A stretch of DNA of 64,000 nt from assembly GCA_040006715.1 (NCBI GenBank), contig JBDTWL010000011.1, forward strand, positions 3,728-67,727, given 5' to 3'. The position numbers were made by a program, and so were the translations under genes. The DNA is from Ferruginibacter sp. GTDB taxonomy: Bacteria > Bacteroidota > Bacteroidia > Chitinophagales > Chitinophagaceae. Each line of letters begins with the position of its first letter. Position 1 is the first letter of the stretch. A model generated the notes under the pieces. That model ran no database searches. It was not told the origin of the DNA and saw nothing but the letters and a program-made list of their open reading frames with translations. Shown here piece by piece: positions 1-64,000 of this stretch.

Positions 1-24
1 TATATTTCACCAAACCTAAAAAAA

Positions 25-627
25 ATGAACATGAAAAAATTAATTGAAGGAAGCATATTATTCGTATCCGGCCTGTTGATAATAGCAGGATGTAACGACA
101 ACAGCAGCAGTTCAACAACCGTTACCGACACTTCTACACTCGTCAAATTAGAAGACAGTGCCAAAATGGGTACACAAAAAATAAATACAGGTGAGGTCGC
201 TGCTATGCAAAATGATTTTGTGAATAAAGCAGCTATGGGTGGAATGATGGAAGTTGAGTTGGGCAGGTATGCACAGGCGAATGCAGGGAGCCAGGGCGTA
301 AAGGATTATGGCAAAATGCTTGAAACCGATCACTCAGAAGCCAACCAGCAATTAAAGTCTATTGCAGCTTCAAAGAATATTTCCGTACCAACCGATATGG
401 GCGAAGAACATAATATGCATGTTAAACAAATGGAAAGCATGAAGGGAGCTGATTTCGATAAAGCTTATATCACTATGATGGTGGAAGATCATGTTAAGGA
501 TATCGAGGAATTTAAAAAAGCCGCCGCTGAAAACAGCGATCCGGATGTCAGGAAATTTGCCGCTGATAAATTACCTACACTTCAGGGTCATCTTGCAAAA
601 GCAAAATTGTTGAAATCTAAATTCTGA
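25..627 (+). CDS. DUF4142 domain lipoprotein (ferritin-like fold)
   Basis: Lipobox-like LIIAGC; AAMGGMMEVELG, DHSEAN and FDKAYITMMVEDH motifs typical of DUF4142. Confidence 0.85.
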   Translation: MNMKKLIEGSILFVSGLLIIAGCNDNSSSSTTVTDTSTLVKLEDSAKMGTQKINTGEVAAMQNDFVNKAAMGGMMEVELGRYAQANAGSQGVKDYGKMLETDHSEANQQLKSIAASKNISVPTDMGEEHNMHVKQMESMKGADFDKAYITMMVEDHVKDIEEFKKAAAENSDPDVRKFAADKLPTLQGHLAKAKLLKSKF

Positions 628-651
628 TCTTCATTTTTTGAACATATATCC

Positions 652-678
652 AGGCTGCAGAAATGCAGCCTTTTTTTT
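652..678 (+). terminator. Rho-independent terminator
   Basis: AGGCTGCA-GAAA-TGCAGCCT hairpin followed by a T run, 25 nt after the stop. Confidence 0.85.
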
Positions 679-807
679 ATCGGATTGTATTCCAGGTACC
701 CGTTTCTGCTAAAAACTTCTTATAAAGTTTAAGGCCGTTTACAAATAAATCTTATTTTTATAAAAAATATTTAACGCAAAAGCTAGCCTAATTTATTTTA
801 CCCGGAC

Positions 808-3504
808 ATGAGAATGTTATTCCTACACTTAAAGACTGCTTTTATTTTTTTGCTGATCTTTATCACAGCAAGCAGCCTTTATTGTCAGCCACAAAATAAA
901 AGTATAAAAGAATACCTCAATCCCGATGGAACGCTTCAGCTTAACCGTGGCTTTAATGGCACTTTGAATGCCGCAGGTTATACGATGGGCTATCAAACCA
1001 ATGGCGCACCTTTTTTCCAGCCTGCAAGTGCTGGTGATGAAAAATGGGATTCAACTTTTAATACTCCTGGTGTGAATGGAGTTGTGTATGCAGTATTGAT
1101 CAATGGCAATGATGTGTATTTTGGAGGTGTCTTCACAAAGGCGGGCGGGATTGCAGCAAATCATATCGCAAAATGGAATGCCAGTGGCTGGTCTGCTTTA
1201 GGCACTGGTGTTAACTTACGCGTAAATGGATTACTATTTATAGGAACAGACCTGTATGCTGCCGGTAATGAAGGCGTTTCAAAATGGAACGGCAGCACCT
1301 GGACAATTATAGGCACAGTTGCGGATCCTCAGCAGGGTAATCTTTATGCAGGCAGTCTTGCAAAAGATGCGTCCAATAATTTATATGTCACAGGTGCATT
1401 TGGTTCTATTAATGGGGTTATTGCTAACAGTGTTGCCAAATGGAATGGTATTTCATGGACTGCTTTAGGCACAGGCCTTCAAAACCCTAATGGTGAATAT
1501 CTTACTGATGTGGAAGTATTGGGCACAGATGTTTATGTATCCGGTGGATTTGAACATATGGGAAGTGTAGCGGCAAAAAATGTGGCTAAATGGAATGGGA
1601 CGGCCTGGAGTGCTTTAAGTTCAGGTTTGGAAGGAACGGGCAGTGCTTATATTGCCGTAGCCGGGGGTTATTTATATGCTACCGGCGAATTTGATCTCGC
1701 AGGTGCTGTGCCGGTAAATAATGCAGCCCGGTGGAATGGAACTTCCTGGTCGGCATTAGGCAATGGCCTAAACAATGATCCTGTAGAGTCACTTTTTTCA
1801 GATGGAACAAATATCTATGTTTCCGGCGGCTTTGATATGGCCGGAACTGTACCTGCAGATGGGATAGCAAAATGGGATGGTACAACCTGGAGCGCTGTTC
1901 CCAGGACAGGGTTAACATTTGATGGTAAATTTATTACTGCCATGGCAGTTGCTCCCGGTAAGTTTTTCCTGGGAGGCTCAACAGATCTCAATGCCCCATT
2001 GGATATGCACAACATTGCAAGCTGGAATGGAAGTTCCTGGCAGGTAATAGGAAATGGTATGGGCGATGCCAATACTGATTTTATCAATTGTGTTACGGTT
2101 GATGGAACGGATGTATATGTTGGTGGAAATTTTGTACGTGCCGGGGGTGTATTGGCAAACGGGATCGCCAAATGGGATGGGAATAAATGGAGTGCATTGG
2201 GTGCCGGATTTTTTGGGCAGGTATATGATATCGCAGTGATCGGCACAAAGGTTTTTGCCAGCGGTGCTTTTGGCTCATCCGCTGGCGTTAGTATTCCTTA
2301 TATTGCTGTCTGGGATGGAACAATATGGGATACTGTTGGTACAGGAATGAATGGCAAGGTCTGGGCATTGGAAGTTTATAACAATGAATTATATGCAGGT
2401 GGCGAATTTACAACTGCCGGTGGAATAAGCGCCAGGGGAATTGCAAAATGGAATGGAACAGCCTGGAACGCTTTTGGCAATGGATTTAATAATACAGTAA
2501 GGGATATTAAAATTGCTACTAACGGTACCGTATACGCGTGCGGTGATTTTACTTTTGCAGGCACCGTGCCGGCTGCCCGTGTGGCCAAATGGAACGGTAC
2601 TGCATGGTCAGCCGTTGGAGATGGATTCCAGGCAACCACTGTTCATTGTCTGGCCCTCAGCCCTACGGGTGAGTTATATGCAGGAGGTGGATTTATTGTT
2701 ACCGGTAACGGGGTGTTGGTAAATTCCATCTCCCGGTTCAATGGCACATCCTGGCAGCCTATGGGAACCGGTATGTCAACTAATGCCCGCATTTATAATA
2801 TTACATTCAATGGCACGGATATGTACGTTGCCGGAACTTTTACAACTGCCGGGGGCATTATTGCAAACAACCTGGCCAGGTGGGATGGCAGCAGTTGGAG
2901 CGCTGTAGGTTCCGGTTTGGATAAAGACCCTACCGGTTATGCAACTGTAATGGGCCTTGTAATTGTTGAAGAAAAACTGATGCTGGGCGGATATTTTTCT
3001 TATGCCGGCGGAAGAAGAGCTGACAAATTTGTTTCGTATGCTATCAGCTCGCAGGCAGGTATAAACCATACTTTATGTGCTAACGGAAATACGGTCATTA
3101 CATCAAATATCACAGGCAGCAGTTATCAATGGCAGGCAAACAGCGGCAGCGGCTTTGCAAATATTGCTGATAATGTAAATTATGCCGGCACCAATACCTC
3201 GTCATTACAATTGACAAATATCCCAACCTCCTCGTATGGCTATCAATACCGTTGTTCGGTGAATACAGATGTGAGCAGTATCTACCTGTTGAATTTTTCA
3301 AATACCTGGACAGGGACTGTAAATAGTTTTTGGTCAACCCCGGGCAATTGGAGTTGCGGCACGGTACCTGATGCCAATACGAATGTGACCATCAATAGCG
3401 GGCCGGTAATTGTTACTGTAAATGGTACATGCAGAACGTTGCGCCTTGCGCCCGGTATAAGTTTTACTGTGAACAGCGGTATCAGTTTTATTATAACACA
3501 CTAA
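808..3504 (+). CDS. Secreted repeat beta-propeller protein (W[ND]GxxWxxLG repeats) with C-terminal Ig-like and TWTG..NWSCG domains
   Basis: Signal peptide; about 13 repeats of roughly 50-55 aa (e.g. KWNGTAWSALS). Confidence 0.75.
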   Translation: MRMLFLHLKTAFIFLLIFITASSLYCQPQNKSIKEYLNPDGTLQLNRGFNGTLNAAGYTMGYQTNGAPFFQPASAGDEKWDSTFNTPGVNGVVYAVLINGNDVYFGGVFTKAGGIAANHIAKWNASGWSALGTGVNLRVNGLLFIGTDLYAAGNEGVSKWNGSTWTIIGTVADPQQGNLYAGSLAKDASNNLYVTGAFGSINGVIANSVAKWNGISWTALGTGLQNPNGEYLTDVEVLGTDVYVSGGFEHMGSVAAKNVAKWNGTAWSALSSGLEGTGSAYIAVAGGYLYATGEFDLAGAVPVNNAARWNGTSWSALGNGLNNDPVESLFSDGTNIYVSGGFDMAGTVPADGIAKWDGTTWSAVPRTGLTFDGKFITAMAVAPGKFFLGGSTDLNAPLDMHNIASWNGSSWQVIGNGMGDANTDFINCVTVDGTDVYVGGNFVRAGGVLANGIAKWDGNKWSALGAGFFGQVYDIAVIGTKVFASGAFGSSAGVSIPYIAVWDGTIWDTVGTGMNGKVWALEVYNNELYAGGEFTTAGGISARGIAKWNGTAWNAFGNGFNNTVRDIKIATNGTVYACGDFTFAGTVPAARVAKWNGTAWSAVGDGFQATTVHCLALSPTGELYAGGGFIVTGNGVLVNSISRFNGTSWQPMGTGMSTNARIYNITFNGTDMYVAGTFTTAGGIIANNLARWDGSSWSAVGSGLDKDPTGYATVMGLVIVEEKLMLGGYFSYAGGRRADKFVSYAISSQAGINHTLCANGNTVITSNITGSSYQWQANSGSGFANIADNVNYAGTNTSSLQLTNIPTSSYGYQYRCSVNTDVSSIYLLNFSNTWTGTVNSFWSTPGNWSCGTVPDANTNVTINSGPVIVTVNGTCRTLRLAPGISFTVNSGISFIITH

Positions 3505-3512
3505 TAACAGCT

Positions 3513-3872
3513 TTACATAAAGAACTCCTCAGAAATGATCTTGCCATCTTTTAACCGGTAAACGCACAGCTCAGACATATTCATTCTCTCCTGCCCTTTC
3601 ATCGTAACATCCATTGACATTGTCATTGCAAAAGAATTATTTGCAATGATCGGCTCAGATACGGACAGGCTGTGCATGGTTTCAGTAATTGATTTAAATT
3701 TCTCTCCTTTTTCGAGGATCTTATCGAGGCCCTTTGTCTCTTTTTCAAAAGCCGGGCTGGCCTGGGGCTCAATGCTGACAGCATCGGTTGAAAACAATTC
3801 TTTTTGCGCAGTTTCAAAATCTCCCTTTGCACACAGCTCAGCGAGGCGGGAAGCTATTTCTTTTGTTGTCAT
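3513..3872 (-). CDS. SnoaL-like / NTF2-family protein
   Basis: 119 aa; DAVSIEP...GLDKILEKG...MSELCVYRLKDGKIISEEFF pattern. Confidence 0.8.
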   Translation of the reverse strand: MTTKEIASRLAELCAKGDFETAQKELFSTDAVSIEPQASPAFEKETKGLDKILEKGEKFKSITETMHSLSVSEPIIANNSFAMTMSMDVTMKGQERMNMSELCVYRLKDGKIISEEFFM

Positions 3873-4089
3873 GATCCTGGTTTTGATGATAAAAAATAAA
3901 GTTATTCATTTTGTTTATGCCGGAGTTGGCTAGAAAGCATGAAAAATAAAAAAAACTATTGTTCAGTTCAATTGATGGAAATTCGGTACACTGCATCTGA
4001 TTAAAATATTTACATGTTTTCCATTTATTAACCACAAAAATGCCGCCAATAAATTCCTTCCTGGAAAATTTGTTATTGTATATTTAAAG

Positions 4090-5418
4090 ATGCAAAAAAC
4101 AACAGGGCCTGCGCTCAAACGGGAGATCGGAGCTTCGGCACTCGCTTTAAATGCCATTAACCTTACCATTGGAGCAGGCATTTTTGTTTTACCGGCGATC
4201 GTTGCGGAGAATCTTGGCCCGGCAAGTTTTGTTGCATATATCTCCTGCGGCGTTCTTGTTATTTTGATCATGCTATGTTTTGCTGAGGTAGGGAGCAAAA
4301 TCACCACTTCAGGAGGAGCCTATGCATATGTTGAAAAAGCATTTGGCCCATTGGCGGGCTTTCTGATCAATACTCTTTTCTGGTTTGGCTTTTGTTGTTT
4401 GGCAGACGCAGCTGTTATCAATGCACTCACAGACATGCTTGCAATTTGGTTTCCTGTTTTTTCCTTAACATATATCCGGGTCATTTTTTTTATTGCATCC
4501 TATGCCCTGTTATCATGGGTCAATATCCGTGGTGCAAAAGAGGGAGCTGTGTTTGCCGGTATAGCAACAATATTAAAATTAACACCGCTGCTGTTAATGA
4601 TCATCATTGGATTCTTTCATATATCCCCGGGGAACCTGGCAATAAAAACCTGGCCCGGGATATCAAGTATCGGTGATACTTCTCTTATTCTTTTTTTTGC
4701 TTTCATGGGAACTGAATCAGCTTTAAGTAACAGCGGGGAAATAAAAGATCCACAAAAAAACATACCTAAAGGGATCTTCTGGGGAGTTATGGGAGTATTG
4801 ATCATGTACCTCCTGTTACAATTTGTTTCCCAGGGAGTGATGGGCGACCAGTTGCCAAAATTTAAAGACGCTCCCTTGGCTGCAATGGCATTGAAGTTGA
4901 TCGGCCCGGTTGGAGGTACTATCATTTTAATTACCAGTGTGGTCTCTATGTTCGGAATGCTGAGCGGGGACGTTTTAGCAACTCCAAGGATCTTGTTTGC
5001 TGCCTCCAGGGATCAGTTGCTTCCCGGTTTTCTTGGGAAAGTACATTCAAAATATTCAACTCCTTACTGGTCAATTATTGTTTATAGTTTAATTGTAGTG
5101 CTACTTGCATCCAGTGGAGGATTCAAACAGCTGGCGGTCTTAGCCAGTTCATCCGTATTATTTATTTACCTGGCTGTTGTATTAGCAACGATCAGGTTAA
5201 GGTATAAAAAAGAAGTTGCAGAAAAGGAAGGTTTTAAAATACCGGGAGGATTAACAGTGCCGATACTTGCCATTTGCACGATCGGCTGGTTCTTATCTCA
5301 TATTACAAAAGACGAGATCAAAGGGTTTGCAATATTTTTTGTTCTGCTAACCCTTGTTTATTTTATCCGCAGGGAACTCAGGAAAAAATACATTCAAAAT
5401 ATGAACAATTTAAAATAA
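4090..5418 (+). CDS. APC-family amino acid permease
   Basis: TIGAGIF, GGAY and FAFMGTE motifs; about 12 hydrophobic segments. Confidence 0.9.
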   Translation: MQKTTGPALKREIGASALALNAINLTIGAGIFVLPAIVAENLGPASFVAYISCGVLVILIMLCFAEVGSKITTSGGAYAYVEKAFGPLAGFLINTLFWFGFCCLADAAVINALTDMLAIWFPVFSLTYIRVIFFIASYALLSWVNIRGAKEGAVFAGIATILKLTPLLLMIIIGFFHISPGNLAIKTWPGISSIGDTSLILFFAFMGTESALSNSGEIKDPQKNIPKGIFWGVMGVLIMYLLLQFVSQGVMGDQLPKFKDAPLAAMALKLIGPVGGTIILITSVVSMFGMLSGDVLATPRILFAASRDQLLPGFLGKVHSKYSTPYWSIIVYSLIVVLLASSGGFKQLAVLASSSVLFIYLAVVLATIRLRYKKEVAEKEGFKIPGGLTVPILAICTIGWFLSHITKDEIKGFAIFFVLLTLVYFIRRELRKKYIQNMNNLK

Positions 5419-5424
5419 TAAATC

Positions 5425-5739
5425 ATGAAATTGATCAAAACAATATTACTTGTAATTTTTGTTTCATTCCAAACAACTTCTTTTTCACAAAATACGGGGA
5501 AGGAAAGCTGTAAGATATTACGGGATTGCAGGCTTAAATACCTCGACATTGAGGATACAACTTCCTATGTTATTATTAAAGATACGGCCCATATAGAATA
5601 TCATGATGCCGGTAAATATTATATACGATCAACATTAAAATGGCTAAATGATTGCGATTATGATATGACCATGACAGAAATTACCATCCCCGGTTTTCCT
5701 TTTCACCCGGGAGACATCAGAGATGAAGAAACTTTATAG
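5425..5739 (+). CDS. Exported hypothetical protein, possibly C-terminally truncated
   Basis: Signal peptide, KWLNDCDY motif; stop lies 18 nt before the tRNA. Confidence 0.6.
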   Translation: MKLIKTILLVIFVSFQTTSFSQNTGKESCKILRDCRLKYLDIEDTTSYVIIKDTAHIEYHDAGKYYIRSTLKWLNDCDYDMTMTEITIPGFPFHPGDIRDEETL

Positions 5740-5757
5740 CGTTGCATTTTTGTGAAT

Positions 5758-5830
<73 letters not shown>

Positions 5831-6044
5831 CTTATATTTCTTTTTATTGAATGGTTATAATAATTGAACCTAACGTAAGCCCAGGTTTACAGTCAGGCAG
5901 GAAAAGAATCGAGTCAAAATTTCAATTACCAATATTATTTTTAGCGAAAATAGGGTACTTACGCTTTGCCAGAGTTAAAAATTATTATGCACTACAACAA
6001 AGAACCTGGTTGCAATTTATGATGATGACCAGCTGTACGAATTG

Positions 6045-6180
6045 AATACACTTACTATCCAGTGTTGCGAAAGCCATAGCATGGTCCTGGTAAAGCGTTA
6101 CAACGGCCCCGGGCTGTATGTGCCAGGAGCATTTACGCCTAATAGTGATGGCACAAATGACTTTTTGAAAGTTTTCCCGG
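6045..6180 (+). pseudogene. Remnant of a gliding-motility-associated (CHU_C, T9SS type B) C-terminal domain
   Basis: Reads GPGLYVPGAFTPNSDGTNDFLKVFP, then degenerates into the 3' end of the opposite-strand M16 gene; no upstream body. Confidence 0.65.
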
Positions 6181-6248
6181 CAGAGGTGATAATGAGTAAT
6201 ATCCAGTCTAAAAACTTGTTTTCACTTTCATCAGACATGTCCCTGTCC

Positions 6249-9200
6249 CTATTTCCCTGTTATCCAATAATCCCTGGGATAGATACGGTATAGTTTTGTA
6301 TCGCTGCCCTCAACAGATTGCAGGTATGCTTCGTAGGCAGTCATTTGTTTTTCATTACCAATAACGTAAAAGATGCCTCCTTCCACATCTTTGGATTTAA
6401 TCCCATAGCCCGGGAGTATCTTCTCATAAACAATATCTTTTCTCTTATATAATTCTTCAACAAGGTTTGGCATCTTCCTTAACTCCAGTATTCCGGAACG
6501 AAAATGCCTGATCACGTCCGGTGTGTATCCATCTGTAATATCTGCAGCCATGGCTTCTACCCTTCCTTCATAATCATTTGCCGCACGGGTACGGAATGCA
6601 CCGGCGATCACATACTCACCAAGGCTTGGATCGACCGGGGATCTTTTTATTTCATCAATTACAAAACGAAGTGTTTGAGGCAGTTCCGGTGTGCGTTCTG
6701 CATAATAATTGAACAGCCCGGCTCCTAAACTCGTACCAACACCTGTGCTATAAGATAATCCGGCTCCCGTGGTCTTGGTATAAACACTTTGCTTGCCGCC
6801 GCCTCCATAAAGGCCAGCCGCTAAAAACCGAAGCAGGCTTTCCCTGTTCGTTTCATTATAGGAAACAAGTTTTGCAGAATTCATAAAAACCCCTGTTTGG
6901 GAATTTGGGTTCATCAAACCCACAAAGACGGGCTTTTGAGTTGTTGCCAGCCTTGCCTTCACCCGTTCATCAACAAGATCTTTATTTCCATAAGAAACTT
7001 TTACAAGCACTGAATTATCAAGACCACTTACAAGTGACAGGATATCATTATTGAGTTTTTGCTGTGTTGAACCGGAGGAGACCATGAACATCCTGGCCGC
7101 CCCTTTTTTCATTATACTTTTACGCAGGGCCTCCAGTTCAGCCAATGTTCTTTCGGGACCTTTGGAAAGATCTTTGCTCATTTGATCACATAAATAAGCC
7201 CAGTCCTGCTGCAAAGAATTATCAGGGATATCATTTAATACCTGCTCCAGGTCTTTGGAAGCATCCCCCGCTATTTGTTTAGCGGTGACAGGCAATTCAT
7301 TAAAAGCTGTTATAACATCCTTTAAATTATCGGGCACCAATGAAGTTTTCGATGTATCGCTTTGCAAAGCGCCAAGCAGGTTTTTGCGTTCATCACGGCT
7401 ACCTGTAACTGTTGACAATTCTTTTAAAAATGCTGTTATACTTTTTGTAGTGGCCTCATCACCTGCATCTTTCAGCATCCATTTTAACCGGAAGATATTG
7501 TGCGACCTGGTCAAAAATGAAGTTGTGGATAGTAATAGCGGGTTCTGCTGGCTCATATAAGCGGTTTTTGGATCGCTTACCCAATCTTCTTCGGCACCCT
7601 GCATTTTTTTTCTGATAGCCGCCAGGTTTTGGTCCACAAGGTCCCGGATACGTGAAAGGTTCTCTTTACTCCAATTTGGATGCTGCAGAATAAGTGTCAT
7701 CCATTTTATGGCCCTTTGAGCTTCATCAACATTATTGCCCGAGCCCTTCACAAGCAATTCTGCACGGCCGGTACTAAAATTTGTGCTGTAGCTGCATTGC
7801 AGGGCTAATATCTCCTGCCGTAACAATTCAGTCATAGTTTCATAATCGATGGCCTTACCATCTTTGATCACACCGGTTTCCCGTATAAGTTCAGGAAGGA
7901 TGGCAAGGTAAACCAATTGATCTTCCCTCGTACCATCCAGTTTCAACGCGATCCCGGTCGTAGCGCTTGTCATATTATTGAAGGTCGCTTCCAGCATGTT
8001 TATGTTGCCAGGCAATACCGTTTTTTTGAAATCAAGTTCATCATCCAGTGTCAAAGGAGGATTGTCGATGAATTTTATGATATGGGATTGCTCTGCTTTC
8101 TCAAGTATCGCAGTATTGTTATCATACTCAGCCTTGTATTTAAGGATAGCAGCCTGGTCATCAGCAACATTGTATTTTATCTTTAACCTTGCTATTTCTT
8201 CTTTTACCCGGTCCTTGCGGTCTGCTTCATTTTTATCGATCAGGGCTGCGCTGGCCTTGGTTATAACAGCATAAGGCGTAACGGTTGTAAGTTTCCAGGT
8301 TGCCAGGTAATCTTTCCAGAAATTTTTGCCGGTAGCAAGGAGTACTTCGATCTCATCAAACTGGGGTTTGAGGATGATCGATCTACGGAAGCTTTTTATC
8401 TTACTCATTTCATCCAACTGGGAATACCAGGAATCATATGTATTCCTAAAGCCGAATTTTGGAGGTGTATTTACAAATTTTGCAAGGTTGCGTTTTGTAT
8501 CGGTCAGGCTGTTCCTGAACCTGTTGTTGAATTCCTTTAATTCAGGTGAATTGTCTTTAAATGAGGCTATGCGTAACAGCTCGTTCATTATTTTTTGTCG
8601 TACCAGTTCAGCTTTTTCTGTTGTAAGGTTAGCCGACGCAATATCATCCACTCCTATAAATACCGGCTGTCCCATGTTATCATCAACATAGCCGTATATA
8701 CTTTGTGCCCCCAGGTCAATTTCACGCGTCTTACTGTCAATGAATTTTTTGTACAAATTCGTATTTGCATCGCCGGCAAAGACCGACATAAAATTTGCAA
8801 GCAACAATTCTTCTGTAGCATTCAATTGGCGTTCGGCAGGAAATGTAAACAACATATTTCCGGGGCCCTGCTCGTTCTTGCCGGGGTAATCTGCCACAAC
8901 GATCTTACCCGCTTCAGCCGGTTGCGGAGGAGGCAACTTTAATTTTTGGGCCCTGGCATGTTTTGCAGGATCGGGATCAAGCCTGTTTAAGATAATGTTT
9001 GTTTCTGCAAGTATGTCTGCGAGCGCCATTGTCCTGGGTAAGGAAGTAATGGCTCCCATGTTCCACAGGTAATAATTTGCATCATGAAAATGCTGGATCT
9101 CTGCAGGGCCCAACTCACGTATCCCTGCCGGGTCACCACCCGCATTAAAAGAAAGCGGGTGCGCATTCCCGTATACTAACCGGCCCATTTTGTCGTATAG

Positions 9201-9827
9201 TTGTGAATAGGGATTGGTCATACTGGTAGTCATCTCATTGTATACAGAACCCTTTTCTTCTATTTTCAATGTTTTATCGGGGTTTTCAGATACACCCCAG
9301 TTACGCACTTCACGGTTCACTTCTTCTGCCGTATAATCAGGGTAGAGCAGCGCATCCAGGTACTTTTCAAATAAGTTGTAAAACACTTTCACACCTGCGC
9401 CTGTATAAAAATTATACGCAGTGTGTAATTGTGAAGTAAATGCATTTGAAACCGCAAGCGACATACCTTCCCTGGTATTTAATTCATGTCCCTTGTTCCC
9501 TTTGGTTATCAGCAGGTGTTCCTGGGTATGAGGCTCCCCCTTACCAGAGACCGGGAAAGTATTCACCCAAATAAATGTCTGCGGAACTGATTCTATTTGC
9601 AAAAGATCAAGTGTAAACCCTGTACGCTCATGAATGAAACGCCCTCCCATTGGCTGGCCGGCATCATTTAAATAAACAGCAATAGCACTGAAGCCATTTA
9701 ATTTTTGCCCTTCAGTAAGATCTGAAAGGGAAATCGTTTTAAGCTGGGCATGGAGGGTATTGAATGCCATAAAAAAGAAGGAAATGTAGAGGCCAACCCA
9801 AATGAGCATTTTCTTTTTAAAATTCAT
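6249..9827 (-). CDS. Exported M16 (insulinase/presequence-protease-like) zinc metallopeptidase
   Basis: Inverted zinc motif HTQEH, EKGSVYNEM (cf. KGVVYNEM of PreP/Cym1), signal peptide, 1192 aa. Confidence 0.8.
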   Translation of the reverse strand: MNFKKKMLIWVGLYISFFFMAFNTLHAQLKTISLSDLTEGQKLNGFSAIAVYLNDAGQPMGGRFIHERTGFTLDLLQIESVPQTFIWVNTFPVSGKGEPHTQEHLLITKGNKGHELNTREGMSLAVSNAFTSQLHTAYNFYTGAGVKVFYNLFEKYLDALLYPDYTAEEVNREVRNWGVSENPDKTLKIEEKGSVYNEMTTSMTNPYSQLYDKMGRLVYGNAHPLSFNAGGDPAGIRELGPAEIQHFHDANYYLWNMGAITSLPRTMALADILAETNIILNRLDPDPAKHARAQKLKLPPPQPAEAGKIVVADYPGKNEQGPGNMLFTFPAERQLNATEELLLANFMSVFAGDANTNLYKKFIDSKTREIDLGAQSIYGYVDDNMGQPVFIGVDDIASANLTTEKAELVRQKIMNELLRIASFKDNSPELKEFNNRFRNSLTDTKRNLAKFVNTPPKFGFRNTYDSWYSQLDEMSKIKSFRRSIILKPQFDEIEVLLATGKNFWKDYLATWKLTTVTPYAVITKASAALIDKNEADRKDRVKEEIARLKIKYNVADDQAAILKYKAEYDNNTAILEKAEQSHIIKFIDNPPLTLDDELDFKKTVLPGNINMLEATFNNMTSATTGIALKLDGTREDQLVYLAILPELIRETGVIKDGKAIDYETMTELLRQEILALQCSYSTNFSTGRAELLVKGSGNNVDEAQRAIKWMTLILQHPNWSKENLSRIRDLVDQNLAAIRKKMQGAEEDWVSDPKTAYMSQQNPLLLSTTSFLTRSHNIFRLKWMLKDAGDEATTKSITAFLKELSTVTGSRDERKNLLGALQSDTSKTSLVPDNLKDVITAFNELPVTAKQIAGDASKDLEQVLNDIPDNSLQQDWAYLCDQMSKDLSKGPERTLAELEALRKSIMKKGAARMFMVSSGSTQQKLNNDILSLVSGLDNSVLVKVSYGNKDLVDERVKARLATTQKPVFVGLMNPNSQTGVFMNSAKLVSYNETNRESLLRFLAAGLYGGGGKQSVYTKTTGAGLSYSTGVGTSLGAGLFNYYAERTPELPQTLRFVIDEIKRSPVDPSLGEYVIAGAFRTRAANDYEGRVEAMAADITDGYTPDVIRHFRSGILELRKMPNLVEELYKRKDIVYEKILPGYGIKSKDVEGGIFYVIGNEKQMTAYEAYLQSVEGSDTKLYRIYPRDYWITGK

Positions 9828-10054
9828 GGTGCAGGGATTTAGTCTGTTAGAAAAGTTTTTAAATGTATGTTATGGGAGGAAGCGGAGGATATTCAGCGGA
9901 TGTGAATTTTTGGAACAGGAAGTTAAACAAAGGAAATGTATTTGAGAATAATTTTAATTGTTTAAAAAATGATCGTTCTATTAAAGCGGCTGGTTTTGTG
10001 GGCCAGGCCGGATAAAACGAGCGCTTATCTTTTCCTATCAATTGGTTAAAAAGT

Positions 10055-10062
10055 TATATTTG
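10055..10062 (+). promoter_or_regulatory. Bacteroidota -7 promoter box
   Basis: TATATTTG matches TAnnTTTG, upstream of the 10117 ORF. Confidence 0.6.
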
Positions 10063-10116
10063 CAACATTATTTCGAATATATTAATTTACTTTACTAAAA
10101 TGAATTATACAATTCT

Positions 10117-10452
10117 TTGTTAAGGTCTGTGTACATAATAAGGTTTCTAGCATGTTTAATGCTGGTCGTTTTTGCAATAAGCATTACGCCAAAAAGGGTT
10201 TTGCATGATGTGTTTGCAAAACATATAGACAACAAGTCTCTAAAAAACAGTGATAGCCCCTACCAGTTCTCAAATTCAGGATATAATTGCGATAATGATA
10301 ACCTCGTAGCAGAATCCAATTTTGTAAGTGACCAACAGGTATTCTCTGTTCCCGTATTCATTTCATTTCCTGCCAATATCCAAAAAGATATTTCTTTCTC
10401 CACCAAACCTGGGATCTATTCAGCACTGCGTGGCCCTCCGGTAAATATTTAG
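10117..10452 (+). CDS. Candidate leader/arrest peptide with signal anchor, His/Cys and C-terminal RGPP
   Basis: TTG start, hydrophobic N-terminus, HDVFAKH and NCD, ends LRGPPVNI; directly upstream of the metal-uptake genes. Confidence 0.7.
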   Translation: MLRSVYIIRFLACLMLVVFAISITPKRVLHDVFAKHIDNKSLKNSDSPYQFSNSGYNCDNDNLVAESNFVSDQQVFSVPVFISFPANIQKDISFSTKPGIYSALRGPPVNI

Positions 10453-10509
10453 TTTGATAAGATGTTGTGACATCTGTGCAACTTATTTTTTCAAAAAATA
10501 AATATTCCC

Positions 10510-11664
10510 GTGAACATTATATCCAAAAAGATAATTGTTGTGGCCCTGTTACTGGCGGCCCTTTCTTTCAGCAATAAGACCTTTGCGCAAATTGACAGCA
10601 CAGGCACTGCAGATTCTCTCCTGCTTAAACAGGTAGAAATGCAAATGCAAACAAGCACCCAGCCTGCACCACAGCAAAGCCGCTCAGGCATTTCAGCTAA
10701 CCCGGATATTGGTGCTGTTGCTGATTTCCGTGGATCCTATACCAGCCAGGGCAAGAAGAATTTTGATGCTTACCTGAACGAGACAGAGGTCTCATTTCAA
10801 TCTGTAGTTGATCCTTACATAAGGGCAGACATTTTTGTTTCATTCAGCAGGGATGCTGAGACGCATAAATATGGAGTAGAAATTGAAGAAGGTTATCTTA
10901 CCACACTTTCCCTTCCCGCAAAATTGCAATTGAAAGTAGGGAAATTCAGGGAAGCAGCAGGAAAAATAAACCCCGTGCATCCTCATGCGCTCCCCTTCAT
11001 TGACCTGCCCAATGCCTACGTTAATTATTTTGGTGAAGAAGGCCTCAATGATGAAGGTGCTTCGCTGAGCTGGCTTTTACCAAATAAAAAATTTTACCAG
11101 GAATTCATTTTACAGGCTACCGCAGGGGCCGGTGAATCCCCAAGTTTTAAAAGAGCAACTGATAACCGTTTTGTTTACCTGGGTCATCTTAAAAACTTCT
11201 TTACGCTGAGTGATAATGCAACATTGGAATTGGGCCTGACAGGGATCACGGGCCCCAATGATTCTTCACACAATACAAATATTGCTGCGGCTGATATCAC
11301 TTATAAGTGGAAGCCCCTTCAAATGAATACTTACCGGTCATTGACCTGGCAGTCTGAATTTTTTTACAGCAATGCAAAGTACACGATACCTGGGGCAACA
11401 AACAGCTTCGGGTTTTATTCATTTTTAGAATACCAGCTTGCCAAGCGCTGGTTTTTAACCGGCAGGTATGATTATGCTCAAAAGCCATATGATAAAAATA
11501 TCGTCGAACAGGCTTATTCACTGAGTGCAGGCTGGCTGGCATCTGAGTTTCAGAAAATAGAATTTGAAGGTAAATTAACCAATCAAAGTATTCAATCTGC
11601 ATACAACCAATTCTGGCTGCGCTGGATCTTCGTGATCGGCGCACATGGCGCTCACCAGTATTAG
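10510..11664 (+). CDS. Outer-membrane beta-barrel associated with metal uptake
   Basis: Signal peptide, NPDIG, amphipathic strands, C-terminal WIFVIGAHGAHQY; upstream of the metal-binding protein gene. Confidence 0.75.
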   Translation: MNIISKKIIVVALLLAALSFSNKTFAQIDSTGTADSLLLKQVEMQMQTSTQPAPQQSRSGISANPDIGAVADFRGSYTSQGKKNFDAYLNETEVSFQSVVDPYIRADIFVSFSRDAETHKYGVEIEEGYLTTLSLPAKLQLKVGKFREAAGKINPVHPHALPFIDLPNAYVNYFGEEGLNDEGASLSWLLPNKKFYQEFILQATAGAGESPSFKRATDNRFVYLGHLKNFFTLSDNATLELGLTGITGPNDSSHNTNIAAADITYKWKPLQMNTYRSLTWQSEFFYSNAKYTIPGATNSFGFYSFLEYQLAKRWFLTGRYDYAQKPYDKNIVEQAYSLSAGWLASEFQKIEFEGKLTNQSIQSAYNQFWLRWIFVIGAHGAHQY

Positions 11665-11668
11665 TGAT

Positions 11669-11741
11669 CCGCCTTCGACCTCCTGCAAAATGCGGGAGAC
11701 AGCTTTTGTCATGTTGAGCCTGTTGAAACAATGACAAAAGC
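11669..11741. repeat. Intergenic REP-like double hairpin
   Basis: CCGCCTTCGAC, TCCTGCA-AAA-TGCGGGA, and the 11-bp inverted repeat GCTTTTGTCAT...ATGACAAAAGC enclosing GTTGAGCCTGTTGAAAC. Confidence 0.65.
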
Positions 11742-11790
11742 GGTTTTGAAAGAAAACTTAGTTTAAAAATATTTAATTAAAAAATAAATC

Positions 11791-12693
11791 ATGAAAAAAA
11801 CAATTTCAATTTTTGCAACGCTGCTGGTAATTGTTACAGTAGCTGGTGCAGGTCCCATAAAAGTCGTTACCACCACCACCGATATGCGGAGCATTGCGGA
11901 AATGATCGGGGGAAATAAAGTTTCAGTAACATCGATCGCTACGGGCTATCAAAATCCGCACTTTGTAGATCCCAAGCCAAGCTATATCATCAGCCTTTCC
12001 AATGCGGATCTTTTTGTAACGGTGGGGCTTGACCTGGAAACAGGCTGGTCGCCACAATTACTAACCAGTTCCCGAAATCCCAAAATACAAAAAGGGTCAG
12101 TTGGTTATGTTGATGCATCCGAAGGAGTGGGTTTATTACAGGTTCCTTCTTCTGTTAACCGCGGTGAAGGCGATATTCATATTTATGGAAACCCGCATTA
12201 CTGGCTTGACCCCTTGAATGGAAAGGTCATTGCAAGGAATATTGCCAATGGTTTGGAAAAAATTGACCCGGCCAATAGATCTTTTTATGAAGCCAATTTG
12301 TACGAATTTTTTACAAAGATCGACCTGAAATTAAAAGAATGGGATGCTAAAATGGCACCATTCAAGGGAAGTAAGATCATTGCTTACCACAACGAATGGG
12401 TTTATTTTGAAAGAAGGTTTGGTTTACAGATCGTTGACTTTATGGAGCCAAAGCCCGGCATTCCGCCATCACCTTCACAACTGGTTAAAGTGATCAAAGA
12501 AGTAACGGCCAATAAAATAAAAGTGATCATTTCCTCCCCTTATTTCACCACTTCATCATCGGATGTTGTTGCAAAGCAAACAGGCGTAAAAGAATTAACG
12601 CTTGCTACTTCAACAGCTGCATTCAGCAGTATCAAAAATTATTTCGAGCTGTTTGATTATGATGTGGACCAGTTGGTAGCAGTACTTAAATAA
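11791..12693 (+). CDS. Metal ABC transporter substrate-binding protein (ZnuA/TroA/MntA family)
   Basis: NPHFVDPKPS, GNPHYWLDP and YHNEW motifs. Confidence 0.92.
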   Translation: MKKTISIFATLLVIVTVAGAGPIKVVTTTTDMRSIAEMIGGNKVSVTSIATGYQNPHFVDPKPSYIISLSNADLFVTVGLDLETGWSPQLLTSSRNPKIQKGSVGYVDASEGVGLLQVPSSVNRGEGDIHIYGNPHYWLDPLNGKVIARNIANGLEKIDPANRSFYEANLYEFFTKIDLKLKEWDAKMAPFKGSKIIAYHNEWVYFERRFGLQIVDFMEPKPGIPPSPSQLVKVIKEVTANKIKVIISSPYFTTSSSDVVAKQTGVKELTLATSTAAFSSIKNYFELFDYDVDQLVAVLK

Positions 12694-12740
12694 TAATACG
12701 GATTATTAAAATTGAATTACACGAATTTAAAACTCATACT

Positions 12741-13583
12741 ATGTTTGAAATGTTTAACCTTCCGTTCATGCTCCAGGCCTTTGCTGCTGCTGTCATCACC
12801 GGGGTCTTGTTATCCTATTTAGGCGTTCATGTTGTGGGCAGGGGGATTGTTTTCGTGGACCTTGCACTGGGCCAGATATCTTCATTGGGAGTGGCTTTTG
12901 CAGCATTCATTGGCACAGGACTCACATCCATTCCGCTGATATTTACCTTATCAGGCGCTTTACTGATGTCATTCATCAATATTAGGGATAAGCGCTTAAA
13001 GCAGGAAGCGATCATTGGAATATTATATGCTTTCGCATCAGCAATAACGGTATTGTTGATCTCCAAAACAGCGCATGGGGATTCTGATATACAGGAAGTG
13101 CTTTTCGGAAATATTTTGTCAGTAAGCTGGCAGCAGATCACAACAATAGGAATGGTTTTCAGTGCCATCCTGCTTGTCCAGTTAATTTTCTTCCGGAAAT
13201 TCTTTGCGTTGACCGAATCATTTGAAAACGGCGTAAATCATCTTATAGGGATCTTCAATATCTGGAATTTCCTTTTTTATATTTCCATTGGTCTGGCCAT
13301 AGTTTTTGCGGTCAAAATAAACGGGGTCATCCCGGTCTTTGCTTATTTGATCATCCCTGCAGTATCGGCGATCATGCTTACAAAAAATAAAGGGGCTGTT
13401 TTAATAATTGCGATCATCATCAGTATTCTGGGAGGCTTCTTTGGATTGAATTTTTCATTTCATTATGATTTTCCTGCAGGTTCATCTATTGTAGTGGTCC
13501 TGGGTGGCATTTTTATATTGGCATCTGTTTACAGGATCATCAGGGGTATCACCGGTAAAAAACCAATGGAAGAGGCAGTGTAA
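12741..13583 (+). CDS. Metal ABC transporter permease (ZnuB/MntB, ABC-3 family)
   Basis: LGVHVVGRGIVFVDLALGQ, LFGNIL and IIPAVSA motifs; multi-pass membrane protein. Confidence 0.92.
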   Translation: MFEMFNLPFMLQAFAAAVITGVLLSYLGVHVVGRGIVFVDLALGQISSLGVAFAAFIGTGLTSIPLIFTLSGALLMSFINIRDKRLKQEAIIGILYAFASAITVLLISKTAHGDSDIQEVLFGNILSVSWQQITTIGMVFSAILLVQLIFFRKFFALTESFENGVNHLIGIFNIWNFLFYISIGLAIVFAVKINGVIPVFAYLIIPAVSAIMLTKNKGAVLIIAIIISILGGFFGLNFSFHYDFPAGSSIVVVLGGIFILASVYRIIRGITGKKPMEEAV

Positions 13584-13619
13584 TTATTATTAACGGGATA
13601 TTCGTTCGCAATGATGGAC

Positions 13620-14606
13620 TCATGCGGGATTGCCTTCGCCCGGTTTTTCCTGTGCTTCGATCACTGTTTTGTGCTCGGGCTGCTGTTGAATCGATCTTTC
13701 TGATTCTACCTCGATCTCCTGCACCCATACGGCATAGTTATTAGGATATATTTTTGACCCGGCATGTGCAGCATATACATGGGTAAATACAGCTCCGAAA
13801 TACAAGATCATGGCAGAATAATAGACCCATAACAGCAGGACAATGGCAGATCCCGCAGTTCCATAAGTTGAGGAAAGCTGGCTATGTCCCAAATAATAAC
13901 CGATCAGGAATTTACCTGCCATAAATAACGTTGCCGTGGTAAAAGCCCCTGCCCTTACATGCCTCCATCGTATCCGGGCATCCGGCAATACTTTAAAGAT
14001 CATTCCGAATAACAACGAAGTGATGACAAAGGTCAGTAGCAGGTTAAACGCATATACCATTATGACCGTTAATTCCGGGAACATGCGGGTAAGCCGGTGG
14101 ATGATCAGGTCCATTGCACCATTGATCATCAGGGATACCAACAATATAAATCCCAGGCTTACTACCAATGAAAAAGAAAGGAGCCTGTTAATGAGCATTT
14201 TCAATATCCCCTTTCCTTTACGCGGTTTGGCTTTTAATTTCCAGATATGATTGATGGAATCCTGTATCTCACTAAAAACACTGGTAGCACCGATCAATAA
14301 GGTAATAACGCCTACCATTGTGGCAAAGTTGCTGTTTTGAGATACCGCCGCATTGCGGATCGTTTGTTGTATCTGCAGGGCTGCATCCGCTCCCACAAAA
14401 CCGGATATCTGGTGATATAATGTTCCCTCGATCGCTTCCCTGCCATAAAATATATCACTAACAGAAATAATAATGATGAGCATGGCCGGTAAGGAGAAAA
14501 TAGTATAGAAGGCAAGTGCAGCACTTAGCTTCAGCACTTTATTATCTATAAAATCAGAAAATGATTGTTTAATGATCGTCCAGCTATTTTTAAATCCTGA
14601 TTTCAT
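13620..14606 (-). CDS. YihY/virulence factor BrkB family membrane protein
   Basis: AALAFYTIFSLP, FKVLPD, YGTAGS and LLWVYYSAMILYFGA motifs. Confidence 0.93.
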   Translation of the reverse strand: MKSGFKNSWTIIKQSFSDFIDNKVLKLSAALAFYTIFSLPAMLIIIISVSDIFYGREAIEGTLYHQISGFVGADAALQIQQTIRNAAVSQNSNFATMVGVITLLIGATSVFSEIQDSINHIWKLKAKPRKGKGILKMLINRLLSFSLVVSLGFILLVSLMINGAMDLIIHRLTRMFPELTVIMVYAFNLLLTFVITSLLFGMIFKVLPDARIRWRHVRAGAFTTATLFMAGKFLIGYYLGHSQLSSTYGTAGSAIVLLLWVYYSAMILYFGAVFTHVYAAHAGSKIYPNNYAVWVQEIEVESERSIQQQPEHKTVIEAQEKPGEGNPA

Positions 14607-14721
14607 ATCATGAAGTTATTTTAATTTCAACTAATCTTTTGATAATATCCCTACATGTTGGAAAATAATATTTGTTTATACTCAGCAGTTATTTAACTTC
14701 CTATCATTAAATCAACAAAAA

Positions 14722-15690
14722 TTGAAAAGGTTCCTCTTAGCTTCCGGTTATTTCATTTCTCTTTCTTTCTTATTTAATTCAAGATCCTTTGCCCAGGACC
14801 AAAAGCGTGATACGGTTAGTGTAGGTATTTACGTTACGAGTATCCACGACATTGATTTTAAGCAAAAAGAATATACCATTACTTTCTGGCTATGGTTAAA
14901 GTATAAGAATAAGTCCTTTGATTTTGAAAGAAACCTGGAAATACCCCAGGCGAAAACAATTTTAAAATCATTTCCTACAACAGACACGACAGGCGGTAAC
15001 ATCAGCATGCTGATGAAATTGCAGTGTGTAATGAAAGATTCCTGGAAGATAACCAGCTTTCCTTTTGACCGCCAGAAATTAAGGCTCTCCTTTGAGAATT
15101 CACAGTTTGATACCCGGTCATTGATCTTTGTTGCAGATACACCTGGTAAACACTATGGACGCTTTACGATCAATGGCTGGCTCATCGACAGTTTCAATAT
15201 TTCGATTGATAAAAAACTCTATGAAACAGCTTTTGGAGATGATAGCCTGGAAGAACCAAGATCGGAATACAGCGCATTCAGGGTAAACATAGGAATTGAG
15301 CGAACAGGCCCCTGGAGCCTTTTTCTAAAAATATTCCTCGGTATGTATGTGGCTTTCCTGATTTCATATGTATGCTTTTATATTCATGCTGACAGCATAG
15401 ACGCACGCTTTGGGTTAAGCGTAGGCTCTTTATTTGCAGTGATCGGCAACAAATACATTGTTGATTCTGCATTGCCCGACACAGCTGCAATTGGGTTAGT
15501 TGATACCCTGCATGGCCTTACTTTGCTCTGTATATTTATCGTGATCGCCTGCACCACTTATGCTTTAAGGCTTGCCAAAATAAATAAAATAAAACAAGCC
15601 AACAGGTTTGATATGATCAGCGCCCAGGTATTGTTGCTTGTTTATGTTATACTGAATATTTATTTTATTTCACAGGCAAATATGGGTTGA
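14722..15690 (+). CDS. Pentameric ligand-gated ion channel homolog (GLIC/ELIC-like)
   Basis: TTG start, signal peptide, V.VGIY...I.DID, FWLW, FPFDRQ Pro-loop, four C-terminal TM helices. Confidence 0.85.
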   Translation: MKRFLLASGYFISLSFLFNSRSFAQDQKRDTVSVGIYVTSIHDIDFKQKEYTITFWLWLKYKNKSFDFERNLEIPQAKTILKSFPTTDTTGGNISMLMKLQCVMKDSWKITSFPFDRQKLRLSFENSQFDTRSLIFVADTPGKHYGRFTINGWLIDSFNISIDKKLYETAFGDDSLEEPRSEYSAFRVNIGIERTGPWSLFLKIFLGMYVAFLISYVCFYIHADSIDARFGLSVGSLFAVIGNKYIVDSALPDTAAIGLVDTLHGLTLLCIFIVIACTTYALRLAKINKIKQANRFDMISAQVLLLVYVILNIYFISQANMG

Positions 15691-15702
15691 GAAATTTAAG
15701 TA

Positions 15703-16908
15703 ATGAAAATGAACAAAAAGACTTTATGCATCACTTTAATACTACTCGGATCCGTTATTTTTTTATCACAGTGTATCAATAAGACCGAAGCATTCAATGA
15801 TAACAGGGGAAAGGCTTATGCCGGTTCAGCCAGCTGCAGGCAATGCCACCAGGCCATTTATGATTCCGCCTTGCTAAGTGCACACTTCAATGCCACAGCG
15901 CCCGCTTCCAAAGAAAATGTACATGGTAATTTCAATGACGGAAAAAATGAATTTGTTTATAATAATGGAACAAAGGTTGTAATGGAAGAACGAGACAGCG
16001 GCCTTTACCAGGTTGTTTATGTAAATGGTAAAGAAAAGCAGGCTTACCGCTTTGATATTACATTCGGGTTAAGGAATGCACAGACCTGGCTATACTGGAA
16101 TGATGATAATACATATGAGTTGCCGGTATCCTGGTATACTTCGGTGCATGATTGGGCAACTAGCCCGGGCTTTTCTTCCAAAGATCCGGATTTTAAAAGA
16201 TTGATCGGCAGGGACTGTTTTGAATGCCATAGTTCGCATATCAGCAATAAACTGAATGCATCAACGGCAGGAATAACAGAAGTGCTGGTAAAAAACTCTA
16301 TCATTTATGGAATAGATTGTGAACGTTGCCATGGCCCGGCTGCAAACCACGTTAATTACCAGCTGGAATATCCCGGGATAAAAACAGCAAAATATATTAC
16401 TTTAAACCGCTCCCTAAACCAACTACAAAAATTGGATGCCTGTGCTTTATGCCATTCAGGAAATGATAAGTTGAAAATAGAGTCCAGGTTTAAATTCAGG
16501 CCCGGTGATACGCTTGCTAATTTCTTTATGACCCAATCAAACCATACCAACAGCAATGATTTTGATGTGCATGGAAACCAATACAGGCTGATGGCAGAAA
16601 GTAACTGTTTCCTTGGGAGTAAAAATATGAATTGTTCATCCTGCCATGATCCGCACAGGAATGCAAGCAATGACCTTGCATATTATTCGCAAAAATGTAT
16701 GGGCTGTCACAATGATGCCAGTCATGATTTTTGTCCTATGGCCGCTTCATTGGGAAATTCGATAAAAGAGAATTGTATTGATTGTCATATGCCCAAAAAG
16801 CCGTCGGAAGCTATAATCTTTCAAATGCAGGGGAGGTTTGAAAGATCTTCCTACCTGTTAAGAACACATCGGATCGCGATTTATGCCGCTGGAGAAATGA
16901 AAAAATAA
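15703..16908 (+). CDS. Exported multiheme cytochrome c (7 CxxCH)
   Basis: CRQCH, CFECH, CERCH, CALCH, CSSCH, CMGCH, CIDCH; N-terminal signal/lipoprotein-like peptide. Confidence 0.9.
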   Translation: MKMNKKTLCITLILLGSVIFLSQCINKTEAFNDNRGKAYAGSASCRQCHQAIYDSALLSAHFNATAPASKENVHGNFNDGKNEFVYNNGTKVVMEERDSGLYQVVYVNGKEKQAYRFDITFGLRNAQTWLYWNDDNTYELPVSWYTSVHDWATSPGFSSKDPDFKRLIGRDCFECHSSHISNKLNASTAGITEVLVKNSIIYGIDCERCHGPAANHVNYQLEYPGIKTAKYITLNRSLNQLQKLDACALCHSGNDKLKIESRFKFRPGDTLANFFMTQSNHTNSNDFDVHGNQYRLMAESNCFLGSKNMNCSSCHDPHRNASNDLAYYSQKCMGCHNDASHDFCPMAASLGNSIKENCIDCHMPKKPSEAIIFQMQGRFERSSYLLRTHRIAIYAAGEMKK

Positions 16909-16990
16909 CCCGTAATGCCAGTAAATACACATTGCCAAATCTTAATTCTTATCAATTATTCCAATATCCAGTATCCAGTATCCAACAATA

Positions 16991-17374
16991 CTAAACCACC
17001 AACTGCCCGAATAATTTTTCAAGCATCTCAGCCGCATCATCACATAATCCGGGGTGTACCTTGGATGTTTGCACAACAGTACTGCGTGTTGCTGTAAGCC
17101 AACGGAAACGTTCAGCCACAGGAAGCTTGCCAATTGGGCCTGCTTCATTTCCTCCTTTACATATCCGGTCAAAAGCATCAAGGTATTCTTTGAGTTCACC
17201 GGTATCTGACTTTTTACAAAAAGCCCGCAGCCGCTCTTCCTCCAGTTTGAACTTCATTTGTAAAAATTGTTGCTTTGCACAATACAGCACAACCCCTACG
17301 TTGAAAAATTCTTCTCTTTCAACCTTTGGTACAATGCGGATAACGGCATACTCAAATAAGTGTTGCTCTTGCAT
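16991..17374 (-). CDS. DUF3037 domain protein
   Basis: FEYAVIRIVPKVEREEFFNVGV and ERFRWLTATRSTVVQTSKVHPG motifs. Confidence 0.92.
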   Translation of the reverse strand: MQEQHLFEYAVIRIVPKVEREEFFNVGVVLYCAKQQFLQMKFKLEEERLRAFCKKSDTGELKEYLDAFDRICKGGNEAGPIGKLPVAERFRWLTATRSTVVQTSKVHPGLCDDAAEMLEKLFGQLVV

Positions 17375-18149
17375 GTTGTGCTTCTTTTACAAAAATTTCC
17401 GAATGTGCGATCCTTGTTTTTAAAAATTTTGCATATGCCTCCCGATGTTCTTCAACGGAATTAAACGGCGACGAACCCTGCAGCCATTCTGCCGGCAGCA
17501 GTTCTGTGATAGAATCGATCAAACTTTCGATAAGTATTGGCCTCAGTTCATCATTGACCGTTTCGAGGTCCCCTGCCTGTGGCAACAATACATGATCCTT
17601 GACATGCGTGAAGGGTTGCAAAGCTTTCTTTTCCCAGTCGTCCCACGAATGATGGAAATAAAGTGCGGCGCCATGGTCTATCAGCCACAATTCTTTATGC
17701 CACATCAGCATATTCGTATTTCGGGAAGTGCGGTCAACATTTGTGAGCAGGCAATCCAGCCACACGATCCTGGAAGCAAGACCTGTATCAACGTTTGTGA
17801 CAACGGGATCAAATGTAGTGGAACCTGAAAGATAATGAAGGCCCAGGTTCAACCCTACGCTTGCTTTCAGCAGGTCCTGTATCTCCTCGTCGGGTTCTGT
17901 TCTTCCAAAGGCTTCATCAAGGTCAGCAAAAACAACTTCGGGCACTTTTAAACCGATCACACGTGCAATTTCAGACCCCACAAGTTCAGCAATGAGTGAC
18001 CTTACTCCCTGCCCTGCACCCCTGAATTTGAGGACATACAAAAACCCATCGTCTGCTTCAGCAACTGCGGGGAGAGATCCTCCTTCACGCAGTGCGGTCA
18101 CATACCGGGTTACGTTAACCTTCCGTATGGGTTGTAAGACATTATTCAT
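17352..18149 (-). CDS. HipA-like kinase (HipA_2 type)
   Basis: LREGGSLP, YVLKFRGAGQG, NVDRTSRNTN and LIDHG motifs; ATG at 18149 preferred over TTG at 18179; overlaps DUF3037 by 23 nt. Confidence 0.88.
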   Translation of the reverse strand: MNNVLQPIRKVNVTRYVTALREGGSLPAVAEADDGFLYVLKFRGAGQGVRSLIAELVGSEIARVIGLKVPEVVFADLDEAFGRTEPDEEIQDLLKASVGLNLGLHYLSGSTTFDPVVTNVDTGLASRIVWLDCLLTNVDRTSRNTNMLMWHKELWLIDHGAALYFHHSWDDWEKKALQPFTHVKDHVLLPQAGDLETVNDELRPILIESLIDSITELLPAEWLQGSSPFNSVEEHREAYAKFLKTRIAHSEIFVKEAQHARATLI

Positions 18150-18228
18150 GAGCTGCGAAAATACGATATCCCACAGCAAGTTTTTTATCCTGTTATAATA
18201 AGGGAACTCAGGAGATACATACTAAAAA

Positions 18229-18272
18229 GGTTTAGATAGTTTAGGAGCATAAGATCCTAAACCACCTAAACC
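18229..18272. repeat. Intergenic inverted repeat with 9-nt internal period
   Basis: GGTTTAGATAGTTTAGGA / TCCTAAACCACCTAAACC (16/18 complementary). Confidence 0.7.
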
Positions 18273-18310
18273 ACACTTATAGAGAAGACAAACGCTAATT
18301 TAAAGCCGGG

Positions 18311-19795
18311 TTAATCTTTCACAATTTTATATGTACCGGAAATACTTCCCTGCTCATTTATTAATTTAATTATATAAACGCCTTTAGCAAGATCTGCGAA
18401 CAGCAAGCTTGTTTCATTGATACCTGCATTTAGTTTAACCTGGTCTATCCTTAACTGGTGACCCGTTATGTCGTATACAAACACTTGTATGGACTGGCGT
18501 TTTTCTGATTGCAATTGAATATGCAACTGGTCGCTTACAGGGTTTGGATATAATTGCGTAACTGCCAGTGCTTTTTTAGCTGTTTCCAGTTTTATTATAT
18601 CAGAATAGCTGATGCTTCCATCAAGGTCAACTGTTTTCAACCTGTAAAAATTCATACCTGCAAATGGGTAAGGATCTACAGCATTGTAATTGGCTCCACC
18701 GCCATTGTTACCTTTGGGCAGCACTTTTGTCAACTGAACAAAAGTTACTCCGTCATTGCTTCTTTCCACTTCAATATGGTGAACATTGTCCTCGGTTGCC
18801 GTATTCCAATATAAGTATACCTTATCATTTTTAATGTTCCCTGTAAAGCTGGTAAGCTTAACCGGTACTGGCCCACAGGCCTGCAAAGGAAAGCAAGAAC
18901 GGCGTTTAACAACACCCGTCATACCATTATAGTTAGCCAGGAAAACCTGTCCACGCTGGCAGTTCCCTTTAAGGTAATAATCCAGCCATGGTGTAAGCAG
19001 GGCCATCGTCTTGGTCATCAACGTTGATGTGCTTAATGCTGTAATACCACAACCGGAAGCGAACTGGCCTATTACGCACAACAGGTTATTATTTGCAAAC
19101 TGGCAATGCAAACCGTCTGTAATATTAACGTACGTTTTACAGGTCACAAAAGGCAGCATATTATTATACATCACTTCCTGGATCGAATCCGGTGCTATAC
19201 AATCGGCACTTCCACTAAAGATCAGCGTGGGTTTAAGATTCAGGTAGGCGGCAAGTGTAGCGGGCGGAGTTGTTTCTGCCGCTGCAAAATTGAATACTGC
19301 ATTGATAGAAGATGATAAGGTAGCAGACGCCAAAATGCTTGCTCCCCCTCCCATCGAGTGACCACCTACCGCAGCTTTTTTAATTACACGCTGGTATAGA
19401 AAGGAAGTGGCTGAATCATTCAATGAAGTAACCCGGCCGCATAAGAATGCGAGGTCTAATCCAAAATCGAGGTGATTGGGGATGATGCCATCCTCAGTTG
19501 CAGGAAGCGCAACGATATAACCGGTCTTTACAAGTGAATCTGCCAGCCATTTATATGAAGATGTTCCCATCAGGAATCCATGGCCGAAAACTACTACAGG
19601 GAATTTTGTTACCCCTGTTGCTACAGGCACATTATTTCCCGCGGTATTGGCAGGGTAATAAATATCGGTCGATATTTCCCTGGCAGTCCTGCTATTATCT
19701 ATGAATACCACGGTTCGCTTTCCTGTGGAGTATGGCTGGGCATAGCTGGAATACATTGCTGCAACCATTACAATAAGTGTAAAGATTCTTTTCAT
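18311..19795 (-). CDS. Secreted alpha/beta hydrolase (chlorophyllase/dienelactone-hydrolase-like) with T9SS type A CTD
   Basis: Signal peptide, FGHG, GHSMG nucleophile elbow; C-terminal LYPNP...KGVYIIKL. Confidence 0.88.
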   Translation of the reverse strand: MKRIFTLIVMVAAMYSSYAQPYSTGKRTVVFIDNSRTAREISTDIYYPANTAGNNVPVATGVTKFPVVVFGHGFLMGTSSYKWLADSLVKTGYIVALPATEDGIIPNHLDFGLDLAFLCGRVTSLNDSATSFLYQRVIKKAAVGGHSMGGGASILASATLSSSINAVFNFAAAETTPPATLAAYLNLKPTLIFSGSADCIAPDSIQEVMYNNMLPFVTCKTYVNITDGLHCQFANNNLLCVIGQFASGCGITALSTSTLMTKTMALLTPWLDYYLKGNCQRGQVFLANYNGMTGVVKRRSCFPLQACGPVPVKLTSFTGNIKNDKVYLYWNTATEDNVHHIEVERSNDGVTFVQLTKVLPKGNNGGGANYNAVDPYPFAGMNFYRLKTVDLDGSISYSDIIKLETAKKALAVTQLYPNPVSDQLHIQLQSEKRQSIQVFVYDITGHQLRIDQVKLNAGINETSLLFADLAKGVYIIKLINEQGSISGTYKIVKD

Positions 19796-19960
19796 AAAAA
19801 AAGATTAGGTTATAAATTGTGACTAAAACGTTGTTGGGGGGCTTGTGAAATCAGTGATACAGAGGAATTTTGGAAAGGCGATTGCTAATAATCTGCCTGT
19901 AAAATACGAAGAATTATTAAGAAATGAAACCTTTTCGGATTTTTAATTGATATATCACAT

Positions 19961-19991
19961 AAAAAACTGTCCCGGTATTTGACCGGGACAG
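19961..19991 (-). terminator. Rho-independent terminator of the TonB-dependent receptor gene
   Basis: CTGTCCCGGT/ACCGGGACAG hairpin followed by T6 on the minus strand. Confidence 0.85.
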
Positions 19992-20012
19992 CTCATATTT
20001 ATGGCTATGCCA

Positions 20013-22451
20013 TTAATTTCCGCCTTTAATCCTTTTTGATTCACTTTCCAGCCCAGTTTGTCTTTCGCGCTGGCTCTTCACCTGGCTGTTTCCAAAACGC
20101 CAGCTAAAGCTTACACGAAATGTCTGGCTTTCCCAGGAACCGCCACCCTTGATATATAATCCACCGAAATCATTGGTAGCTTTCCATGGCGCGGTATGGA
20201 AAATATCTGTAGCAGATAATTTGATGGATGCTTTCTTCTGGAACAATTGTTTTTGCAAACCTACGTCTACCCCACCCTGTGGTTTTGTTTTCCAGGTACC
20301 ACCCCATACACTGGGGCCATTATACCAACCGCTCACTTCAGCAGTATAGCTGTGTCCCAACGTAAAGCTTTGCTGCAGGTATGCCCCATAAGAAGACACA
20401 TTATTGTTTACCTTGTTATCCCCGATCGTCCCGCTGAACATCTGGTAGTTGTACCAGATATTTGCATAGCCATTCCACCATTTGTTGATAGACGTTGGTG
20501 AGCCAATGTTGAAATTGATTATCTCCTGTTTTGCCAGGTTCTTCTGCTGAACAAAAGTTGCATTGCCGATTGTATCTGTAGCCTGTGTTGCATAATCTTT
20601 TACATGACTATAGCCAACCGTTGTATTGATCATACCCATGAAAGTATGGGTCAGCTCAACATTATCAGTGTACTGCGGGCGAAGAAAGGCATTTCCTTTT
20701 TCGTAGGTCAGCTCATCCAATTTGTTCTCAAATGGATTAAGGTCCTGGTATGTAGGCCTGTCAATTCTCCTGCTATAGGTAAGGTTGAGGTTGTGCTTCT
20801 GGTTGATATTCCAGGTAACAGCCGCACTTGGGAAAAAGTCGAGGTAATTTGTTTTAACCTTGTTATCAGCCTGGATGATGCCATCAGCCCTTGTCAAAGT
20901 GCCATCACTGTTTGTTTGCTCTGCACGCAAGCCGGCCTGTATACTCCATTTGCTATTCAATTGACGCTGGTAATTCACGTAAGCTGCATTTACATTCTCT
21001 TTATACTCAAAGGCATTGCTCTGGCTTAACTGTTTTACAGGAATCCCATTCACATCATCATTAAAGAATTCAAAGGTATTTTTTGTAGTAACGAATGATG
21101 TTTTAAGTCCGTATCCCAGTTTTGCTTTACCCAATCTTTGTTCTGCATCCAGCTTTGCTGTATAAATATCAATATCTGTCGGAGTATGATTTCTGTTCAC
21201 AATGCTATTGAACAGGTTACCATTCTTTTCATAATAATAATTAGGCTGGTAACTGCGGCCGGTTCCACGGAAAAGACCATAGTCGGCATCAAAATTTATT
21301 TCCCGGCCACTTGTATCTGCATAGCGGTAATTGAGGTTAAAATTGGCATTGGTCCTGCTGCCCGGTAAAGTATTAAAGGCTTTCAGCTTTTTAATATACG
21401 TTTCTGTTGGATTGTAATAGATATCAGTATTACCGTTACTTGACCATTCGTTGTTGCCAAAATTTGTAGTGGCCATAACCCCTATGGTATTTTTGTTGTT
21501 TACAAAATAATCAGCGCCCGCTTTCAGGTTGATACTTTTATCATAGCTGTGCATGATACTTTTCTGATCATACAATGTATCTTTCTGGATACGGTAGAGG
21601 TCAAGTGTATTCTCATAACGTCCCAGGTTACCGCCAACATTCCCGAAAATATTTATCTTCCTATCCCTGTAATTTAAATTCACGGATCCATTTCCTTTTG
21701 GTGTTACGCCCTGTACAAATCCAAGGTTCACACTTCCGTTCGTGCCGAATTTCTTATTCTTTTTCAAACGGATATTCACGATGCCTGCATTCCCGCTGGC
21801 GTCATATTTTGCACTGGGGTTGCTGATCATTTCAATCGCTTCAATGTCGTTGCTGTTAATGCTCTTTAAATATGCTGCCAGGTCCTTTGTATCAAGCTGC
21901 ATCATCTTTCCATCAACATATACTTTCACACCGGTCTTTCCCTTCATGCTGATATTGTCATTGTTATCAACCTGGATACCCGGGCTCTTTTGCAATAATT
22001 CCAGTGCATTGCTGCCGGTAGCATTGATGCTCGCTTCCACGTTGAATACGGTCTTGTCAGCCTTTACTTCGATCATCGGCTTTTTAGAATTAATGGTCAC
22101 ACCCTGCAATTTCACTGCTGATACTGAAAGTGCTTCAGCAGTTACTGATTTAGATTCTCCTGCAGCAAGGGAGAAATTTGCTGAGTATCTCTTTTCAAAG
22201 CCTACCAGCGCATAACTCAAAAGGTAGTCCCCCGCTTTTGAAACAGGGATCTCAAAATTGCCGCCGGCATCCGTTACTGATGCTTTGACGAGGCTGCTGT
22301 CCTTTGCATCAAGCAATGATACCGTAACAGATCCAAGGCCTGCATTCTTCTGGTCTGTAACGATCCCGGCAACCTTTCCGGGGGCTTGTGCCATCGATCC
22401 CATCGAAATAAACAACAGTACAGTTAATAAGGGTAAAAAAAACTTTTTCAT
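20013..22451 (-). CDS. TonB-dependent receptor-like outer-membrane barrel with N-terminal carboxypeptidase-regulatory-like domain
   Basis: Signal peptide, ELLQKSPGIQVD plug, IEMISNPSAKYDASGNAGIVNI, YSRRIDRP and GNAFLRP motifs. Confidence 0.9.
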   Translation of the reverse strand: MKKFFLPLLTVLLFISMGSMAQAPGKVAGIVTDQKNAGLGSVTVSLLDAKDSSLVKASVTDAGGNFEIPVSKAGDYLLSYALVGFEKRYSANFSLAAGESKSVTAEALSVSAVKLQGVTINSKKPMIEVKADKTVFNVEASINATGSNALELLQKSPGIQVDNNDNISMKGKTGVKVYVDGKMMQLDTKDLAAYLKSINSNDIEAIEMISNPSAKYDASGNAGIVNIRLKKNKKFGTNGSVNLGFVQGVTPKGNGSVNLNYRDRKINIFGNVGGNLGRYENTLDLYRIQKDTLYDQKSIMHSYDKSINLKAGADYFVNNKNTIGVMATTNFGNNEWSSNGNTDIYYNPTETYIKKLKAFNTLPGSRTNANFNLNYRYADTSGREINFDADYGLFRGTGRSYQPNYYYEKNGNLFNSIVNRNHTPTDIDIYTAKLDAEQRLGKAKLGYGLKTSFVTTKNTFEFFNDDVNGIPVKQLSQSNAFEYKENVNAAYVNYQRQLNSKWSIQAGLRAEQTNSDGTLTRADGIIQADNKVKTNYLDFFPSAAVTWNINQKHNLNLTYSRRIDRPTYQDLNPFENKLDELTYEKGNAFLRPQYTDNVELTHTFMGMINTTVGYSHVKDYATQATDTIGNATFVQQKNLAKQEIINFNIGSPTSINKWWNGYANIWYNYQMFSGTIGDNKVNNNVSSYGAYLQQSFTLGHSYTAEVSGWYNGPSVWGGTWKTKPQGGVDVGLQKQLFQKKASIKLSATDIFHTAPWKATNDFGGLYIKGGGSWESQTFRVSFSWRFGNSQVKSQRERQTGLESESKRIKGGN

Positions 22452-22636
22452 GCTATACTTTTTAATTTTTTATGTAAGACGCAAAGCAATACCAAAAAGT
22501 TACCGGGCAAGCATTAAATATGGATGAACTGCCATTTATGTGGCATGAATGGGGGCTGTTTAAAATGTTTTTGTGATGAAAGGATTTTAAACGGTATGAG
22601 TGAATTCAGGGTAGTGGTAAAGTTTGAAATCGTACT

Positions 22637-22679
22637 GTCAGCCTCAGCCTGCCTGTCGGCAGACAGGCTTGTCGAAGGC
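22637..22679. repeat. REP-like element with a nested palindromic insert
   Basis: GTCAGCCTCAGC + CTGCCTGTCGGCAGACAGG + CTTGTCGAAGGC; flanks match the uninterrupted copy at 41192-41216. Confidence 0.7.
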
Positions 22680-22859
22680 ATTGAGTTTACTGAATCCGGG
22701 TTCGGCAAATTCACCCTGACAGATAAAACTAATAATAATATTCAAACTGTACCCCTACCGAATTCAGTGGCCAGGAGGCATTAGTCGCCAGACCACTTAT
22801 CTTTACCTTGTCAATCTCAGTATTTTTAGGGCTCATTATACATTCGTCAATCAAATAAA

Positions 22860-25367
22860 ATGCATCGGTGCCTGCCTGTTCTTTTTTATGTTTTACTGCT
22901 TTCCTTTTCATCTGCTGCCCAAACAGGAAAATTATCAGGTACTGTTTATGATACCATAACAAAAGCGCCGCTTGCTTTTGTAAGTGTTTCCATCAAAGGG
23001 ACCAACAAAGGTGTGGTGACAGATATTGACGGGCATTTTTCACTTGATCAATTACCCGGAAATACAACACTATTGATCAGTTATATCGGCTATAAAATAA
23101 AGGAATATGATGCCGGTAAAAATAACCCCTCTGACCTCCGAATCTTTATTGAACGCAAGGGAAGCCAGTTAGAAAATGTTGTCATATCTGCAAACGAGAA
23201 TCCTGCACACAGGATCATACGGCTGCTTCAAAAAAATAAAAAAAAGAACGATCCCGAATCCAAACTTACTTTCAAATACAATGCATACACGATCGCAGCC
23301 TTATCTGCAGGAAGCCGCTTCTGGAATATGAACAGCACTGATACTACCAAACAAAAAAAACAACCTGTTGAAAAACTTGTTCAAAAAACAAAGGATACTG
23401 CGGGTGATAAACTGGGAGCCATGCTTGCACAACGCTTCAAAGAAAATCATTTGATGCTGACCGAGTCTTATACCGAACGCATTTTCCGTTATCCCAATCA
23501 AACAAAAGAGACCGTACTGGCCACAAAAGTATCGGGTATAAAAGAAGCCGCATTTGGCATAACCGGCAGCGACTTTCAACCTTTTGGTTTTTACAGGGAT
23601 TATTTGCAAATGAATACAGAATCCTATGTGAGCCCGGTGGCCAACGGCAGCATCAGCATGTATAAGTTCAGGCTAACGGAAACATTGCTACATGAAAAGG
23701 ACACTACTTTTATCATCAGTTTTGAACCAAGGGCAGGAAAGAATTTCAATGGCTTGAAAGGCGTCATTTATATTAATTCGGATGGCTATGCCATTGAGAA
23801 TGTAATAGCATCCCCCGCAGATGAAACAGGGTTGATCTTTACATTCAGGCTGCAGCAAAAATATGAGAAAGTGGAAGGCAACTGGTTCCCGGTACAATTG
23901 AACACTACCCTTTCACAAAAAGACCTCTTAACAGATTCGGTGATGCTGTATTGGGATTCCCGTTGTTATATTACCAATGCCATATTCAGTAAAACATTTT
24001 TGCGTTCAGCTTTTTCAGACGTACAAATCGAATATCATCCATTGGCAGGCAGGCGCCCTGATACTGCATGGAAATTAATGCGTGCAGATACTTTAAATCA
24101 AAAAAGCAAAATGACCTATGAGACCTTTGAACTGTTGCCCCCAAAATATAAGAACATGATCGGGAAAGCAAACAGTGCCATAAAGATCCTTACGATAGAA
24201 GGCATTCCATGGGGAAAGGTTGATATCCCGTTCAAATACATTCTCTCCGGTATCAATAAATATGAGCGTTTCCGTTTGGGAGCCGGTTTGCAAACAAACC
24301 CTTCCTTCAGCAAATGGTTCTCTGTTGGTGGGTTTGGCGGTTATGGCATTAAAGATAAGGCGTGGAAATACGGGGCCAATATCCTTTTCAGTATCGATCA
24401 AAGAACAAGTACAACGATCCGCTTTAACTATAGCAGGGATATCCTGGAGCCGGGTAATGTGGATTATTTTGTACGCAATGGCTCTGTATTTTCTAACCAG
24501 TCTTTACGTAATTTTTTAAGAAGCCGCATGGATAGTATCGAACAGTACAAAGTTGATCTCAGTACCAAACTACGACCTTCCTTACAGTCAGATATATGGC
24601 TGCTGAATGAACTTCGCAATCCTGCCGGTTATGAATATGATTATAAAGATGCTACTACAAACAAAGACCTCCGGAGGTTTCGCAACACGGAACTGGGCGT
24701 AGGATTCAGGCTTACACACGGCGAAAGCTTTACCCGCATGGGCAGGGCAAAGATCCGTACCAAACCCGCTACGACACAATTGTTGCTGCAAGTTTCAAAA
24801 GGAATAAAAGGTCTTTTAGACGGCGATCTTAATTATACAAAGGCTGCCATTCAATTCAACCATCGTTTTCAATTTAAAAAACTGGGACAAACCTCCTTGC
24901 AAGTTGAAGCCGGCCAGGTATGGGGTGATGTGCCTTATTCCTATTTATTCAATACAAAGGCAACACATTCAGGCAGGCTAAGTGTATATGTTCCCAATAA
25001 TTTTCAAACGGTGGGTTTATATGAATTTGTCAGCAGCAGGACAGCAAGCGTATTTATGGAGCATAATTTTGGGAGCTTATTGTTCAAGCCAAAGAACATT
25101 TCCATAAGACCCGAGATCTTTTTGATACAGAATATCAGTTACGGAAGACTTGACAATGCTGCTTTGCAAAAAAATATTGAGTTTAAGGTCCCCGAAAAAG
25201 GATTATTTGAATCAGGCCTGCTGGTAAAGAACCTTTATCGCAGGAGGTTTCTTTCGGTCGTTTATGTAGGGTTGGGCGGCGGCGTCTTTTACAGGTATGG
25301 ACATTATGCTTTATCAAAAGCCATTGATAACTGGGCTTTCAAATGGGGCTTCAGCATTTCATATTAA
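22860..25367 (+). CDS. DUF5686 outer-membrane protein with N-terminal carboxypeptidase-regulatory-like domain
   Basis: GVVTDIDGHF, ISYIGY, NPAHRII, NKYERFRLG motifs; C-terminal barrel strand ending in aromatic residue. Confidence 0.85.
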   Translation: MHRCLPVLFYVLLLSFSSAAQTGKLSGTVYDTITKAPLAFVSVSIKGTNKGVVTDIDGHFSLDQLPGNTTLLISYIGYKIKEYDAGKNNPSDLRIFIERKGSQLENVVISANENPAHRIIRLLQKNKKKNDPESKLTFKYNAYTIAALSAGSRFWNMNSTDTTKQKKQPVEKLVQKTKDTAGDKLGAMLAQRFKENHLMLTESYTERIFRYPNQTKETVLATKVSGIKEAAFGITGSDFQPFGFYRDYLQMNTESYVSPVANGSISMYKFRLTETLLHEKDTTFIISFEPRAGKNFNGLKGVIYINSDGYAIENVIASPADETGLIFTFRLQQKYEKVEGNWFPVQLNTTLSQKDLLTDSVMLYWDSRCYITNAIFSKTFLRSAFSDVQIEYHPLAGRRPDTAWKLMRADTLNQKSKMTYETFELLPPKYKNMIGKANSAIKILTIEGIPWGKVDIPFKYILSGINKYERFRLGAGLQTNPSFSKWFSVGGFGGYGIKDKAWKYGANILFSIDQRTSTTIRFNYSRDILEPGNVDYFVRNGSVFSNQSLRNFLRSRMDSIEQYKVDLSTKLRPSLQSDIWLLNELRNPAGYEYDYKDATTNKDLRRFRNTELGVGFRLTHGESFTRMGRAKIRTKPATTQLLLQVSKGIKGLLDGDLNYTKAAIQFNHRFQFKKLGQTSLQVEAGQVWGDVPYSYLFNTKATHSGRLSVYVPNNFQTVGLYEFVSSRTASVFMEHNFGSLLFKPKNISIRPEIFLIQNISYGRLDNAALQKNIEFKVPEKGLFESGLLVKNLYRRRFLSVVYVGLGGGVFYRYGHYALSKAIDNWAFKWGFSISY

Positions 25368-25384
25368 ATCCATCATTCTTTCTT

Positions 25385-25750
25385 ATGAGTAATTTAAAGA
25401 CCGGCGATGAATTCAAGGGAGGAATTATTTTTTATTTAGATGAAGAAGGCAAATGCGGCCTTATTGTTTCAAAGCTAGACCTGTCGGGAACAGCGGATTG
25501 GGATGAAGCCGTTCAGTTTTGCAACGATTACCGTGCAGGTGATTTTGATGATTGGCGGCTGCCTACAAAAGAAGAACTGAACCTGTTATATGAAAACAAA
25601 AGCATTGTAGGAAACTATGAACGATTCAGTTATTGGAGTTGTACTGAATATGCTGAACATTTTGCCTGGTTCCAGAATTTCTATAATGGTATACAGGATA
25701 ATGATTTCAAAGATAATACCTGTTATGTCCGGGCTATCCGTGCCTTCTGA
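25385..25750 (+). CDS. DUF1566 (Lcl C-terminal domain) protein
   Basis: GGIIFYLD, DDWRLPTKEEL, YWSCTE and YVRAIRAF motifs; ATG at 25385 preferred. Confidence 0.88.
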   Translation: MSNLKTGDEFKGGIIFYLDEEGKCGLIVSKLDLSGTADWDEAVQFCNDYRAGDFDDWRLPTKEELNLLYENKSIVGNYERFSYWSCTEYAEHFAWFQNFYNGIQDNDFKDNTCYVRAIRAF

Positions 25751-25776
25751 TATCCTGCAACAATTACATTGAAAGG

Positions 25777-26172
25777 TCAGGTGCTCTTCTTTTTCTTTTT
25801 CTTCCCTTTTCTCCCCAGGCTCCACATATTCAATAATAATACCCCGATCAGTATCAGCAGGCCGAAAAATTCCCTTGTTTCCTCTATCCATGGATTTGTT
25901 GCCTGCATGTTTTCAACGATACTTTCTGCATTGTGCCGTTTGATCCAATGGATGACCCCTGTTCTGTCGAAAAATAAATATGCAGCATATACGGCATAAA
26001 TGGCTAAACCAATATAATAAAGGCCGGGCTTATATTTTTTATGAAAGGCCTGGTAACATAAGAAAGCAGCATACAGGTAAATGGGCATCCAGATATAGGG
26101 GTCGGGATCATTATACTGCAGGGCAGCGAATATAATGAATAGGGTAATGAAGGTTATGTTGAATACTTTCAT
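25777..26172 (-). CDS. Transmembrane 220 family protein
   Basis: AALQYNDPDPYIW and EETREFFGL motifs; four hydrophobic segments. Confidence 0.88.
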   Translation of the reverse strand: MKVFNITFITLFIIFAALQYNDPDPYIWMPIYLYAAFLCYQAFHKKYKPGLYYIGLAIYAVYAAYLFFDRTGVIHWIKRHNAESIVENMQATNPWIEETREFFGLLILIGVLLLNMWSLGRKGKKKKKKST

Positions 26173-26470
26173 ATAACAATTTAATGAAAAACTTTCTTAG
26201 ATAAACAAAAAAATGTAGCTTTTATTCTTTGATTATCCGGAGTTCCGGTATCACGAAAATTAAGCAGTCCTGTGCTACCAGGATATTTTTCCCCTTAAAA
26301 CTTGCAACCGTGTATAGATTATTGGTCTATTAGCTAACACAAATACGAGGCCAGTAACAAACGGGTTTTATCGATTTTCAATTTAGACCTCTGACTACCC
26401 TATTTAGTAATAAAAAAATAGCTATTGACAATGTTCGATCCATATTTTAATTTTATGGAAAACATTTTTT

Positions 26471-27178
26471 ATGGAAAAGAACAATCTCAACGACGCATCC
26501 CCCCGTCGTAAGTTTTTGCAAACAATTGCTACAGGCACCGCTGCACTGGGAATTGCAAGTGTCATTTCTCCATTCCAGCAGATCCAGGCCAACCCTGTGT
26601 CTGTATTCAATGACAATGATCCAAGTCCCGATGAATGGTTCAACAAGATCAAGGGAAAACACCGCATGGTCTTTGATGCAACCGAACCACATGATATGTT
26701 CCCATTTGCATGGCCCAAGGTATTCGGGCTTACAAATGCTGCTACCGGCACCCCGTTTAAAGATTGCGGTGTTGTGGTTGTATTGCGCCACGCTGCCATC
26801 GGGTATGCAATGCCTGACGCTATGTGGGCAAAGTATAATTTTGGCGAGGTATTCAAAGCAGATGATCCTAAAACAAAAAAACCATCCACCCGGAATCCTT
26901 TCTGGCAACCTAAACCTGGCGACTTTAAGATCCCGGGCGTAGGAGAAGTTGCCATTGGCATCAACGAACTTCAACAGGATGGCGTAATGTTCTGCGTATG
27001 CAATATGGCGATCACTGTATATAGCGCTGTAATAGCAGATATGATGAAAATGAATGCCGAGGATGTTAAGAAAGATTGGTTGAATAATATACTACCGGGG
27101 ATCCAGGTTGTTCCTTCAGGAGTATGGGCTGTTGGCAGGGCACAAGAGCATGGGTGTGCTTATTGTTTTGCAGGCTAG
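26471..27178 (+). CDS. Tat-exported protein with DsrE-like fold
   Basis: PRRKFL twin-arginine signal; RMVFD, VLRH, FCVCNMA and VVPSGV...AQE..C.Y pattern. Confidence 0.7.
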   Translation: MEKNNLNDASPRRKFLQTIATGTAALGIASVISPFQQIQANPVSVFNDNDPSPDEWFNKIKGKHRMVFDATEPHDMFPFAWPKVFGLTNAATGTPFKDCGVVVVLRHAAIGYAMPDAMWAKYNFGEVFKADDPKTKKPSTRNPFWQPKPGDFKIPGVGEVAIGINELQQDGVMFCVCNMAITVYSAVIADMMKMNAEDVKKDWLNNILPGIQVVPSGVWAVGRAQEHGCAYCFAG

Positions 27179-27200
27179 TGTTGTTTATTAAAAAGTTATT

Positions 27201-27250
27201 ACACGAATTACGCGAATCAAGACGTATGGACTTATTCGTGTGATTCGTGT
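27201..27250. repeat. Intergenic inverted repeat with 9-nt internal period
   Basis: ACACGAATTACGCGAAT / ATTCGTGTGATTCGTGT (15/17 complementary). Confidence 0.75.
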
Positions 27251-27278
27251 ATTAATAATATGGATGGATTTTAGAAAA

Positions 27279-27351
27279 GCGGCAGTAGCTCAGTTGGTAG
27301 AGCATTAGCTTCCCAAGCTAAGGGCCGAGGGTTCGAGTCCCTTTTGCCGCT
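27279..27351 (+). tRNA. tRNA-Gly (CCC)
   Basis: Acceptor GCGGCAG/TTGCCGC, anticodon arm TTAGC-TTCCCAA-GCTAA, T loop GTTCGAG; CCA not encoded. Confidence 0.97.
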
Positions 27352-27365
27352 CTTGAATTTAATGA

Positions 27366-27635
27366 TCAGTGTTTGATAGTAAATGAATCAAACTTGATTT
27401 CTTCCTTTTCTGTTTCTATCAGTTCATTCACTTGTGCTCCCGCAGGGCCCTGCCTGCACCAGTTAACAAATTTTTTCAATTGAATTGATGTGCCTGTGGC
27501 CAGTGCTTCCACATCTCCATTTTCTTTATTTCTTACCCATCCTGTTATTGAAAATGTGATAGCAGCTTTTTTAGTGCTGGCCCTGTAAAAAACACCCTGT
27601 ACTTTTCCTTTTATGAGCAAATGAAATGTAGGCAT
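27366..27635 (-). CDS. acyP: Acylphosphatase
   Basis: GKVQGVFYR, GWVRN and GPAGA signature motifs. Confidence 0.95.
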   Translation of the reverse strand: MPTFHLLIKGKVQGVFYRASTKKAAITFSITGWVRNKENGDVEALATGTSIQLKKFVNWCRQGPAGAQVNELIETEKEEIKFDSFTIKH

Positions 27636-27655
27636 GTGAAGCAGTTATCCGGATA

Positions 27656-28000
27656 CTATAATTTATTCCCTTCTTTGGGAAAGATAATAAAGGGCTTAAA
27701 AGTTTTAGCACTTTCAAAATCCATTAACGCATAAGAAATGATAATGATGATATCCCCTTCTGCACCCTTGCGTGCGGCAGGGCCATTCAGGCAAACGATC
27801 CCGCTTCCCCTGGCGCCCCTGATGAGGTATGTTTCTATTCTTTCCCCGTTATTTACATTTACGATCTGTACCTTTTCATTCTCTATCATATTCGCTGCAT
27901 CCATCAGGTCCTCATCAAGCGTGAGGCTACCCACATAATTCAAATTGGCTTCCGTAATGACCACCCTGTGCACTTTTGATTTTAGAATTTGTATTTGCAT
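27656..28000 (-). CDS. panD: Aspartate 1-decarboxylase
   Basis: [15 protein letters not shown] (Gly-Ser cleavage site), NGERIETY and NGPAAR motifs. Confidence 0.97.
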
Positions 28001-28004
28001 GTTG

Positions 28005-28012
28005 CAAAGTTA
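28005..28012 (-). promoter_or_regulatory. -7 promoter box of panD (candidate leaderless transcript)
   Basis: TAACTTTG-CAAC-ATG on the minus strand. Confidence 0.65.
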
Positions 28013-28024
28013 GGAGTCGTTCTT

Positions 28025-30067
28025 TTATTTTGGCAATATTTGAAAATTCAAAGAATAGACCGTCCCGTTCTCATCGGTATTTACCCTTGTGCCATCAATT
28101 CCCCTTGTACCATTTTCTTTGATATTGGAATGGACGAATATCTTTTCCAAACTATTTAATATACCTCTTTTCGTTTTAGCGTCTGTCTCATCCTTGCTCG
28201 TCAGGATATCTTCCAGGTCGATCGGCGAGGAAGATAAAAATACCTTGAATGTTTCTTCTCCATATGGCCTGGAAATTCCTATCGCCAGGTCACGAAGAAA
28301 AAGGGTATCATATTTTTTTACCAGGCAGTCTTCCCATTTGATGGGTGAAAGATTATCATTCCTGTCTTTTAAATTCTTATTGGGTATTACTGCATTGATG
28401 ATACCATCCGGTTGTATATCCACTATATTAATATAAAAGGGTTTGGTTCCTTTATTGATGATCCTTAAATAGACCTTGTCTCCTTCCCTCAACTCCAGCC
28501 GGCCAAAACGGGTCCTTGATTCCAGCCTGGCACTGTCAATATTTCCCTGCTCATCAAGGAAAACCAATTGAACAACTGCTGAAAGACCTGTCTCGTTTAA
28601 TGCCAGTGCTTTTAAATAACGGAAACGGCTGAACTTTTTTAATGCTGCTTTTAAATTCTCCATACCATCGCCGGGAAAGACAAATCCATCCTGGAATATA
28701 TGATCGCTGTTGGGATATTTCAGGGCCCGGTTATTTATTGACCGGGATGTATCCAGTACAAGATCACAGTTTGGATCAAATTCTATCAACTGGAAATCCT
28801 TTAAGCCATCCTCTATCATTTTGGCAACTGGTTTACTGTCTCTTACAAAAAGTTTCAGCTTTGCTTCTCCATAAGATAGTTCACTGATAAATGCCCATGG
28901 ATTGATCTTAAGAAAATTATCATCAGCACTATCCAGCTTTATTGTTGAGGCAAATGAGGATACACTGGCCACTTTTCCGCTATTGACGGGCGTTTTGCCG
29001 GTAGTGCCCGTTGTACCCGGTTCATAGAAATTGATCTCTGATCCTTTCGTAATGCCTGATACAGATCCTGCATTCAATACAACGAGGTTATTTTTACTCT
29101 GGCTTTTATTGATAGTGAAATAAGATTGTTGCTTTTCATATTTACCGCCGAAAAGTTCCCTGTCAATCCCATCCCCTTCCAGTACAGGCTTTTGATTGGG
29201 CGCTTTTTCTCGCATCACATTTTCGATCAATGCAAAAAGCCCCCGGTAAGTTATATTTCCTTTTAAAGATGAGATCGATCTGCTAAAAGAATAAGACAAT
29301 GAACCTACCGGGTTCTTATTATCATCGAAACATTCATAGTTTAGTTCTTTGGCCTGCGCACCGGAAATAACAACATAGGTTGCAGCATCGGCGCTTAGCT
29401 TTGACCCTGTGCTTTCTTTAAAAACACTCGCATCAGTGGTATTGGAAATTCTTCTCGAGCCAAACTTATTACTCACCATGGGAATATTCCCTCCCCTCAT
29501 TTTAGCAGTTTCAACTCCTCTTGTCCCCGAGCCTGAATGGCATGCATCAATGATCACCAACAGGTCACCGGTCTTACCCAGTTTATTCCTTATCTGTGTT
29601 ACCTTATCTCCAAAAAGGTCATCCCGCAAATATCCGGGGGCCATTTCATCAAATTTTTCCGGGTCAGCAGAAAAAGCAGCACCATAAGGAACGATCGCTT
29701 CATCCAACCCGTCGATCTCATCGTTGTTATCATCTTCTATCTGTTGCCCATGGCTGGAAAAATGAATGACAACAATATCTCCCTTTTTTACTGACGCCAG
29801 TAATTGATCCAATGCATCAACGATCCCTTTTTTTGTTGCCTGCGAATCTACCAATACCTGTATATTCTTTTCATTGAACTGCTGGTTGATCATCAATGCA
29901 TTTTTTATCAGGGGGACGTCATTGGCCGAGTTGATCACCGGCCACCGGTTCTTCCTGGGCTCGGGATAATTGCCAATGGCCACGATCAATGCATGCTTGG
30001 TCTGGGAAATCGCGGCCTGGGTCACCGAACAGCATAAAACAAGAAACAATATGATCCTGGTATTCAT
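28025..30067 (-). CDS. Exported caspase-family (peptidase C14) protein with C-terminal DUF4384-like domain
   Basis: Signal peptide, ALIVAIGNY, HFSSHG and IIDACHSG His-Cys dyad. Confidence 0.9.
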   Translation of the reverse strand: MNTRIILFLVLCCSVTQAAISQTKHALIVAIGNYPEPRKNRWPVINSANDVPLIKNALMINQQFNEKNIQVLVDSQATKKGIVDALDQLLASVKKGDIVVIHFSSHGQQIEDDNNDEIDGLDEAIVPYGAAFSADPEKFDEMAPGYLRDDLFGDKVTQIRNKLGKTGDLLVIIDACHSGSGTRGVETAKMRGGNIPMVSNKFGSRRISNTTDASVFKESTGSKLSADAATYVVISGAQAKELNYECFDDNKNPVGSLSYSFSRSISSLKGNITYRGLFALIENVMREKAPNQKPVLEGDGIDRELFGGKYEKQQSYFTINKSQSKNNLVVLNAGSVSGITKGSEINFYEPGTTGTTGKTPVNSGKVASVSSFASTIKLDSADDNFLKINPWAFISELSYGEAKLKLFVRDSKPVAKMIEDGLKDFQLIEFDPNCDLVLDTSRSINNRALKYPNSDHIFQDGFVFPGDGMENLKAALKKFSRFRYLKALALNETGLSAVVQLVFLDEQGNIDSARLESRTRFGRLELREGDKVYLRIINKGTKPFYINIVDIQPDGIINAVIPNKNLKDRNDNLSPIKWEDCLVKKYDTLFLRDLAIGISRPYGEETFKVFLSSSPIDLEDILTSKDETDAKTKRGILNSLEKIFVHSNIKENGTRGIDGTRVNTDENGTVYSLNFQILPK

Positions 30068-30097
30068 AAATGAGATTTAGGTTGAGGCAGCACAGGT

Positions 30098-31084
30098 TTA
30101 TTTTTCAGTACTTTGAATACTTTTATTAATATACTTTATAGCTTTTTCCTTGTAGGTATCGATCATTAAACTGGTATTCTCCGATATCACTTTTGATATG
30201 AACATGTCTTTGCTGCTTTCCTTCACCGCTACCGTGATCGAATAAGCACCCTGGCTATAACCTGGTTTTGCTTCGTTGTCTTCCATGTGATACCCGAATG
30301 ACCTTGGCACCAGGAATGACCTGCCGGTCACTAATTTTCCTTTTAGATCACTGTAATAAGCACTGTAGTTTTTAGCAGCGGGATCAAGCGGGGCATCTCT
30401 TATAAATAAATAGAATTTACCCAGGTTAACATTATCGAATAAAACGGCATCCTGGTTCACATAAGATGACTGAATGGATATCTCAATATCCATATTTAGT
30501 TTTTTTTCATTGCCTGCTGCTACTTTGGCTTTTGCGTATTTAAGCTGGAGATCGTCAAGCCTTAACCGGAATATTGAATTGTTGAGGATCTCATAAGCAT
30601 TGGTAGTATCGAGGCTGAATTTTGCAATAAATGCTGTATCAGTATTGCCTTCGCTGTTAATAAAAGTCCTTGCGATCTTAAACCCGGCAAACTGCATTCC
30701 TACAGGATCGAAAGGCCCTTCATTTGACAGCTGGTCATAAAAATAAAGATCGGTCAGTGCAAACTGGTATGAGGCTGTATATTTTTTCCGTTCATTGTCT
30801 ATTACATTCTTTATGGCATCAGTGGCAATAGAAACTACATTGCCAACAACAGAAGATACATCCAGGCCCCGTGCTTTATTATTACCCCGTGATGCAAGCG
30901 AAAGGGTCGGCTGTTCTTTTAATGTGCTGAAATTAACAATGTCCCTTTTTTCCTTGATATTCATATTCAATGCTTCTCCCTTATTTACAGAGCCCACCTT
31001 AGAACCTGCACAACCGGGTAAAAATAATAAAATGAGCAGTATTGAAACGATTCCCAAAAAGTTTTCGCTTAAGCTTTTGAACAT
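30098..31084 (-). CDS. Hypothetical lipoprotein
   Basis: Lipobox-like LPGC; 30 nt upstream of and co-oriented with the caspase gene. Confidence 0.75.
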   Translation of the reverse strand: MFKSLSENFLGIVSILLILLFLPGCAGSKVGSVNKGEALNMNIKEKRDIVNFSTLKEQPTLSLASRGNNKARGLDVSSVVGNVVSIATDAIKNVIDNERKKYTASYQFALTDLYFYDQLSNEGPFDPVGMQFAGFKIARTFINSEGNTDTAFIAKFSLDTTNAYEILNNSIFRLRLDDLQLKYAKAKVAAGNEKKLNMDIEISIQSSYVNQDAVLFDNVNLGKFYLFIRDAPLDPAAKNYSAYYSDLKGKLVTGRSFLVPRSFGYHMEDNEAKPGYSQGAYSITVAVKESSKDMFISKVISENTSLMIDTYKEKAIKYINKSIQSTEK

Positions 31085-31311
31085 ACAAATATCATTTAAT
31101 GAATGGTTTTTAAATATTCATTGTGAAATACACAAGAAATTTAGTAATTTAACTGGCTGTTTCCTAATTATTCATTGCCAATGTTTACCTGGAAACGATC
31201 AAAAAGTTTTTTACCGGCAAATTTGTAAAAAACATCCTCCGAAACACATCGCCAGTTAGCATTAAAAGATCATTTTGATAATGGTATGTAATTAATAAAT
31301 AAGCCCAGGTC

Positions 31312-34107
31312 ATGCAACTAATTCATTGCTATATTAAAAAAGGGTCACTGCTTTTCATTTTTTGGTTTAGCTGCTTATCCCTGGCAGCCCAGGTCCCAAA
31401 CAATACCAGGGGGATCATAACTACTTCCGAGGCAACAGCAAATGCAGTGACCGGGGATGTATATGCGATCATAATGGGGGTTTCAACATATCCCGGTGTT
31501 TATCCTCCCTTAAAGTTTGCAGACAAGGATGCGATCCTTTTCCGCGACTTTTTGAAAACACCCAGTGGTGGAAGCACTAAGCCTGAAAATATATTGTTAC
31601 TCCTCAATGACAGTGCAAAAGCTGCAGATTTTAACGTGAGGGCCCTTGGTTGGTTAAAAAACAAGAACTTAAAAAAAGGAGACCGGCTCTATCTTTATTT
31701 CAGCGGGCATGGCGTTGCCATGAATGAGGCCCTTTACTTTTTTCTTCCTTATGATTGTGAGCCAAACAAGGATCCGGGAAATTATTTAGGCACCGGCAAT
31801 ATCAATTTGTATAATGTAAAGGTGGGTTTTATCGCCCCGCAAGTGTCGCGTGGAGTAGATGTGATACTCATCATGGATGCTTGCAGGAGCAATGAGATCC
31901 CAGGCGGGAAAGAAGAGAGCGGGCAGCATTTCAGCAATAAATTCATCGTACAACAGGAGATGGGAGAAACCATGTTGCTTTCTACCGGCCCGGGACAGGT
32001 CTCAATTGAAAGCCCTACTATCGGTAACGGGCATGGCCTTTTCACATACTACCTGGTGGATGGCCTGGCAGGTGAAGCAGATAAGGATTCATTGACCGGT
32101 GATAATGACGGGAAAGTATCCCTGGCAGAGATCAGCGCATATGTAAAAAGCCGGGTGAAGCGAAGAGCAAGAACAGATTTCAATACGGTTCAGATCCCTT
32201 TTGCATGTTGTGCTGAAAAAGACATGGCTACGATCGTAAAGGTAGATCCGCTAACATTTACGGCATGGGAATATTCCAAAAAAATACAGCAGCTTAGTTC
32301 AGATCAGAATTTATTTGCAGTAAACAATACCAGGCCGGGAGAAAAAGGCGTTGGCGCTATGTCAGGGATCGATACATCTCAAATAAGCCTTTACAACCAG
32401 TTCGTAGATGCCTTGAAAAAGGAAAAACTTGTTGGCGATGCGTCTGCGGAAACATTTTATAAACTAATGGAGAAAAACTGGCCGGGCAACAGTATTACCG
32501 AGGACGCAAAATATTCACTGGCCGCAAAATATCTTAATTTCTGCCAGCAAAAAATAAACCTGTTCCTGGCTGGTAAAGGCCTGGTCCATATCATGTATAT
32601 GGAAAAGGAGATCAGCAAAGAGCAGAAAGACAAGGACAACCCGGGGATCACGGAGTTGGGAGAACAAATAAAAAAACTCAAAACACTTGTTACCACGGGA
32701 TTTGATGTAGCTGCAGCGATGATGGAAAAAGCCATTGATCTGATGAAGAATGAACCACATTTGCTGGAGCCTGTTCGCCCTAAGTATGATTTTTTGAAAA
32801 CAATGGCTGCTTATTCCAGCAAAAGATCAAAATTGAAAGATGTACTGCAATATTGCCGTAGAGCCATTGAAGCTGACCCGCAATCTCCTTCCGGTTACTT
32901 GCTTATGGGATGGATCTACCAGGACATGCAGGATGACTCCTGCGAATATTATTTCAGGAAAGCAGCGGCGATGGCGCCCAAATGGGCATATCCAATGAAT
33001 GGCCTCGGCAATTTTTATATCTCTAAGAACAATAAGAAAGAAGCGATCCGGTATTTTTCCAAAGCTATATCCATGGATAATCTTTTCAGCAATGCCTACA
33101 GGAATCTTGGAATGACCTACTATAATAAAAAAGCATTTGATTCGGCTAAATATTATTTCAAAAAGGCGATCGATATAGACCCCTGTGATAGTTACGCGAA
33201 TGAAAATTATGGAAGTGCCAATGCAGAATATATCAGCCAGGAATTCGGTTCTAAATATACAGATAGTGTGTATTTTAAAATTGGCAGGAAATTCTTTTTA
33301 AGATCAATAGAATGTGACAGCAGTTTTGCATTGGGATATCAAAAAATGTCAGCACTGTACTCGCGTGCAAGGTTTGAGGATAGTGCACTCGCCATTCTTC
33401 AAAAATGCATCTCTGTCAATCCTGAAAATGCAGATGCATACAGGAACATAGGCACTTATTATTTAAGCAATCGCAAGGACAGCCTGCAGGCAGAAGAAAA
33501 TTTCAAAAAGGCGATCACGCTGGATCCTTCTAACGGTGAGAATTATTATTCATTGGCAAGGCTTTACAGGAAGCAAAAGAATAAGAACAAAGCCATTGAT
33601 ATCTATACAAGGGCCCTGGACAATATCGGTAATAATAAAGACCTGTTCAATGAACTGGGGAATGTTTATTTTGAAGCGCCTTCACAATTTGAAAAAGCGA
33701 TCAGTTATTATAACAAGGCACTTGAAATGGATCCTACACTCGCCTATGTTTATTTAAACCTGGGGAAACTGCATGAGGCAAAAGATGTATCCAAAGACAG
33801 CTCAATATATTATTACAGCAAAGCTGTCCTATATGATCCCGATCGTTTCCAGAAATTGAATCATACGATCGCCGACTTTTATTTTGACAATAAAAAATTC
33901 AGCGAGGCAAAAACATTTTACAGGCAATCGCTGGAAAAGCCAACACCTGGCAGGTATTGGGATGTGGAGCACCTGGTGAAGATACTTATTGAAGAAAAAA
34001 ACTTTATAGAAGCAGAAAGCACCTTAAAACAATACCTAACTCCGGGAGAAGATAAAAATCTTTATGAAATATTATCGGCTGCTATCAAAGAGGCATCAGG
34101 ACAATAG
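31312..34107 (+). CDS. Exported caspase-family protein with C-terminal TPR array
   Basis: Signal peptide, YFSGHG and IMDACRS dyad, GHGLFTYYLVDGLAG; many TPRs (e.g. AYRNLGMTYY, FNELGNVYF). Confidence 0.9.
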   Translation: MQLIHCYIKKGSLLFIFWFSCLSLAAQVPNNTRGIITTSEATANAVTGDVYAIIMGVSTYPGVYPPLKFADKDAILFRDFLKTPSGGSTKPENILLLLNDSAKAADFNVRALGWLKNKNLKKGDRLYLYFSGHGVAMNEALYFFLPYDCEPNKDPGNYLGTGNINLYNVKVGFIAPQVSRGVDVILIMDACRSNEIPGGKEESGQHFSNKFIVQQEMGETMLLSTGPGQVSIESPTIGNGHGLFTYYLVDGLAGEADKDSLTGDNDGKVSLAEISAYVKSRVKRRARTDFNTVQIPFACCAEKDMATIVKVDPLTFTAWEYSKKIQQLSSDQNLFAVNNTRPGEKGVGAMSGIDTSQISLYNQFVDALKKEKLVGDASAETFYKLMEKNWPGNSITEDAKYSLAAKYLNFCQQKINLFLAGKGLVHIMYMEKEISKEQKDKDNPGITELGEQIKKLKTLVTTGFDVAAAMMEKAIDLMKNEPHLLEPVRPKYDFLKTMAAYSSKRSKLKDVLQYCRRAIEADPQSPSGYLLMGWIYQDMQDDSCEYYFRKAAAMAPKWAYPMNGLGNFYISKNNKKEAIRYFSKAISMDNLFSNAYRNLGMTYYNKKAFDSAKYYFKKAIDIDPCDSYANENYGSANAEYISQEFGSKYTDSVYFKIGRKFFLRSIECDSSFALGYQKMSALYSRARFEDSALAILQKCISVNPENADAYRNIGTYYLSNRKDSLQAEENFKKAITLDPSNGENYYSLARLYRKQKNKNKAIDIYTRALDNIGNNKDLFNELGNVYFEAPSQFEKAISYYNKALEMDPTLAYVYLNLGKLHEAKDVSKDSSIYYYSKAVLYDPDRFQKLNHTIADFYFDNKKFSEAKTFYRQSLEKPTPGRYWDVEHLVKILIEEKNFIEAESTLKQYLTPGEDKNLYEILSAAIKEASGQ

Positions 34108-34347
34108 AAGACCTCCATCGCTCAGGTCCCGGAACAGATAAACAATTATGTATTTTGCAGTACAATTTGATAAACTGCTTAACGAATATTCCTGCAGCGA
34201 ACATTCCGGATGTGATTAAATTAAACTTTACGACTGATCGCTTGTTAATATACAAAGCCATTAGGTATGAATCCGCTGGCTGAATATTAAATTGCTGCAA
34301 AAGCTAGGTTTATATGCCTGTAGACTCGTGAAAAATGTTTATATAAA

Positions 34348-34363
34348 TGTCAATTTGCTGACA
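34348..34363 (+). promoter_or_regulatory. Crp/Fnr-type box upstream of the sigma-54 activator gene
   Basis: Perfect TGTCA-ATTTGC-TGACA; TTATTTTG ends at 34392, 29 nt downstream. Confidence 0.8.
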
Positions 34364-34450
34364 ATCCTTCCATAAATTAAGTGTTTATTTTGGCCAGGCA
34401 AATGCTTAACTTTAAATATCAAAACTAGTTGATATTAAACTTCTAATCAT

Positions 34451-37400
34451 ATGGGGAAAGTGATATCGAAAAATAAGGAATCCGACAAAGATCTGCACCT
34501 CTCCCATTTCTCATTGGAAAATCTCCATGAAGCAGTATTCTGGATCGATTCCAGGTCACATATCTTCCAGGTAAATGATATGGCCTGCCAGATGACGGGC
34601 TATTCCAAAGAAGATCTTTTAAAAAAAATGGTTGCAGACCTTAACCCAACCAATACAATAGCAGATTTTGAAACATTCTGGAAAAAACTAAAAAAGGAAA
34701 AGAAACTTACCTTCGATTCACAGCATCGCCATAAAGAAGGACACTTGTATGATGTTGAGGTAACCGGCAATTTTATAGAATACAATGGCGAAGAATTTTC
34801 ATGCAGTATTGTAAGGGATATCCGTAAAAAAAAGATGGAAGAAGAATTGTTACGCATCGTTTCTGAAGCAACCTCGGGCGTAACAGGAAAAGATTTTCTT
34901 GTCGAATTAACAAAGAACATCTGCAAAGTGATCGGTATGAAATATTGTTTCGTTGCCGAATGTGCAGATAGTGCGAAAACACGCTTTCGCACTATTGTAT
35001 TTACTGATGGAGAAAAAGTAATGGACAATTTCGAATATGATGCAAAAGATTCGGCCTGTCAAATGATGCTGAAAGCTGTTCCCTATTTTTTGGCAGAAGG
35101 CGCACAGAAATTGTTTAAAGGAGCTACCGGGATCGAATCATATATCGGTGCTCCTATCTTAAGCCATATAAATGGTGAAGTATTGGGACATATAGCCGCA
35201 AGCGATCCCAAACCAATCAGCAATGAAAAAAACCTCACCGCCATACTTCAGATATTCGCAGCAAGGATCGGTGCAGAATTAGCAAGGATGCAGGCAGAAG
35301 ATGCCCTTGAATCAAAGAATAAAGAATTAAACGACCGGTTAAGTGAAATAGAATTATATAACAGTACTGTAAAAAACTTGCAGGACCAGGTTTTCTGGCT
35401 CGATGATAAAGGAAAGTTTATCAGGGTAAATGATGCTGTAAGCAAAATTTCCGGTTACTGTGTAGATGAATTGATGCAGATGACCGTATTTGAACTTAAC
35501 CCTTCCCTTACAAAAAAAGAATGGGAAAAAGGATGGAGGGAAACGAAGAAGCACGGCCAGCAAATAATAGAGACAGAACATCGTACAAAGCAAGGACAAT
35601 CATATCCTGTAGAAGTTACCAACAATTTCATGACCCATAATGCTGTTGAATATTTCTGTTCGTCTGTAAGAGATATCCGCAAGCGTAAAATGGAAGAAGA
35701 ATTGTTACGTACCATTTCCGAAGCAACATCAGCACTGGTTGGCCAGGATTTCTTTGAAGCGCTCACAGAGTATGTTACCGTTTCTCTTGGTGTAAAAACA
35801 TGTATAATCACAGAATGCACAGATGCAGATAAGACAAGGGTACGAACACTTGCCTTCACCAAAGACAGCAAGTTGCAGGAGAACATTGAATATGATATAG
35901 AAGGAACGCCCTGTAAACTTGTGATGGAAGGAAAGGGATCCGACATTTTCATTTCATCAGGTGTTGACAAAACCTATCCCAAAGAAGCCGGTTATGATTC
36001 TTATGTTGCCGTACCCATCTATAGTTCGTCAAACAATGATGTGATCGGCCATATCGCTGCACTTGATGATCATCCGATGACCAACGAGATGAATCAAACA
36101 TCTATCCTCAAAATTTTTGCTGCCCGTGCAGGAGCAGAGATCGACAGGATAAAAGCAGAAGAAAAATTAAAGATCGCCAATGCCGATCTAAAGGTTTTAC
36201 TTAAAGAAAGTGAAGAACGTTTCCGCGACCTGTTTGAAGAAGCTCCGATCGCTTATGTTCATGAAGGGCTCGATTCTAAATTTATCAAAGCCAACCGTGC
36301 AGCTTTGAGTATCCTTGGTGTGAGGCCCGATGAAGTTCCAACAACTTATGGAAAGACAATGGCACCTGATACACCCGATGCACAGCGCCGCATGAAAGAA
36401 GCTTTTGAATCAGTGGGACGAGGTACTGACACAAGTGGCGTGGTGCTTGAGCTAAGACGTAAAGATAATGGCCAACCGATCTGGATACAGTGGTGGTCGA
36501 ACCCTGATGTTGGGGGGCAATTCACCAGGACCATGTTCATTGATATAACGGATAAAGTGTTGATGGAACAGGAACAGGCAAGGTTGCAGGCGCAGAACCA
36601 ATACCTGCAGGAAGAAATTAAATACAATAACAATTTTGAAGAGATCGTAAGCAAGAGCAAGAATTTTCATAAGGTCCTGCAACAGATCGAACAGGTTGCT
36701 TCAACAAATGCAACAGTGTTGATCATGGGTGAAAGCGGTACCGGTAAAGAATTGATCGCACGGGCTGTTCACAATATCAGCAACCGGAGTAAAAGGCCAT
36801 TGGTAAAAGTGAACTGTGCTACCCTTCCCGCCAATTTAATTGAAAGCGAATTGTTCGGGCATGAGAAAGGGGCATTCACCGGTGCGATGGAAAGAAAGAT
36901 CGGACGTTTTGAATTAGCAGATGGCGGTACCATCTTTTTAGATGAGATCGGTGAACTTCCTGTAGAATTACAGGCAAAATTATTACGTGTATTGCAGGAA
37001 GGCGAATTTGAAAGATTGGGCAATCCAAGAACTATGAAAGTAAATGTAAGGGTGATCGCCGCCACTAACCGCAACCTTGAACAGGCCATTGAGAAAAAAG
37101 AATTCAGGGAAGACCTTTATTACCGTTTGAATGTATTCCCGATAACCTGCCCGCCTTTGCGTGAAAGAAAAGAAGACATTCCATTGCTTGTAAAACATTT
37201 TTTACAAAAACATGAACCGAGGGTTGGTAAAAAGATCAGCAATGTATCGCCCAAAGTAATGGATATACTGAATACTTATGATTGGCCGGGTAATATCCGT
37301 GAACTGGAGAACCTGATAGAAAGGGCAATGATCTTATGTCCTGCGAATACGCTGCAGGAAGGTACATGGCTGCCTGTTACTAAATTTACTACTTTAAACG

Positions 37401-37573
37401 GCAAAGCAAACCTGCAAAAATTAGATGATGTGGAAAAGGATCACATTATGGAAATACTGAAACAAACCAACTGGAAAGTAAGTGGTGAAAAAGGCGCTGC
37501 AAAAATACTCGGCCTGAATGCAACAACACTTGAAGCAAGGATGAAGAAATTGGGAATTAAAAGAGAAGGCTAA
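34451..37573 (+). CDS. Sigma-54 enhancer-binding protein, PAS-GAF-PAS-GAF-PAS-AAA+-HTH (FhlA-like)
   Basis: [40 protein letters not shown] and WPGNIREL motifs plus C-terminal HTH; no receiver domain. Confidence 0.95.
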
Positions 37574-37645
37574 TTTGAGAATTTGGAGATGTGGAAATTT
37601 GAAAATTAAGAATGAATTTGCGAAAATATTTGATTTTCGAAAGTT
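37574..37645. repeat. Degenerate short-period intergenic repeat (AATTTG[A/G]AA-like)
   Basis: aatttgagaatttggagatgtggaaatttgaaaatt...aatttgcgaaaatatttg between convergent genes. Confidence 0.45.
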
Positions 37646-37647
37646 GA

Positions 37648-38712
37648 CTATCCCACCGAAAATTCATCCAATACTTTAATGTATTTACTGTTTTCCCTGA
37701 ACATTTGCAATCCCGAAGTAGTATCCATGTATGATAGCTTATAGTTTTTTTGATTCATCCTGCTTATCCTTGAAAGGATATCCAGGTGACGAATGATCTC
37801 TTTCCATGCAAAGAAGATAGAATGCCTGGGGTCATACATATGGGTGGGTTCACTACCGGCTCCGTTCAATTCAATGATGGAAAAATTCCTTCCCTGTCTT
37901 AACTCTTCCCAGCAATTATACCTTATATCAAGCCTTCCAAAATAAAAACCATTGATCTTTTTACAGGCATCGTCGATTGAATTAATAAGTGATTCATCGA
38001 TCAAATGGCTTGCATCCAGGAATTTGGCGCCCCGCACATGATTTCCGTAAGGTACCATTACACGACGCTGCCCTGCCTCAAGAACAGTATCAAAATCACT
38101 TCCGTCCGTACGTCGCAATGTTTCCAGCTGAAGGATAAAACGTTTATCCCTGCAAAGCAATTGTTCGATCGTTGATATCCCGTCACCGGTTAAGGATAAA
38201 AATTCCTTTTGCACGATCCCTGATATCTTGCCTTTTGCTTCGTTTGGATAACGATAATAAAAAATACCCACTTCATTTTCATAAGGGATAAATTCCTGTA
38301 TAAGAAAATCCACTTTTGATGATGCAATGTACCCTGCCAGCTCCTTATCATTCTCAATTTTCTTTACTGCTTTGCCCTGCATTCCTATATCCGGCTTGCC
38401 AATAAGGGGATATTGAAGGCCCCGGTCATTTATTTCTTTCAGCACATCTTTTAAAAATGTATTTGCTTTAAAGAATAAAGTAGCAGGATAATATTGTTGG
38501 GGCATCAGGTCATAGATCTCTTTTTTTGATTCAAGCAGGAAACCGCCGTTCTTTATTGTTGGGTTAGATGTACTGAAAAAGAAAAAAGAGCGTGCACGGA
38601 TGCCAAGCCATAGCCAATAAAAATAGATCGGCATATAAACAATATGAAAGGGCCAGTACTCCCAATTAAATAACTTTATAAAGAAAGGTTTATGCAATAT
38701 TGTCTTTAACAT
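37648..38712 (-). CDS. ATP-grasp (D-Ala-D-Ala-ligase-like) protein of unknown specificity
   Basis: NWEYWP N-terminus, LIGKPDIG, LIQEFI and FYFGRLDI...IIELNGAGSEP ATP-grasp motifs. Confidence 0.82.
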   Translation of the reverse strand: MLKTILHKPFFIKLFNWEYWPFHIVYMPIYFYWLWLGIRARSFFFFSTSNPTIKNGGFLLESKKEIYDLMPQQYYPATLFFKANTFLKDVLKEINDRGLQYPLIGKPDIGMQGKAVKKIENDKELAGYIASSKVDFLIQEFIPYENEVGIFYYRYPNEAKGKISGIVQKEFLSLTGDGISTIEQLLCRDKRFILQLETLRRTDGSDFDTVLEAGQRRVMVPYGNHVRGAKFLDASHLIDESLINSIDDACKKINGFYFGRLDIRYNCWEELRQGRNFSIIELNGAGSEPTHMYDPRHSIFFAWKEIIRHLDILSRISRMNQKNYKLSYMDTTSGLQMFRENSKYIKVLDEFSVG

Positions 38713-38722
38713 ACATTGATGA

Positions 38723-39460
38723 TTAAAATATATCAGCGGTCTCCCGTATAGATGAGACCAGTTTCATTTCTTTATTGTGGATACTTCTGTCCTTCAGGTC
38801 GAGGTACCTCATATTACAACGAAGAAATTCCATTGCAATACCCGTTACACTTACTGTTGATAAAAGCCCGTTGCGGTTCATGTTCAGGTCATTTTGCGTA
38901 TCCCCATCACCGGTAAATTTATGAAATGCGAAGATATCATCCTGTGCAGGAAGCGGGTTCTTATTCAGGAATGCTGCGAACCATTGTTCTCTTTTTTTCA
39001 CCACCTTTTCATCATACAAAGTTGAAGAGGACCAGATATAAGGCCGGTATTTTTTTAACTGCCTGCAATGCTTTGTTGAACCTGTCCACCTGCATTCATA
39101 CAGGCAGTTATCGAAAATGATCATGGTAAATGGTTCGATACCAGAAAGGGCCATATGCGTGAAATACCTTACGGGCATGATCGCATTGATGATCTCCAGG
39201 AAAATGATGCCCCTGCTTTTCCTGTAAGGTGCCATACTGGTATGCTTTTGAAAAGCCCCGTTCAAAAGGACAGCGGCGCATCCATTTTCATTCATAGCGA
39301 TCCAGGTCCCTCCTGCATCTGCATCCCTGGGATAAATGATCCTGTTGCCATTTACAAAATACAATTCGGGTGGAATGGCCTGTTTGCGGATAAATTTCTC
39401 ATCGCGGTTTGAAGTGATGTATATCCTGTCTTTGACGGGAATAAATGTTACTGTGCACAT
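38723..39460 (-). CDS. NRDE/TANGO2 family protein (Ntn-hydrolase fold)
   Basis: MCTV N-terminus, SNRDE, D..AGGTWI, LLNG, SRG and WSSSTLY motifs. Confidence 0.95.
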   Translation of the reverse strand: MCTVTFIPVKDRIYITSNRDEKFIRKQAIPPELYFVNGNRIIYPRDADAGGTWIAMNENGCAAVLLNGAFQKHTSMAPYRKSRGIIFLEIINAIMPVRYFTHMALSGIEPFTMIIFDNCLYECRWTGSTKHCRQLKKYRPYIWSSSTLYDEKVVKKREQWFAAFLNKNPLPAQDDIFAFHKFTGDGDTQNDLNMNRNGLLSTVSVTGIAMEFLRCNMRYLDLKDRSIHNKEMKLVSSIRETADIF

Positions 39461-39948
39461 GATCTGCGGTATTTAATGGTAGAAGTTGCAACGCCAAAAC
39501 CCTCAGGAATATTAATAGAAGAAACCTCGTTGATACCAACCCTGATCAGGGCCATATGATGTACGGTATGTTCCAGGTTATAGATGAGTTCACGGTAATA
39601 ATTGGTTTCAACCCCGATCGATTCTGTTGATTGTTCATCATAGCTGGAATCAAGTAATAAGCTTTTATTGCCCTTATCAATATTGTTGCAGATCATGTCC
39701 ATCAATTCGGTTGCAAGATCTTTGTCTGTTTCAATACGGATATCTCTTTTCCTTTTTTCATAATTCACAACACCTGTTTCATAACCATTGTATAGACAAA
39801 TGTATAATTCAATGATATGCCTTACATGCTGGCCAATAGAAGCATTGAACAATATCTTACTAGGCTGGGAGTATTCCCTTTCAGTCAATTGCTCAAGTGT
39901 TTCTTTCAGTTGCGAAAAGGAATTGTTGATGGCTGAATTTAATTGCAT
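39448..39948 (-). CDS. DinB family protein
   Basis: SIGQHVRH, VNYEKRKRD and LEHTVHH metal-binding His pattern. Confidence 0.9.
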   Translation of the reverse strand: MQLNSAINNSFSQLKETLEQLTEREYSQPSKILFNASIGQHVRHIIELYICLYNGYETGVVNYEKRKRDIRIETDKDLATELMDMICNNIDKGNKSLLLDSSYDEQSTESIGVETNYYRELIYNLEHTVHHMALIRVGINEVSSINIPEGFGVATSTIKYRRSCAQ

Positions 39949-39986
39949 AAAATTGATTTTAGTTTATTACCTGATGTTGAAGGCTG

Positions 39987-40718
39987 TTATTTAAAATTAT
40001 ATGAAACTCCTAACCCGAAAGTATTTGCCTTATTACGGAAACGATCATTCCTGGTACCATCGGGTGCGACCTGTTCCACGTTCTCGGTCTTATATTCTAC
40101 AAATACAAATTGGTAAACTGCTTTGATCCCCCAGCGTTGTGTAATCCTGTACTTTAAAAAGAATTCAGAGTTGAGGCTTCCTCGATCGTGATCTCCTGTC
40201 AACAATAAGTTGAAAGAAGCAGGCTTTGCCATAGGTTCTATCTTGGTTGCACCGTTTGCTTTGAATATGGCGCTACTCTCTCTCCCGAATGTGAACCCTG
40301 CCAGGTCAATATTAAAACCCGCATTCCACTTGCGGCTGAAATTATATCCAAGGTTGATACTTATATTAACAGAATTCGTCAATGGCCTTTGCACGGTAAG
40401 GGTATCCTGGTAATCGGTTCTTTGTCCCGCAAAGAATATTAAGAATGGAATTGTATTCGTACGTGCCAGTCTTGCAGGGGCAGTAGTAAAATCTGTTTTG
40501 GTTCCAAAGTAGCTTGTCCACCTGAGTCCAAGGCCTGCTTCCCATTTCTTCCTCTTGCCTATTTTCCAGTTGTGAACGTAAGAAGCAGCTGCTGTACCCT
40601 GGTATTTACCAATAGTGCCAGTAAGATCAACAAACTGGTCAATGCGTGAAGATCTATTTTGCGCATTGGTTGTAGAAACAGCAAACAGCACACTAATAAT
40701 CAATAAATATTTTTTCAT
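39987..40718 (-). CDS. Hypothetical outer-membrane beta-barrel protein
   Basis: Signal peptide, alternating amphipathic strands, C-terminal FGLGVSYNF. Confidence 0.7.
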   Translation of the reverse strand: MKKYLLIISVLFAVSTTNAQNRSSRIDQFVDLTGTIGKYQGTAAASYVHNWKIGKRKKWEAGLGLRWTSYFGTKTDFTTAPARLARTNTIPFLIFFAGQRTDYQDTLTVQRPLTNSVNISINLGYNFSRKWNAGFNIDLAGFTFGRESSAIFKANGATKIEPMAKPASFNLLLTGDHDRGSLNSEFFLKYRITQRWGIKAVYQFVFVEYKTENVEQVAPDGTRNDRFRNKANTFGLGVSYNFK

Positions 40719-40761
40719 TTTAAGCGTAATTAAGAACTACGAAGGGTTTTTATCAAGAGAT

Positions 40762-41166
40762 TTATTTACAAATAATATTTTTTATAAACACTAAGGCTTC
40801 ATTCCTGTATATGAGCAATAAGCCAAAACAACTCAGGAATACAAGCAAAGCATATATGAATAACTGCCCGCCATCATTCTTTACTACCAGGCCAAGTTTT
40901 GTCAGGTGAAAAAATAGGGCACCAGACATCACTCCCATTCCAAGTACTGCTCCCAACCAGGTGGTCCTGGGATAGATTATTAATATGGATGCGATCAGTT
41001 CTACAATGCCCGAAGCGATCCTGCCCCATGGTTCCATCCCAACTGTAGTAAAAATATAAACCGATTCCTCCGAAGCACTGAACTTGAAGTACAATGTCTG
41101 GAGCATAATAATGGCGGCGACCAGCCTCAGTGCCCACGTTCCTATTACTGAATAATTAATTGTCAT
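40762..41166 (-). CDS. DoxX family membrane protein
   Basis: LQTLYFKF, EPWGRI..G..E and GALFFHLT.LG motifs. Confidence 0.9.
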   Translation of the reverse strand: MTINYSVIGTWALRLVAAIIMLQTLYFKFSASEESVYIFTTVGMEPWGRIASGIVELIASILIIYPRTTWLGAVLGMGVMSGALFFHLTKLGLVVKNDGGQLFIYALLVFLSCFGLLLIYRNEALVFIKNIICK

Positions 41167-41191
41167 TGTTTAAATTTATTTTATATACAAT

Positions 41192-41252
41192 CCGCCTTCG
41201 CCAAGATCAGGCTGACCATATATTGTCATGTTGAGCTTGGCGAAACATAGAC
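41192..41252. repeat. Inverted pair of REP-like elements
   Basis: CCGCCTTCGCCAAGATCAGGCTGAC followed by GTCATGTTGAGCTTGGCGAAACATAGAC. Confidence 0.7.
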
Positions 41253-41261
41253 AGTATAAGG

Positions 41262-41729
41262 TCAATGAAATATTTTTTGCCAGTTAGCATCAGCATGTTG
41301 CTTTAATGTGCTCTCATTCTTATTCCAGGATTTCAAAGTATTATTGAATAAGCGGTTGTAAAAAAGATAAAGCTTACCGGAAACTATCTTGAAGGTTTCG
41401 GGGTCAACATTTACTTTAGAACCATCATTTCCCATCGCATAAGCACACCATCCGCCATATTGTGGTTCATAAGCAGCAGGATTCTTTTTAAAGGCTTCTT
41501 TATTTTCAGCAGAAGAAAAACGATAACTGATCCCTTCATAAAAAACATTACCCAATTCTTTTTTCCCTTTTATCGCTTTTCCTTCCTTAAAATATGCAAC
41601 AGGATCATACCCCTGGATAGCGATGCCATCATCAAGGTTGAATTGGCTTTTACGAACCAGTGCATCCTGCGAAAATGCATTCAGTATAAATGTGCTTAGA
41701 ATCACAGTGAGGAAAGGCTTTATTCTCAT
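41262..41729 (-). CDS. Exported YHS-domain protein (paralog 1)
   Basis: GYDPVAYF, YRFSS.EN...F...P..YEPQYGGWCAYAM and KLYLFYN motifs; ATG 41729 gives a clean signal peptide and lies downstream of a -7 box. Confidence 0.92.
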   Translation of the reverse strand: MRIKPFLTVILSTFILNAFSQDALVRKSQFNLDDGIAIQGYDPVAYFKEGKAIKGKKELGNVFYEGISYRFSSAENKEAFKKNPAAYEPQYGGWCAYAMGNDGSKVNVDPETFKIVSGKLYLFYNRLFNNTLKSWNKNESTLKQHADANWQKIFH

Positions 41730-41777
41730 TTTATGAAATTTTATAGAACAAATATAGGCTGCCCCCGAACCATGGGT

Positions 41778-41793
41778 TGTCGGGCAAATGACA
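41778..41793 (-). promoter_or_regulatory. Crp/Fnr-type box of the YHS-DoxX-...-ATP-grasp operon
   Basis: Minus strand TGTCA-TTTGCC-CGACA; canonical TATATTTG ends at 41749, 29 nt away. Confidence 0.8.
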
Positions 41794-41858
41794 TAAACGA
41801 AGAAAAGTTTAAAACGGATGCAAGCGTTCATAATCAAGGTCAAACTCCCAATTTTTAC

Positions 41859-41893
41859 TCCCAACATTTTGTGAGATTCCCAATAGGTTGGGA
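41859..41893. promoter_or_regulatory. Tandem dyads, candidate enhancer (UAS) for the sigma-54 activator
   Basis: TCCCAA-CATT-TTGTGA (41859-41874) and perfect TCCCAA-TAGG-TTGGGA (41878-41893). Confidence 0.55.
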
Positions 41894-41994
41894 GAAAATT
41901 CGAAGTCGATTTTTCAAATGCCAATTTCTAAATATTTTTTTTACCGTTTACTGGTAAGGCTTTCAGGGCAGTATAAGGTAGTGAAAAAAAATTC

Positions 41995-42009
41995 TGGCAC
42001 AGCGGTTGG
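41995..42009 (+). promoter_or_regulatory. Candidate sigma-54 -24/-12 promoter
   Basis: TGGCAC-AGCGG-TTGG versus consensus TGGCAC-N5-TTGC; only the -12 C differs. Confidence 0.6.
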
Positions 42010-42040
42010 CTATATACGGGCAAATATTTAATCCCGGAAA

Positions 42041-42364
42041 ATGAATAAGATGATCACAAAAGCAAATTTTAAGAAAGAAGTAGCAGAAAGCAATACCCTG
42101 TCATTGGTTCAATTTAAAACAGACTGGAATGGAGCTTCACAGATCGTATCTATGATATACGATGACCTGGCAAGATCATATAAAGGCATCGCAAATTTTC
42201 ATACAGTAGATTATGAAAATGAGCTGGCCCTGGTGAACGAGTATGGTGTAATGGAAGTCCCTACGATCCTTTTTTTCAAAGGGGGGATGATGATCGATCA
42301 TGTTGTGGGGCTGGTTCCAAAAAATGCGCTGATATCGAAGATCGAAAATCATTTATCTAAATAA
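42041..42364 (+). CDS. Thioredoxin-fold protein lacking all cysteines
   Basis: LVQFKTDWNGAS replaces WCGPC; cis-Pro motif EVPTILFFKGG retained; no Cys in 107 aa. Confidence 0.88.
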   Translation: MNKMITKANFKKEVAESNTLSLVQFKTDWNGASQIVSMIYDDLARSYKGIANFHTVDYENELALVNEYGVMEVPTILFFKGGMMIDHVVGLVPKNALISKIENHLSK

Positions 42365-42397
42365 ACAAATTTTTAAAAACTGTTAAATATCAAAACT

Positions 42398-43078
42398 ATG
42401 TACAACGAACTAAAATATGTTTACCTGAAAAGCCATCCACTTTTCGCAAACATGTCTGAAAAACAAGTTAATGATGCTTGTGAGCTGATGAAAGTAAAAA
42501 CCGTGTACCGTGGGGAGACATTTGATTATGGTGACGGGGATTATAGCAAAATATATCTTTTAATAAAAGGTAAGATCAAGATCACGCTTTGTGATGATAT
42601 GGACAATGAGTTGATCAAAGATATCCTTACAGCCCCGGATATTTTCGGTGACCTGAGCCTTGATGGCCGTCCATCAAGCGATGAATTTGCACAGGCATTG
42701 ATGGCAAATACAGTTGTATGTTTTTTCAATGCAACCGATTTCAAGAATATCCTCCAGGATAATGTTATGCTTGCCATGAATTATGCAAATACAGTGAATA
42801 ACAAACTCAAGAAACTGGAAAGCAGGCATTCAGACCTGGTATTCCATGATGCAAAGGCAAGGCTGATCCGTTTTATCAAGAACTGGGCAAAAACAGATGG
42901 CAACCGTATCGGCGATAAAATAATCCTGAACAATTATTTAACCCATAGTGATATAGCAGGTGTTATAGCTACTTCACGGCAGAGTGTGAATGTATTGTTC
43001 AATGAACTCCGTGATGCCGGTATGCTGATGTATGACAGGAAGAGGATACAGCTGAATGATATGATCGCTTGGAATTGA
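42398..43078 (+). CDS. Crp/Fnr family transcriptional regulator
   Basis: cNMP-binding-like barrel (IYLLIKGKIKI, DIFGDLSL) and HTH LTHSDIAGVIATSRQSV. Confidence 0.95.
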   Translation: MYNELKYVYLKSHPLFANMSEKQVNDACELMKVKTVYRGETFDYGDGDYSKIYLLIKGKIKITLCDDMDNELIKDILTAPDIFGDLSLDGRPSSDEFAQALMANTVVCFFNATDFKNILQDNVMLAMNYANTVNNKLKKLESRHSDLVFHDAKARLIRFIKNWAKTDGNRIGDKIILNNYLTHSDIAGVIATSRQSVNVLFNELRDAGMLMYDRKRIQLNDMIAWN

Positions 43079-43082
43079 TACC

Positions 43083-43157
43083 CTTTGTGTTACTTAGTGA
43101 TTTAGTGTCTTTGTGGCGAATTTATTCTTTGCCACTAAAACACAAAGGCACAAAAAG
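43083..43157. repeat. Intergenic inverted repeat with roughly 9-nt internal period
   Basis: ctttgtgtt...tttagtgtctttgtggc / gccactaaaacacaaaggcacaaaaag. Confidence 0.7.
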
Positions 43158-43168
43158 CTGCTCAAAGT

Positions 43169-43184
43169 TGTCCACCGCACGACA
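43169..43184 (+). promoter_or_regulatory. Crp/Fnr-type box upstream of the SDR-GH63-debranching genes
   Basis: TGTCC-ACCGCA-CGACA; TACTTTTA ends at 43213, 29 nt downstream. Confidence 0.7.
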
Positions 43185-43236
43185 ATACAATTTTTCATCA
43201 CACAATACTTTTACAAAATAAAACAATAACATAAAC

Positions 43237-44043
43237 ATGCAACAAAAATTACAGGACCAGGTGGCTATTGTAACAGGTGCCAGCAGTGGCATTGGAGCCG
43301 GATGCGCCATGGAACTTGCCAGGGCAGGGGCAAAAGTGATCGTGAACTACCCCATTCCCCAGGGAAAAGAAATGGCAGAGAAAGTGGTGGAACAAATTGT
43401 GGCTGATGGCGGCAGGGCCATATCATACAAATGCGATGTGAGTAAAGAAGATGAGGTAAAACAAATGTTTGCAGACACGATCAAAGAATTTGGTACTGTT
43501 GATATCCTTGTTAACAATGCAGGGCTTCAAAAAGATGCTCCATTCACCGAAATGACATTGGATCAATGGAATTTTGTTTTAGCTGTAAATTTAACAGGGC
43601 AATTTCTTTGTGCAAGGGAAGCCATTAAAGAATTTTTACGCCGTGGAGTAAATGGCAAATCAAAAAGTGCCGGCAAGATCATTTGTATGAGCAGTGTGCA
43701 TGAAGTTATTCCATGGGCTGGACATGCAAACTATGCTGCAAGCAAAGGCGGCGTTATGCTGATGATGAAAACGATCGCACAGGAATTTGCGCCAAAGATG
43801 ATCCGCATTAACAGCATTGCCCCCGGTGCTATTGCAACTCCCATCAATCATGATGCATGGGATACACAGGCCCACCTGCAGGAATTATTAAAACTGATAC
43901 CGCAAAAAAGAGTCGGGCAGGTTGATGATATTGGTAAAGCAGCGGTTTGGTTGGCAAGTGATGACAGTGATTACGTAAATGGAACTACCTTGTTTGTTGA
44001 TGGGGGAATGACCTTGTACCCGGGATTTGAAGACAATGGATAA
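43237..44043 (+). CDS. SDR oxidoreductase, glucose 1-dehydrogenase-like
   Basis: TGASSGIG, NNAG, SSVHEVIPW, YAASKGG and GTTLFVDGGMTLYP motifs. Confidence 0.88.
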   Translation: MQQKLQDQVAIVTGASSGIGAGCAMELARAGAKVIVNYPIPQGKEMAEKVVEQIVADGGRAISYKCDVSKEDEVKQMFADTIKEFGTVDILVNNAGLQKDAPFTEMTLDQWNFVLAVNLTGQFLCAREAIKEFLRRGVNGKSKSAGKIICMSSVHEVIPWAGHANYAASKGGVMLMMKTIAQEFAPKMIRINSIAPGAIATPINHDAWDTQAHLQELLKLIPQKRVGQVDDIGKAAVWLASDDSDYVNGTTLFVDGGMTLYPGFEDNG

Positions 44044-44045
44044 AG

Positions 44046-44193
44046 GCCCATCTACCTCCCCGAAGCCCGCCCGGCTGAATGCCGTTCGGACGGGGGGAGA
44101 AAAAGGAGAAGATTGATGCGATCCTTTACAAGATATTAAATTTAATAATCCCATTTCACGTACCCTTCCCTTTGGGAAGGGGTTGGGGATGGG
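44046..44193. repeat. REP/MITE-like inverted pair with a nested palindromic insert
   Basis: GCCCATC..CCTCCCCGAAG[CCCGCCCGG...CCGTTCGGACGGG]GGGAG on the left; CCCTTCCCTTTGGGAAGGGTTGGGGATGGGC on the right. Confidence 0.7.
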
Positions 44194-44206
44194 CTAAAAT
44201 AAAAAC

Positions 44207-46870
44207 ATGAACGCCGAACAACAAAGATTGCAACAACCCGGTTGGAAAAAGTGGGGGCCTTATTTAAGTGAGCGTCAATGGGGCACTGTAAGGGAAGATT
44301 ATAGTGAGAATGGAAGCGCCTGGGATTCTTTCTCACATGATGATGCACGCAGCCGTGTATATCGCTGGGGCGAAGATGGCATTGCAGGCATCAGTGATGA
44401 CCAGCAACACATTTGTTTTGCACTCGCTTTGTGGAATGGAAAGGATCCTATTTTAAAAGAAAGGTTGTTCGGCTTAACGGGCAATGAAGGCAATCATGGT
44501 GAAGATGTAAAGGAATTGTATTACTATTTGGATAATACACCTACGCATTCATACATGAAGCATTTGTACAAATACCCGCATGCGGAATTCCCTTATGCAG
44601 ACCTGGTAAATACAAATAAGCATCGTTCAAAAACCGAAGGCGAATATGAATTGCTTGATACGGGTTTATTCAATGATGGAAAATATTTTGATATAACCAC
44701 TGAGTATTCAAAGAATGCTACAGAAGACATTTGTATCAGGATCACGATCAGTAACCGTGCGAATGAAGCCGCTTATATTGCCCTGCTGCCAACACTTTGG
44801 CTGCGCAACCTGTGGAGCTTTGGCCTGATGCATGAGAAACCAAAAATGTATATCAAAGAAATTGGAGAAACCCTCGGGGAAGTAATAGTAGATCATTACT
44901 GGGAAGGTAAATATCATTTTTATTTTGAAAAACCTACGCATACCCTGTTCACAGAAAATGAAACGAATACAGAACGCTTGTATGGGAAGCCGAATCCGTC
45001 ACCCTATGTAAAGGATGCTTTTCACACGGCAGTTCAGCAAAACCGTTTTGATTGGCTGGAAGAAAAAAAGGAAGGAACAAAGTTTGCACCGATGTATGAA
45101 TTCAATGTAGCAGCCAATTCAGCTGTTGTTGTAAAACTCAGGTTGAGCAAACATCATGTTGAAACCGGTCCTTTTGATGCTTCATTTGATAAAATATTTA
45201 CAGATCGCATCACTGAAACAGATGTGTTCTATAAAGAGATAACAACCGCAACAGGCCAGGACCAGGTAAATATCCAACGCCAGGCATTTGCCGGAATGTT
45301 GTGGAGCAAACAATATTACAATATCGATATTCCACGTTGGCTGAATGGTGATCCCGGTCAGCCTGCACCACCGGAAAGCCGGAAGAAAGGCCGAAACCAT
45401 CAATGGCATTCATTGAACAATGAAGACATTATTTCAATGCCCGACAAATGGGAATATCCGTGGTATGCCGCATGGGACCTGGCTTTTCATTGTGTGCCAC
45501 TTTCAATGGTAGATCCGCAGTTTGCAAAGGACCAGCTCATTTTATTCTTACGTGAATGGTATATGCATCCAAATGGGCAGTTGCCTGCATACGAATGGGC
45601 ATTCGGTGACGTGAACCCACCCGTACATGCCTGGAGTTGTATGCAGGTATATAAGATCGATAAGCATAAAACTGGTAAAAGCGATATTAACTTCCTGAAA
45701 AGAGTATTTCAAAAACTGCTGATCAATTTCACCTGGTGGGTGAATAGAAAAGATTCAAAAGGCAATAATGTTTTTGAAGGAGGTTTTCTTGGATTGGATA
45801 ATATTGGTGTATTTGACAGGAGCAGTGCAATACCTGGCGGCGGAATTTTAGAACAGGCTGATGGCACAAGCTGGATGGCCATGTATTCTTTGAATATGCT
45901 GGAAATGGCTTTGGAAATTTCCCAATATGATGACAGTTATGAAGACGTGACCACTAAATTCTTTGAGCACTTTGTTTATATAGCCGAATCATTAAACAAA
46001 ATGGGCTCTGATTGGACAGGCAGCTGGAATGATGAAGAAGGATTCTTTTATGATGTGCTCGAATTACCGGGTGCAAACTACATCCCGCTAAAAGTAAGGA
46101 GCCTCGTGGGTTTGACAACATTGTTCGCTGTATTCGTTTTGAAAAAAGACCTGTTGGATAAAGTTCCGGATTTTCACAACCGTTTAAAATGGTTCCAGAA
46201 ATACAGGGAAAAGAACAATCAATACCTGGTGATCGAAGAATTGAATGATCATGATGATATATTGTTATCACTTGTACCAAAAGCAAAGCTTGAAAAATTA
46301 CTGAAAGCATTGCTGGATGAAAATGAATTTTTATCAACAGGTGGCATACGTTCAATTTCAAAAATTCATGAACGTGGTTATTCGGTGAATATTGAAGGTC
46401 AGGAATTCGGATTGGAATATACTCCTGCTGAAGGAACAACTTCTTTATTTGGCGGTAACAGTAATTGGCGTGGGCCGATATGGATGCCGATGAACTATTT
46501 GATCGTACTGGCATTGCAGCAATATGGAGAATATTACAAGGATGAAGCGTTGATAGAATACCCAACCGGTTCAGGGAACAAGATGATGATAAACGAGATA
46601 GCAAATAAAATTGCAGAACGTTTGATATCAATCTTTGAAAAAGATAAAAACGATCAGCGTCCTGTAAATGGAACAGAAAGCATTTACCAGGAAAATGAAC
46701 ACTTTAAAGATCTAATTTTATTTTATGAATATTTTCATGGCGATAACTCAAGAGGAGTTGGAGCATCTCATCAAACAGGCTGGACTGGTGTTGTAGCAGA
46801 ACTGATAAACAGGGTCAATACTCCACAAACAGCAAAGAAGAAAAAAATCAGGGAAGAAATTATTATGTAA
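44207..46870 (+). CDS. GH63/MGH1-like glycoside hydrolase
   Basis: WGPYLSERQWGTVREDYS, MPDKWEYPWYAAWDLAFH, FLGLDN and GASHQTGWT motifs. Confidence 0.92.
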   Translation: MNAEQQRLQQPGWKKWGPYLSERQWGTVREDYSENGSAWDSFSHDDARSRVYRWGEDGIAGISDDQQHICFALALWNGKDPILKERLFGLTGNEGNHGEDVKELYYYLDNTPTHSYMKHLYKYPHAEFPYADLVNTNKHRSKTEGEYELLDTGLFNDGKYFDITTEYSKNATEDICIRITISNRANEAAYIALLPTLWLRNLWSFGLMHEKPKMYIKEIGETLGEVIVDHYWEGKYHFYFEKPTHTLFTENETNTERLYGKPNPSPYVKDAFHTAVQQNRFDWLEEKKEGTKFAPMYEFNVAANSAVVVKLRLSKHHVETGPFDASFDKIFTDRITETDVFYKEITTATGQDQVNIQRQAFAGMLWSKQYYNIDIPRWLNGDPGQPAPPESRKKGRNHQWHSLNNEDIISMPDKWEYPWYAAWDLAFHCVPLSMVDPQFAKDQLILFLREWYMHPNGQLPAYEWAFGDVNPPVHAWSCMQVYKIDKHKTGKSDINFLKRVFQKLLINFTWWVNRKDSKGNNVFEGGFLGLDNIGVFDRSSAIPGGGILEQADGTSWMAMYSLNMLEMALEISQYDDSYEDVTTKFFEHFVYIAESLNKMGSDWTGSWNDEEGFFYDVLELPGANYIPLKVRSLVGLTTLFAVFVLKKDLLDKVPDFHNRLKWFQKYREKNNQYLVIEELNDHDDILLSLVPKAKLEKLLKALLDENEFLSTGGIRSISKIHERGYSVNIEGQEFGLEYTPAEGTTSLFGGNSNWRGPIWMPMNYLIVLALQQYGEYYKDEALIEYPTGSGNKMMINEIANKIAERLISIFEKDKNDQRPVNGTESIYQENEHFKDLILFYEYFHGDNSRGVGASHQTGWTGVVAELINRVNTPQTAKKKKIREEIIM

Positions 46871-46874
46871 GGAA

Positions 46875-46954
46875 TTTCACGCAAAGTATCAAAGAAATAC
46901 AAAGCTGCAAATACTCTTTGCGTCTTTGCGAGGACTTTGCACCCTTGCGTGAAA
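46875..46954. repeat. Intergenic inverted repeat with short internal period
   Basis: tttcacgcaaag...caaag...caaag / ctttgcgtctttgcg...ctttgcacccttgcgtgaaa. Confidence 0.7.
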
Positions 46955-46967
46955 TAAAAATAATATC

Positions 46968-48965
46968 ATGCTAAAGAAAGACAAATCAGTTTTACAAAAC
47001 TTCAGCGAAGCCACTCAATTAGAATGGCTGGAGACAAATGGCCTCGGCGGCTGGAGCAGTTCATCCATTATTGGATGCAATACCAGGCGATATCATGGGT
47101 TGCTTGTAGCTGCAACCGTTCCTCCCGCAGAACGGATGAACCTTGTATCCAAACTTGATGAAACAATTGTTGTAAATGATCAAAGGTTTGAACTGGGAAC
47201 AAACAATTATGGAAATGCTATAAACCCGAACGGATACAATTACATCAGGTTATTTACGAAAGACCTTTTTCCGGAATGGATCTATGAAGTAGATGGCATC
47301 CAGTTAAAAAAGACCATTGCCATGGTTCATGGAGAAAATACAACACTGATCGTCTATGATGTTGTAAGGGCTTCGAAAACATTTTCGTTAGAACTATTAC
47401 CATTACTATCTGTAAAAGGTTATCATAGTTTGATGCATGCAAACAATGACATCGATCGTGAAGCCACATTTAACAATAATATTTTTAAAACAAAAACATA
47501 TGAAGGAACCCCGGATATATTCATCCAGGTTCCTGGTGCTGATTATAAAGCAAACCCCAACTGGTTTTATAATTTTAACTACAGCGTAGAACAATACCGT
47601 GGCCAGGATTTTATTGAAGACCTTTTCAACCACGGAACATTATCTGTACAGTTAAAGAAGGGAGATTCGATCGGTATCATTATATCAACTGAAGACCCTG
47701 CAGGTAAAGATGCACATGAGTTGCTGGCAAAAGAAAGTTTAAGAAGACAATTATTATTGAATGATCAACCCAATGATAAAACAGTTCAACAACTTGTGTT
47801 GGCTGCCGACCAGTTCATTGTAAAACGCGGTGAAGATCTTAAGACGGTCATCGCCGGTTATCACTGGTTCACTGATTGGGGAAGGGATACGATGATATCC
47901 TTGCCAGGATTGTGTTTGAGCACAGGTCGTTTTGAAGATGCGAAGAAGATACTTGCAGCATTTGCTGCATCCGTAAGCCAGGGTATGCTGCCAAACCGTT
48001 TCCAGGACAATGGTGAAGCCCCGGAATACAATAATGTGGATGGAACACTCTGGTATTTTATTTCCATACATAAATATTTACAGGCAACAAATGATAAAAA
48101 ATTTGTGCTGAATGAAATATTGCCTGTACTTAAAGATATCATTGACTGGCATCACAAGGGAACAAGATATCATATCCATGATGAAGCCGATGGTCTATTA
48201 TACTCAGGAGAAGAAGGCGTACAACTTACCTGGATGGATGCTAAGGTTGGTGATTGGGTTGTAACTCCAAGGTCAGGTAAGGCTGTAGAGATCCAGGCAC
48301 TTTGGTATAATGCTTTGTGTATCTATGGCGAATTACTTGAATTAAATAAAGAAAAAGCTGAAGCAACACATATCAATGAAAAGGCTGGATTGGTAAAAAG
48401 AAGTTTTTTGCAACAATTCTGGAATGCTGAGAACAATTGCCTGTATGATGTAATAGATGGGAACATGAAAGACGATAGTATTCGCCCAAACCAGTTGTTT
48501 GCTATTAGCCTCCCCTATCCTGTTATTGATGGCAAACAAGCAAAAGCCGTTTTAAAGATCGTAGAAGAAAAATTATACACGCCTGTAGGTTTAAAAAGTT
48601 TACCGGCTGATGATGGTCGGTATGTAGGTATTTATGGCGGCGACCAAATGCACCGGGATTCATCTTACCACCAGGGAACAGTGTGGAGCTGGTTACTGGG
48701 CGCTTATATTGATGCTGTGATGAAAGTTGAAGGCAAAAGATCGAAAGCAAAAAAGATAATCGATGCGTTTAAATACCACCTGGAAGAAGGTTGTATCGGG
48801 AGTGTTTCAGAAATATTTGATGCAGATGCGCCACATCATCCACGTGGTTGTATTGCACAGGCATGGGGCGTTGCGGAAGTATTGAGGGTAATAAAAGAAT
48901 ATGATTTGTCTTCTGAAAGAAATAAAATAAAAAAGATCAAAGCAGCGATGGCCGAGCCTGCATAA
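46968..48965 (+). CDS. Amylo-alpha-1,6-glucosidase (glycogen debranching enzyme family)
   Basis: EWLETNGLGG, RRYHGLL, IAGYHWFTDWGRDTMI, LTWMDAK, YHQGTVW and QAWGVAE motifs. Confidence 0.93.
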   Translation: MLKKDKSVLQNFSEATQLEWLETNGLGGWSSSSIIGCNTRRYHGLLVAATVPPAERMNLVSKLDETIVVNDQRFELGTNNYGNAINPNGYNYIRLFTKDLFPEWIYEVDGIQLKKTIAMVHGENTTLIVYDVVRASKTFSLELLPLLSVKGYHSLMHANNDIDREATFNNNIFKTKTYEGTPDIFIQVPGADYKANPNWFYNFNYSVEQYRGQDFIEDLFNHGTLSVQLKKGDSIGIIISTEDPAGKDAHELLAKESLRRQLLLNDQPNDKTVQQLVLAADQFIVKRGEDLKTVIAGYHWFTDWGRDTMISLPGLCLSTGRFEDAKKILAAFAASVSQGMLPNRFQDNGEAPEYNNVDGTLWYFISIHKYLQATNDKKFVLNEILPVLKDIIDWHHKGTRYHIHDEADGLLYSGEEGVQLTWMDAKVGDWVVTPRSGKAVEIQALWYNALCIYGELLELNKEKAEATHINEKAGLVKRSFLQQFWNAENNCLYDVIDGNMKDDSIRPNQLFAISLPYPVIDGKQAKAVLKIVEEKLYTPVGLKSLPADDGRYVGIYGGDQMHRDSSYHQGTVWSWLLGAYIDAVMKVEGKRSKAKKIIDAFKYHLEEGCIGSVSEIFDADAPHHPRGCIAQAWGVAEVLRVIKEYDLSSERNKIKKIKAAMAEPA

Positions 48966-49075
48966 AATAATTTAAATGAAAATACATATAGCTGGCTATC
49001 GTTATTGAAACTATTTTTGCCCGGAATAAAAAAACTGTTTCAGCTACGGCATTTTCACCGGTGATCTAATGATCA

Positions 49076-49696
49076 TTATTGAAACCCTATCCAGTATATC
49101 CACATCCCAAAACTCAATATCAGTGCAGCCCATGGGCTTACAAATGCAACGGCCATGATAATACAGTTGCAGATCAATCCAATATTCTCAGCTTTCGTGA
49201 CCGTCCTGATCTTCTCATTGGTAATACCTTTTACCAGTAATTCCTTTTTTCTTGAAGCCGCATACCAAAGTAACCGATAAGCAATGCTTATCAAAACAAA
49301 ATAACCTGTATAAAATACTACGGCAGTTTTAAAAGCACCTGTCTGGAAATATGCTCCAAGTGTTTTTGTTGGAAAGGGTGCCAATGCTATCAGCATTAAT
49401 AAAAATCCATTGCTCATCATCACAAAATTATCTGTGGCCCTGAGATTCTTAAACAGGCCATGGTGGCCGATCCAGGCTAGCAATACATTTACAAAACTGA
49501 TGAAATAAGCCAGGCATATTGGCCATAGTTTGAACAATGAATGTATCAGGTCCTTATTTGTTGCTTTCGCATTCAGCTCCACTCCTATCTCTATTGCAAG
49601 TAAGGTAATACCCACACAGAATATTCCATCGCTGAATGCTTCAATACGGGAAGTCTCTCTTTCTGCCTGTAACTCGGTGATGATCTCTTTTTGCAT
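49076..49696 (-). CDS. TMEM175 family (DUF1211) K+ channel-like protein
   Basis: RIEAFSDGIF signature; six TM segments; ATG 49696 preferred. Confidence 0.9.
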   Translation of the reverse strand: MQKEIITELQAERETSRIEAFSDGIFCVGITLLAIEIGVELNAKATNKDLIHSLFKLWPICLAYFISFVNVLLAWIGHHGLFKNLRATDNFVMMSNGFLLMLIALAPFPTKTLGAYFQTGAFKTAVVFYTGYFVLISIAYRLLWYAASRKKELLVKGITNEKIRTVTKAENIGLICNCIIMAVAFVSPWAALILSFGMWIYWIGFQ

Positions 49697-49820
49697 ACCA
49701 CAAGATGAAAATAAATATGCTGTTTTACAGTCGGCTGTTTTACACAAAACAAAAAAGTGATGCCTAAACATCACTTATAATAACCAGCGCAAGGCTATAT
49801 AAGGTTCAAACCTGCCAATC

Positions 49821-50264
49821 TTATTCGTTATTTTTTAACCCGGGCCAATTCTTATTGGCATCTTCTATACGCTTTGCCTGGTTCTTATTCCAATACTCTT
49901 TCACTTTTAAATTGTAGTTAAGGTAAAGTTTACCATCAACAATTGTCCATGCTTCAGGATCTGTAGGTGCCTTGTGTGCTTCCGACATACCATAAGCACA
50001 ATAACCACCAAATTGTGGGGCATATTTTGAAGGATCGAGTTTAAAACTGTCAAGGTTTTGTTTATTGGAAAATATCCAGTCCGCTTCATTCCAGGTAAAA
50101 CTGAATTGCTCATTTCCTTTTACCGGTTTTCCTTCTTTAAAATAAGCCACAGGGTCATAACCGTGAATGGCATTTCCATCATTGATAAATACTTCAGATC
50201 TCTGCGCCGATAAATTAAGCGTGGCAAGCATTACAAGGGTAAGGGTTAACATGTTTTTTTTCAT
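49821..50264 (-). CDS. Exported YHS-domain protein (paralog 2)
   Basis: Signal peptide; GYDPVAYF, YAPQFGGYCAYGM and DGKLYLNYN motifs. Confidence 0.93.
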   Translation of the reverse strand: MKKNMLTLTLVMLATLNLSAQRSEVFINDGNAIHGYDPVAYFKEGKPVKGNEQFSFTWNEADWIFSNKQNLDSFKLDPSKYAPQFGGYCAYGMSEAHKAPTDPEAWTIVDGKLYLNYNLKVKEYWNKNQAKRIEDANKNWPGLKNNE

Positions 50265-50311
50265 AAATTATTTTTTGAAGCACAAAATTATTCTCATGAA
50301 AAAAAGGGAAA

Positions 50312-50327
50312 AGTCAGCCAGGTGACA
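50312..50327 (-). promoter_or_regulatory. Crp/Fnr-type box upstream of YHS paralog 2
   Basis: Minus strand TGTCA-CCTGGC-TGACT; canonical TAATTTTG ends at 50283, 29 nt away. Confidence 0.8.
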
Positions 50328-50357
50328 TTCACTAAATATAAAAGAATATTTGTGATG

Positions 50358-51107
50358 TTAACCGGTTGCAGGTAATGGCATGGAGCGTTGGTCTTTTGCA
50401 AAAGATGCCCGGTACAATGTTTTAAAATATTTGTATTTCATTTTAAACATATACTTTCGAAAACCGGTGCTACCTGCTTTAAAAAGTTTTTTGTGTGCAA
50501 ACCACACAACCAGTGACGTTGCAAAGAAGAAAACGGCATACATATAACGTGCAGCCATTTTTCCAATAAAAGATTTGGATTCAAATATGATCGTCATCCG
50601 TTCGGTTTGAAAATCTATATGGTAAGCCTCATCTATTAATATGTCTGTACATATCTGTTTTAAAAGCCCGCAGCCTGTTGCGTTCTTTAATGACTGGTAA
50701 AATACCTGGGCTGCGCTTTCAACCGTTATTACTGCGAGTGTCCATATCTCCATGTTTGTATTAAAATACCTGATCTTTCTGAATAAGGTATCGCCCCAGT
50801 CTCTGCAGATCCTTGGCCTGTTTATAGCATCAAGGTATTTACCAAGGTTGTTTCCATGTTTTTGTTCTTCCCTGATAAATAATTTTACAGCATCTACATA
50901 ATCGGGGTCATTTATCTTTTTGGCATATAAAGTTGAAGCGTGTATTAAATGTGCCCCGTCTGAAGTTTCCCCCAATTGCCAGGCCTGTAAGGAATGCAGA
51001 ATGGTTGCGATCTCCTCCTCTGAAATATCCGGCATCAAATCCCAGTTAACCCTTTGTTGGGTAAGGTTTACCCGGAAATGGCCGATCCATTTTTTACTTG
51101 TTTTCAT
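50358..51107 (-). CDS. Ferritin-like (di-iron carboxylate) domain protein
   Basis: Two ExxH motifs (EEQKHG, DEAYH) plus LGETS and TVESAA. Confidence 0.82.
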   Translation of the reverse strand: MKTSKKWIGHFRVNLTQQRVNWDLMPDISEEEIATILHSLQAWQLGETSDGAHLIHASTLYAKKINDPDYVDAVKLFIREEQKHGNNLGKYLDAINRPRICRDWGDTLFRKIRYFNTNMEIWTLAVITVESAAQVFYQSLKNATGCGLLKQICTDILIDEAYHIDFQTERMTIIFESKSFIGKMAARYMYAVFFFATSLVVWFAHKKLFKAGSTGFRKYMFKMKYKYFKTLYRASFAKDQRSMPLPATG

Positions 51108-51224
51108 AATAGTATTTTTTATTTGTTTTTAAAAGTACTTTGAATTACAAAGTAAATAGAAGTTTTCAATATTATCAACTATATTTTTTGTTAAATCCGC
51201 TGCTAAGTAAAAAACGCTCTCTAT

Positions 51225-51240
51225 CGTCACTTACCTGACA
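51225..51240 (+). promoter_or_regulatory. Crp/Fnr-type box upstream of the GMC oxidoreductase
   Basis: CGTCA-CTTACC-TGACA; TCTCTTTG ends at 51269, 29 nt downstream. Confidence 0.78.
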
Positions 51241-51287
51241 AAAAAGATCTAGGATTTTACTTCTCTTTGTTTTTTAAAACCAGAAAC

Positions 51288-52880
51288 ATGGACAATCATT
51301 ACGATATCATTATCATCGGCACCGGAAGCGGTGGTGGTACCATCTCAAAAAAACTGGCTGATAGTGGCAAAAAGATCTTGATACTTGAAAGAGGCGGATT
51401 TATACCGAAAGAAAAGGAGAACTGGGACCCACATGAAGTGGTGACAATCGGACGTTACCGCCCAAAAGAAAACTGGTATGATAAAGATAATAAACCCTTT
51501 CTTCCTTATATACATTATAATGTTGGTGGTAACAGCAAAGTATATGGCGCTGCCTTATTCCGCTTCCGCGAAAAAGATTTTGAAGAAGTGAAACATTATG
51601 GAGGAACCTCCCCTGCATGGCCTTTTGGCTATGAAACATTGAAACCATACTATGATACCGCTGAAAAAATGTATCATGTGCATGGCAGGCGGGGCGTGGA
51701 TCCTACCGAGCCCCCAACAAATATTGAATATCCCCTTCCTCCCCTTCCTTATGAACCTTTGATAAAAGACCTGGACAACAAACTGAAGCAGATCGGCCTG
51801 GAACCATTCCCATTACCAATGGGTGTAAATCTTCCACAGGATACAAATAAAAATGCATCGCCGGTAATATTGGAAAATTTTGACGGATTCCCCGATCTCA
51901 CAGATTCAAAAGCAGATTCACAAACAGTTGGATTGAACAAAGCATTGTTGAATGACAATGTGAAAATGATCACGCATGCATATGTTGAAAAATTATTGAC
52001 AGATGACACAGGCAAAAAAGTTGTAGCTGTTGTTGTCATAGTTGAAGGAGAAGAAATTGTTTTTTCTGCGGAAACATTTATAGTAGCATGCGGCGCTGTT
52101 AACAGTGCAGCCCTGATGCTTCGAAGCGCAAATAAGATGCACCCAAATGGCTTGGCGAATTCATCGGACCAGGTCGGACGGAATTTAATGCTACACCACA
52201 ATGGATGCCTGGTGGCTTTCACAAAAAAGAAAAATGATTGTGTGTTCCAGAAAAGCCTGGGATTAGCAGATTTTTATTTTGGTGCAGATGACAGTGAACT
52301 ACCCCTGGGTGAGATACAATTAATGGGGCGCAATGATCCTGATACGATCCTGTGGCTTGCAGAAAAATTATATCCCGGCAAAACATATACAGAACTAAAA
52401 GAAATGACCATTGATTTCTGGCTGACCGCAGAAGACCTTCCCTCTCCCGGAAACCGTATTACCCTTCGTGAAGATGGTGCCATAAAAGTTGATTATATAA
52501 GAACAAATTATACTGCTTTTGAAAAGCTGAAAGAAAAATTAAAGCAGGTATTTGTAAAACTTGGGGAGATCGATGAAGATTACAAGGATGTTCAATGGAA
52601 TGGGTATGATCTTGATGTGAGCGGGATGAGCCATCAAAACGGAACACTGCGTTTTGGGGCTGATCCTGCAACATCCGTACTGGACCTGAATTGCAAGGCA
52701 CATGACCTCGACAACCTTTACGTAGTGGATGCAAGTTTCTTTCCAAGCTGTGGTGCTTTCAATCCAGCACTCACCATTGCGGCAAATGCATTGAGGGTTG
52801 GAGAACATATCCTGCAACTTGAAAGTGTGGTCACTAAAATAAACAATAAGGAGTTGAAAGTTGAAACGATAAGTAATTAA
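51288..52880 (+). CDS. GMC family FAD oxidoreductase (cytoplasmic)
   Basis: IIIGTGSGGG, NVGGNSKVYGAAL, HQNGTLRFG, NLYVVDASFFP and NPALTI motifs; ATG 51288. Confidence 0.92.
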   Translation: MDNHYDIIIIGTGSGGGTISKKLADSGKKILILERGGFIPKEKENWDPHEVVTIGRYRPKENWYDKDNKPFLPYIHYNVGGNSKVYGAALFRFREKDFEEVKHYGGTSPAWPFGYETLKPYYDTAEKMYHVHGRRGVDPTEPPTNIEYPLPPLPYEPLIKDLDNKLKQIGLEPFPLPMGVNLPQDTNKNASPVILENFDGFPDLTDSKADSQTVGLNKALLNDNVKMITHAYVEKLLTDDTGKKVVAVVVIVEGEEIVFSAETFIVACGAVNSAALMLRSANKMHPNGLANSSDQVGRNLMLHHNGCLVAFTKKKNDCVFQKSLGLADFYFGADDSELPLGEIQLMGRNDPDTILWLAEKLYPGKTYTELKEMTIDFWLTAEDLPSPGNRITLREDGAIKVDYIRTNYTAFEKLKEKLKQVFVKLGEIDEDYKDVQWNGYDLDVSGMSHQNGTLRFGADPATSVLDLNCKAHDLDNLYVVDASFFPSCGAFNPALTIAANALRVGEHILQLESVVTKINNKELKVETISN

Positions 52881-52973
52881 TAAAAAGGTAGTTTTCTCAT
52901 GTTCGGTTGATTTTGGCTTTTAGGTTAAAAGAAACGGCGATGGGATTTCCTGTCGCCTTTTTAAGATTTATTT

Positions 52974-53327
52974 ATGGAAGAAATAGCAAAAACAGTCACA
53001 ATAAATATCAGTCATGCACTGGAAGTGATCTCAGCATTGATAATCGGTGCTGCGCTGGTAAAACTTGTCTTCAATTATTTCAGTTCGCTGGGATCAAGGA
53101 TCAGTATTTCAGCAGAAGAATCAAGGGTAAGATTCGGCAGCGCCATTGCAGTAGCATTGGAAATATTGCTGGGAGCCGATGTATTGGCAACTGCGGTTGC
53201 ACCCAGTTGGGATGATATTGGCAAACTCGCTGCCATTGCTGTTTTACGAACTGCACTCAATTATTTTCTTGGAAAAGAACTGAAAGAGATCCATCATAAA
53301 GAAGCATTACCCCAGATCAGTAAATAA
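52974..53327 (+). CDS. DUF1622 membrane protein
   Basis: ALEILLGADVLATAVAPSWDDIGKLAAIAVLRTALNYFL motif. Confidence 0.92.
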   Translation: MEEIAKTVTINISHALEVISALIIGAALVKLVFNYFSSLGSRISISAEESRVRFGSAIAVALEILLGADVLATAVAPSWDDIGKLAAIAVLRTALNYFLGKELKEIHHKEALPQISK

Positions 53328-53335
53328 CATTCTAC

Positions 53336-53351
53336 TGTCAGGCCATTGACA
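53336..53351 (+). promoter_or_regulatory. Crp/Fnr-type box upstream of the aquaporin gene
   Basis: Perfect TGTCA-GGCCAT-TGACA; TCTCTTTG ends at 53380, 29 nt downstream; ATG at 53385. Confidence 0.82.
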
Positions 53352-53384
53352 ATCGGGATCTGTAAAAAGTTTTCTCTTTGTCTT

Positions 53385-54176
53385 ATGAAGCATTCTTTTC
53401 AACAGAACTGGAAATTATATTTAATGGAAGCCTTTGGACTTGCCATTTTTATGATATCAGCCTGTTTCTTTGGTGGAATACTCGAATCACGGTCTTCAAT
53501 TGTTCATCATGCAATTGAAAGTGGTTTTATAAGAAATATTATCATGGGAATAATGATGGGGTTAACAGCCTTATTCATTTTTTATTCACCCTGGACATCT
53601 CCATCAGGGTCACATATCAATCCAGCAGTAACATTATCATTACTTCGCATTGGAAAGATGAACAGGTTTGATGCTTTCTTCTATATCGTCTTTCAGTTCA
53701 TCGGTGGAACTATTGCCGTTTATATCATGCAATGGCTGATGGGTGATACGTTAACGAACCAGCCAGTGAATTCTGTTGTCACGATACCGGGCAAAACAGG
53801 CGTTGCCGCTGCGTTCATGATGGAATTCGCTATAGCATTCATTATGATGACAATGGTGCTGTTCACTTCTGCCAATGAACAACTTAAAAGATATACAAGG
53901 ATCATCGCAGGATGCCTGGTATGCCTTTACGTGATCGTTGCCGGCCCTGTGAGTGGCTTTGGTATGAACCCTGCAAGATCCTTTGCCAGTGCTCTTCCCA
54001 CTCATACGTGGACCGCATGCTGGATATATATGATCGTGCCTGTTATCGGAATGATGGCAGCCGTTGAATTCTTCCTTTTAATACAGAAGAAGAAAAAAAT
54101 AAATAAAAACAACATGGATGAATCCATGTATTCACCAAAAAAGAAAATACTGGAGTCATTTGAATTCGTACTCTGA
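53385..54176 (+). CDS. MIP/aquaporin family channel
   Basis: SGSHINPAVT and GFGMNPARS NPA boxes; six TM segments. Confidence 0.93.
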   Translation: MKHSFQQNWKLYLMEAFGLAIFMISACFFGGILESRSSIVHHAIESGFIRNIIMGIMMGLTALFIFYSPWTSPSGSHINPAVTLSLLRIGKMNRFDAFFYIVFQFIGGTIAVYIMQWLMGDTLTNQPVNSVVTIPGKTGVAAAFMMEFAIAFIMMTMVLFTSANEQLKRYTRIIAGCLVCLYVIVAGPVSGFGMNPARSFASALPTHTWTACWIYMIVPVIGMMAAVEFFLLIQKKKKINKNNMDESMYSPKKKILESFEFVL

Positions 54177-54193
54177 ATAATAACTTATCAATT

Positions 54194-55198
54194 ATGAAAA
54201 AAATATTCACTTTAGTATTGGTTACAATAGCCGCACTTCAGTCTTATGTTGTATTTGCGCAAAAGATAATTGCTATTGGCCCGGTTGCAATAACTGTTTC
54301 AGATATGGAACGCTCTCTGGACTTTTATACCAAGACACTACCATTCCAAAAAATATCGGATGAGGAAGTATATGGAGATGCTTATGAAAAACTGGAAGGG
54401 CTTTTTGGTATCAGGATGCGTATTGTTCATTTAAAACTGGGAGATGAAGAAATTGAATTGATCGATTATCTCACAACCGGTGGCCGAAGCATGCCGGAAG
54501 ATGCAAGATCGAACGATCTTATTTTCCAGCACATTGCCATAGTGGTAAGTGATATGAAGGCAGCTTATAAGCAATTACGTAAACATAATATCATTCACGT
54601 ATCAACAGCACCTCAAACACTGCCTGCAAGTATCCCGGAGGCATTTGGCGTAAAAGCATTTTATTTCCAGGACCCCGATAAACACAATCTTGAACTTATT
54701 TATTTTCCAAAAGGGAAGGGACAGGAAAAATGGCAGCATTCAAGTGGAAAAATATTCCTTGGAATAGATCACACAGCATTTGGCGTGAGTAATACAGAGA
54801 ACAGTTTGAAATTTTATCGTGATATACTTGGTATCGAAAGAAAAGGCGATAGCCACAATAAAGGAATAGAACAGGAACACCTGAACAACGTGGAAGGCGC
54901 CAGTCTTCATATCACTGGTTTAAGAACAATGATGGGGCCCGGACTTGAGTTTCTTCAATACATATTTCCCGGTGCAGGCAAAACTTATCCTGCAGATACA
55001 AGAGCGGATGATATCTGGCAATGGCAAACTACATTGATAACTGATAATGCTGAAGCCTTATACAACAAACTACAACACTCCATTTATAAGATCATCTCAA
55101 AAGGGCTTGTTGAATTGACAGGCAAGGATGGCAAAAAACTAAAAGCATTTATCATAAGAGATGAAGATGGTCATGCCATGCTGATCAGTGAAAGATGA
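54194..55198 (+). CDS. Exported VOC (glyoxalase/bleomycin-resistance) family protein
   Basis: Signal peptide; repeated beta-alpha-beta modules (IELIDY, QHIAIVV, FQDPDKHNLELI, IDHTAF, LEFLQY, RDEDGH). Confidence 0.88.
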   Translation: MKKIFTLVLVTIAALQSYVVFAQKIIAIGPVAITVSDMERSLDFYTKTLPFQKISDEEVYGDAYEKLEGLFGIRMRIVHLKLGDEEIELIDYLTTGGRSMPEDARSNDLIFQHIAIVVSDMKAAYKQLRKHNIIHVSTAPQTLPASIPEAFGVKAFYFQDPDKHNLELIYFPKGKGQEKWQHSSGKIFLGIDHTAFGVSNTENSLKFYRDILGIERKGDSHNKGIEQEHLNNVEGASLHITGLRTMMGPGLEFLQYIFPGAGKTYPADTRADDIWQWQTTLITDNAEALYNKLQHSIYKIISKGLVELTGKDGKKLKAFIIRDEDGHAMLISER

Positions 55199-55223
55199 TA
55201 ATACGAATAAAAGCCGCAAAAGA

Positions 55224-55442
55224 TCATTTTCCTGGATAGAAATAAAAAAGAAGATCTCCTTCAGCTATATTATTTTCATTTCCTTTAGCAAACACTGGTC
55301 CCGCCTCCCCTGTTTTATTCAGCAGTTCAATAGATCTGACCATGTTTTTCTGAGAGTCGTTATTTTGTGAACTAAGAAAGAATGTAAGGCATAAAGTTGC
55401 CCAGAATACAGGCCTTCTCCAGTCATACCTTAGGTGTATCAT
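55224..55442 (-). CDS. Candidate small protein (72 aa)
   Basis: N-terminal hydrophobic stretch; preceded by a box and TATGTTTA at regulon spacing; no recognisable family. Confidence 0.35.
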   Translation of the reverse strand: MIHLRYDWRRPVFWATLCLTFFLSSQNNDSQKNMVRSIELLNKTGEAGPVFAKGNENNIAEGDLLFYFYPGK

Positions 55443-55490
55443 GTCTTTATACTTTAGAATATAAACATACGATCATCGGTAAAAAATAAT

Positions 55491-55506
55491 TGTCAGCTGA
55501 CAGACC
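55491..55506 (-). promoter_or_regulatory. Degenerate Crp/Fnr-type box facing the 72-aa ORF
   Basis: Minus strand GGTCT-GTCAGC-TGACA; TATGTTTA ends at 55462, 29 nt away. Confidence 0.5.
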
Positions 55507-55561
55507 ATGATCAGCCTAAAAGAAGATTCCCTTTAAAACAGCCACAAAATTTATCGTTTTA

Positions 55562-55577
55562 AGTCATCTACATGACA
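55562..55577 (+). promoter_or_regulatory. Crp/Fnr-type box upstream of the S8 peptidase operon
   Basis: AGTCA-TCTACA-TGACA; TTGTTTTG ends at 55606, 29 nt downstream; ATG at 55611. Confidence 0.78.
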
Positions 55578-55610
55578 GCTTACAAACAGGCGATCATGTT
55601 GTTTTGCCTT

Positions 55611-57266
55611 ATGGAAAAGACCAAGACCATAATTTGTCCTTTATGCAATGATACAGTCGACAGGCTTTATTACCGCTTTCACATTGATAGCGAGAAAAAA
55701 GTACTGGATCGCATCCGGGCAAACAATCCTTCCTGGTCAAAAAATGATGGCGCTTGCAGCCGTTGTGTGGATTACTATCATACGGCTATCGTTATGGAGC
55801 AACGCATCTTACCTGAAATAGGTCCTCATTTTTCTATAAAAAGTGCTGATGATTTTGTGATCCTTCCAACCGGCCTGCGCCTGGATGCTGATCCGAGATA
55901 TACGGGCAAAGGTGTTAGCATTTGTTTCATTGATAGCGGATTTCATTTACACCCTGATCTTGAACTTTTAAATAAGAGGATCAAAAAGATCGTTGATATC
56001 AATAATCCAAAGAATACAAAAAAATATTTTGAAAAATCAAATCCCGAAAGCTGGCATGGAACTATGACGAGTGTTGTCTGTGCCGGTGATGGTTATTTCA
56101 GCAATGGATTGTATAAAGGGATCGCCAGCGATGCGGAACTGGTATTATTAAAAGTACAGGATGAGACTGGACATATTTCTTCAGAAAACATCTGCAAGGC
56201 ACTTGAATGGGTTTTGAAAAATCATAAAAAATATGATATCAGGATCGTGAACATGAGCGTGAGTGATGATGAGGCGATCTCTTACAAACAAAGTAAGGTT
56301 GACCAGCTAGCTGAACAATTGATCGAAAAAGGGATCGTAGTAGTTGCTGCGGTAGGCAATGATGAAAATGGTTCCATTAAACCTCCTGCCAATGCATTGC
56401 ATGTAATAGCGGTCGGTGGTGTGGATGATGAAAATAATTTTGATGATGGGCCAAAAAAATTATATCATTCTTCATTTGGAAGAACAGTGGATGGATTGAT
56501 GAAGCCTGAACTATTGGCGCATGCGATCTGGATCGCTGCCCCTATTTTACCTGGAACAAAAGAACAGTCAGAATCAGAAGCGTTGCACTGTCTTTTGAAT
56601 ACTGCTGATGATGAACTGGTGCCAGAATTGAATAAAAAATATTCACTGACCCAGCTTGAGCAATGGGTATTGGAACAACATGATACAAAGATCATTCGTG
56701 ATGCCATCATCAAAAGGATACAAACCTGCAAATACATTTCGCCTCATTACATGCATGTGGACGGTACTTCATTCGCTGCACCGATTGTTTGTTCTGTTAT
56801 TGCACAACTCCTGCAGGCTAATCCAGATCTATCGCCAGCTATGATAAGGGAAGTGCTTTTTTCTATGGCAAACCGCCTCGAGGGCCTTCCTGTTGAACGC
56901 CAGGGCTATGGGCTGGTACAACCCCGCAAGTCATTACTTAAAATTTTAAAAAGAGAGGTCATTATGAAACCGGTTATATCACCACATATCAATGCGAAGA
57001 AAAAAACAATTGAATTTTATATTCGGAATGATTGCGCACAACAAATATCTTTAGCAGGAAGTTTTAACCATTGGGCACAGGATGTGTTGTTAATGGAACC
57101 AGGTAAAAATGGTATGTGGAAGATCGAGATCCCGCTTTTGCCCATCGGTAAATACCAATATAAATTTTTCCTGGACGATAAAATGTGGATGGAAGACGTT
57201 GACAACCCTTACCGTGAACCAGACGGCCACAGTGGATTCAACAGTGTATTGTATATTGAACAATAA
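55611..57266 (+). CDS. S8 serine peptidase with N-terminal Cys/His module and C-terminal CBM48/AMPK-type glycogen-binding domain
   Basis: Triad FIDSG, SWHGT, DGTSFAAP; CPLC...CSRC; ISLAGSFNHW...GKYQYKFFLDDKMW.ED..NP; no signal peptide. Confidence 0.88.
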   Translation: MEKTKTIICPLCNDTVDRLYYRFHIDSEKKVLDRIRANNPSWSKNDGACSRCVDYYHTAIVMEQRILPEIGPHFSIKSADDFVILPTGLRLDADPRYTGKGVSICFIDSGFHLHPDLELLNKRIKKIVDINNPKNTKKYFEKSNPESWHGTMTSVVCAGDGYFSNGLYKGIASDAELVLLKVQDETGHISSENICKALEWVLKNHKKYDIRIVNMSVSDDEAISYKQSKVDQLAEQLIEKGIVVVAAVGNDENGSIKPPANALHVIAVGGVDDENNFDDGPKKLYHSSFGRTVDGLMKPELLAHAIWIAAPILPGTKEQSESEALHCLLNTADDELVPELNKKYSLTQLEQWVLEQHDTKIIRDAIIKRIQTCKYISPHYMHVDGTSFAAPIVCSVIAQLLQANPDLSPAMIREVLFSMANRLEGLPVERQGYGLVQPRKSLLKILKREVIMKPVISPHINAKKKTIEFYIRNDCAQQISLAGSFNHWAQDVLLMEPGKNGMWKIEIPLLPIGKYQYKFFLDDKMWMEDVDNPYREPDGHSGFNSVLYIEQ

Positions 57267-57271
57267 ATGAG

Positions 57272-57499
57272 ATGACTGAAACGATCATAAATATCATACT
57301 ACTAATAATGGCCATTTACCTGGCTGCAGGATTTATATTCAGCATAATATTTATAGCAAAAGGTTTACAGGTTTTGGATGAAGGTGCCCATGGAACCGGC
57401 ATCGGTTTTAAACTGATCATTGTTCCGGGTTGCATTGTTTTCTGGCCGGTACTTTTAAAGAAATGGATGAAGGCAGGAAGAAATAAACTTAGACAATAG
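57272..57499 (+). CDS. Small two-TM hypothetical membrane protein
   Basis: Two hydrophobic segments, FKLIIVPG...WP motif; 5 nt after the S8 stop. Confidence 0.75.
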   Translation: MTETIINIILLIMAIYLAAGFIFSIIFIAKGLQVLDEGAHGTGIGFKLIIVPGCIVFWPVLLKKWMKAGRNKLRQ

Positions 57500-57518
57500 G
57501 ATTTTTTTGTAAAATATC

Positions 57519-57959
57519 ATGGTAAAGCAATTAAGAAAAAGACATTTACAGGTATGGGCAGTATTGCTGTTGCTGATCCCCTGTGCCATCATTGCCGGGT
57601 GGCTTGTTATTCCAAATCAACAGCCCGGTAATCTTTTGCAGCCACAGGAATCAACTGCCTTACAAGTGATCTTAAAGTCTGTTCAAAAAGAAAATTACAT
57701 AGTAAACCTTCGCACAAACAATGACAGGTCTGCCAGCCAGTTAGAATGGATAAACAAGTCTGCTTTGACCAGCCCGTCGGCGCTTATCTATAAGTTGACA
57801 AATACTTCAACCAAAGATATCAGCAGCAATGACCTTATCGGTAGGATCGATGTAAAAGGAACATACCATTTCCCGTTGAAGAATGATTCAGCAGTCAACA
57901 ACAAATTTGTTTTGTACGATATCATTCACCAACAGGTAATTGATACAATAAATTTTTAA
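57519..57959 (+). CDS. Membrane-anchored hypothetical protein
   Basis: LRKRHLQVW followed by one TM segment and a beta-rich domain; operonic spacing. Confidence 0.75.
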   Translation: MVKQLRKRHLQVWAVLLLLIPCAIIAGWLVIPNQQPGNLLQPQESTALQVILKSVQKENYIVNLRTNNDRSASQLEWINKSALTSPSALIYKLTNTSTKDISSNDLIGRIDVKGTYHFPLKNDSAVNNKFVLYDIIHQQVIDTINF

Positions 57960-57961
57960 GC

Positions 57962-59002
57962 ATGAGTGCATCATACCAGGCTATTGGATGGAACAGGCAA
58001 AAAAAACGCTATGACTGGTTCATAGCTGGCTTCTGTGCATTATACCTCAGCATATTCATTGTCTTAACTGCCATCTTCAATTCCCAATATACTTTTGAAA
58101 CAGTACTGATACGATCAACATCAACCCTGGCTATATTGATATTGCATGTTATTCTCTGCATTGGGCCTTTGAGCAGGCTTAATAGCAAATTCCTGCCCTT
58201 ATTATACAATCGCCGCCATCTCGGTGTAACCATGTTCTTCCTTGCAGCGATACACGGAACTTTCAGCATCATTCATTTTCATGCATTGGGAGATGTGAAC
58301 CCGTTTGTATCATTGTTCACTTCCAATACCAATTATAATTCACTGCATGGATTTCCATTCCAGGCATTGGGCTTTTTTGCATTGATCATATTTTTTTTAA
58401 TGGCCATCACAAGTCATGATTTCTGGTTGCACAACCTGTCGCCAAAGGTTTGGAAAACACTGCACATGTTTGTGTACCTTGCTTATTTTCTCGTTATTAT
58501 GCATGTGATGCTTGGGGCCATTCAATATGAAAGCCACCCCGTCTTTGTAATAATGATAGCGATGGGAGCAATAACAGTCATAAGCCTTCATTTGATCACT
58601 GGGCTGAAAGAAGTAAAGAAAGACAATGCCAGGTTTGATCCTGCAAAAAATGGTTTTGTAAGTGTATGTGATATCAATGAGATCGAAGAAAGCCGTGCAA
58701 AGATATTTTGTATAGATAAAGAACGTATAGCAGTGTATCGTTTTGAGAACAGTCTGTATGCCATACACAATGTTTGTAAACACCAGGGCGGCCCTTTGGG
58801 TGAAGGAAAGATCATTGATGGCTGTATCACCTGTCCCTGGCATGGATACCAGTATTTACCAAATAATGGCCAATCCCCTCCTCCATTTAAAGAAAAGGTA
58901 AGCACGTATGATGTAATGGTTGAAGGAACAAAGGTTTGGCTAAACCCAAGCCCATTCCCGGAAGGAACAGAAAGGCCGGGCGCATTGATCAATAATAAAT
59001 AA
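57962..59002 (+). CDS. Ferric-reductase-like (MsrQ-type heme b) membrane protein fused to a Rieske [2Fe-2S] domain
   Basis: NRRHLG, IHG, WKTLH..VY..Y..VIMH; C-terminal CKH...CPWH. Confidence 0.9.
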   Translation: MSASYQAIGWNRQKKRYDWFIAGFCALYLSIFIVLTAIFNSQYTFETVLIRSTSTLAILILHVILCIGPLSRLNSKFLPLLYNRRHLGVTMFFLAAIHGTFSIIHFHALGDVNPFVSLFTSNTNYNSLHGFPFQALGFFALIIFFLMAITSHDFWLHNLSPKVWKTLHMFVYLAYFLVIMHVMLGAIQYESHPVFVIMIAMGAITVISLHLITGLKEVKKDNARFDPAKNGFVSVCDINEIEESRAKIFCIDKERIAVYRFENSLYAIHNVCKHQGGPLGEGKIIDGCITCPWHGYQYLPNNGQSPPPFKEKVSTYDVMVEGTKVWLNPSPFPEGTERPGALINNK

Positions 59003-59008
59003 ACAGGA

Positions 59009-59869
59009 ATGAATAATGAATTTTATATAGGATGGTTGCCAAAAGCACCTGGTGGTTTTGCAAAACACATTAAAAAAGTATTGCTGGCACTTTTACCTGT
59101 CATGATAATTGTTGGAATAACACTGGCATTACTGCAAAAGAAATTCGACACAGGGAATTTTGAATTCGGCAAACTAACAGAAGTAAAAGGAATATATTTT
59201 AATAAGCCCGTTCCAATGATCAAAGTGGTCAATGGTAAAGATATCTGGGGAAATATTTCTTACCTGGGTATTCCCCTCGTTGGATATGGCAAGCATGGAG
59301 CTGAAGGCATCATGATGGAGCTTGAAAAAGAAAAGAATATTTCTCTTACACAAAAAGAGATCACATTGAAAGGCACCCTTATCTACAATGATGGCAAGAC
59401 GATCATGCAGGTAAATGAAGATGATAACCCTCTAGTTCATGTGGCAGATTCAAAAGCAGCAAATGAATTATTACAACAACAAAAAGACCTGGGTGTTTCA
59501 AAGGTCAAAGGTGAGATCATCGACCCTAAATGTTATTTTGGAGTGATGAAACCCGGTGAGGGCAAGGTTCACAGGGATTGTGCCATCCGTTGTATACTGG
59601 GTGGTATTCCACCGATGATGAAGGTTAGAAATGAAAAAGGAGAAAACAATTATTACCTGGTCGTTGGGCCAAATGGAGAGAATATGAATAATGCTGTACA
59701 GGATTATGTAGGGGAACCGGTGGAAATAGAAGCAAACCTCGTACAATATGACGACTGGATCGTAATGTATGTGAAAAGTGATAAGTTGATCAGCCGTATC
59801 TCTACTCTTGCGCTGTTAAGGAATGAAACAGCTATCATATCCTGTACAATGGGGAACTGCAATAAATAA
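59009..59869 (+). CDS. Membrane-anchored hypothetical protein with a Cys/His motif
   Basis: One TM segment; GEIIDPKCYFGVMKPGEGKVHRDCAIRCILGGIPP. Confidence 0.78.
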   Translation: MNNEFYIGWLPKAPGGFAKHIKKVLLALLPVMIIVGITLALLQKKFDTGNFEFGKLTEVKGIYFNKPVPMIKVVNGKDIWGNISYLGIPLVGYGKHGAEGIMMELEKEKNISLTQKEITLKGTLIYNDGKTIMQVNEDDNPLVHVADSKAANELLQQQKDLGVSKVKGEIIDPKCYFGVMKPGEGKVHRDCAIRCILGGIPPMMKVRNEKGENNYYLVVGPNGENMNNAVQDYVGEPVEIEANLVQYDDWIVMYVKSDKLISRISTLALLRNETAIISCTMGNCNK

Positions 59870-59870
59870 T

Positions 59871-60581
59871 TTATTGACCGTTGTTGTACATTTCTATACT
59901 TTTCATCCTTCTTATGATCGTCTCGGGATTCATATACCTTTCTTTTTCCATCATCTTATTAATATTATCAGCTCCAACCCAGTTTTTATGCTTCAATGCC
60001 TTGCGCACATTGATACTCCAGGCCAATAATTGATATCCAAGTCCATGAGCAATGCAGATACTATCTGTACCGTATTCAAATTTGTCTAAAAATTTTGAAG
60101 AAAGATTTCCGAAACCTACCCTCAAAATGCCTGGCATATTTTTATTGTTAAAATCAACAACATGGCTTATCTCATGCCCTATCACTCCAACCTGTGCATC
60201 AAAGTCAAGCGACCTGAAAAGAATGGGAGATAATTGCTTGATGGTCTTATCACTGATAGTGATCACATATTTCCTGCTGCGCTTATCCAGGAATATACTT
60301 GTCCATGCCGGTCTCGAAGACAAGGGAGTGAGCACATGTTTTATACGGAATTCAATTTTTATGTTGGCCAGTTCGGGGAAGAAACAAAGCGCCAGGAGAA
60401 TGGGCTTTTCGTATTCCGTTGGAATTATCTTATTACTAGCAACCTTGGCCCTGATCAATGAATATACTTCCTCATTCAGGTCAGTTTGGGCAAAAGATCT
60501 CACCGGCACTTGTCCTGAGCAAAAGGAAGAAACAAGTACGAAAAGAAACAGTATGGTACTTTTTATTTTTTTTCTGATCAT
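59871..60581 (-). CDS. Exported hypothetical protein, putative zincin-like metalloprotease
   Basis: Signal peptide, GVIGHEISH (HExxH) and downstream E (FEYGTD); overlaps the CoaB stop by 4 nt. Confidence 0.6.
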   Translation of the reverse strand: MIRKKIKSTILFLFVLVSSFCSGQVPVRSFAQTDLNEEVYSLIRAKVASNKIIPTEYEKPILLALCFFPELANIKIEFRIKHVLTPLSSRPAWTSIFLDKRSRKYVITISDKTIKQLSPILFRSLDFDAQVGVIGHEISHVVDFNNKNMPGILRVGFGNLSSKFLDKFEYGTDSICIAHGLGYQLLAWSINVRKALKHKNWVGADNINKMMEKERYMNPETIIRRMKSIEMYNNGQ

Positions 60582-61288
60582 GCTGTCATTAGACTGGGCA
60601 AGATAATATCAAATTGGTACTGCTGCATCAAAAGGGTTGCCACTTCTTCCACAATATCACGGGCCACCGAAATTTTATCTTTCAATGGGAAATCTGTTTG
60701 TGAAAGATCCTTCTTAATGATGCTGATCTTGTTTGTATCAAACCCAAAGCCTGCCTGGTTGTCATTCATAGAATTCAATACAACCATATCGAAATTCTTT
60801 TTATTCAATTTACCAACAGCATGCTTTACTTCATCATTGGTCTCTAATGCAAAACCAACCGATAATTGCTTTGCAGACTTCACTTTGCCAAATTCATAGG
60901 CAATATCCACGTTCTTTACCATTTTAATGGTAAAAGAAGATTCATCCTTTTTTATTTTATGCTCAGCAATGCTTTCAGGGCGATAATCAGCAACAGCTGC
61001 AGCAAATACAGCTATATCCAGCTGCTCATAAAACATACAGCATGCCAGGTCCATTTCAGAAGCAGTGTCAACTTTAATGATCCTCAGCCTGGGATGTACC
61101 ATATCTATATTAACAGGGCCAGAGACCAATACAACTTCAGCTCCCTGCATTAAAAATTGTTCAGCAATAGCATAACCCATTTTACCGGAAGAATGATTGC
61201 TGATATAGCGAACGGGATCAATAGCCTCCCTGGTAGGGCCGGCCGTGATCAAAACCTTCTTATTTTTTATAATGCATTCCATGATCAT
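60578..61288 (-). CDS. coaB: Stand-alone phosphopantothenate--cysteine ligase (CoaB domain only)
   Basis: ITAGPTREAIDPVRYISNHSSGKMG, AAAVADY, KIKK, VGFALET and KNFDMVVLN motifs; no N-terminal CoaC flavoprotein domain. Confidence 0.88.
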   Translation of the reverse strand: MIMECIIKNKKVLITAGPTREAIDPVRYISNHSSGKMGYAIAEQFLMQGAEVVLVSGPVNIDMVHPRLRIIKVDTASEMDLACCMFYEQLDIAVFAAAVADYRPESIAEHKIKKDESSFTIKMVKNVDIAYEFGKVKSAKQLSVGFALETNDEVKHAVGKLNKKNFDMVVLNSMNDNQAGFGFDTNKISIIKKDLSQTDFPLKDKISVARDIVEEVATLLMQQYQFDIILPSLMTA

Positions 61289-61332
61289 TGGTTATTATAG
61301 GATCAAATCTATTTAATATTGGTATCAGTGAT

Positions 61333-61348
61333 TGTCGGCAACCTTACA
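61333..61348 (-). promoter_or_regulatory. Crp/Fnr-type box upstream of coaB
   Basis: Minus strand TGTAA-GGTTGC-CGACA; canonical TAGATTTG ends at 61304, 29 nt away. Confidence 0.72.
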
Positions 61349-61373
61349 TTCAGAGGTTATTATATCCTACCAT

Positions 61374-61403
61374 AAATAAAAAAATGCTGAGGGTTTCTCA
61401 GCA
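61374..61403 (-). terminator. Rho-independent terminator after the SDR gene
   Basis: TGCTGAG/CTCAGCA hairpin followed by a T-rich run on the minus strand. Confidence 0.7.
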
Positions 61404-61441
61404 GCATTCCTTCAAATCAAAACCAACAATAAAAAACCAAC

Positions 61442-62131
61442 TTATGAATTGTTATATAATTTTATTACAGGTTCTCTTATTACCGAAGCAGTATCAGTAC
61501 AATAAAAACATACGGTGTCTGCAATAGCTCCGGGTTTTATCCATTTGCTGAAATCTGCATCCGGCATGGATCTCCGGTTTGACGGCGTATCGATCGTACC
61601 CGGCACCACTACAGACGTAATTACATTTGTTCCCTTTGCTTCTTCATTCATCAATTCTGCCAGTCGAAAGATCAAGGATTTACCCAGGCTATAAGCAACC
61701 ATTCCTTTCGCATAGCTTGTATCAAGGCCAGGCTTTGAACCTACCAGGAATATTTTTCCATTGCCTTGTTGTATCATTTGTATAAACGCAGGACGCACGA
61801 CATTAAATGCCGTTTCAAAATTCAGTCTATACTGCTTATTTATATCTGATGTCTTTGTTGTTGCAACAGATCCTGTAGCAAATCCTCCTACAGTTGTAAT
61901 AACTACATCAATGGTTTTGTATTTTTCAACAACCATATCAATGAATTTTGCCGAATCTTCCTCGCTCAACAGGTCAACGGTAACTTTTTCAAACCTGTTG
62001 TTATTAATATCCAGTGCAACAGGATCATTTGGAATTACAGTCCCTATAACATTATAACCCGCACTTAAATATTTATTTACGAGTGCAGTTCCCATATTCC
62101 CGGAAGCTCCTGTTATAATTACTGTTTTCAT
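61442..62131 (-). CDS. SDR family oxidoreductase
   Basis: ITGASGNMG, YSLGK (YxxxK) and PGTIDTPSNR motifs. Confidence 0.9.
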   Translation of the reverse strand: MKTVIITGASGNMGTALVNKYLSAGYNVIGTVIPNDPVALDINNNRFEKVTVDLLSEEDSAKFIDMVVEKYKTIDVVITTVGGFATGSVATTKTSDINKQYRLNFETAFNVVRPAFIQMIQQGNGKIFLVGSKPGLDTSYAKGMVAYSLGKSLIFRLAELMNEEAKGTNVITSVVVPGTIDTPSNRRSMPDADFSKWIKPGAIADTVCFYCTDTASVIREPVIKLYNNS

Positions 62132-62166
62132 GTTTAGTTTTTATCTTTTGATCGTAATATGATCTT

Positions 62167-63837
62167 TTATTGCCAGCTAAATTTACCTCCTGTATTTACA
62201 TGAATTTTATATAAACTGCTGTGAGCAGTGAGGTACAATGTTTTTCCATCAGCTCCACCCCATGCCATATTTGCCGGGCGTTCAGGCGTTACGATCTTTC
62301 CCAGGAGTTTTCCTGCTGCATTCAATATCCACAAGCCTCCCGGTGCCGAAACAAATAAATTACCTTCCCTGTCAACCTTAATTCCATCAAGCGCTTCATC
62401 ATCTTCTGTAATATTCCAGTCAAATAATATCTTTCCGTTCTTCAAAGTACCATCCGCCTGTACTTCATACCTCCACAATGTTTTTGTATTGTGTATATCA
62501 CGAATATCCCAGTTGGTTACATAAAAATATTTTTCATCTGGTGAAAATGCCAGGCCATTCGGTCCGCCCAGATCTTTTGATACCACCGTTACTTTTCCAT
62601 CCTTTATCATGAACACCCCTGAATAATCAAGCTCCTTTCTTTTATCATTGAAAAGATCCGGGAGCCCATAAGGAGGATCGGTAAAATAAATGCTGCCATC
62701 AGATCTCAGTACAACATCATTCGGGCTGTTGAATCTTTTTCCGTCGATCTTATCAGCTAAAATTGTTACAGGCCCTTTTTTCTCAATACGGATCACACGC
62801 CTGTTACCATGCTGATCAATGATGAGCCTTCCTTCCTTATCAATTGCAAGGCCATTGCTTCCCGGCTGGCCATATTCGCCAATATCCGCACCGGTATACC
62901 CACTATGGCTCATATATACGGTTACATTATGGTTTGTGGGATTGTACCTGTAGATCGTGTTTGTATTCGGATCACTGAACAATAAGTACCCATCGGGATG
63001 CCATACCGGCCCTTCAGTAAAAGAAAAACCATCTGCTACTTTTTCAACTTTTGTTCCTGCTGGAATAACACTGTTCAATCCTTCATTGATCGTATATATC
63101 CTGCCAATGTCTTTCCATGATGCATTTGAAGGCAATCCATCCTTATAAAAATCAACAACGGCATTTCTTACCCATATATAATTTTCCGGCAGTTTACCAA
63201 TTGTTCCATTGATACCAAGAATGGCTATTGAAAAATGATCTCCTTCTTTTGCATCATTCGTTAAAATGACACGGTTCCTTGAATTGAAGCCTGCAATGAC
63301 ACCATTACCACTCTGCCCGAACCCCTGCATTTGTTTTCCATTCACCCAGATCTCGCTGTAATCGTCCATCACAATTTCAAATACAGCAGTAGTTCCATTG
63401 GTATTTAATTTTCCTATGGTTTGCGGGATGGTAAGTTCCACTTTGTACCACACGAATGACAACAGGCCTGTCCCTTGCCTGCTCTCGAGTTCGGTGGGTT
63501 TAATTTCTTTGAATTCCTTATCAAAATCGGTTGCCCCTGCCTGTGGGTGCAATTGATGTGTTTTTATTGCTGCACCGGTTGGATATAATAGCAAAGGATC
63601 ATTGGTTCCTTTTCCGGGTGCCTTAAAATCCACATCAACAATGTGAGCATTCTGTACATACCATTTGGCTCCTACTAATGCAGCGCCATCCGTCATACGC
63701 AGGTCAGCAATGGCCTGTGGTTTATCAACAGCAAGCTGCCTTGTCTCCTGCGCAAAAACCGCGTACGATAACAATGAAAAGAACAGGATGGCCAAAACCA
63801 TCATGTAAATTTTTAATATGGAATATATTTTGATCAT
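62167..63837 (-). CDS. SMP-30/gluconolactonase/LRE family protein with N-terminal galactose-binding-like domain
   Basis: Signal peptide; WYKVEL..DDYSEIWVNG jelly roll; FTEGPVW, SPND, PNGLAFSPD and DGIKVDREGN motifs. Confidence 0.9.
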   Translation of the reverse strand: MIKIYSILKIYMMVLAILFFSLLSYAVFAQETRQLAVDKPQAIADLRMTDGAALVGAKWYVQNAHIVDVDFKAPGKGTNDPLLLYPTGAAIKTHQLHPQAGATDFDKEFKEIKPTELESRQGTGLLSFVWYKVELTIPQTIGKLNTNGTTAVFEIVMDDYSEIWVNGKQMQGFGQSGNGVIAGFNSRNRVILTNDAKEGDHFSIAILGINGTIGKLPENYIWVRNAVVDFYKDGLPSNASWKDIGRIYTINEGLNSVIPAGTKVEKVADGFSFTEGPVWHPDGYLLFSDPNTNTIYRYNPTNHNVTVYMSHSGYTGADIGEYGQPGSNGLAIDKEGRLIIDQHGNRRVIRIEKKGPVTILADKIDGKRFNSPNDVVLRSDGSIYFTDPPYGLPDLFNDKRKELDYSGVFMIKDGKVTVVSKDLGGPNGLAFSPDEKYFYVTNWDIRDIHNTKTLWRYEVQADGTLKNGKILFDWNITEDDEALDGIKVDREGNLFVSAPGGLWILNAAGKLLGKIVTPERPANMAWGGADGKTLYLTAHSSLYKIHVNTGGKFSWQ

Positions 63838-63939
63838 TATTTTTATTTTTTTACCAACTGTTGTTTTTCAATTATGCATTGTTGTGTCACTCTCTTGTAC
63901 CGCATCGCTATGTTCAACACTCAATATCCAGTTAAGTCA

Positions 63940-64000
63940 TCAATCAATTTTTGCTTTCACCCCCGCATTGGCTATGTCTTCATCCTGTTGTGCACTTGCA
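63940..64000 (-). CDS. 3' end of a probable GlcG/HbpS heme-binding protein (partial, runs off the window)
   Basis: Minus frame reads ASAQQDEDIANAGVKAKID*, resembling the GlcG C-terminal helix; only 19 residues visible. Confidence 0.55.
   Translation of the reverse strand, partial: ASAQQDEDIANAGVKAKID

Follow-up and report, generated by a model that had tools for sequence, protein, structure and literature searches.

A probable RGPP-type arrest-peptide leader with candidate metal ligands precedes a porin-ZnuA-ZnuB operon in Ferruginibacter sp.

In the 64,000-nucleotide stretch of Ferruginibacter sp. DNA analyzed here (contig JBDTWL010000011.1, hereafter the window), we identified an open reading frame of 111 codons (10117-10452; this and all other features given with coordinates below lie on the forward strand) that probably encodes a regulatory arrest peptide of the RAPP/RGPP class, in which a stall relieved by metal would control whether the start codon of the following porin gene is freed from an RNA helix. 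Judged from its sequence features and those of its relatives, the most likely role of the leader is that of a translational switch of the CruR/CutF kind that senses metal, i.e. a regulator of an expected type. The initial annotation of this locus had read it as a metal- or export-sensing switch; the background on which it drew (CruR, DUF2946 and RAPP/RGPP arrest) agrees with the literature, and its coordinates (a 111-aa ORF ending in R-G-P-P-V-N-I, RGPP codons at 10429-10440 and a gap of 57 nt) were all confirmed.

The leader starts with TTG (the aligned first codon in its orthologues being ATG), ends in L-R-G-P-P-V-N-I followed by a TAG stop codon (10450-10452), is single-copy in its own genome and is represented in the database by a gene call truncated to 80 aa (P0003). 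Its N-terminus (residues 1-23, 10117-10185) has the character of a signal peptide or short signal anchor, with R3 and R9 preceding the stretch FLACLMLVVFAISI; the hydrophobic segment that follows the two arginines (residues 10-23) is conserved among relatives, and the N-terminus has a possible A-x-S cleavage site. Downstream of it lie two conserved blocks, the first of which (I-T-P-K-R-x-L-H30-x5-H36-x-D38, 10183-10230) carries candidate metal ligands, while the second ((S/A)G(Y/F)N-C58-x-(C/N)-D-N-L-V-A-E-S-x-F, 10276-10323) contains an invariant cysteine. At the latter position the window reads C58-D-N-D, the family consensus is C-x-(C/N)-D and many relatives possess C-x-C. The His/Cys content pointed out earlier was borne out for H30, H36 and C58, which are present and invariant family-wide; C13, located inside the signal helix, is not conserved. 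An AlphaFold2 model (33 sequences) showed a confident helix at residues 2-22 only (pLDDT 80-89) and no fold beyond it (pLDDT ~55), the putative metal site included, as would be expected of a nascent-chain regulator.

The RGPP motif has the codons CGT GGC CCT CCG (10429-10440; residues 105-108 of 111). Its conservation (as LRGPP), which had been set as a refutation test, was found in all 25 homologues (55-75% identity), in all 55 non-redundant loci and in 144 of the 150 best representatives at 50% identity, the six exceptions being mostly truncated or frameshifted calls; relatives with RGPP reach down to about 35% identity. The motif is kept as amino acids, since all six Arg, four Gly and four Pro codons are in use, and it is followed by 2-11 residues (mostly 3, as in the window and in 34 of the 55 loci) of hypervariable sequence, with 39 different tails in 53 loci. 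Within its own genome, none of the 2986 ORFs of at least 150 aa contains RGPP or RAPP (4.4 and 4.7 occurrences expected, about 9 together); AGPP is found in them 7 times and AAPP 5 times. The absence of RGPP and RAPP agrees with the proteome-wide exclusion reported in PMC12992588. Two further small ORFs with R[GA]PP tails, located on contigs C17 and C3, have the appearance of spurious antisense frames, and the other six-frame matches also look spurious, leaving the leader as the only credible RGPP/RAPP carrier in the genome. By transfer of the P/A-site assignment from the CruR toeprint (PMC12992588), the ribosome is predicted to stall with CCT (10435-10437) as P-site codon and CCG (10438-10440) as A-site codon.

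The leader is a member of a sizeable, previously unannotated family for which neither Pfam nor NCBIfam has a model; this family comprises 783 cluster representatives at 50% identity and is present in 145 of 401 genomes that were sampled within the bacterial family of the window. Searches of the leader against Pfam and NCBIfam gave no family match, no NCBIfam model named HYC_CC_PP matched it, and a literature search on that name found no paper. No membership of DUF2946 (PF11162) could be detected, as the window leader gave no match at E<=0.1, none of 33 family members matched at E<=10, and PF11162 was not found in the leader's own genome. Among the 55 non-redundant leaders, in which the N-terminal half is well conserved, H30, H36, C58, V64 and RGPP are invariant, followed by P25 and G55 (98% each) and by K26 and D38 (95% each). 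The stretch between C58 and R105 is the least conserved part of the leader despite its fixed length, which amounts to 46-48 residues in 55/55 loci and to 45-48 residues in 144 representatives at 50% identity. A CxxC motif (CLIC) was seen only in weakly related leaders from another bacterial family.

The first gene that would be regulated (10510-11664, 384 aa) encodes a porin-like outer-membrane beta-barrel, which itself has no Pfam match and found none in a PDB sequence search, while its close homologues (73-80% identity) carry PF07642 (BBP2/OmpL-like porin); the AlphaFold2 model, of low-to-moderate confidence (pLDDT 57), consists of a signal helix and about 14 beta strands, and the C-terminus reads GAHGAHQY. 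It is succeeded by a ZnuA-family metal-binding protein of an ABC importer (11791-12693; PF01297, E = 3.9e-56) and a ZnuB/ABC-3 family permease (12741-13583; PF00950, E = 1.8e-41). The best NCBIfam match of the former is AztC (97 bits against a cut-off of 350), and the latter is AztB/ZnuB-like by NCBIfam, below cut-offs. The best PDB match of the ZnuA-family protein is Synechocystis ZnuA (1PQ4/2OV1), to which three His positions align (NPH, NPHYW and YHNEW); we take these to be the ligands of a three-His, zinc-type site. No ATPase gene is found in the porin-ZnuA-ZnuB operon, the next gene being convergent. From this gene content the operon may import zinc. The Znu-type arrangement typifies the window's sub-branch, whereas the usual target of the family is a TonB-dependent receptor (27 of 29 loci from other genera). 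Throughout, the leader is co-directional with and upstream of such a receptor or porin (gap 53-198 nt in 53 loci). Porin-Znu operons also occur without such a leader (12 of 20 in other genera).

The nature of these targets bears on the polarity of the response. In the reverse of the scheme that we favor, binding of metal to the exported nascent chain would prolong the arrest and the operon would be switched on with metal; Rhodobacter CutF, whose stem-loop shields the downstream ribosome-binding site, works in this manner, and the sequence itself does not fix the polarity. On the other hand, the genes regulated here are importers (TonB-dependent receptors, or porin with ZnuA-type protein and permease), for which induction by the imported metal would be counter-productive, and CruR, which likewise controls an uptake receptor, has the opposite polarity. 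We therefore regard the reversed polarity as unlikely, and retain relief of the arrest by metal as the preferred reading.

Upstream of the leader, a candidate promoter -7 box (TATATTTG, 10055-10062) lies inside a conserved motif (TATATTTGCAACATTATTTCG, 10055-10075) that is a possible operator. The promoter role of the box is suggested by the known Bacteroidota consensus: in the window, as in the close orthologues, TAnnTTTG precedes the first codon of the leader by 55-63 nt, and motifs of the TTTGC[AT]A type occur upstream of the leader in 41 of 57 loci (background 0.067 per 145 nt). When the upstream palindrome was used to look for a regulon in the leader's own genome, metal genes did not emerge as a clear set. 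We also considered a promoter inside the gap between leader and target and rejected it, since no TAnnTTTG box was found between RGPP and the downstream start in 53 loci.

The gap between the leader and the porin gene (10453-10509) ends at the GTG start codon at 10510, and in the minimum free energy (MFE) fold a helix joins 10437-10457 to 10491-10513, taking in the first and third positions of this codon. Its left arm comprises the A-site codon, the codons of the V-N-I tail, the TAG stop and 5 nt beyond (paired at 10437-41, 10444-51 and 10453-57), and its right arm covers positions -19 to -1 and G1/G3 of the porin GTG (paired at 10491-95, 10499-506, 10508-10 and 10512-13). The outer pairs that had been described earlier are all present in the MFE fold: AATATTTA (10444-10451) and TAAATATT (10499-10506) are exact reverse complements of each other, TTTGA (10453-10457) pairs with TCAAA (10491-10495), and the CGG/CCG pairing is formed by C10439-G10510, G10440-C10509 and G10441-C10508, to which the fold adds C10438-G10512 and T10437-A10513. 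By contrast, the GATGT/ACATC hairpin (10461-65 with 10470-74, within an inner hairpin region at 10459-10489) is absent from the MFE fold of the window, though a version of it is conserved in orthologues; a T-run follows at 10485-10490. While the MFE fold thus holds the claimed outer pairs, the fold of the whole 111-nt segment is not better than those of shuffled sequences (z = -1.0). The duplex of the two arms alone reaches -13.3 kcal/mol, as compared to -6.5 kcal/mol for dinucleotide shuffles (z = -3.2, p = 0.004); among 549 crude co-directional ORF pairs from the same genome it ranks within the best 4.6%. An Rfam search of the gap gave no match.

The real support for the helix comes from the orthologues, in which cognate arms pair better than non-cognate ones and unrelated arm sequences pair in the same place. 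As the register of the helix shifts between loci (RNAalifold found no consensus pair when 18 intergenic regions were aligned with MAFFT), column-wise covariation counts were abandoned in favor of alignment-free tests, i.e. the energy of the arm duplex against dinucleotide shuffles and a permutation of cognate against non-cognate arms. Cognate arms averaged -9.65 kcal/mol as compared to -6.59 kcal/mol for non-cognate ones, a difference equaled in 0 of 10000 permutations (p<1e-4), and the helix between stall site and start was significant (p<0.05) in 38% of 53 loci against 5% expected. In other genera the same position is occupied by helices with unrelated arms: the L-Q-F-stop tail pairs with AAAATTGTAATG (ATG included), the A-I-S-stop tail with TTGACTGATAA and the L-K-F-stop tail with TTAAAATTTTAA, with TAG covarying with CTA and TAA with TTA. 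In the 24 loci with a strong helix, the median start of the left arm lies +3.5 nt from the P-site codon and the median end of the right arm at +1 as counted from the start codon; 15 of these right arms reach -3 or beyond. Where the porin operon is headed by R[GA]PP leaders of different types, the same logic of stall site and start was observed. The anticipated conservation of the stem was accordingly seen as covarying structure in the window's sub-branch and in many distant loci, but it is not universal: 62% of the 53 loci have no significant direct pairing, among them L006, L007 and L008, which are close relatives, and the majority of loci with intergenic regions above 100 nt, so that the regulatory output may differ across the family.

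This heterogeneity speaks for a transcriptional or mRNA-stability output as in CruR, in which the stalled ribosome would block Rho or a nuclease and the helix would be secondary. CruR itself acts through Rho-dependent termination in the intergenic region, many intergenic regions of the family are 100-198 nt long, and the inner hairpin (GATGTT..AACATC and covarying variants) recurs in orthologues with ATTTTTT ~10 nt later; hairpin and T-run could serve as a terminator in some receptor-type loci. The window's gap, however, is short and AU-rich, and with C and G at 16% each it has no C>G bubble; an intrinsic terminator was likewise rejected there, as no canonical one was called. Moreover, control of initiation is indicated by the overlap of the right arm with the start codon in 15 of the 24 loci with a strong helix. 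An output of this transcriptional kind consequently has a low probability in our view, and initiation control by the helix remains the reading that we prefer.

The earlier suggestion that a ribosome at RGPP would melt the lower stem agrees with the geometry of the helix, as a footprint of ~+1 to +15 would coincide with the stretch of the left arm whose partner is -12 to +3 of the start. When this footprint was masked, the modeled unpaired probability of the window's start rose from 0.27 to 0.40 (a modest opening), and in strong-helix loci the predicted accessibility rose from 0.13-0.37 to 0.45-0.62. A modeled ribosome terminating at the stop codon opens the window helix at least as well (0.55), which favors plain translational coupling, i.e. 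a leader without programmed arrest in which RGPP and the His/Cys residues serve the mature protein (e.g. a periplasmic metal chaperone or a receptor partner); the well-conserved N-terminal half would also fit such a protein. Against this stand the invariance of RGPP next to hypervariable following residues, its exclusion from the rest of the proteome and its place among the strongest known EF-P-refractory arrest cores, together with a spacer of fixed length but variable sequence (of the kind of a tunnel ruler, not a folded domain) and the lack of a fold in the AlphaFold2 prediction, so that we find plain coupling very unlikely. A monitor of export (Sec/YidC) of the SecM/MifM/VemP type, to which the signal helix, C-terminal arrest motif and downstream helix would conform as the classical layout, is extremely improbable, and the export-sensing half of the initial annotation with it, because no Sec or YidC component is found downstream of the leader in 60 or more loci and the invariant His/His/Asp/Cys at a fixed distance from the motif would have no role there.

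The metal-relieved arrest that we prefer would operate as follows. The operon would be transcribed from the promoter ~55 nt upstream of the leader, and the nascent leader would be taken to the membrane by its N-terminal signal helix. In the free mRNA, pairing of 10437-10457 with the 20 nt before the GTG and its G1/G3 (10491-10513) would block initiation. According to two earlier studies (PMC6847099, PMC7797042), it is the structure of the mRNA, rather than Shine-Dalgarno pairing, that tunes initiation in Bacteroidota. As ribosomes that make no use of Shine-Dalgarno sequences need an unstructured initiation region, the helix should be inhibitory. A ribosome stalled at R105-G-P-P108 (with RGP-tRNA occupying the P site and Pro-tRNA the A site) would cover ~+1 to +15, i.e. 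the lower half of the helix, and free -12 to +3, allowing the porin to be translated, with expression of ZnuA and ZnuB following indirectly. H30/H36/D38 and C58, placed 46-48 residues from the stall site, would form the metal sensor of the nascent chain: on binding of metal (probably zinc) the chain would fold or be pulled, the arrest would be relieved, termination would ensue three codons later, and the re-formed helix would shut the operon off, in keeping with CruR logic for an uptake operon. Stalling is in this scheme what we infer for the leader, and which metal is sensed, in which compartment and with what polarity are guesses from the downstream genes. A bolder and more tentative proposal, which we hold to be rather doubtful as a whole, is that the family provides the first zinc-responsive nascent-chain sensor, in which a His2-Asp-Cys set would read periplasmic or cytoplasmic zinc at 46-48 residues from the RGPP stall and would unmask the Shine-Dalgarno-less start of porin/Znu or TonB-dependent receptor genes, as a portable module recruited independently by different R[GA]PP families to the same porin-Znu operon and layered on a promoter-proximal operator.

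If the reading presented above is true, the locus adds a nascent-peptide translational layer to metal uptake in Bacteroidota, which is usually explained by transcriptional repressors. The family bears on whether RGPP arrests operate on Bacteroidota ribosomes, on the gating of initiation in a phylum without Shine-Dalgarno pairing and on whether arrest peptides sense metals beyond copper. With ~780 clusters, presence in about a third of the sampled family genomes, a clear sensor signature, a fixed ruler and a testable RNA helix it is experimentally useful, and a curated Pfam or NCBIfam model could be built for these ORFs, which are now unnamed or uncalled.

The closest functional counterpart is CruR of Bordetella pertussis (Bp2923, DUF2946/PF11162), whose gene precedes bfrG, the gene of a TonB-dependent transporter (Roy et al. 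2022, PMC9426467), and whose arrest was shown in vitro, with the third RAPP codon occupying the P site and the fourth the A site (PMC12992588). Both CruR and, by its features, the present leader are small exported proteins that head an outer-membrane metal-uptake operon, both have the arrest motif close to the C-terminus (three residues in CruR, mostly 3 here), and both keep a Cys motif at a tightly fixed distance from it (CXXC-RAPP spacing of 45 +/- 1-2, functionally required (PMC9426467), i.e. 45 +/- 2 as compared to 46-48 here); as uptake genes are the target in both, the polarity is probably the same, with metal relieving the arrest. The two differ in that they show no detectable sequence relationship (0/33 matches to PF11162, as given above), in that CruR possesses CXXC and RAPP where the present leader has H-x5-H-x-D, a single Cys (or C-x-C) and RGPP, and in that the CruR gap is 162 nt long, GC-rich and provided with a Rho-dependent terminator, in contrast to the AU-rich gap of 57 nt here, in which a helix extends over the start codon. 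The metal probably differs as well (copper for CruR, zinc-type downstream genes here).

The leader also falls within the definition of CutF-like proteins (<150 aa, signal peptide, PP in the last 15 residues and a same-strand gene <1000 nt downstream; Ozturk et al. 2023, PMC9973294), with its 111 aa, PP at 107-108, signal helix and 57-nt gap, and the survey of that group already lists many Bacteroidota members, TonB-type neighbors and non-copper (His-only) clusters (PMC9973294). As in CutF of Rhodobacter capsulatus, where it is opened by a paused ribosome, an intergenic stem-loop would hide the initiation region of the target. Unlike the present leader, which precedes importers, CutF carries CxxxC and controls a detoxifying multicopper oxidase that copper turns on, and its stem-loop hides a Shine-Dalgarno sequence, whereas none is found here and the start codon with its 5' flank is paired. 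With the RAPP/RGPP class (ApdA, ApdP and ApcA; PMC10987492, PMC12992588) the leader shares a C-terminal motif (RGPP) in a protein of <300 aa, an N-terminal secretory signal, a co-directional target downstream and counter-selection of the motif in the proteome. Enrichment of RGPP/RAPP uORFs ahead of metal genes and of genes for TonB-dependent receptors has been reported for Gram-negative bacteria across phyla (Fujiwara et al. 2024, PMC10987492; 2025, PMC12992588), while the characterized members regulate Sec/YidC genes or come from Actinomycetota/Pseudomonadota, with no Bacteroidota member, no zinc-type operon and no sensor motif specific to a family among them. Finally, in SecM-secA, MifM-yidC2 and VemP-secDF2 a stalled ribosome melts a helix that masks the start of the next gene, as proposed here; those systems target the export machinery and are released by translocation, whereas the targets of the present leader are different and its presumed release signal is metal.

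The open reading frame at 10117-10452 (plus strand) starts with TTG, encodes 111 residues and ends in L-R-G-P-P-V-N-I, with the RGPP codons CGT GGC CCT CCG at 10429-10440, the stop codon TAG at 10450-10452 and a 57-nt gap before the GTG start of the next ORF at 10510; every coordinate given in the initial annotation is correct. Homology searches indicate that this leader is a genuine conserved gene without a curated family model: a word-indexed search returned 25 homologues (55-75% identity), a profile run against 1.84 billion cluster representatives matched 783 at E<=1e-3 and 546 at E<=1e-10, almost all of them 95-140 aa in length, and Pfam and NCBIfam models gave no match to the leader or to 33 family members at a threshold as loose as E<=10. 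Within the bacterial family of the window, the profile matched 145 of the 401 genomes sampled (68 of 151 genera), the named relatives being Chitinophagaceae MAGs; in a phylum-wide sample, matches were almost confined to this family, with weak ones in two further families of the same class. The source genome (3.95 Mb, 40.4% GC, 95% complete) carries one copy. The sole gene call on record for the leader is an 80-aa truncation (P0003; 99% identical across 72% of the query), so that existing annotation lacks the complete leader and its signal helix.

Conservation of RGPP in orthologues, on which the earlier proposal depended, held: R105-G106-P107-P108 is invariant in 55/55 non-redundant leaders, as are H30, H36, C58 and V64, and P25, K26, D38, G55 and L104 are each present in 95-98% of them. 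The family signature opens with a hydrophobic N-terminal helix and I-T-P-K-x-x-L-H-x5-H-x-D, continues with (S/A)-G-(F/Y)-N-C-x-(C/N)-D-N-L-V-A-E-S-x-F and, after a weakly conserved stretch, closes with L-R-G-P-P. It is the residues of the motif that are kept, with every one of the six Arg, four Gly and four Pro codons in use, and the tails that follow it are hypervariable (39 different ones in 53 loci) and 2-11 residues long, mostly 3. The distance from the invariant cysteine to the arginine is 46-48 residues in 55/55 loci (45-48 in 144 representatives), and no other part of the leader sequence is as poorly conserved as this spacer. AlphaFold2, run with 33 sequences, predicted a helix at residues 2-22 only (remainder at pLDDT about 55). 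Since codons vary beneath RGPP, tails are short and hypervariable, and the spacer is fixed in length and loose in sequence, these features point to a regulatory nascent peptide rather than a folded protein. Furthermore, among 2986 source-genome ORFs of >=150 aa, RGPP and RAPP are both absent (4.4 and 4.7 expected), in agreement with the proteome-wide exclusion reported by Fujiwara et al. 2025 (PMC12992588); AGPP occurs 7 times, AAPP 5 times, and KGPP is also absent (8.5 expected). Only seven six-frame ORFs of >=40 aa in this genome contain RGPP or RAPP; the leader aside, the two of these with the motif at the C-terminus were set aside as probable spurious antisense frames.

The minimum-free-energy fold of 10420-10530 reproduced the outer stem put forward initially, pairing 10444-10451 (AATATTTA) with 10499-10506 (TAAATATT), 10453-10457 with 10491-10495, and C10439, G10440 and G10441 with G10510, C10509 and C10508, respectively. 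It adds C10438-G10512 and T10437-A10513, and with G10510 and G10512 paired, bases 1 and 3 of the downstream start codon thus lie within the helix. The 111-nt fold is no better than that of shuffled sequence (z = -1.0); complementarity of the two arms alone (leader end and stop region on the left, start region of the next gene on the right) reaches -13.3 vs -6.5 kcal/mol for dinucleotide shuffles (z = -3.2, p = 0.004), and, among 549 crudely defined co-directional ORF pairs from the source genome, the arm duplex ranks within the top 4.6%. These window statistics are suggestive and, without comparison to relatives, not decisive. Within the outer helix, 10459-10490 and its orthologous regions contain a small covarying hairpin (GATGTT..AACATC and variants), followed after ~10 nt by a conserved ATTTTTT(A), frequently in a second AU-rich palindrome (TGTAAT-TTTTT-ATTACA, ATGTAT-TTTTT-ATACAT or TTATTTTTT-C-AAAAAATAA), the predicted shape resembling a three-way junction.

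Across relatives, the helix occupies the same place with unrelated arm sequences: in locus L044, CATTACAATTTT (tail L-Q-F-stop) pairs with AAAATTGTAATG, ATG included; in L057 and L050, ATCAGTTAAT (A-I-S-stop) with ATTGACTGAT; in L012, TTAAAATTTTAATA with TATTAAAATTTTAA; and in L013 and L024, ATTTAATTTA with TAAATTAAAT. Stop codons covary with their partners (TAG opposite CTA, TAA opposite TTA). In the 24 strongest loci the median left-arm start lies 3.5 nt beyond base 1 of the third RGPP codon, and the median right-arm end lies at +1 of the start codon (15/24 reach -3 or beyond). The expected conservation of the stem in orthologues held for cognate pairing (mean -9.65 vs -6.59 kcal/mol for non-cognate arms; 0/10000 permutations as good, 26 non-redundant loci) and fell short in extent, the arms surpassing dinucleotide shuffles at p<0.05 in 20/53 loci (38%; mean z -1.35); kinship among loci inflates the combined statistics, and of these two tests permutation is the more conservative. 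Direct pairing is not significant in the close relatives L006, L007 and L008 or in most loci with gaps >100 nt, and MAFFT with RNAalifold on the orthologous regions yielded no consensus structure because the pairing register shifts between loci. Such comparisons argue for a helix that is conserved as a structure and is not universal.

In CruR, a known arrest leader, toeprinting placed the third and fourth motif codons in the P and A sites (PMC12992588). A ribosome arrested likewise at the window leader would occupy about 10435-10450, the left-arm stretch predicted to pair with -12..+3 of the downstream start. Work on Bacteroidota ribosomes (PMC6847099 and PMC7797042) describes initiation without Shine-Dalgarno pairing and tuned by mRNA structure, so a start-codon helix should block effectively. 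In a partition-function model, a stalled-ribosome mask raised the mean unpaired probability of -18..+6 from 0.13-0.37 to 0.45-0.62 in strong-helix loci and from 0.27 to 0.40 in the window; a terminating ribosome also opens the window helix (0.55), and arrest would therefore act by prolonging the open state. The 46-48-residue spacer would put the cysteine barely beyond the ribosomal tunnel at arrest, where folding or pulling could be passed to the peptidyl-transferase centre, an argument already made for the 45-residue spacing of CruR (PMC9426467). With importers as targets, the polarity of CruR is favoured: the apo-peptide would stall and keep the operon on, and metal bound by H30/H36/D38/C58 would relieve arrest and turn it off; stalling, ligand, compartment and polarity are all steps that we infer. 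For family members without the helix, the output may be transcriptional or Rho-dependent, as it is in CruR, and the reversed, CutF-like polarity was considered and is disfavoured because the regulated genes are importers. Plain translational coupling, in which RGPP serves the mature protein, and an export monitor were likewise weighed. All four account less well for the combination of invariant motif, hypervariable tail, ruler, proteome avoidance and covarying helix, which arrest with unmasking of the start most likely explains.

The first regulated gene (10510-11664, plus strand) encodes a porin-like 384-aa protein without a Pfam match of its own, whose close homologues have PF07642 (OmpL-like beta-barrel porin) and for which AlphaFold2 predicted, with modest confidence, a signal helix and about 14 beta strands. 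It is followed by a ZnuA-family binding protein (PF01297, E = 3.9e-56) and an ABC-3 permease (PF00950), neither of which reaches NCBIfam equivalog cut-offs. The closest solved structure to the binding protein is Synechocystis ZnuA, and three aligned His positions, which we take to be the zinc ligands, are retained; since Glu takes the third of these positions in manganese-type binding proteins, the most likely cargo is zinc. No ABC ATPase (ZnuC) gene adjoins the operon, so the ATPase must be encoded elsewhere. The operon stops after the permease (12741-13583), and a BrkB/YihY-family gene (13620-14606, minus strand) converges on it. Nearby, a gene divergent from the leader operon (6249-9827, minus strand) encodes 1192 residues with a signal-like segment at the N-terminus and no Pfam match at E<=0.1. 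Two genes 12 nt apart occupy 14722-16908 (plus strand): the first product, of 322 aa, has a ligand-binding domain of the neurotransmitter-gated ion-channel type (PF02931, E = 5e-8), and the second is a multihaem cytochrome c of 401 aa with matches to several CXXCH families. A candidate -7 promoter box (TATATTTG, 10055-10062) precedes the leader at a spacing that is conserved, and none of 53 leader-target gaps contains such a box, which is consistent with a single transcript. A conserved imperfect palindrome, TAnnTTTGCAAC-N3-GT(A/T)GCAA(A) (window 10055-10075, in the less palindromic variant TTTGCAACATTATTTCG), overlaps the Bacteroidota-type -7 box and is found no more than 130 nt ahead of the leader in 41/57 loci (background 0.067 per 145 nt). 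Loci that share it with the window lie in L002, L004, L005, L010-L014, L025-L035 and L040-L066; as a candidate operator, it would add a second layer of control at the level of transcription.

Family-wide, the typical downstream gene encodes a TonB-dependent receptor (CarboxypepD_reg, Plug and barrel domains; 27/29 loci from other genera), the porin-Znu arrangement being a sub-branch. In several loci a ~151-aa gene follows operons of either type (L002 7562-8014, matching DUF2721, PF11026, E = 1.4e-35; L003 7589-8044; L004 4449-4904; L005 3539-3994; L009 3532-3987); it is absent after the window's operon. Of the 20 porin loci from other genera, 12 lack such a leader, 6 have an R[GA]PP leader and 2 are loci that could not be located. 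Within the six, L075 is a clear member of the window leader's family, L087 and L088 look like distant homologues, and L078, L085 and L086 carry different leaders (...CSIC...GRGPPVI, ...DRGPPANIL and ...DRAPPFLT, respectively). These three, and also L087 and L088, head the same porin-ZnuA-ZnuB operon as in the window's branch and combine a TM helix, a His-rich stretch and CSIC with an R[GA]PP end. In at least two leaders of different type, the tail and stop codons pair directly 5' of the porin ATG (L086, TTAACATGAT with ATCATGTTAA; L078, GTAATCT with AGATTAC). Since porin operons in other genera have unlike R[GA]PP leaders, or none, the leader appears to behave as a portable regulatory module. 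Weak matches from another family of the same class (L098-L102) show ...TPW-x-LLHHH..., CLIC (CxxC) and LRGPP two residues from the end; the HHH and CLIC preceding LRGPP hint at a continuum with CxxC-type leaders, and these sequences are a possible evolutionary bridge between the window family and CruR-like ones.

Fujiwara et al. 2025 (PMC12992588) showed RGPP and RAPP to be the arrest cores of greatest robustness, refractory to EF-P, and found small secretory proteins bearing them enriched in front of genes for TonB-dependent receptors and metal homeostasis; RGPP uORFs ahead of such receptors have thus already been reported in Gram-negative phyla. The window leader shares the design of this arrest-peptide class: as in CruR, the motif (RAPP in CruR) lies three residues from the end, at a fixed spacing from a cysteine and ahead of an uptake gene (a receptor in CruR), and as in CutF, a stem-loop masks the initiation site of the next gene. 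It also meets the operational 'CutF-like' definition of PMC9973294, in which many Bacteroidota CutF-like proteins were surveyed. In contrast to DUF2946/CruR, it has no detectable membership in that family (PF11162 was not found in the source genome), lacks CXXC and differs in intergenic architecture. What is new here is the family signature, the ruler and the zinc-type operon and, in a phylum that does not use Shine-Dalgarno pairing, the covarying helix over the start codon.

Follow-up and report, generated by a model that had tools for sequence, protein, structure and literature searches.

A Crp/Fnr-type box at one fixed distance from Bacteroidota -7 elements in a gene island of Ferruginibacter sp., and its predicted regulator

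The window, that is, the whole stretch of DNA that was analysed, comprises 64,000 nt of contig C11 of Ferruginibacter sp. It carries the gene of a sigma-54 enhancer-binding protein, a six-gene operon on the opposite strand, the genes of a thioredoxin-fold protein and of a Crp/Fnr-family regulator (called here the 42398 protein, after its first position), and a series of further genes and operons listed in Table 1. Distributed among them are nine 16-bp dyads, which a check of the sequence places at 34348, 41778, 43169, 50312, 51225, 53336, 55491, 55562 and 61333, five on the plus strand and four on the minus strand. Read on the transcribed strand, every one of these boxes is followed after exactly 21 nt by an 8-mer -7 box, and the distance from the proximal edge of the box to the last base of the -7 box is 29 nt in 9/9 sites. 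The preliminary description had reported the nine boxes with this distance and distribution of strands, as well as an invariant GT in the distal half and GAC in the proximal half, and all of this is found in the sequence (GT at positions 2-3 and GAC at positions 13-15 in 9/9 boxes). The palindrome TGTCA-N6-YGACA is perfect in only three of the nine, the rest varying at position 1, 4, 5 or 16, and the consensus reads TGT[C/A]A-N6-[C/T]GACA. The -7 boxes conform to TnnnTTT[G/A]; some of them are close to the consensus (TATATTTG, TAATTTTG, TAGATTTG) and several have lost the TA (TCTCTTTG, TTGTTTTG).

Table 1. Features of the island within the window (positions counted from the first letter of the window).
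Feature	Position	Strand	Remarks
Box TGTCAATTTGCTGACA + 21 nt + -7 box TTATTTTG	34348..34392	+	predicted promoter, sigma-54 activator gene
Sigma-54 enhancer-binding protein: PAS/GAF sensor domains, AAA+ domain, Fis-type HTH	34451..37573	+	Pfam, NCBIfam
Six-gene operon, lead gene of the YHS (seleno)protein family	37648..41729	-	start corrected to 41729
Box TGTCATTTGCCCGACA + 21 nt + -7 box TATATTTG	41749..41793	-	predicted promoter, YHS-DoxX-OM barrel-DinB-NRDE-ATP-grasp operon
Tandem TCCCAA-N4-TTGGGA dyads	41859..41893	+	probable upstream activator sites for the sigma-54 activator
Sigma-54-type -24/-12 promoter TGGCACAGCGGTTGG (TGGCAC-N5-TTGG)	41995..42009	+	ahead of thioredoxin-like and crp genes
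Thioredoxin-fold protein, degenerate active site (WNGAS)	42041..42364	+	predicted to be co-transcribed with crp
Crp/Fnr-family regulator, recognition helix TSRQSV	42398..43078	+	proposed box binder; Pfam, NCBIfam, PDB matches
Box TGTCCACCGCACGACA + 21 nt + -7 box TACTTTTA	43169..43213	+	predicted promoter, SDR-GH63-like-debranching enzyme operon (43237-48965)
Box TGTCACCTGGCTGACT + 21 nt + -7 box TAATTTTG	50283..50327	-	predicted promoter, second YHS gene (50264-49821) and TMEM175-type channel gene (49774-49076)
Box CGTCACTTACCTGACA + 21 nt + -7 box TCTCTTTG	51225..51269	+	predicted promoter, GMC oxidoreductase gene (start 51288), probably with DUF1622
Box TGTCAGGCCATTGACA + 21 nt + -7 box TCTCTTTG	53336..53380	+	predicted promoter, MIP channel gene (ATG 53385) and glyoxalase-fold gene
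Box-like site (-7 box TATGTTTA)	55491..55506		fits the composite pattern in both orientations
Box AGTCATCTACATGACA + 21 nt + -7 box TTGTTTTG	55562..55606	+	predicted promoter, S8 subtilase-CBM48 gene (ATG 55611) and membrane redox genes downstream, to 59869
Box TGTAAGGTTGCCGACA + 21 nt + -7 box TAGATTTG	61304..61348	-	predicted promoter, DFP-domain gene (61288-60578) and unknown gene (60581-59871)

The composite pattern of box, spacer and -7 element, searched as GTM-N7-YGACW-N21-T-N3-TTTR, has nine matches in the window, whereas 100 dinucleotide shuffles yield 0.01 on average; the preliminary description had regarded a motif equally frequent in shuffled intergenic DNA as fatal to its proposal. 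Throughout the 3.95-Mb assembly there are 10 matches at the 21-nt spacing, 10/10 of them on C11, and only 0-4 for any other spacer length from 14 to 30, never on C11. The half-sites alone (GTC-N8-GAC) occur at 117 places in the genome, 31 of them intergenic, and 9/31 fall on C11 between 38 and 70 kb. Another three sites follow shortly after the end of the window, at the window-equivalent positions 65491 (minus), 66162 (minus) and 66254 (plus). The earlier notion of an apparent regulon therefore holds in that the box promoters form one set, and needs amending in its extent: the set goes beyond the window and is private to one island of ~32 kb, with about a dozen predicted transcription units, rather than genome-wide.

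One member of the set is doubtful as a box-promoter site. The sole ORF downstream of the 55491 site on the minus strand encodes 72 aa, and none of the related loci contains a homologue of it. The site could assist the S8 promoter from upstream, the two box centres being 71 bp apart, or could belong to an orphan promoter on the minus strand.

The position of the dyads with respect to transcription can be estimated from the promoters of related bacteria. A dRNA-seq study of Flavobacterium places TAnnTTTG at -12 to -5 (PMC9723704), and this puts the centre of the dyad at -41.5, over the position of the -33 element. The class II position near -41.5 that had been proposed earlier is borne out by this placement and by the start codons, since an ORF-opening ATG lies exactly 4 nt past the -7 box at 11 sites and almost none lies 5 to 11 nt past it. 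Several transcripts of the island, that of the MIP channel gene among them, are thus probably leaderless, the ATGs at 53385 and 55611 each lying 4 nt past the -7 box. Four start codons had also been reassigned on the strength of the boxes (41924 to 41729, 51267 to 51288, 53346 to 53385 and 55572 to 55611), and all four fit the alignments of orthologues as well as the promoter positions. In this genome, generic intergenic TAnnTTTG sites show a weak enrichment of T/TTG at -36 to -33, the very positions that coincide with the GACA of the box. The arrangement is that of a class II promoter, with a putative dimer site near -41.5 of the inferred transcription starts that covers the -35/-33 region at a fixed distance from the downstream promoter element.

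The pattern was also followed in 65 loci (1.05 Mb) of other Chitinophagaceae, each with an orthologue of the 42398 protein; these loci are not phylogenetically independent, and fewer independent events lie behind them than the counts suggest. The composite matches 113 times with a spacer of 21 nt and 0-7 times with any other spacer length from 12 to 32, and 57/65 loci have at least one match. The two halves of the dyad are conserved together: given the proximal half and the -7 box, GT is present in the distal half at 152/186 sites (82%, against 3/42 in the control), and given the distal half, GAC is present at 97/121 sites (80%, against 2/32), the controls amounting to ~7%. Information content is ~0 in the N6 core, the flanks and the 21-nt spacer, and conservation is confined to the half-sites and the -7 box. 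Orthologous promoters retain the site despite diverged surroundings, as had been expected of a true regulatory element, and the regulator, the site and the spacing all recur in some 60 related species.

The genes involved are also largely the same. The box stands upstream of operon-leading orthologues (YHS 34/36, GH57 35/48, GMC 15/18, MIP 7/8, OM barrel 7/9) and never upstream of an internal gene of the orthologous loci, and it precedes 0/61 thioredoxin-fold and 0/63 crp genes there. The box families common to the relatives are those of the YHS proteins, the GH57-SDR-GH63-debranching operon, the GMC oxidoreductase and the MIP channel; in these species the box at the place of the 43169 site is followed by a GH57 gene, the first of the same operon. 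The promoter of the DFP-domain gene has no orthologous box example among the related loci. Only 3/36 orthologues of the sigma-54 activator gene have a box upstream; in this position the box is specific to the lineage, and a feedback loop is thus not conserved.

The 42398 protein consists of an N-terminal cNMP-binding-type beta-barrel and a C-terminal Crp-type winged HTH, and it belongs to the Crp/Fnr superfamily (PF00027, 32.3 bits, cut-off 27.5; PF13545, 38.4 bits, cut-off 27). Its recognition helix, TSRQSV, does not vary among 63 orthologues with overall identities of 53-89%, and it is the only protein with an R-Q helix among the four Crp paralogues of the genome, the other three having R-E-type or other helices. 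It scores far below the cut-off of every curated subfamily. It is not CRP proper (NF008732, 44.4 bits against a cut-off of 266), its helix being SRQS rather than SRET; the cAMP-contacting Arg82 of CRP aligns with Ser, in an alignment of 23% identity. Nor is it FNR (NF008365, 18.5 bits against 228), the N-terminal Cys cluster of the [4Fe-4S] centre being absent; C108 is the only Cys conserved among three orthologues. NtcA is the best PDB and NCBIfam match of the full-length protein, and is rejected as well (TIGR03697, 53.5 bits against 244.95), the box here needing GAC at 13-15 and not GTA-N8-TAC. The DNA-binding domain alone finds its best PDB match in CooA, with which it has the SRQ helix in common.

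A second paralogue with an SRQT helix (~30% identical) adjoins box-bearing YHS/DoxX genes in some Chitinophagaceae. The strict composite was also scanned blindly against 185,579 species genomes, where the loci are chosen by the motif itself; among the first 80 matches listed, at least 19 loci contain a Crp homologue, and all of those listed have an SRQ[ST] helix. The matches listed include loci of Melioribacteraceae/Ignavibacteriales (L105, L141) with SRQT-helix homologues only 27-30% identical to the 42398 protein, which are paralogues or distant relatives of it.

The regulator gene itself appears to belong to a different tier. A sigma-54-like promoter is found ~400 nt upstream of crp and is kept in 44/63 orthologous loci, and TCCCAA-N4-TTGGGA dyads lie 115-137 nt upstream of 37/49 such promoters in the relatives. 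The thioredoxin-fold gene precedes crp in 62/63 loci, and a sigma-54 activator gene is located no more than 10 kb away in 33. The genome also encodes RpoN, on contig C23, in the form of a protein with an RpoN box, and so the -24/-12 elements, upstream sites, enhancer-binding protein and sigma factor of a sigma-54 system are all present, the -12 element reading TTGG against the textbook TTGC.

The best explanation of these observations, and one that we consider probable, is class II activation of the island promoters by a dimer of the 42398 protein within a two-tier cascade. The boxes are very probably the docking sites of the island's own Crp-family regulator, a prediction made from sequence. 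A dimer would sit on each dyad at a Bacteroidota sigma-A promoter, with the centre at about -41.5 and the promoter-proximal half in the usual place of the -33 element, and would most likely recruit RNA polymerase to about a dozen units in ~32 kb. The regulator is not autoregulated through the box, and would be made together with its thioredoxin-fold partner from the sigma-54 promoter, which the PAS/GAF sigma-54 activator encoded nearby presumably drives. The order of events would then be a signal, the sigma-54 activator, the thioredoxin-like protein and Crp, and finally the box promoters; the activator gene of this genome has a box of its own, through which the cascade would feed back positively on itself. 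The earlier proposal of one Crp/Fnr-type factor acting in class II fashion on co-regulated promoters is in this way supported by the spacing, the dyad, the targets, the geometry, the start codons and the helix, with the 55491 site set apart as doubtful. As for the sign of regulation, we infer activation rather than repression from the geometry and the rigidity of the spacing.

The 42398 protein may also be thought of as a repressor that occupies the -33 region and shuts otherwise constitutive promoters until a signal arrives, which seems unlikely to us. The site does overlap the place of the -33 element, and the near-consensus -7 boxes at 41778, 50312 and 61333 mean that the box promoters need not be weak; the absence of a -33 element is not diagnostic here, since in Flavobacterium johnsoniae this motif is not detectable globally (PMC7366714). 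However, operators tolerate variable positions, and the boxes keep their spacing to the exact base pair in 113 of ~130 cases in diverged species, which is the signature of a protein-polymerase contact. The -7 boxes without TA also speak against it, and production of the regulator on demand alone, by way of a sigma-54 promoter, is more in keeping with an activator than with a repressor that is on by default. Somewhat less probable again is that the box is real and is read by another Crp/Fnr paralogue or by an unrecognised factor, as the three additional Crp-like proteins of the genome and the SRQT paralogue beside YHS/DoxX genes might suggest. Against this, 57/65 loci have the regulator gene within the cluster of boxes, no other paralogue of the genome has an R-Q helix, and that helix is invariant while the remainder of the protein diverges; the island contains no sigma-factor gene, and symmetric, co-conserved halves point to a dimer rather than to a sigma -35 element. 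Chance, or a dispersed repeat resembling a regulatory site, could be invoked from the mere three perfect palindromes and from a different, TGTCGAAACATAGACA-containing repeat in the genome, and is refuted by the shuffles, the confinement of the 21-nt genome matches to C11, the spacing in the 65 loci, and the retention of half-sites and -7 box amid unconserved sequence.

The box sequence itself is already known, as the published box of CooA and Cmr. The CooA sites of Desulfovibrio cooS read TGTC[A/G]-N6-[C/T]GACA (PMC545781), essentially the island box. CooA, the CO-sensing activator of Rhodospirillum rubrum, Carboxydothermus and Desulfovibrio, shares with the 42398 protein, a presumed activator, the Crp/Fnr fold and an Arg-Gln helix (SRQT/TRQT against TSRQSV), so that helix and box are both of the CooA type. 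Whole-protein similarity is nevertheless low (36-49 bits), and the island host is a bacteroidote with -7/-33 promoters, whose regulator comes from a sigma-54 promoter with a thioredoxin-like partner. The heme ligands of CooA are the N-terminal Pro2 and, in R. rubrum, His77. Residue 2 is Tyr, not Pro, in three orthologues of the 42398 protein, and the genes that follow a box include no coo or CO-dehydrogenase genes. The likeness to Cmr (Rv1675c) of the Mycobacterium tuberculosis complex is at the level of the box: its SELEX consensus, TGTCANNNNNNC/TGACA, is identical, and its sites cluster (PMC4705688). Cmr, however, has an Arg-Pro helix, is autoregulated and has hundreds of sites at variable positions, in contrast to the single fixed promoter position of the island and its crp gene without a box (0/63). 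Class II promoters of CRP, FNR and NtcA (E. coli galP1-type at -41.5; cyanobacterial NtcA, GTA-N8-TAC, at -41.5) also have a 16-bp dyad, which shares GT-N10-AC with the island box and is likewise centred at -41.5, replacing the -35/-33 element and rigidly spaced from the promoter element downstream; they differ in the letters of the half-sites and in the polymerase partner, which in the island is a Bacteroidota sigma-A reading TAnnTTTG. In the searchable literature we found no description of class II activation for this polymerase.

The type of switch is real yet conventional, and it joins a poorly understood set of genes. The conserved targets (glycogen/alpha-glucan-degrading enzymes, exported YHS/DoxX/DinB proteins, an oxidoreductase and channels) weakly suggest a programme of the starvation or stress type. 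A wider reading, which we offer tentatively, is that Chitinophagaceae and, via paralogous regulators, much of Bacteroidota/Ignavibacteriota possess an undescribed two-tier programme, in which a PAS/GAF sigma-54 activator would first induce a class II activator of the Crp family, gated or assisted by an obligatory degenerate-thioredoxin partner, with glycogen mobilisation, exported YHS/DoxX/DinB proteins and channels as outputs, in part by way of leaderless mRNAs. To our knowledge, the phylum Bacteroidota lacks RpoS. If the wider reading is true, the island would define for the first time how an activator and the polymerase with the unusual Bacteroidota sigma-A are arranged, and its box genes would be a candidate general stress regulon in a phylum without that factor.

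On the transcribed strand, each of the nine sites of the window (at 34348, 41778, 43169, 50312, 51225, 53336, 55491, 55562 and 61333) consists of a 16-bp box, nGT[C/A]n-N6-YGACn, followed by exactly 21 unconserved bases and a -7-type 8-mer, the TAnnTTTG-like promoter element of Bacteroidota (TTATTTTG, TATATTTG, TACTTTTA, TAATTTTG, TCTCTTTG (twice), TATGTTTA, TTGTTTTG and TAGATTTG). Reading both strands bore out the box positions, their division into five on the plus and four on the minus strand, and the invariance of GT and GAC in the distal and proximal halves, respectively. The consensus TGTCA-N6-YGACA of the preliminary description holds as a general form but is perfect in only three boxes; used as a search pattern, this strict palindrome catches 3/9 sites, a number equalled by one of 100 shuffles. 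It was therefore judged too narrow, and the composite pattern GTM-N7-YGACW-N21-T-N3-TTTR was used instead, which matches nine times in the window, where dinucleotide shuffles predict 0.01 matches.

Across the whole assembly (3.95 Mb in 107 contigs, 40% GC), the composite pattern at the 21-nt spacing has ten matches, and all ten lie on the 71-kb contig that contains the window; every other spacing from 14 to 30 nt yields 0–4 matches genome-wide and none on this contig. When the nine sites were turned into a position weight matrix and the whole genome was scanned with it, the best new intergenic matches were 65491(-), 66162(-) and 66254(+), just past the window end, and no convincing match was found in the rest of the genome outside the island. 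The regulon is thus real, but with three more sites it occupies an island of about 32 kb rather than the 27 kb first proposed, and, since the genome-wide matches are confined to this contig, it is private to that island. The box at 55491, which matches the pattern in both orientations, is present as described, and no supported downstream gene explains its role; the 72-aa ORF 3' of its minus-strand reading was rejected as a gene, because a search of 150 related loci found nothing homologous to it.

TGTCGAAACATAGACA sites that recur in other parts of the genome were considered as weak regulon members and discarded, because they belong to a longer intergenic repeat. A different dyad, TGTCGAAAcATAGACA, recurs in intergenic DNA (contig:position C1:299405, C4:62784, C8:18779, C14:17154, C20:27816, C28:4733 and C38:28090) as part of this repeat of about 60 nt (…GCTCAGGCTGACAG…CTGTCATGTTGAGCT-TGTCGAAACATAGACA), which has internal hairpin potential and looks like a REP/MITE-like element unrelated to the regulon.

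Genes and operons of the island with the control element that precedes them
Feature	Position	Control element
PAS/GAF sigma-54 activator gene	34451	box
YHS-DoxX-OM barrel-DinB-NRDE-ATP-grasp operon	41729 down to 37648	box
Sigma-54-type promoter TGGCACAGCGGTTGG, before thioredoxin-like gene	41995-42009	
SDR-GH63-like-debranching enzyme operon	43237-48965	box
Second YHS gene and TMEM175-type channel gene		box
GMC oxidoreductase gene		box
MIP channel gene and glyoxalase-fold gene		box
S8 subtilase with CBM48 domain, then membrane Rieske/ferric-reductase module		box
DFP-domain gene		box
Further YHS genes heading DUF336-gluconolactonase-SDR operon	past window end	box

Within the genus, an orthologue of the Crp/Fnr-family gene of the island (crp, 42398..43078, +) is found in only two of 24 genomes, at 56–57% identity; both loci are syntenic and retain the same module of box, 21-nt spacer and -7 element at the GMC, MIP, S8 and YHS orthologues, although the intergenic DNA around the boxes has diverged. 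An alignment of the three regulators led to 65 loci from other Chitinophagaceae (1.05 Mb; genera including Ferruginibacter, Niastella, Puia, Terrimonas, Lacibacter and Chitinophaga), whose regulators are 52–90% identical except for one Cytophagales locus at 35%. These loci, which are phylogenetically non-independent, contain 113 composite matches at 21 nt against 0–7 at every alternative spacing between 12 and 32 nt, with at least one match in 57 of them, and the expected conservation in orthologous promoters was thereby confirmed. The positions left free in the search are also biased, with T1 at 81%, A5 at 81% and A16 at 94% in the box, and 71% for the A of the -7 element; neither the N6 core nor the spacer carries information. 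When the proximal half and the -7 box are fixed, the distal GT is present in 152/186 sites versus 3/42 in the control; when the distal half is fixed, GAC is present in 97/121 versus 2/32. Since its two halves depend on each other, the pattern identifies the box as a dimer site and not a one-sided promoter element.

The genes 3' of 156 sites belong to few families. In gene-by-gene counts with an upstream limit of 250 nt, a box precedes 34/36 YHS orthologues, 35/48 GH57 genes, 15/18 GMC genes, 7/8 MIP genes and 7/9 OM-barrel genes; under the same limit, none precedes the internal operon genes of the related loci (GH63 0/57, GDE 0/44, ATP-grasp 0/25), nor trx (0/61) or crp (0/63), and the mid-island thioredoxin-fold (42041) and Crp/Fnr-family (42398) genes are also without one. 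GH57 (Pfam) heads the SDR-GH63-GDE operon straight after crp in most relatives (48; e.g., L013:13666-15045 and most of loci L018-L080); this genome is without it (window 43079-43236 compared), and the box stands directly before the SDR gene. The sigma-54 activator gene had been counted in the regulon: its box is present here but is not conserved, and because only three of 36 orthologues carry one, the proposed feedback loop would be lineage-specific. In genome G023, the activator orthologue (L015:118-2850) has no counterpart to residues 589-710 of the window protein, its alignment falling into two contiguous blocks on either side; approximately one PAS domain has been lost.

The YHS proteins pass the NCBIfam model NF041384, 'YHS domain-containing (seleno)protein' (135 bits versus a cut-off of 70), and the island contains four paralogues, all box-preceded and one domain-duplicated (41262-41729 and 49821-50264; L017:8178-9170 and 9312-9848). 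A box-like TGTAAAATGCCCGACA lies 50–51 bp upstream of the true double-YHS box and is kept in three genomes (L017:9269, window-equivalent ~65541; L014:2386; L016:7860). This sequence makes up the 5' arm of a hairpin that resembles a terminator (AAAATGCCCG…CGGGCATTTT, then a T run); it could serve in termination, as a second binding site, or in both roles.

Sigma-A of Bacteroidota uses -7/-33 promoters, unlike the textbook type. Differential RNA-seq in Flavobacterium psychrophilum placed TAnnTTTG at -12 to -5 (PMC9723704), and in this register the box would span -49 to -34 from the predicted start sites, with its centre at -41.5, as had been proposed. At generic intergenic TAnnTTTG sites of this genome, T/TTG is weakly enriched at -36..-33, where the GACA of the box sits. 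Where the strict -7 pattern is not matched, many sites read TAnnTTG[Y] in the same register, matching the one-base-shorter variant reported in F. psychrophilum (PMC9723704). The four start-codon corrections fit both the promoter positions and the orthologue alignments. At 11 of the 156 sites (53385 and 55611 in the window, and nine in loci L019-L078), the first ATG to open an ORF comes exactly 4 nt past the -7 box; distances of 5–11 nt are almost absent, and beyond these the ATG is most often found at 16–20 nt. This pile-up, which independently supports the register, is what leaderless mRNAs with their 5' end at the predicted +1 would produce, and it predicts such transcripts for, among others, the MIP channel and S8 subtilase genes. 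Several MIP orthologues gain a conserved MRAMN… extension from the ATG at 4 nt.

The 42398 protein, the proposed box binder, has both Crp/Fnr domains and falls far under every curated subfamily threshold; the closest solved structure is NtcA for the full length and CooA for the DNA-binding domain. Its recognition helix, TSRQSV, is invariant in 63 orthologues and found in only one of the four Crp-like proteins of this genome; the Arg-Gln pair is common to CooA (TRQT/SRQT), whereas the SRET of CRP is unlike it. The SELEX consensus of Mycobacterium tuberculosis Cmr is TGTCANNNNNNC/TGACA, which, according to its authors, hardly differs from the CooA site (PMC4705688), and Desulfovibrio CooA sites read TGTCGGCTAGCCGACA (PMC545781). 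A motif scan of one genome per species with the strict composite pattern, in which loci were chosen by motif and used qualitatively, gave 80 loci among the matches listed, mostly from Bacteroidota. A Crp homologue lies within 8 kb in 19 of these, and all 19 have an SRQ[ST] helix, including 27–43% identical proteins from Flavobacteriaceae, Cyclobacteriaceae and Ignavibacteriales; qualitatively, the pairing of box and helix thus appears as a property of a wider clade. CRP Arg82 aligns with Ser in the 42398 protein, and the FNR cysteine cluster and N-terminal Pro are absent from its sequence. HcpR of Porphyromonas was set aside as a comparison, being of a different branch and with no box information found in the literature. 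Taken together, the sequence evidence supports the interpretation of one Crp/Fnr-type factor acting on class II sites, and strongly indicates that the 42398 protein binds the boxes and activates. A second Crp paralogue family (helix SSRQTVTT, ~30% identical) adjoins box-bearing YHS/DoxX/DinB genes in other Chitinophagaceae (Puia, Flavitalea and others; L087, L107, L128, L139, L149 and L162), which suggests that two related regulators share or partition this type of operon.

Control of the regulator itself points to sigma-54. In 44/63 loci the sigma-54-type promoter is kept in front of the thioredoxin-like gene, some 400 nt upstream of crp, and TCCCAA-Nx-TTGGGA dyads lie 115–137 nt further upstream in 37/49 cases; the thioredoxin-like gene accompanies crp in 62/63 loci, and an RpoN gene is present in this genome. 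The arrangement reveals what would be a conserved cascade from sigma-54 to the thioredoxin-like protein and Crp. The active site of the thioredoxin-fold protein (42041-42364) is degenerate throughout, and the protein is Cys-free here (WNGAS); most orthologues (L018-L080) keep only the second active-site Cys, W[S/N]G[A/P]C (WSGAC, WSGPC, WNGAC), and the first is replaced in every one with a readable motif.

Both the box type (CooA, Cmr) and the class II mechanism (CRP/FNR/NtcA) are already textbook knowledge, and the island reveals no new mechanism. The exact box string was not found in the literature, nor was any relevant published description of a comparable regulon in Bacteroidota or Chitinophagaceae. 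Three features are regarded as new: the conserved content of the regulon, its coupling to the -7 promoter of Bacteroidota, and the cascade leading from sigma-54 to the thioredoxin-like protein and Crp. To our knowledge, little of the regulation in Bacteroidota other than Bacteroides has been charted. The island offers a clean, testable case, in which the cis-element is defined, the geometry exact, a candidate for the activator named and the number of target operons about twelve, all of it conserved in some 60 species. Several of these are in culture: Niastella vici DJ57, Niastella caeni HX-16-21, Terrimonas sp. R1, Terrimonas pollutisoli H1YJ31 and Ferruginibacter sp. SUN106 each carry the crp orthologue. 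The box positions also correct four gene starts and predict leaderless transcripts. Finally, common control is assigned to genes of unknown function (the YHS (seleno)proteins, DoxX, DinB, the NRDE/ATP-grasp pair, the CBM48-subtilase and the membrane Rieske module), which the shared boxes tie to glycogen-degrading enzymes.

Follow-up and report, generated by a model that had tools for sequence, protein, structure and literature searches.

In Myxococcus xanthus, the sigma-54 enhancer-binding protein (EBP) MrpB drives expression of mrpC, a gene for a Crp/Fnr-family regulator, and the module serves as a checkpoint in development (PMC11980068). MrpC appears to feed back on mrpAB and negatively autoregulates by competing with MrpB at its own promoter (PMC11980068). 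A related arrangement is found in Burkholderia cenocepacia, where the sigma-54 EBP BerB, with RpoN, activates the CRP/FNR gene berA, whose product in turn activates the bep genes close by; both tiers are signal-gated and both proteins sense c-di-GMP (PMC9684580). The target of BerB/BerA is an exopolysaccharide cluster, and feedback of BerA on berB is not described in that report.

The locus that we analyze here, from Ferruginibacter sp., resembles both systems. Its predicted two-step cascade, from an EBP to a CRP/FNR gene and on to a nearby gene cluster, is like that of the Ber system. As in the Mrp module, the EBP would drive a Crp/Fnr gene through sigma-54 and a Crp-family protein would regulate the EBP operon, a likeness drawn here from site conservation and co-occurrence. 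Despite these similarities, MrpB is described as phosphorylated (MrpB~P), with MrpA as its phosphatase, whereas the EBP described here carries PAS/GAF sensor modules and we identified no partner for its phosphorylation. Moreover, MrpC competes with MrpB at its own promoter, whereas no Crp box overlaps the putative EBP-binding dyads in Ferruginibacter. Myxococcus belongs to another phylum and lacks a thioredoxin-like (trx-like) partner, the EBP and Crp here are not orthologues of MrpB and MrpC, and the putative regulon, unlike that of Mrp, forms one compact 32-kb island. The first-pass annotation regarded this wiring as undescribed in Bacteroidota. We likewise found no report of it in that phylum, although control of a Crp/Fnr gene by an EBP through sigma-54 is already established for MrpB and mrpC and for BerB and berA. 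To our knowledge, Bacteroidota transcriptional circuits outside gut Bacteroides are almost unmapped.

Sequences and comparison set

The DNA studied is a 64,000-nt window of contig JBDTWL010000011.1 (Ferruginibacter sp., Chitinophagaceae; assembly GCA_040006715.1), and the genome searched for motifs comprises 3.95 Mb. In a scan of contigs, the close relatives numbered just two, each of them a Chitinophagales/Chitinophagaceae MAG. The comparison set consisted of 250 congeners, 17 Crp-positive and 233 Crp-negative, with 228 lacking the activator; because the 17 Crp-positive genomes are kin, they are not independent observations. The region upstream of trx-crp was aligned over 15 orthologous loci with a mean identity of 61%; G220 is a further locus in the count for the sigma-54-type element.

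The EBP and the trx-like/crp gene pair

The activator gene encodes a complete EBP (Table 1) with the three PAS and two GAF domains of the initial annotation, although the second GAF lies under the Pfam threshold (E 0.001). This GAF is nevertheless part of a PAS-GAF unit that is plainly duplicated within the protein. Its AAA+ sigma-54 interaction domain (PF00158, E 1.3e-75) retains Walker A (GESGTGKE), Walker B (DEIGE) and GAFTGA motifs in intact form, and the C terminus is a Fis-type HTH (HTH_8, E 3.8e-7). The genome also contains rpoN, as the proposed circuit demands, in the form of a 499-aa frame (Sigma54_DBD, E 2e-53). An AAA+ domain with Walker A/B and GAFTGA, a Fis-type HTH and rpoN in the genome together identify the protein as a bacterial EBP.

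Table 1. Genes and sequence elements of the locus, in window coordinates
Feature	Position	Strand	Description
Perfect TGTCA-N6-TGACA box TGTCAATTTGCTGACA	34348-34363	+	Putative activator promoter; centre ~-41.5, 103 nt before ATG at 34451
-7-like promoter element TTATTTTG	34385-34392	+	Starts 21 nt after activator box
Sigma-54 EBP, 1040 aa	34451-37573	+	PAS-GAF-PAS-GAF-PAS-AAA+-HTH_8; complete ORF
Six-gene operon	37648-41731	-	YHS, DoxX, OM barrel, unknown, TANGO2/NRDE-like, unknown; putative box target, divergent from trx
Box TGTCATTTGCCCGACA, 1 mismatch	41778-41793	-	21 nt upstream of TATATTTG (41749-41756), YHS operon
Putative upstream activating sequence	41846-41893	+	TCCCAA at 41846; dyad 41859-41874 (1 mismatch); perfect dyad TCCCAATAGGTTGGGA 41878-41893
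Third conserved element	41943-41968	+	ACCGTTTACTGGTAAGGCTTTCAGGG, between dyads and promoter; in relatives palindrome AACCCTTTACAGTAAAGGGTT
Sigma-54-type -24/-12 element TGGCACagcggTTGG	41995-42009	+	32 nt before trx-like ATG
Thioredoxin-fold protein	42041-42364	+	WNGAS, no catalytic cysteines; PF00085, E 2.9e-17
Crp/Fnr-family regulator	42398-43078	+	CooA-like recognition helix TSRQSV; Pfam and PDB matches
Box, 1 mismatch	50312-50327	-	Before YHS-TMEM175 operon
Box, 1 mismatch	51225-51240	+	Before GMC oxidoreductase gene
Perfect box	53336-53351	+	Before aquaporin-glyoxalase genes
Box, 1 mismatch	55562-55577	+	Before S8 protease/CBM48 gene and membrane redox genes
Weaker box, 2 mismatches	61333-61348	-	Before DFP-domain gene

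The trx-like protein keeps the thioredoxin fold alone: it has no cysteine at all, and WNGAS replaces the WCGPC motif whose two cysteines mark a functional thioredoxin. Its earlier description as a Cys-less thioredoxin fits the orthologues of just two genomes, the present one and that of the nearest relative; the other 14 of the 16 orthologues keep at least one cysteine, 12 of them as WSGPC, which is without the nucleophilic Cys. The gap between the trx-like and crp genes is 33 nt here and 26–51 nt across the 16 loci, and a terminator scan found no terminator between them. No known RNA family matched positions 34100–43300 at E <= 1.

The second gene encodes a protein of the Crp/Fnr fold, with a cNMP-binding-type domain (PF00027, E 9.6e-8) and HTH_Crp_2 (PF13545, E 1.2e-9); its PDB matches include NtcA, GlxR-type proteins, CooA and CRP. 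Among solved structures, CooA proteins match the DNA-binding domain best (2fmy, E 3.5e-6, followed by 1ft9), whereas NtcA and GlxR-type proteins give the better scores over the full length. In place of the R-E of CRP, the recognition helix shares R-Q with CooA (TSRQSV here, TTRQTV and SSRQTT in CooA), and this is the sole R-Q-type Crp/Fnr detectable in the genome. CooA itself is a CO sensor with a heme-binding domain that controls the coo (CO dehydrogenase) genes, none of which we found in the island. The likeness to CooA is one of DNA recognition and not of the signal sensed, and we do not class the protein as CooA. A sister Crp clade of about 60% identity (G125, G244b, G123a) has neither a trx-like gene nor a sigma-54 element within 800 nt, and the predicted wiring is therefore specific to the Trx-Crp clade.

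Crp-type boxes phased to housekeeping-type promoters

The perfect box previously noted before the activator gene is present and belongs to a set of TGTCA-N6-YGACA sites (Table 1). Each box precedes a -7 element by exactly 21 nt, which places it as at class II promoters, and at all sites TTTG ends exactly 29 nt past the box. Of the eight composite sites (box plus -7) in the genome, seven fall on contig C11 in a 32-kb stretch around crp; this 71-kb contig also accounts for 12 of 100 relaxed sites. The density of composite sites is about ten times higher in the 17 Crp-positive genomes (2.47 per genome) than in the 233 Crp-negative ones (0.23). The perfect box by itself occurs three times in 3.95 Mb against approximately 4.6 expected (an estimate from base composition), which is not significant; beyond chance are its phasing to the -7 element, the clustering of phased sites and their conservation across genomes.

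With its 5-N6-5 palindrome centred at ~-41.5, the box has the form and position of a Crp/Fnr operator, and the Crp encoded nearby is its probable binder. The suggestion that the recognition-helix Gln suits TGTCA finds a precedent in CooA, which with the common R-Q helix binds TGTCGGCnnGCCGACA (PMC545781). The CooA palindrome is TGTCR-N6-YGACA and the box here is TGTCA-N6-YGACA, so that both the helix and the operator are of the CooA kind. The geometry recalls E. coli CRP/FNR class II sites (-41.5), in which a 16-bp palindrome likewise takes the upstream-element position and its spacing to the downstream element is fixed. The sites in Ferruginibacter differ in accompanying a Bacteroidota-type promoter (TAnnTTTG at -7) and in having TGTCA half-sites instead of TGTGA or TTGAT. 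TGTCA-N6-TGACA also fits TGT-N10-ACA, a NifA-type enhancer pattern, but we rejected this reading because none of the boxes is followed by a -24/-12 element and all are phased to a TAnnTTTG-type element.

Several boxes also occur in some Crp-negative genomes. G207, G251, G212 and G172 encode a paralogue of 27–30% identity with the same SRQTV helix, and so do not contradict the link between Crp and box; in G168 no such paralogue was found at E <= 1e-10. Distant R-Q-helix paralogues occur in many congeners, so some of the boxes there probably belong to other regulators. The trx-crp pair had been described as lacking a box. A one-mismatch box does stand in the intergenic region that trx shares with the YHS operon, but its phasing is that of a site for the divergent operon and not for trx, and boxes homologous to it face the YHS gene in G001, G239, G096, G190 and G250.

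The box at the activator is kept at the same position upstream of at least ten orthologues. It precedes TAnnTTGC by 21 nt in G180, G023, G220, G155, G174, G239 and G096, has weaker versions in G244, G035 and G250, the closest relative, and is absent upstream of the EBP in G001 and G123. As the box is degenerate or missing in G250, G001 and G123, the Crp-to-EBP arm appears less constrained than the other arm. This pattern would suit a real cascade with negative or neutral feedback, in which Crp represses or buffers the EBP promoter for homeostasis; Crp/Fnr proteins can repress, and MrpC does so at its own promoter in competition with MrpB. However, at the EBP promoter the box stands 21 nt ahead of -7 and is centred at ~-41.5, just as it does at the approximately ten structural-gene promoters, where it takes the place of the -33 element in a classic activator-dependent geometry. 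A site at -41.5 usually activates. We regard homeostatic feedback as unlikely and favor activation of the EBP gene by Crp.

A conserved sigma-54-type element and tandem dyads upstream of trx-crp

The putative near-consensus sigma-54 promoter and tandem upstream dyads reported at first pass are both present before the trx-like gene (Table 1). The promoter element has one mismatch to TGGCAC-N5-TTGC, its -12 reading TTGG and not TTGC. TGGCAY-N5-TTGG recurs 42–47 nt before the trx-like start codon in 14 of the 15 aligned loci (15 of 16 with G220), and the -12 element reads TCGA in G198. The tandem TCCCAA-N4-TTGGGA dyads lie ~100–150 bp upstream of the sigma-54 element, the perfect dyad has no second copy in the genome, and the invariant columns of the 15-genome alignment fall in the dyads and the sigma-54-type element. 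Within the window, the sigma-54 pattern has four matches against 5.6 expected, which is not above chance, and the case for sigma-54 is therefore one of conservation. The TAnnTTTG housekeeping box is found in none of the 15 trx upstream regions, compared with 21% of long ORFs genome-wide. A sigma-70-type scan of the trx upstream region, a method of limited relevance in Bacteroidota, gave no promoter-like match.

The conserved TGGCAY-N5-TTGGCTATA could also be read as an operator, or as a promoter used by a sigma factor other than sigma-54, with the dyads bound by a different regulator, possibly Crp itself, and the EBP not controlling trx-crp. The base at -12 is G in every orthologue in place of the canonical C, and most relatives show a TTGGC-N12-GCCAA pairing that might serve as an operator or form a leader hairpin; the chance-level frequency in the window and the likeness of TCCCAA-N4-TTGGGA to FNR-type 5-N4-5 sites point in the same direction. 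Such a reading nevertheless has to accommodate an invariant TGGCA at the correct 5-nt spacing to TTG and 42–47 nt from the ATG, tandem dyads at a textbook enhancer distance and the lack of a TAnnTTTG alternative, as well as the strict co-occurrence of the EBP with the trx-crp locus. Furthermore, other well-placed TGGCAY-N5-TTGN sites in this genome have any base at -12, and two of them adjoin EBP genes. We consider this alternative reading quite improbable.

Synteny and content of the island

The EBP is encoded in 17 of 17 Crp-positive congeners, and Crp in 0 of 228 EBP-negative ones. The proposed check on synteny of the activator, trx-like and crp genes gave a positive result: the three co-occur and lie 2–30 kb apart wherever they are on one contig. 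In G244 and G198 the EBP gene is directly upstream of trx-crp and co-directional with it, and in G250 one YHS gene alone separates them. 

Co-occurrence of EBP and Crp could also reflect mere carriage of one island, a possibility that counts against a loop. The 32-kb island encodes a glycogen debranching enzyme, a GH63/MGH1-like hydrolase, an aquaporin, a K+ channel, YHS/DoxX proteins, an S8 protease and redox membrane proteins. Pfam identified no other DNA-binding regulator at 34–64 kb, where six island ORFs without a Pfam match could hide one.

One arm might accordingly be mis-assigned, with another EBP acting on the dyads or an unrecognized island regulator on the box, leaving neighbors that hitch-hike together and form no loop. 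The genome encodes seven EBPs, six besides the PAS/GAF activator, and the unmatched ORFs add to the candidates. On the other side, the dyad is unique and the PAS/GAF EBP is the nearest, adjoining or almost adjoining trx-crp in the three congeners above, while the R-Q helix fits the box by the CooA precedent and no second such Crp was detected. We give mis-assignment of either arm a low probability.

Discussion

We propose, at somewhat better than even confidence, a two-tier transcriptional cascade from EBP to trx-crp to the island operons that is closed into a loop on the EBP gene. The EBP would bind the tandem dyads upstream of TGGCAC-N5-TTGG and, its sensor modules permitting, use ATP to open the sigma-54 holoenzyme complex. 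The resulting transcript would be a bicistron for the redox-dead thioredoxin-fold protein and the Crp/Fnr regulator. The Crp dimer, through its CooA-like R-Q helix, would then occupy TGTCA-N6-YGACA in the normal place of the -33 element at ~ten TAnnTTTG housekeeping-type promoters, all inside the 32-kb island. The promoter of the EBP is among these putative targets, so Crp would raise the level of its own activator. From the observed genes, motifs, phasing, clustering, conservation and co-occurrence, we infer the binder of each site, activation by both arms and the role of the trx-like protein as a partner of Crp.

Amplification is the behavior expected of such a loop, and bistability is no more than possible. 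A bistable commitment switch, in which the leaky off-consensus -12 promoter primes the circuit, coincident PAS/GAF signals and a Crp ligand latch it, and Crp activity is gated by an obligate partner, the cysteine-poor thioredoxin-fold protein, seems very doubtful at present; it would mean all-or-none expression of the 32-kb island in part of the population, as a programme of Chitinophagaceae for dormancy, desiccation or osmotic stress.

The predicted circuit is compact and directly testable, with one sigma-54 activator, a single unique candidate enhancer, and one Crp-family regulator whose ~ten putative operators all lie in one 32-kb island and include a conserved return arm to the activator gene. 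The phased sites indicate that the TAnnTTTG promoter of Bacteroidota is open to class II Crp/Fnr activation when the spacing is fixed at 21 nt, and in this lineage any base at -12 seems to be acceptable in a sigma-54 promoter. If correct, the loop would represent a second, independently evolved Mrp-type design in which an EBP and a Crp protein control one another, and it would offer a handle on the role of the cysteine-poor thioredoxin-fold partner.

Organization of the activator and crp region

The first-pass annotation had proposed, from sites alone, that a PAS/GAF sigma-54 enhancer-binding protein (EBP) activates a thioredoxin-like (trx-like) gene and the adjoining Crp/Fnr regulator gene (crp), and that Crp in turn activates the EBP gene. 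The source genome (3.95 Mb in 107 contigs, 95% complete; the window is C11:3728-67727), whose nearest named relatives are Chitinophagales/Chitinophagaceae MAGs, contains the rpoN gene that this proposal presupposes and encodes seven true EBPs and five cNMP-domain proteins. The EBP has the domain order PAS, GAF, PAS, second GAF (sub-threshold), PAS, sigma-54 interaction domain (Pfam, E 1.3e-75), AAA lid and HTH_8, with the PAS-GAF unit duplicated internally and the Walker A, Walker B and GAFTGA motifs intact. Between 34 and 64 kb, Pfam detects no DNA-binding regulator besides the EBP and Crp.

Genes and sequence elements of the proposed circuit in the window
Feature	Position	Strand	Remarks
Perfect box TGTCAATTTGCTGACA	34348-34363	+	Upstream of EBP gene
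-7-like element TTATTTTG		+	EBP promoter, after the box at 34348-34363
Motif TTAACTTTA(A/G)	~34405-34425		Predicted EBP 5' leader; kept in nearly all orthologues
EBP gene	34451-37573	+	1040 aa
Six-gene operon	41731-37648	-	YHS, DoxX, outer-membrane barrel, unknown, TANGO2-like, unknown
Third conserved element	41943-41968		Between the dyads and the sigma-54-type element
Sigma-54-type element TGGCACagcggTTGG	41995-42009		One mismatch to consensus
trx-like gene	42041-42364	+	Divergent from YHS operon; thioredoxin fold, WNGAS replacing WCGPC
Crp/Fnr regulator gene	42398-43078	+	33 nt past trx-like gene
Phased box sites	34348, 41793 (-), 50327 (-), 51225, 53336, 55562

A conserved putative sigma-54 promoter upstream of trx-crp

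Matches to the sigma-54 pattern are no more frequent in the window than expected by chance; the putative element upstream of trx-crp has a strong conservation footprint across genomes. Of the 250 congeners compared, 17 carry a Crp orthologue (52-85% identity). At 16 loci the trx-like gene lies directly upstream of crp with a gap of 26-51 nt, and a contig end truncates the seventeenth locus. TGGCA[CT]-N5-TTGG stands 42-47 nt before the ATG in 14 of the 15 upstream regions that were aligned, and the invariant columns of the MAFFT alignment (61% mean identity) are two dyads and TGGCA..T.G.CTA.A. These tandem dyads, of the TCCCAA-N4-TTGGGA type, lie ~100-150 bp upstream of the sigma-54-type element, the usual enhancer distance, and the perfect dyad is unique to the trx-crp locus in the whole source genome. 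The Bacteroidota -7 consensus, TAnnTTTG, is found in none of the 15 regions, as against 21% of long ORFs genome-wide, and a search of 34100-43300 for known RNA families gave no match. The sigma-54-type element and the dyads noted earlier at this locus are present and conserved among congeners.

One congener (G198) has TCGA at -12. The G that TTGG has at this position is probably no defect in this lineage, because well-placed TGGCAY-N5-TTGN sites vary there: 25-115 nt before ORF starts in the source genome, C, G, A and T occur at -12 in similar numbers, and two TTGG-type sites adjoin other EBP genes (C4:6086 and C18:32021). Other likely sigma-54 promoters in the source genome are at C2:102320, C2:102706, C4:6086, C18:30153 and C18:32021; the first two, which precede small genes and are separated by 386 bp, are canonical TGGCACGGTGATTGC sites of near-identical sequence, and the remainder are TTGG or TTGT variants adjoining other EBP genes.

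Two further features were observed around this promoter. The third conserved element (alignment columns ~150-180 in the relatives) forms a near-perfect palindrome, AACCCTTTACAGTAAAGGGTT, in several relatives and could be a bending-protein site or the operator of a further regulator. In most relatives (L004, L005, L037, L040 and L042-L046), the promoter TTGGC pairs with a GCCAA 12 nt downstream (TTGGCTATAAAGATTGTGCCAA), 0-25 nt past the -12 element, which could constitute an operator over the start of transcription or a hairpin in the leader; this pairing is absent from the window and from G250, G244 and G198.

Among the trx-like proteins, 12 of 16 orthologues carry WSGPC. Across the window gene and 15 orthologues, which invariably lie directly upstream of crp, mostly the first cysteine is lost and the second kept. 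The earlier description of a Cys-less thioredoxin therefore holds for the source genome and one congener (G250), which alone have wholly Cys-free proteins, and not for the remaining orthologues.

Co-occurrence of the EBP and Crp

When the EBP sensor region was used as query, matches were found in 22 of 250 congeners, including all 17 Crp-positive genomes; Crp was found in none of the 228 EBP-negative ones. Of the five genomes with the EBP match and no Crp, four have a shorter paralogue and the fifth (G213) is 75% complete. Wherever the EBP gene and crp share a contig, they are 2-30 kb apart; the EBP gene is immediately upstream of and co-directional with trx-crp in G244 and G198, and a single YHS gene intervenes in G250. 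The synteny of the EBP, trx-like and crp genes is in line with the proposal, and co-occurrence with proximity is the pattern expected of a dedicated activator. Joint carriage on one island could also produce the co-occurrence, and the congeners are related, so that the counts overstate independence.

The shorter EBP paralogues have dyads upstream of their own genes (TTCnCGAAATATCnGGAAA; L063-L067, in G238, G125, G112, G033 and G246) that resemble the trx enhancer. This hints at autoregulation of the paralogous activators and suggests that dyads of this type are the predicted binding site of the EBP family.

The box and its predicted binding protein

The perfect box claimed upstream of the activator gene is indeed there. 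With 3 copies genome-wide against ~4.6 expected from base composition by our own estimate, the perfect box alone has little meaning; the informative feature is its phasing. The box sits 21 nt upstream of a TAnnTTTG -7 element, with its centre near -41.5, and at six sites in the window the last base of TTTG falls exactly 29 nt past the box. Genome-wide, a box with at most one mismatch and a phased TTTG occurs at 8 sites, 7 of them inside 32 kb of contig C11; under relaxed criteria, 12 of 100 genome hits fall on this 71-kb contig, which is 1.8% of the genome. A gene start lies downstream of each box site. The putative targets comprise the EBP gene, the YHS operon, a YHS-TMEM175 pair, a GMC oxidoreductase gene, aquaporin-glyoxalase genes, an S8 protease bearing a CBM48 module together with a ferric-reductase/Rieske module, and a DFP-domain gene, with three further sites just outside the window.

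Location, phyletic pattern, recognition helix and uniqueness point to the local Crp as the predicted box binder. The box sites surround the crp gene. Searching the congeners for TGTCA-N6-NGACA-N25-TTKS gave 42 hits in the 17 Crp-positive genomes (2.47 per genome, at least one in 14 of 17; 15 hits with the reversed pattern as control) and 54 hits in the 233 that lack a Crp orthologue (0.23 per genome). In G239, crp and the EBP gene flank all four hits. Among solved structures, the Crp DNA-binding domain is matched best by CooA proteins (2fmy, E 3.5e-6, followed by 1ft9), and the recognition helix reads TSRQSV in Crp and TTRQTV or SSRQTT in CooA, whereas CRP-type proteins have SRETV. The CooA operator, TGTCGGCnnGCCGACA (PMC545781), shares with the box a common TGTCR-N6-YGACA design. 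Neither tblastn nor a scan of all six frames for the motif finds another R-Q-type Crp/Fnr protein in the source genome.

Several Crp-negative congeners hold multiple boxes, attributable in most of them to a paralogue (27-32% identity) whose helix reads SRQTVTT; in other genomes, therefore, some boxes may not belong to this Crp. A box-plus-promoter sequence, TGTCAGGCTGCCGACACAGGTACTGATCCAnCCGGCTTTAATTTG, recurs nearly unchanged in many congeners with or without a Crp orthologue (G207, G212, G155, G251, G168, G029, G244, G180, G174, G125 and G035); the distant SRQTV paralogue probably recognises it as a conserved target. A sister Crp clade (~60% identical, same SRQ helix; L035 in G125, L047 in G244b and L036 in G123a) has no trx-like gene; its genes follow a small ORF marked by a conserved YDECGDTMWD motif, and in G125 and G123a a further conserved ORF precedes this small one.

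The putative return arm from Crp to the EBP gene is also conserved, less strictly than the sigma-54 arm because the box is weak or missing in some genomes. Upstream of EBP orthologues, the box lies 21 nt before TAnnTTGC, at a distance of 94-103 nt from the ATG. Seven genomes (G180, G023, G220, G155, G174, G239 and G096) have a clear copy; the box is a weaker palindrome in three (G244, G250 and G035) and absent in two (G001 and G123).

The proposed loop and its precedents

The motifs, their phasing, clustering and conservation, and the gene co-occurrence are confirmed observations, and comparative evidence supports the EBP/trx-crp/Crp wiring. We infer which proteins bind box and dyads, the sign of both arms and whatever part the trx-like protein plays, and we lean modestly towards a full positive loop. 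The sensor-gated EBP would fire the sigma-54 promoter to produce Crp together with the trx-like protein. To start, a positive loop that is strictly closed requires a leak, which the off-consensus -12 base could supply, an idea based on published work on -12 mutants.

The topology itself is already known from two systems. In Myxococcus, the EBP MrpB activates mrpC, of the Crp/Fnr family; mrpA/mrpB expression is lower in an mrpC mutant, an MrpC site lies close to the start of the mrpA transcript, and MrpC represses its own promoter in competition with MrpB (PMC11980068). The BerB protein of Burkholderia cenocepacia acts with RpoN to switch on berA (CRP/FNR family), and BerA activates the bep cluster (PMC9684580). 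For Bacteroidota, our literature search found no description of such wiring, which does not prove absence. New relative to Mrp and Ber would be the phylum, the array of PAS and GAF sensor domains in the EBP, the compact single-island regulon and the conserved thioredoxin-fold partner without a nucleophilic cysteine.

Crp would activate the island from class II sites, the EBP gene included, thereby amplifying the signal. The putatively box-controlled island (43237-64000) encodes a glycogen debranching enzyme and a GH63/MGH1-like hydrolase, together with an aquaporin and a TMEM175-type K+ channel; two YHS proteins, a cytoplasmic S8 protease carrying CBM48 and a ferric-reductase/Rieske fusion are also encoded there. 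This mix hints at a programme of the osmotic, desiccation or storage-carbon kind.
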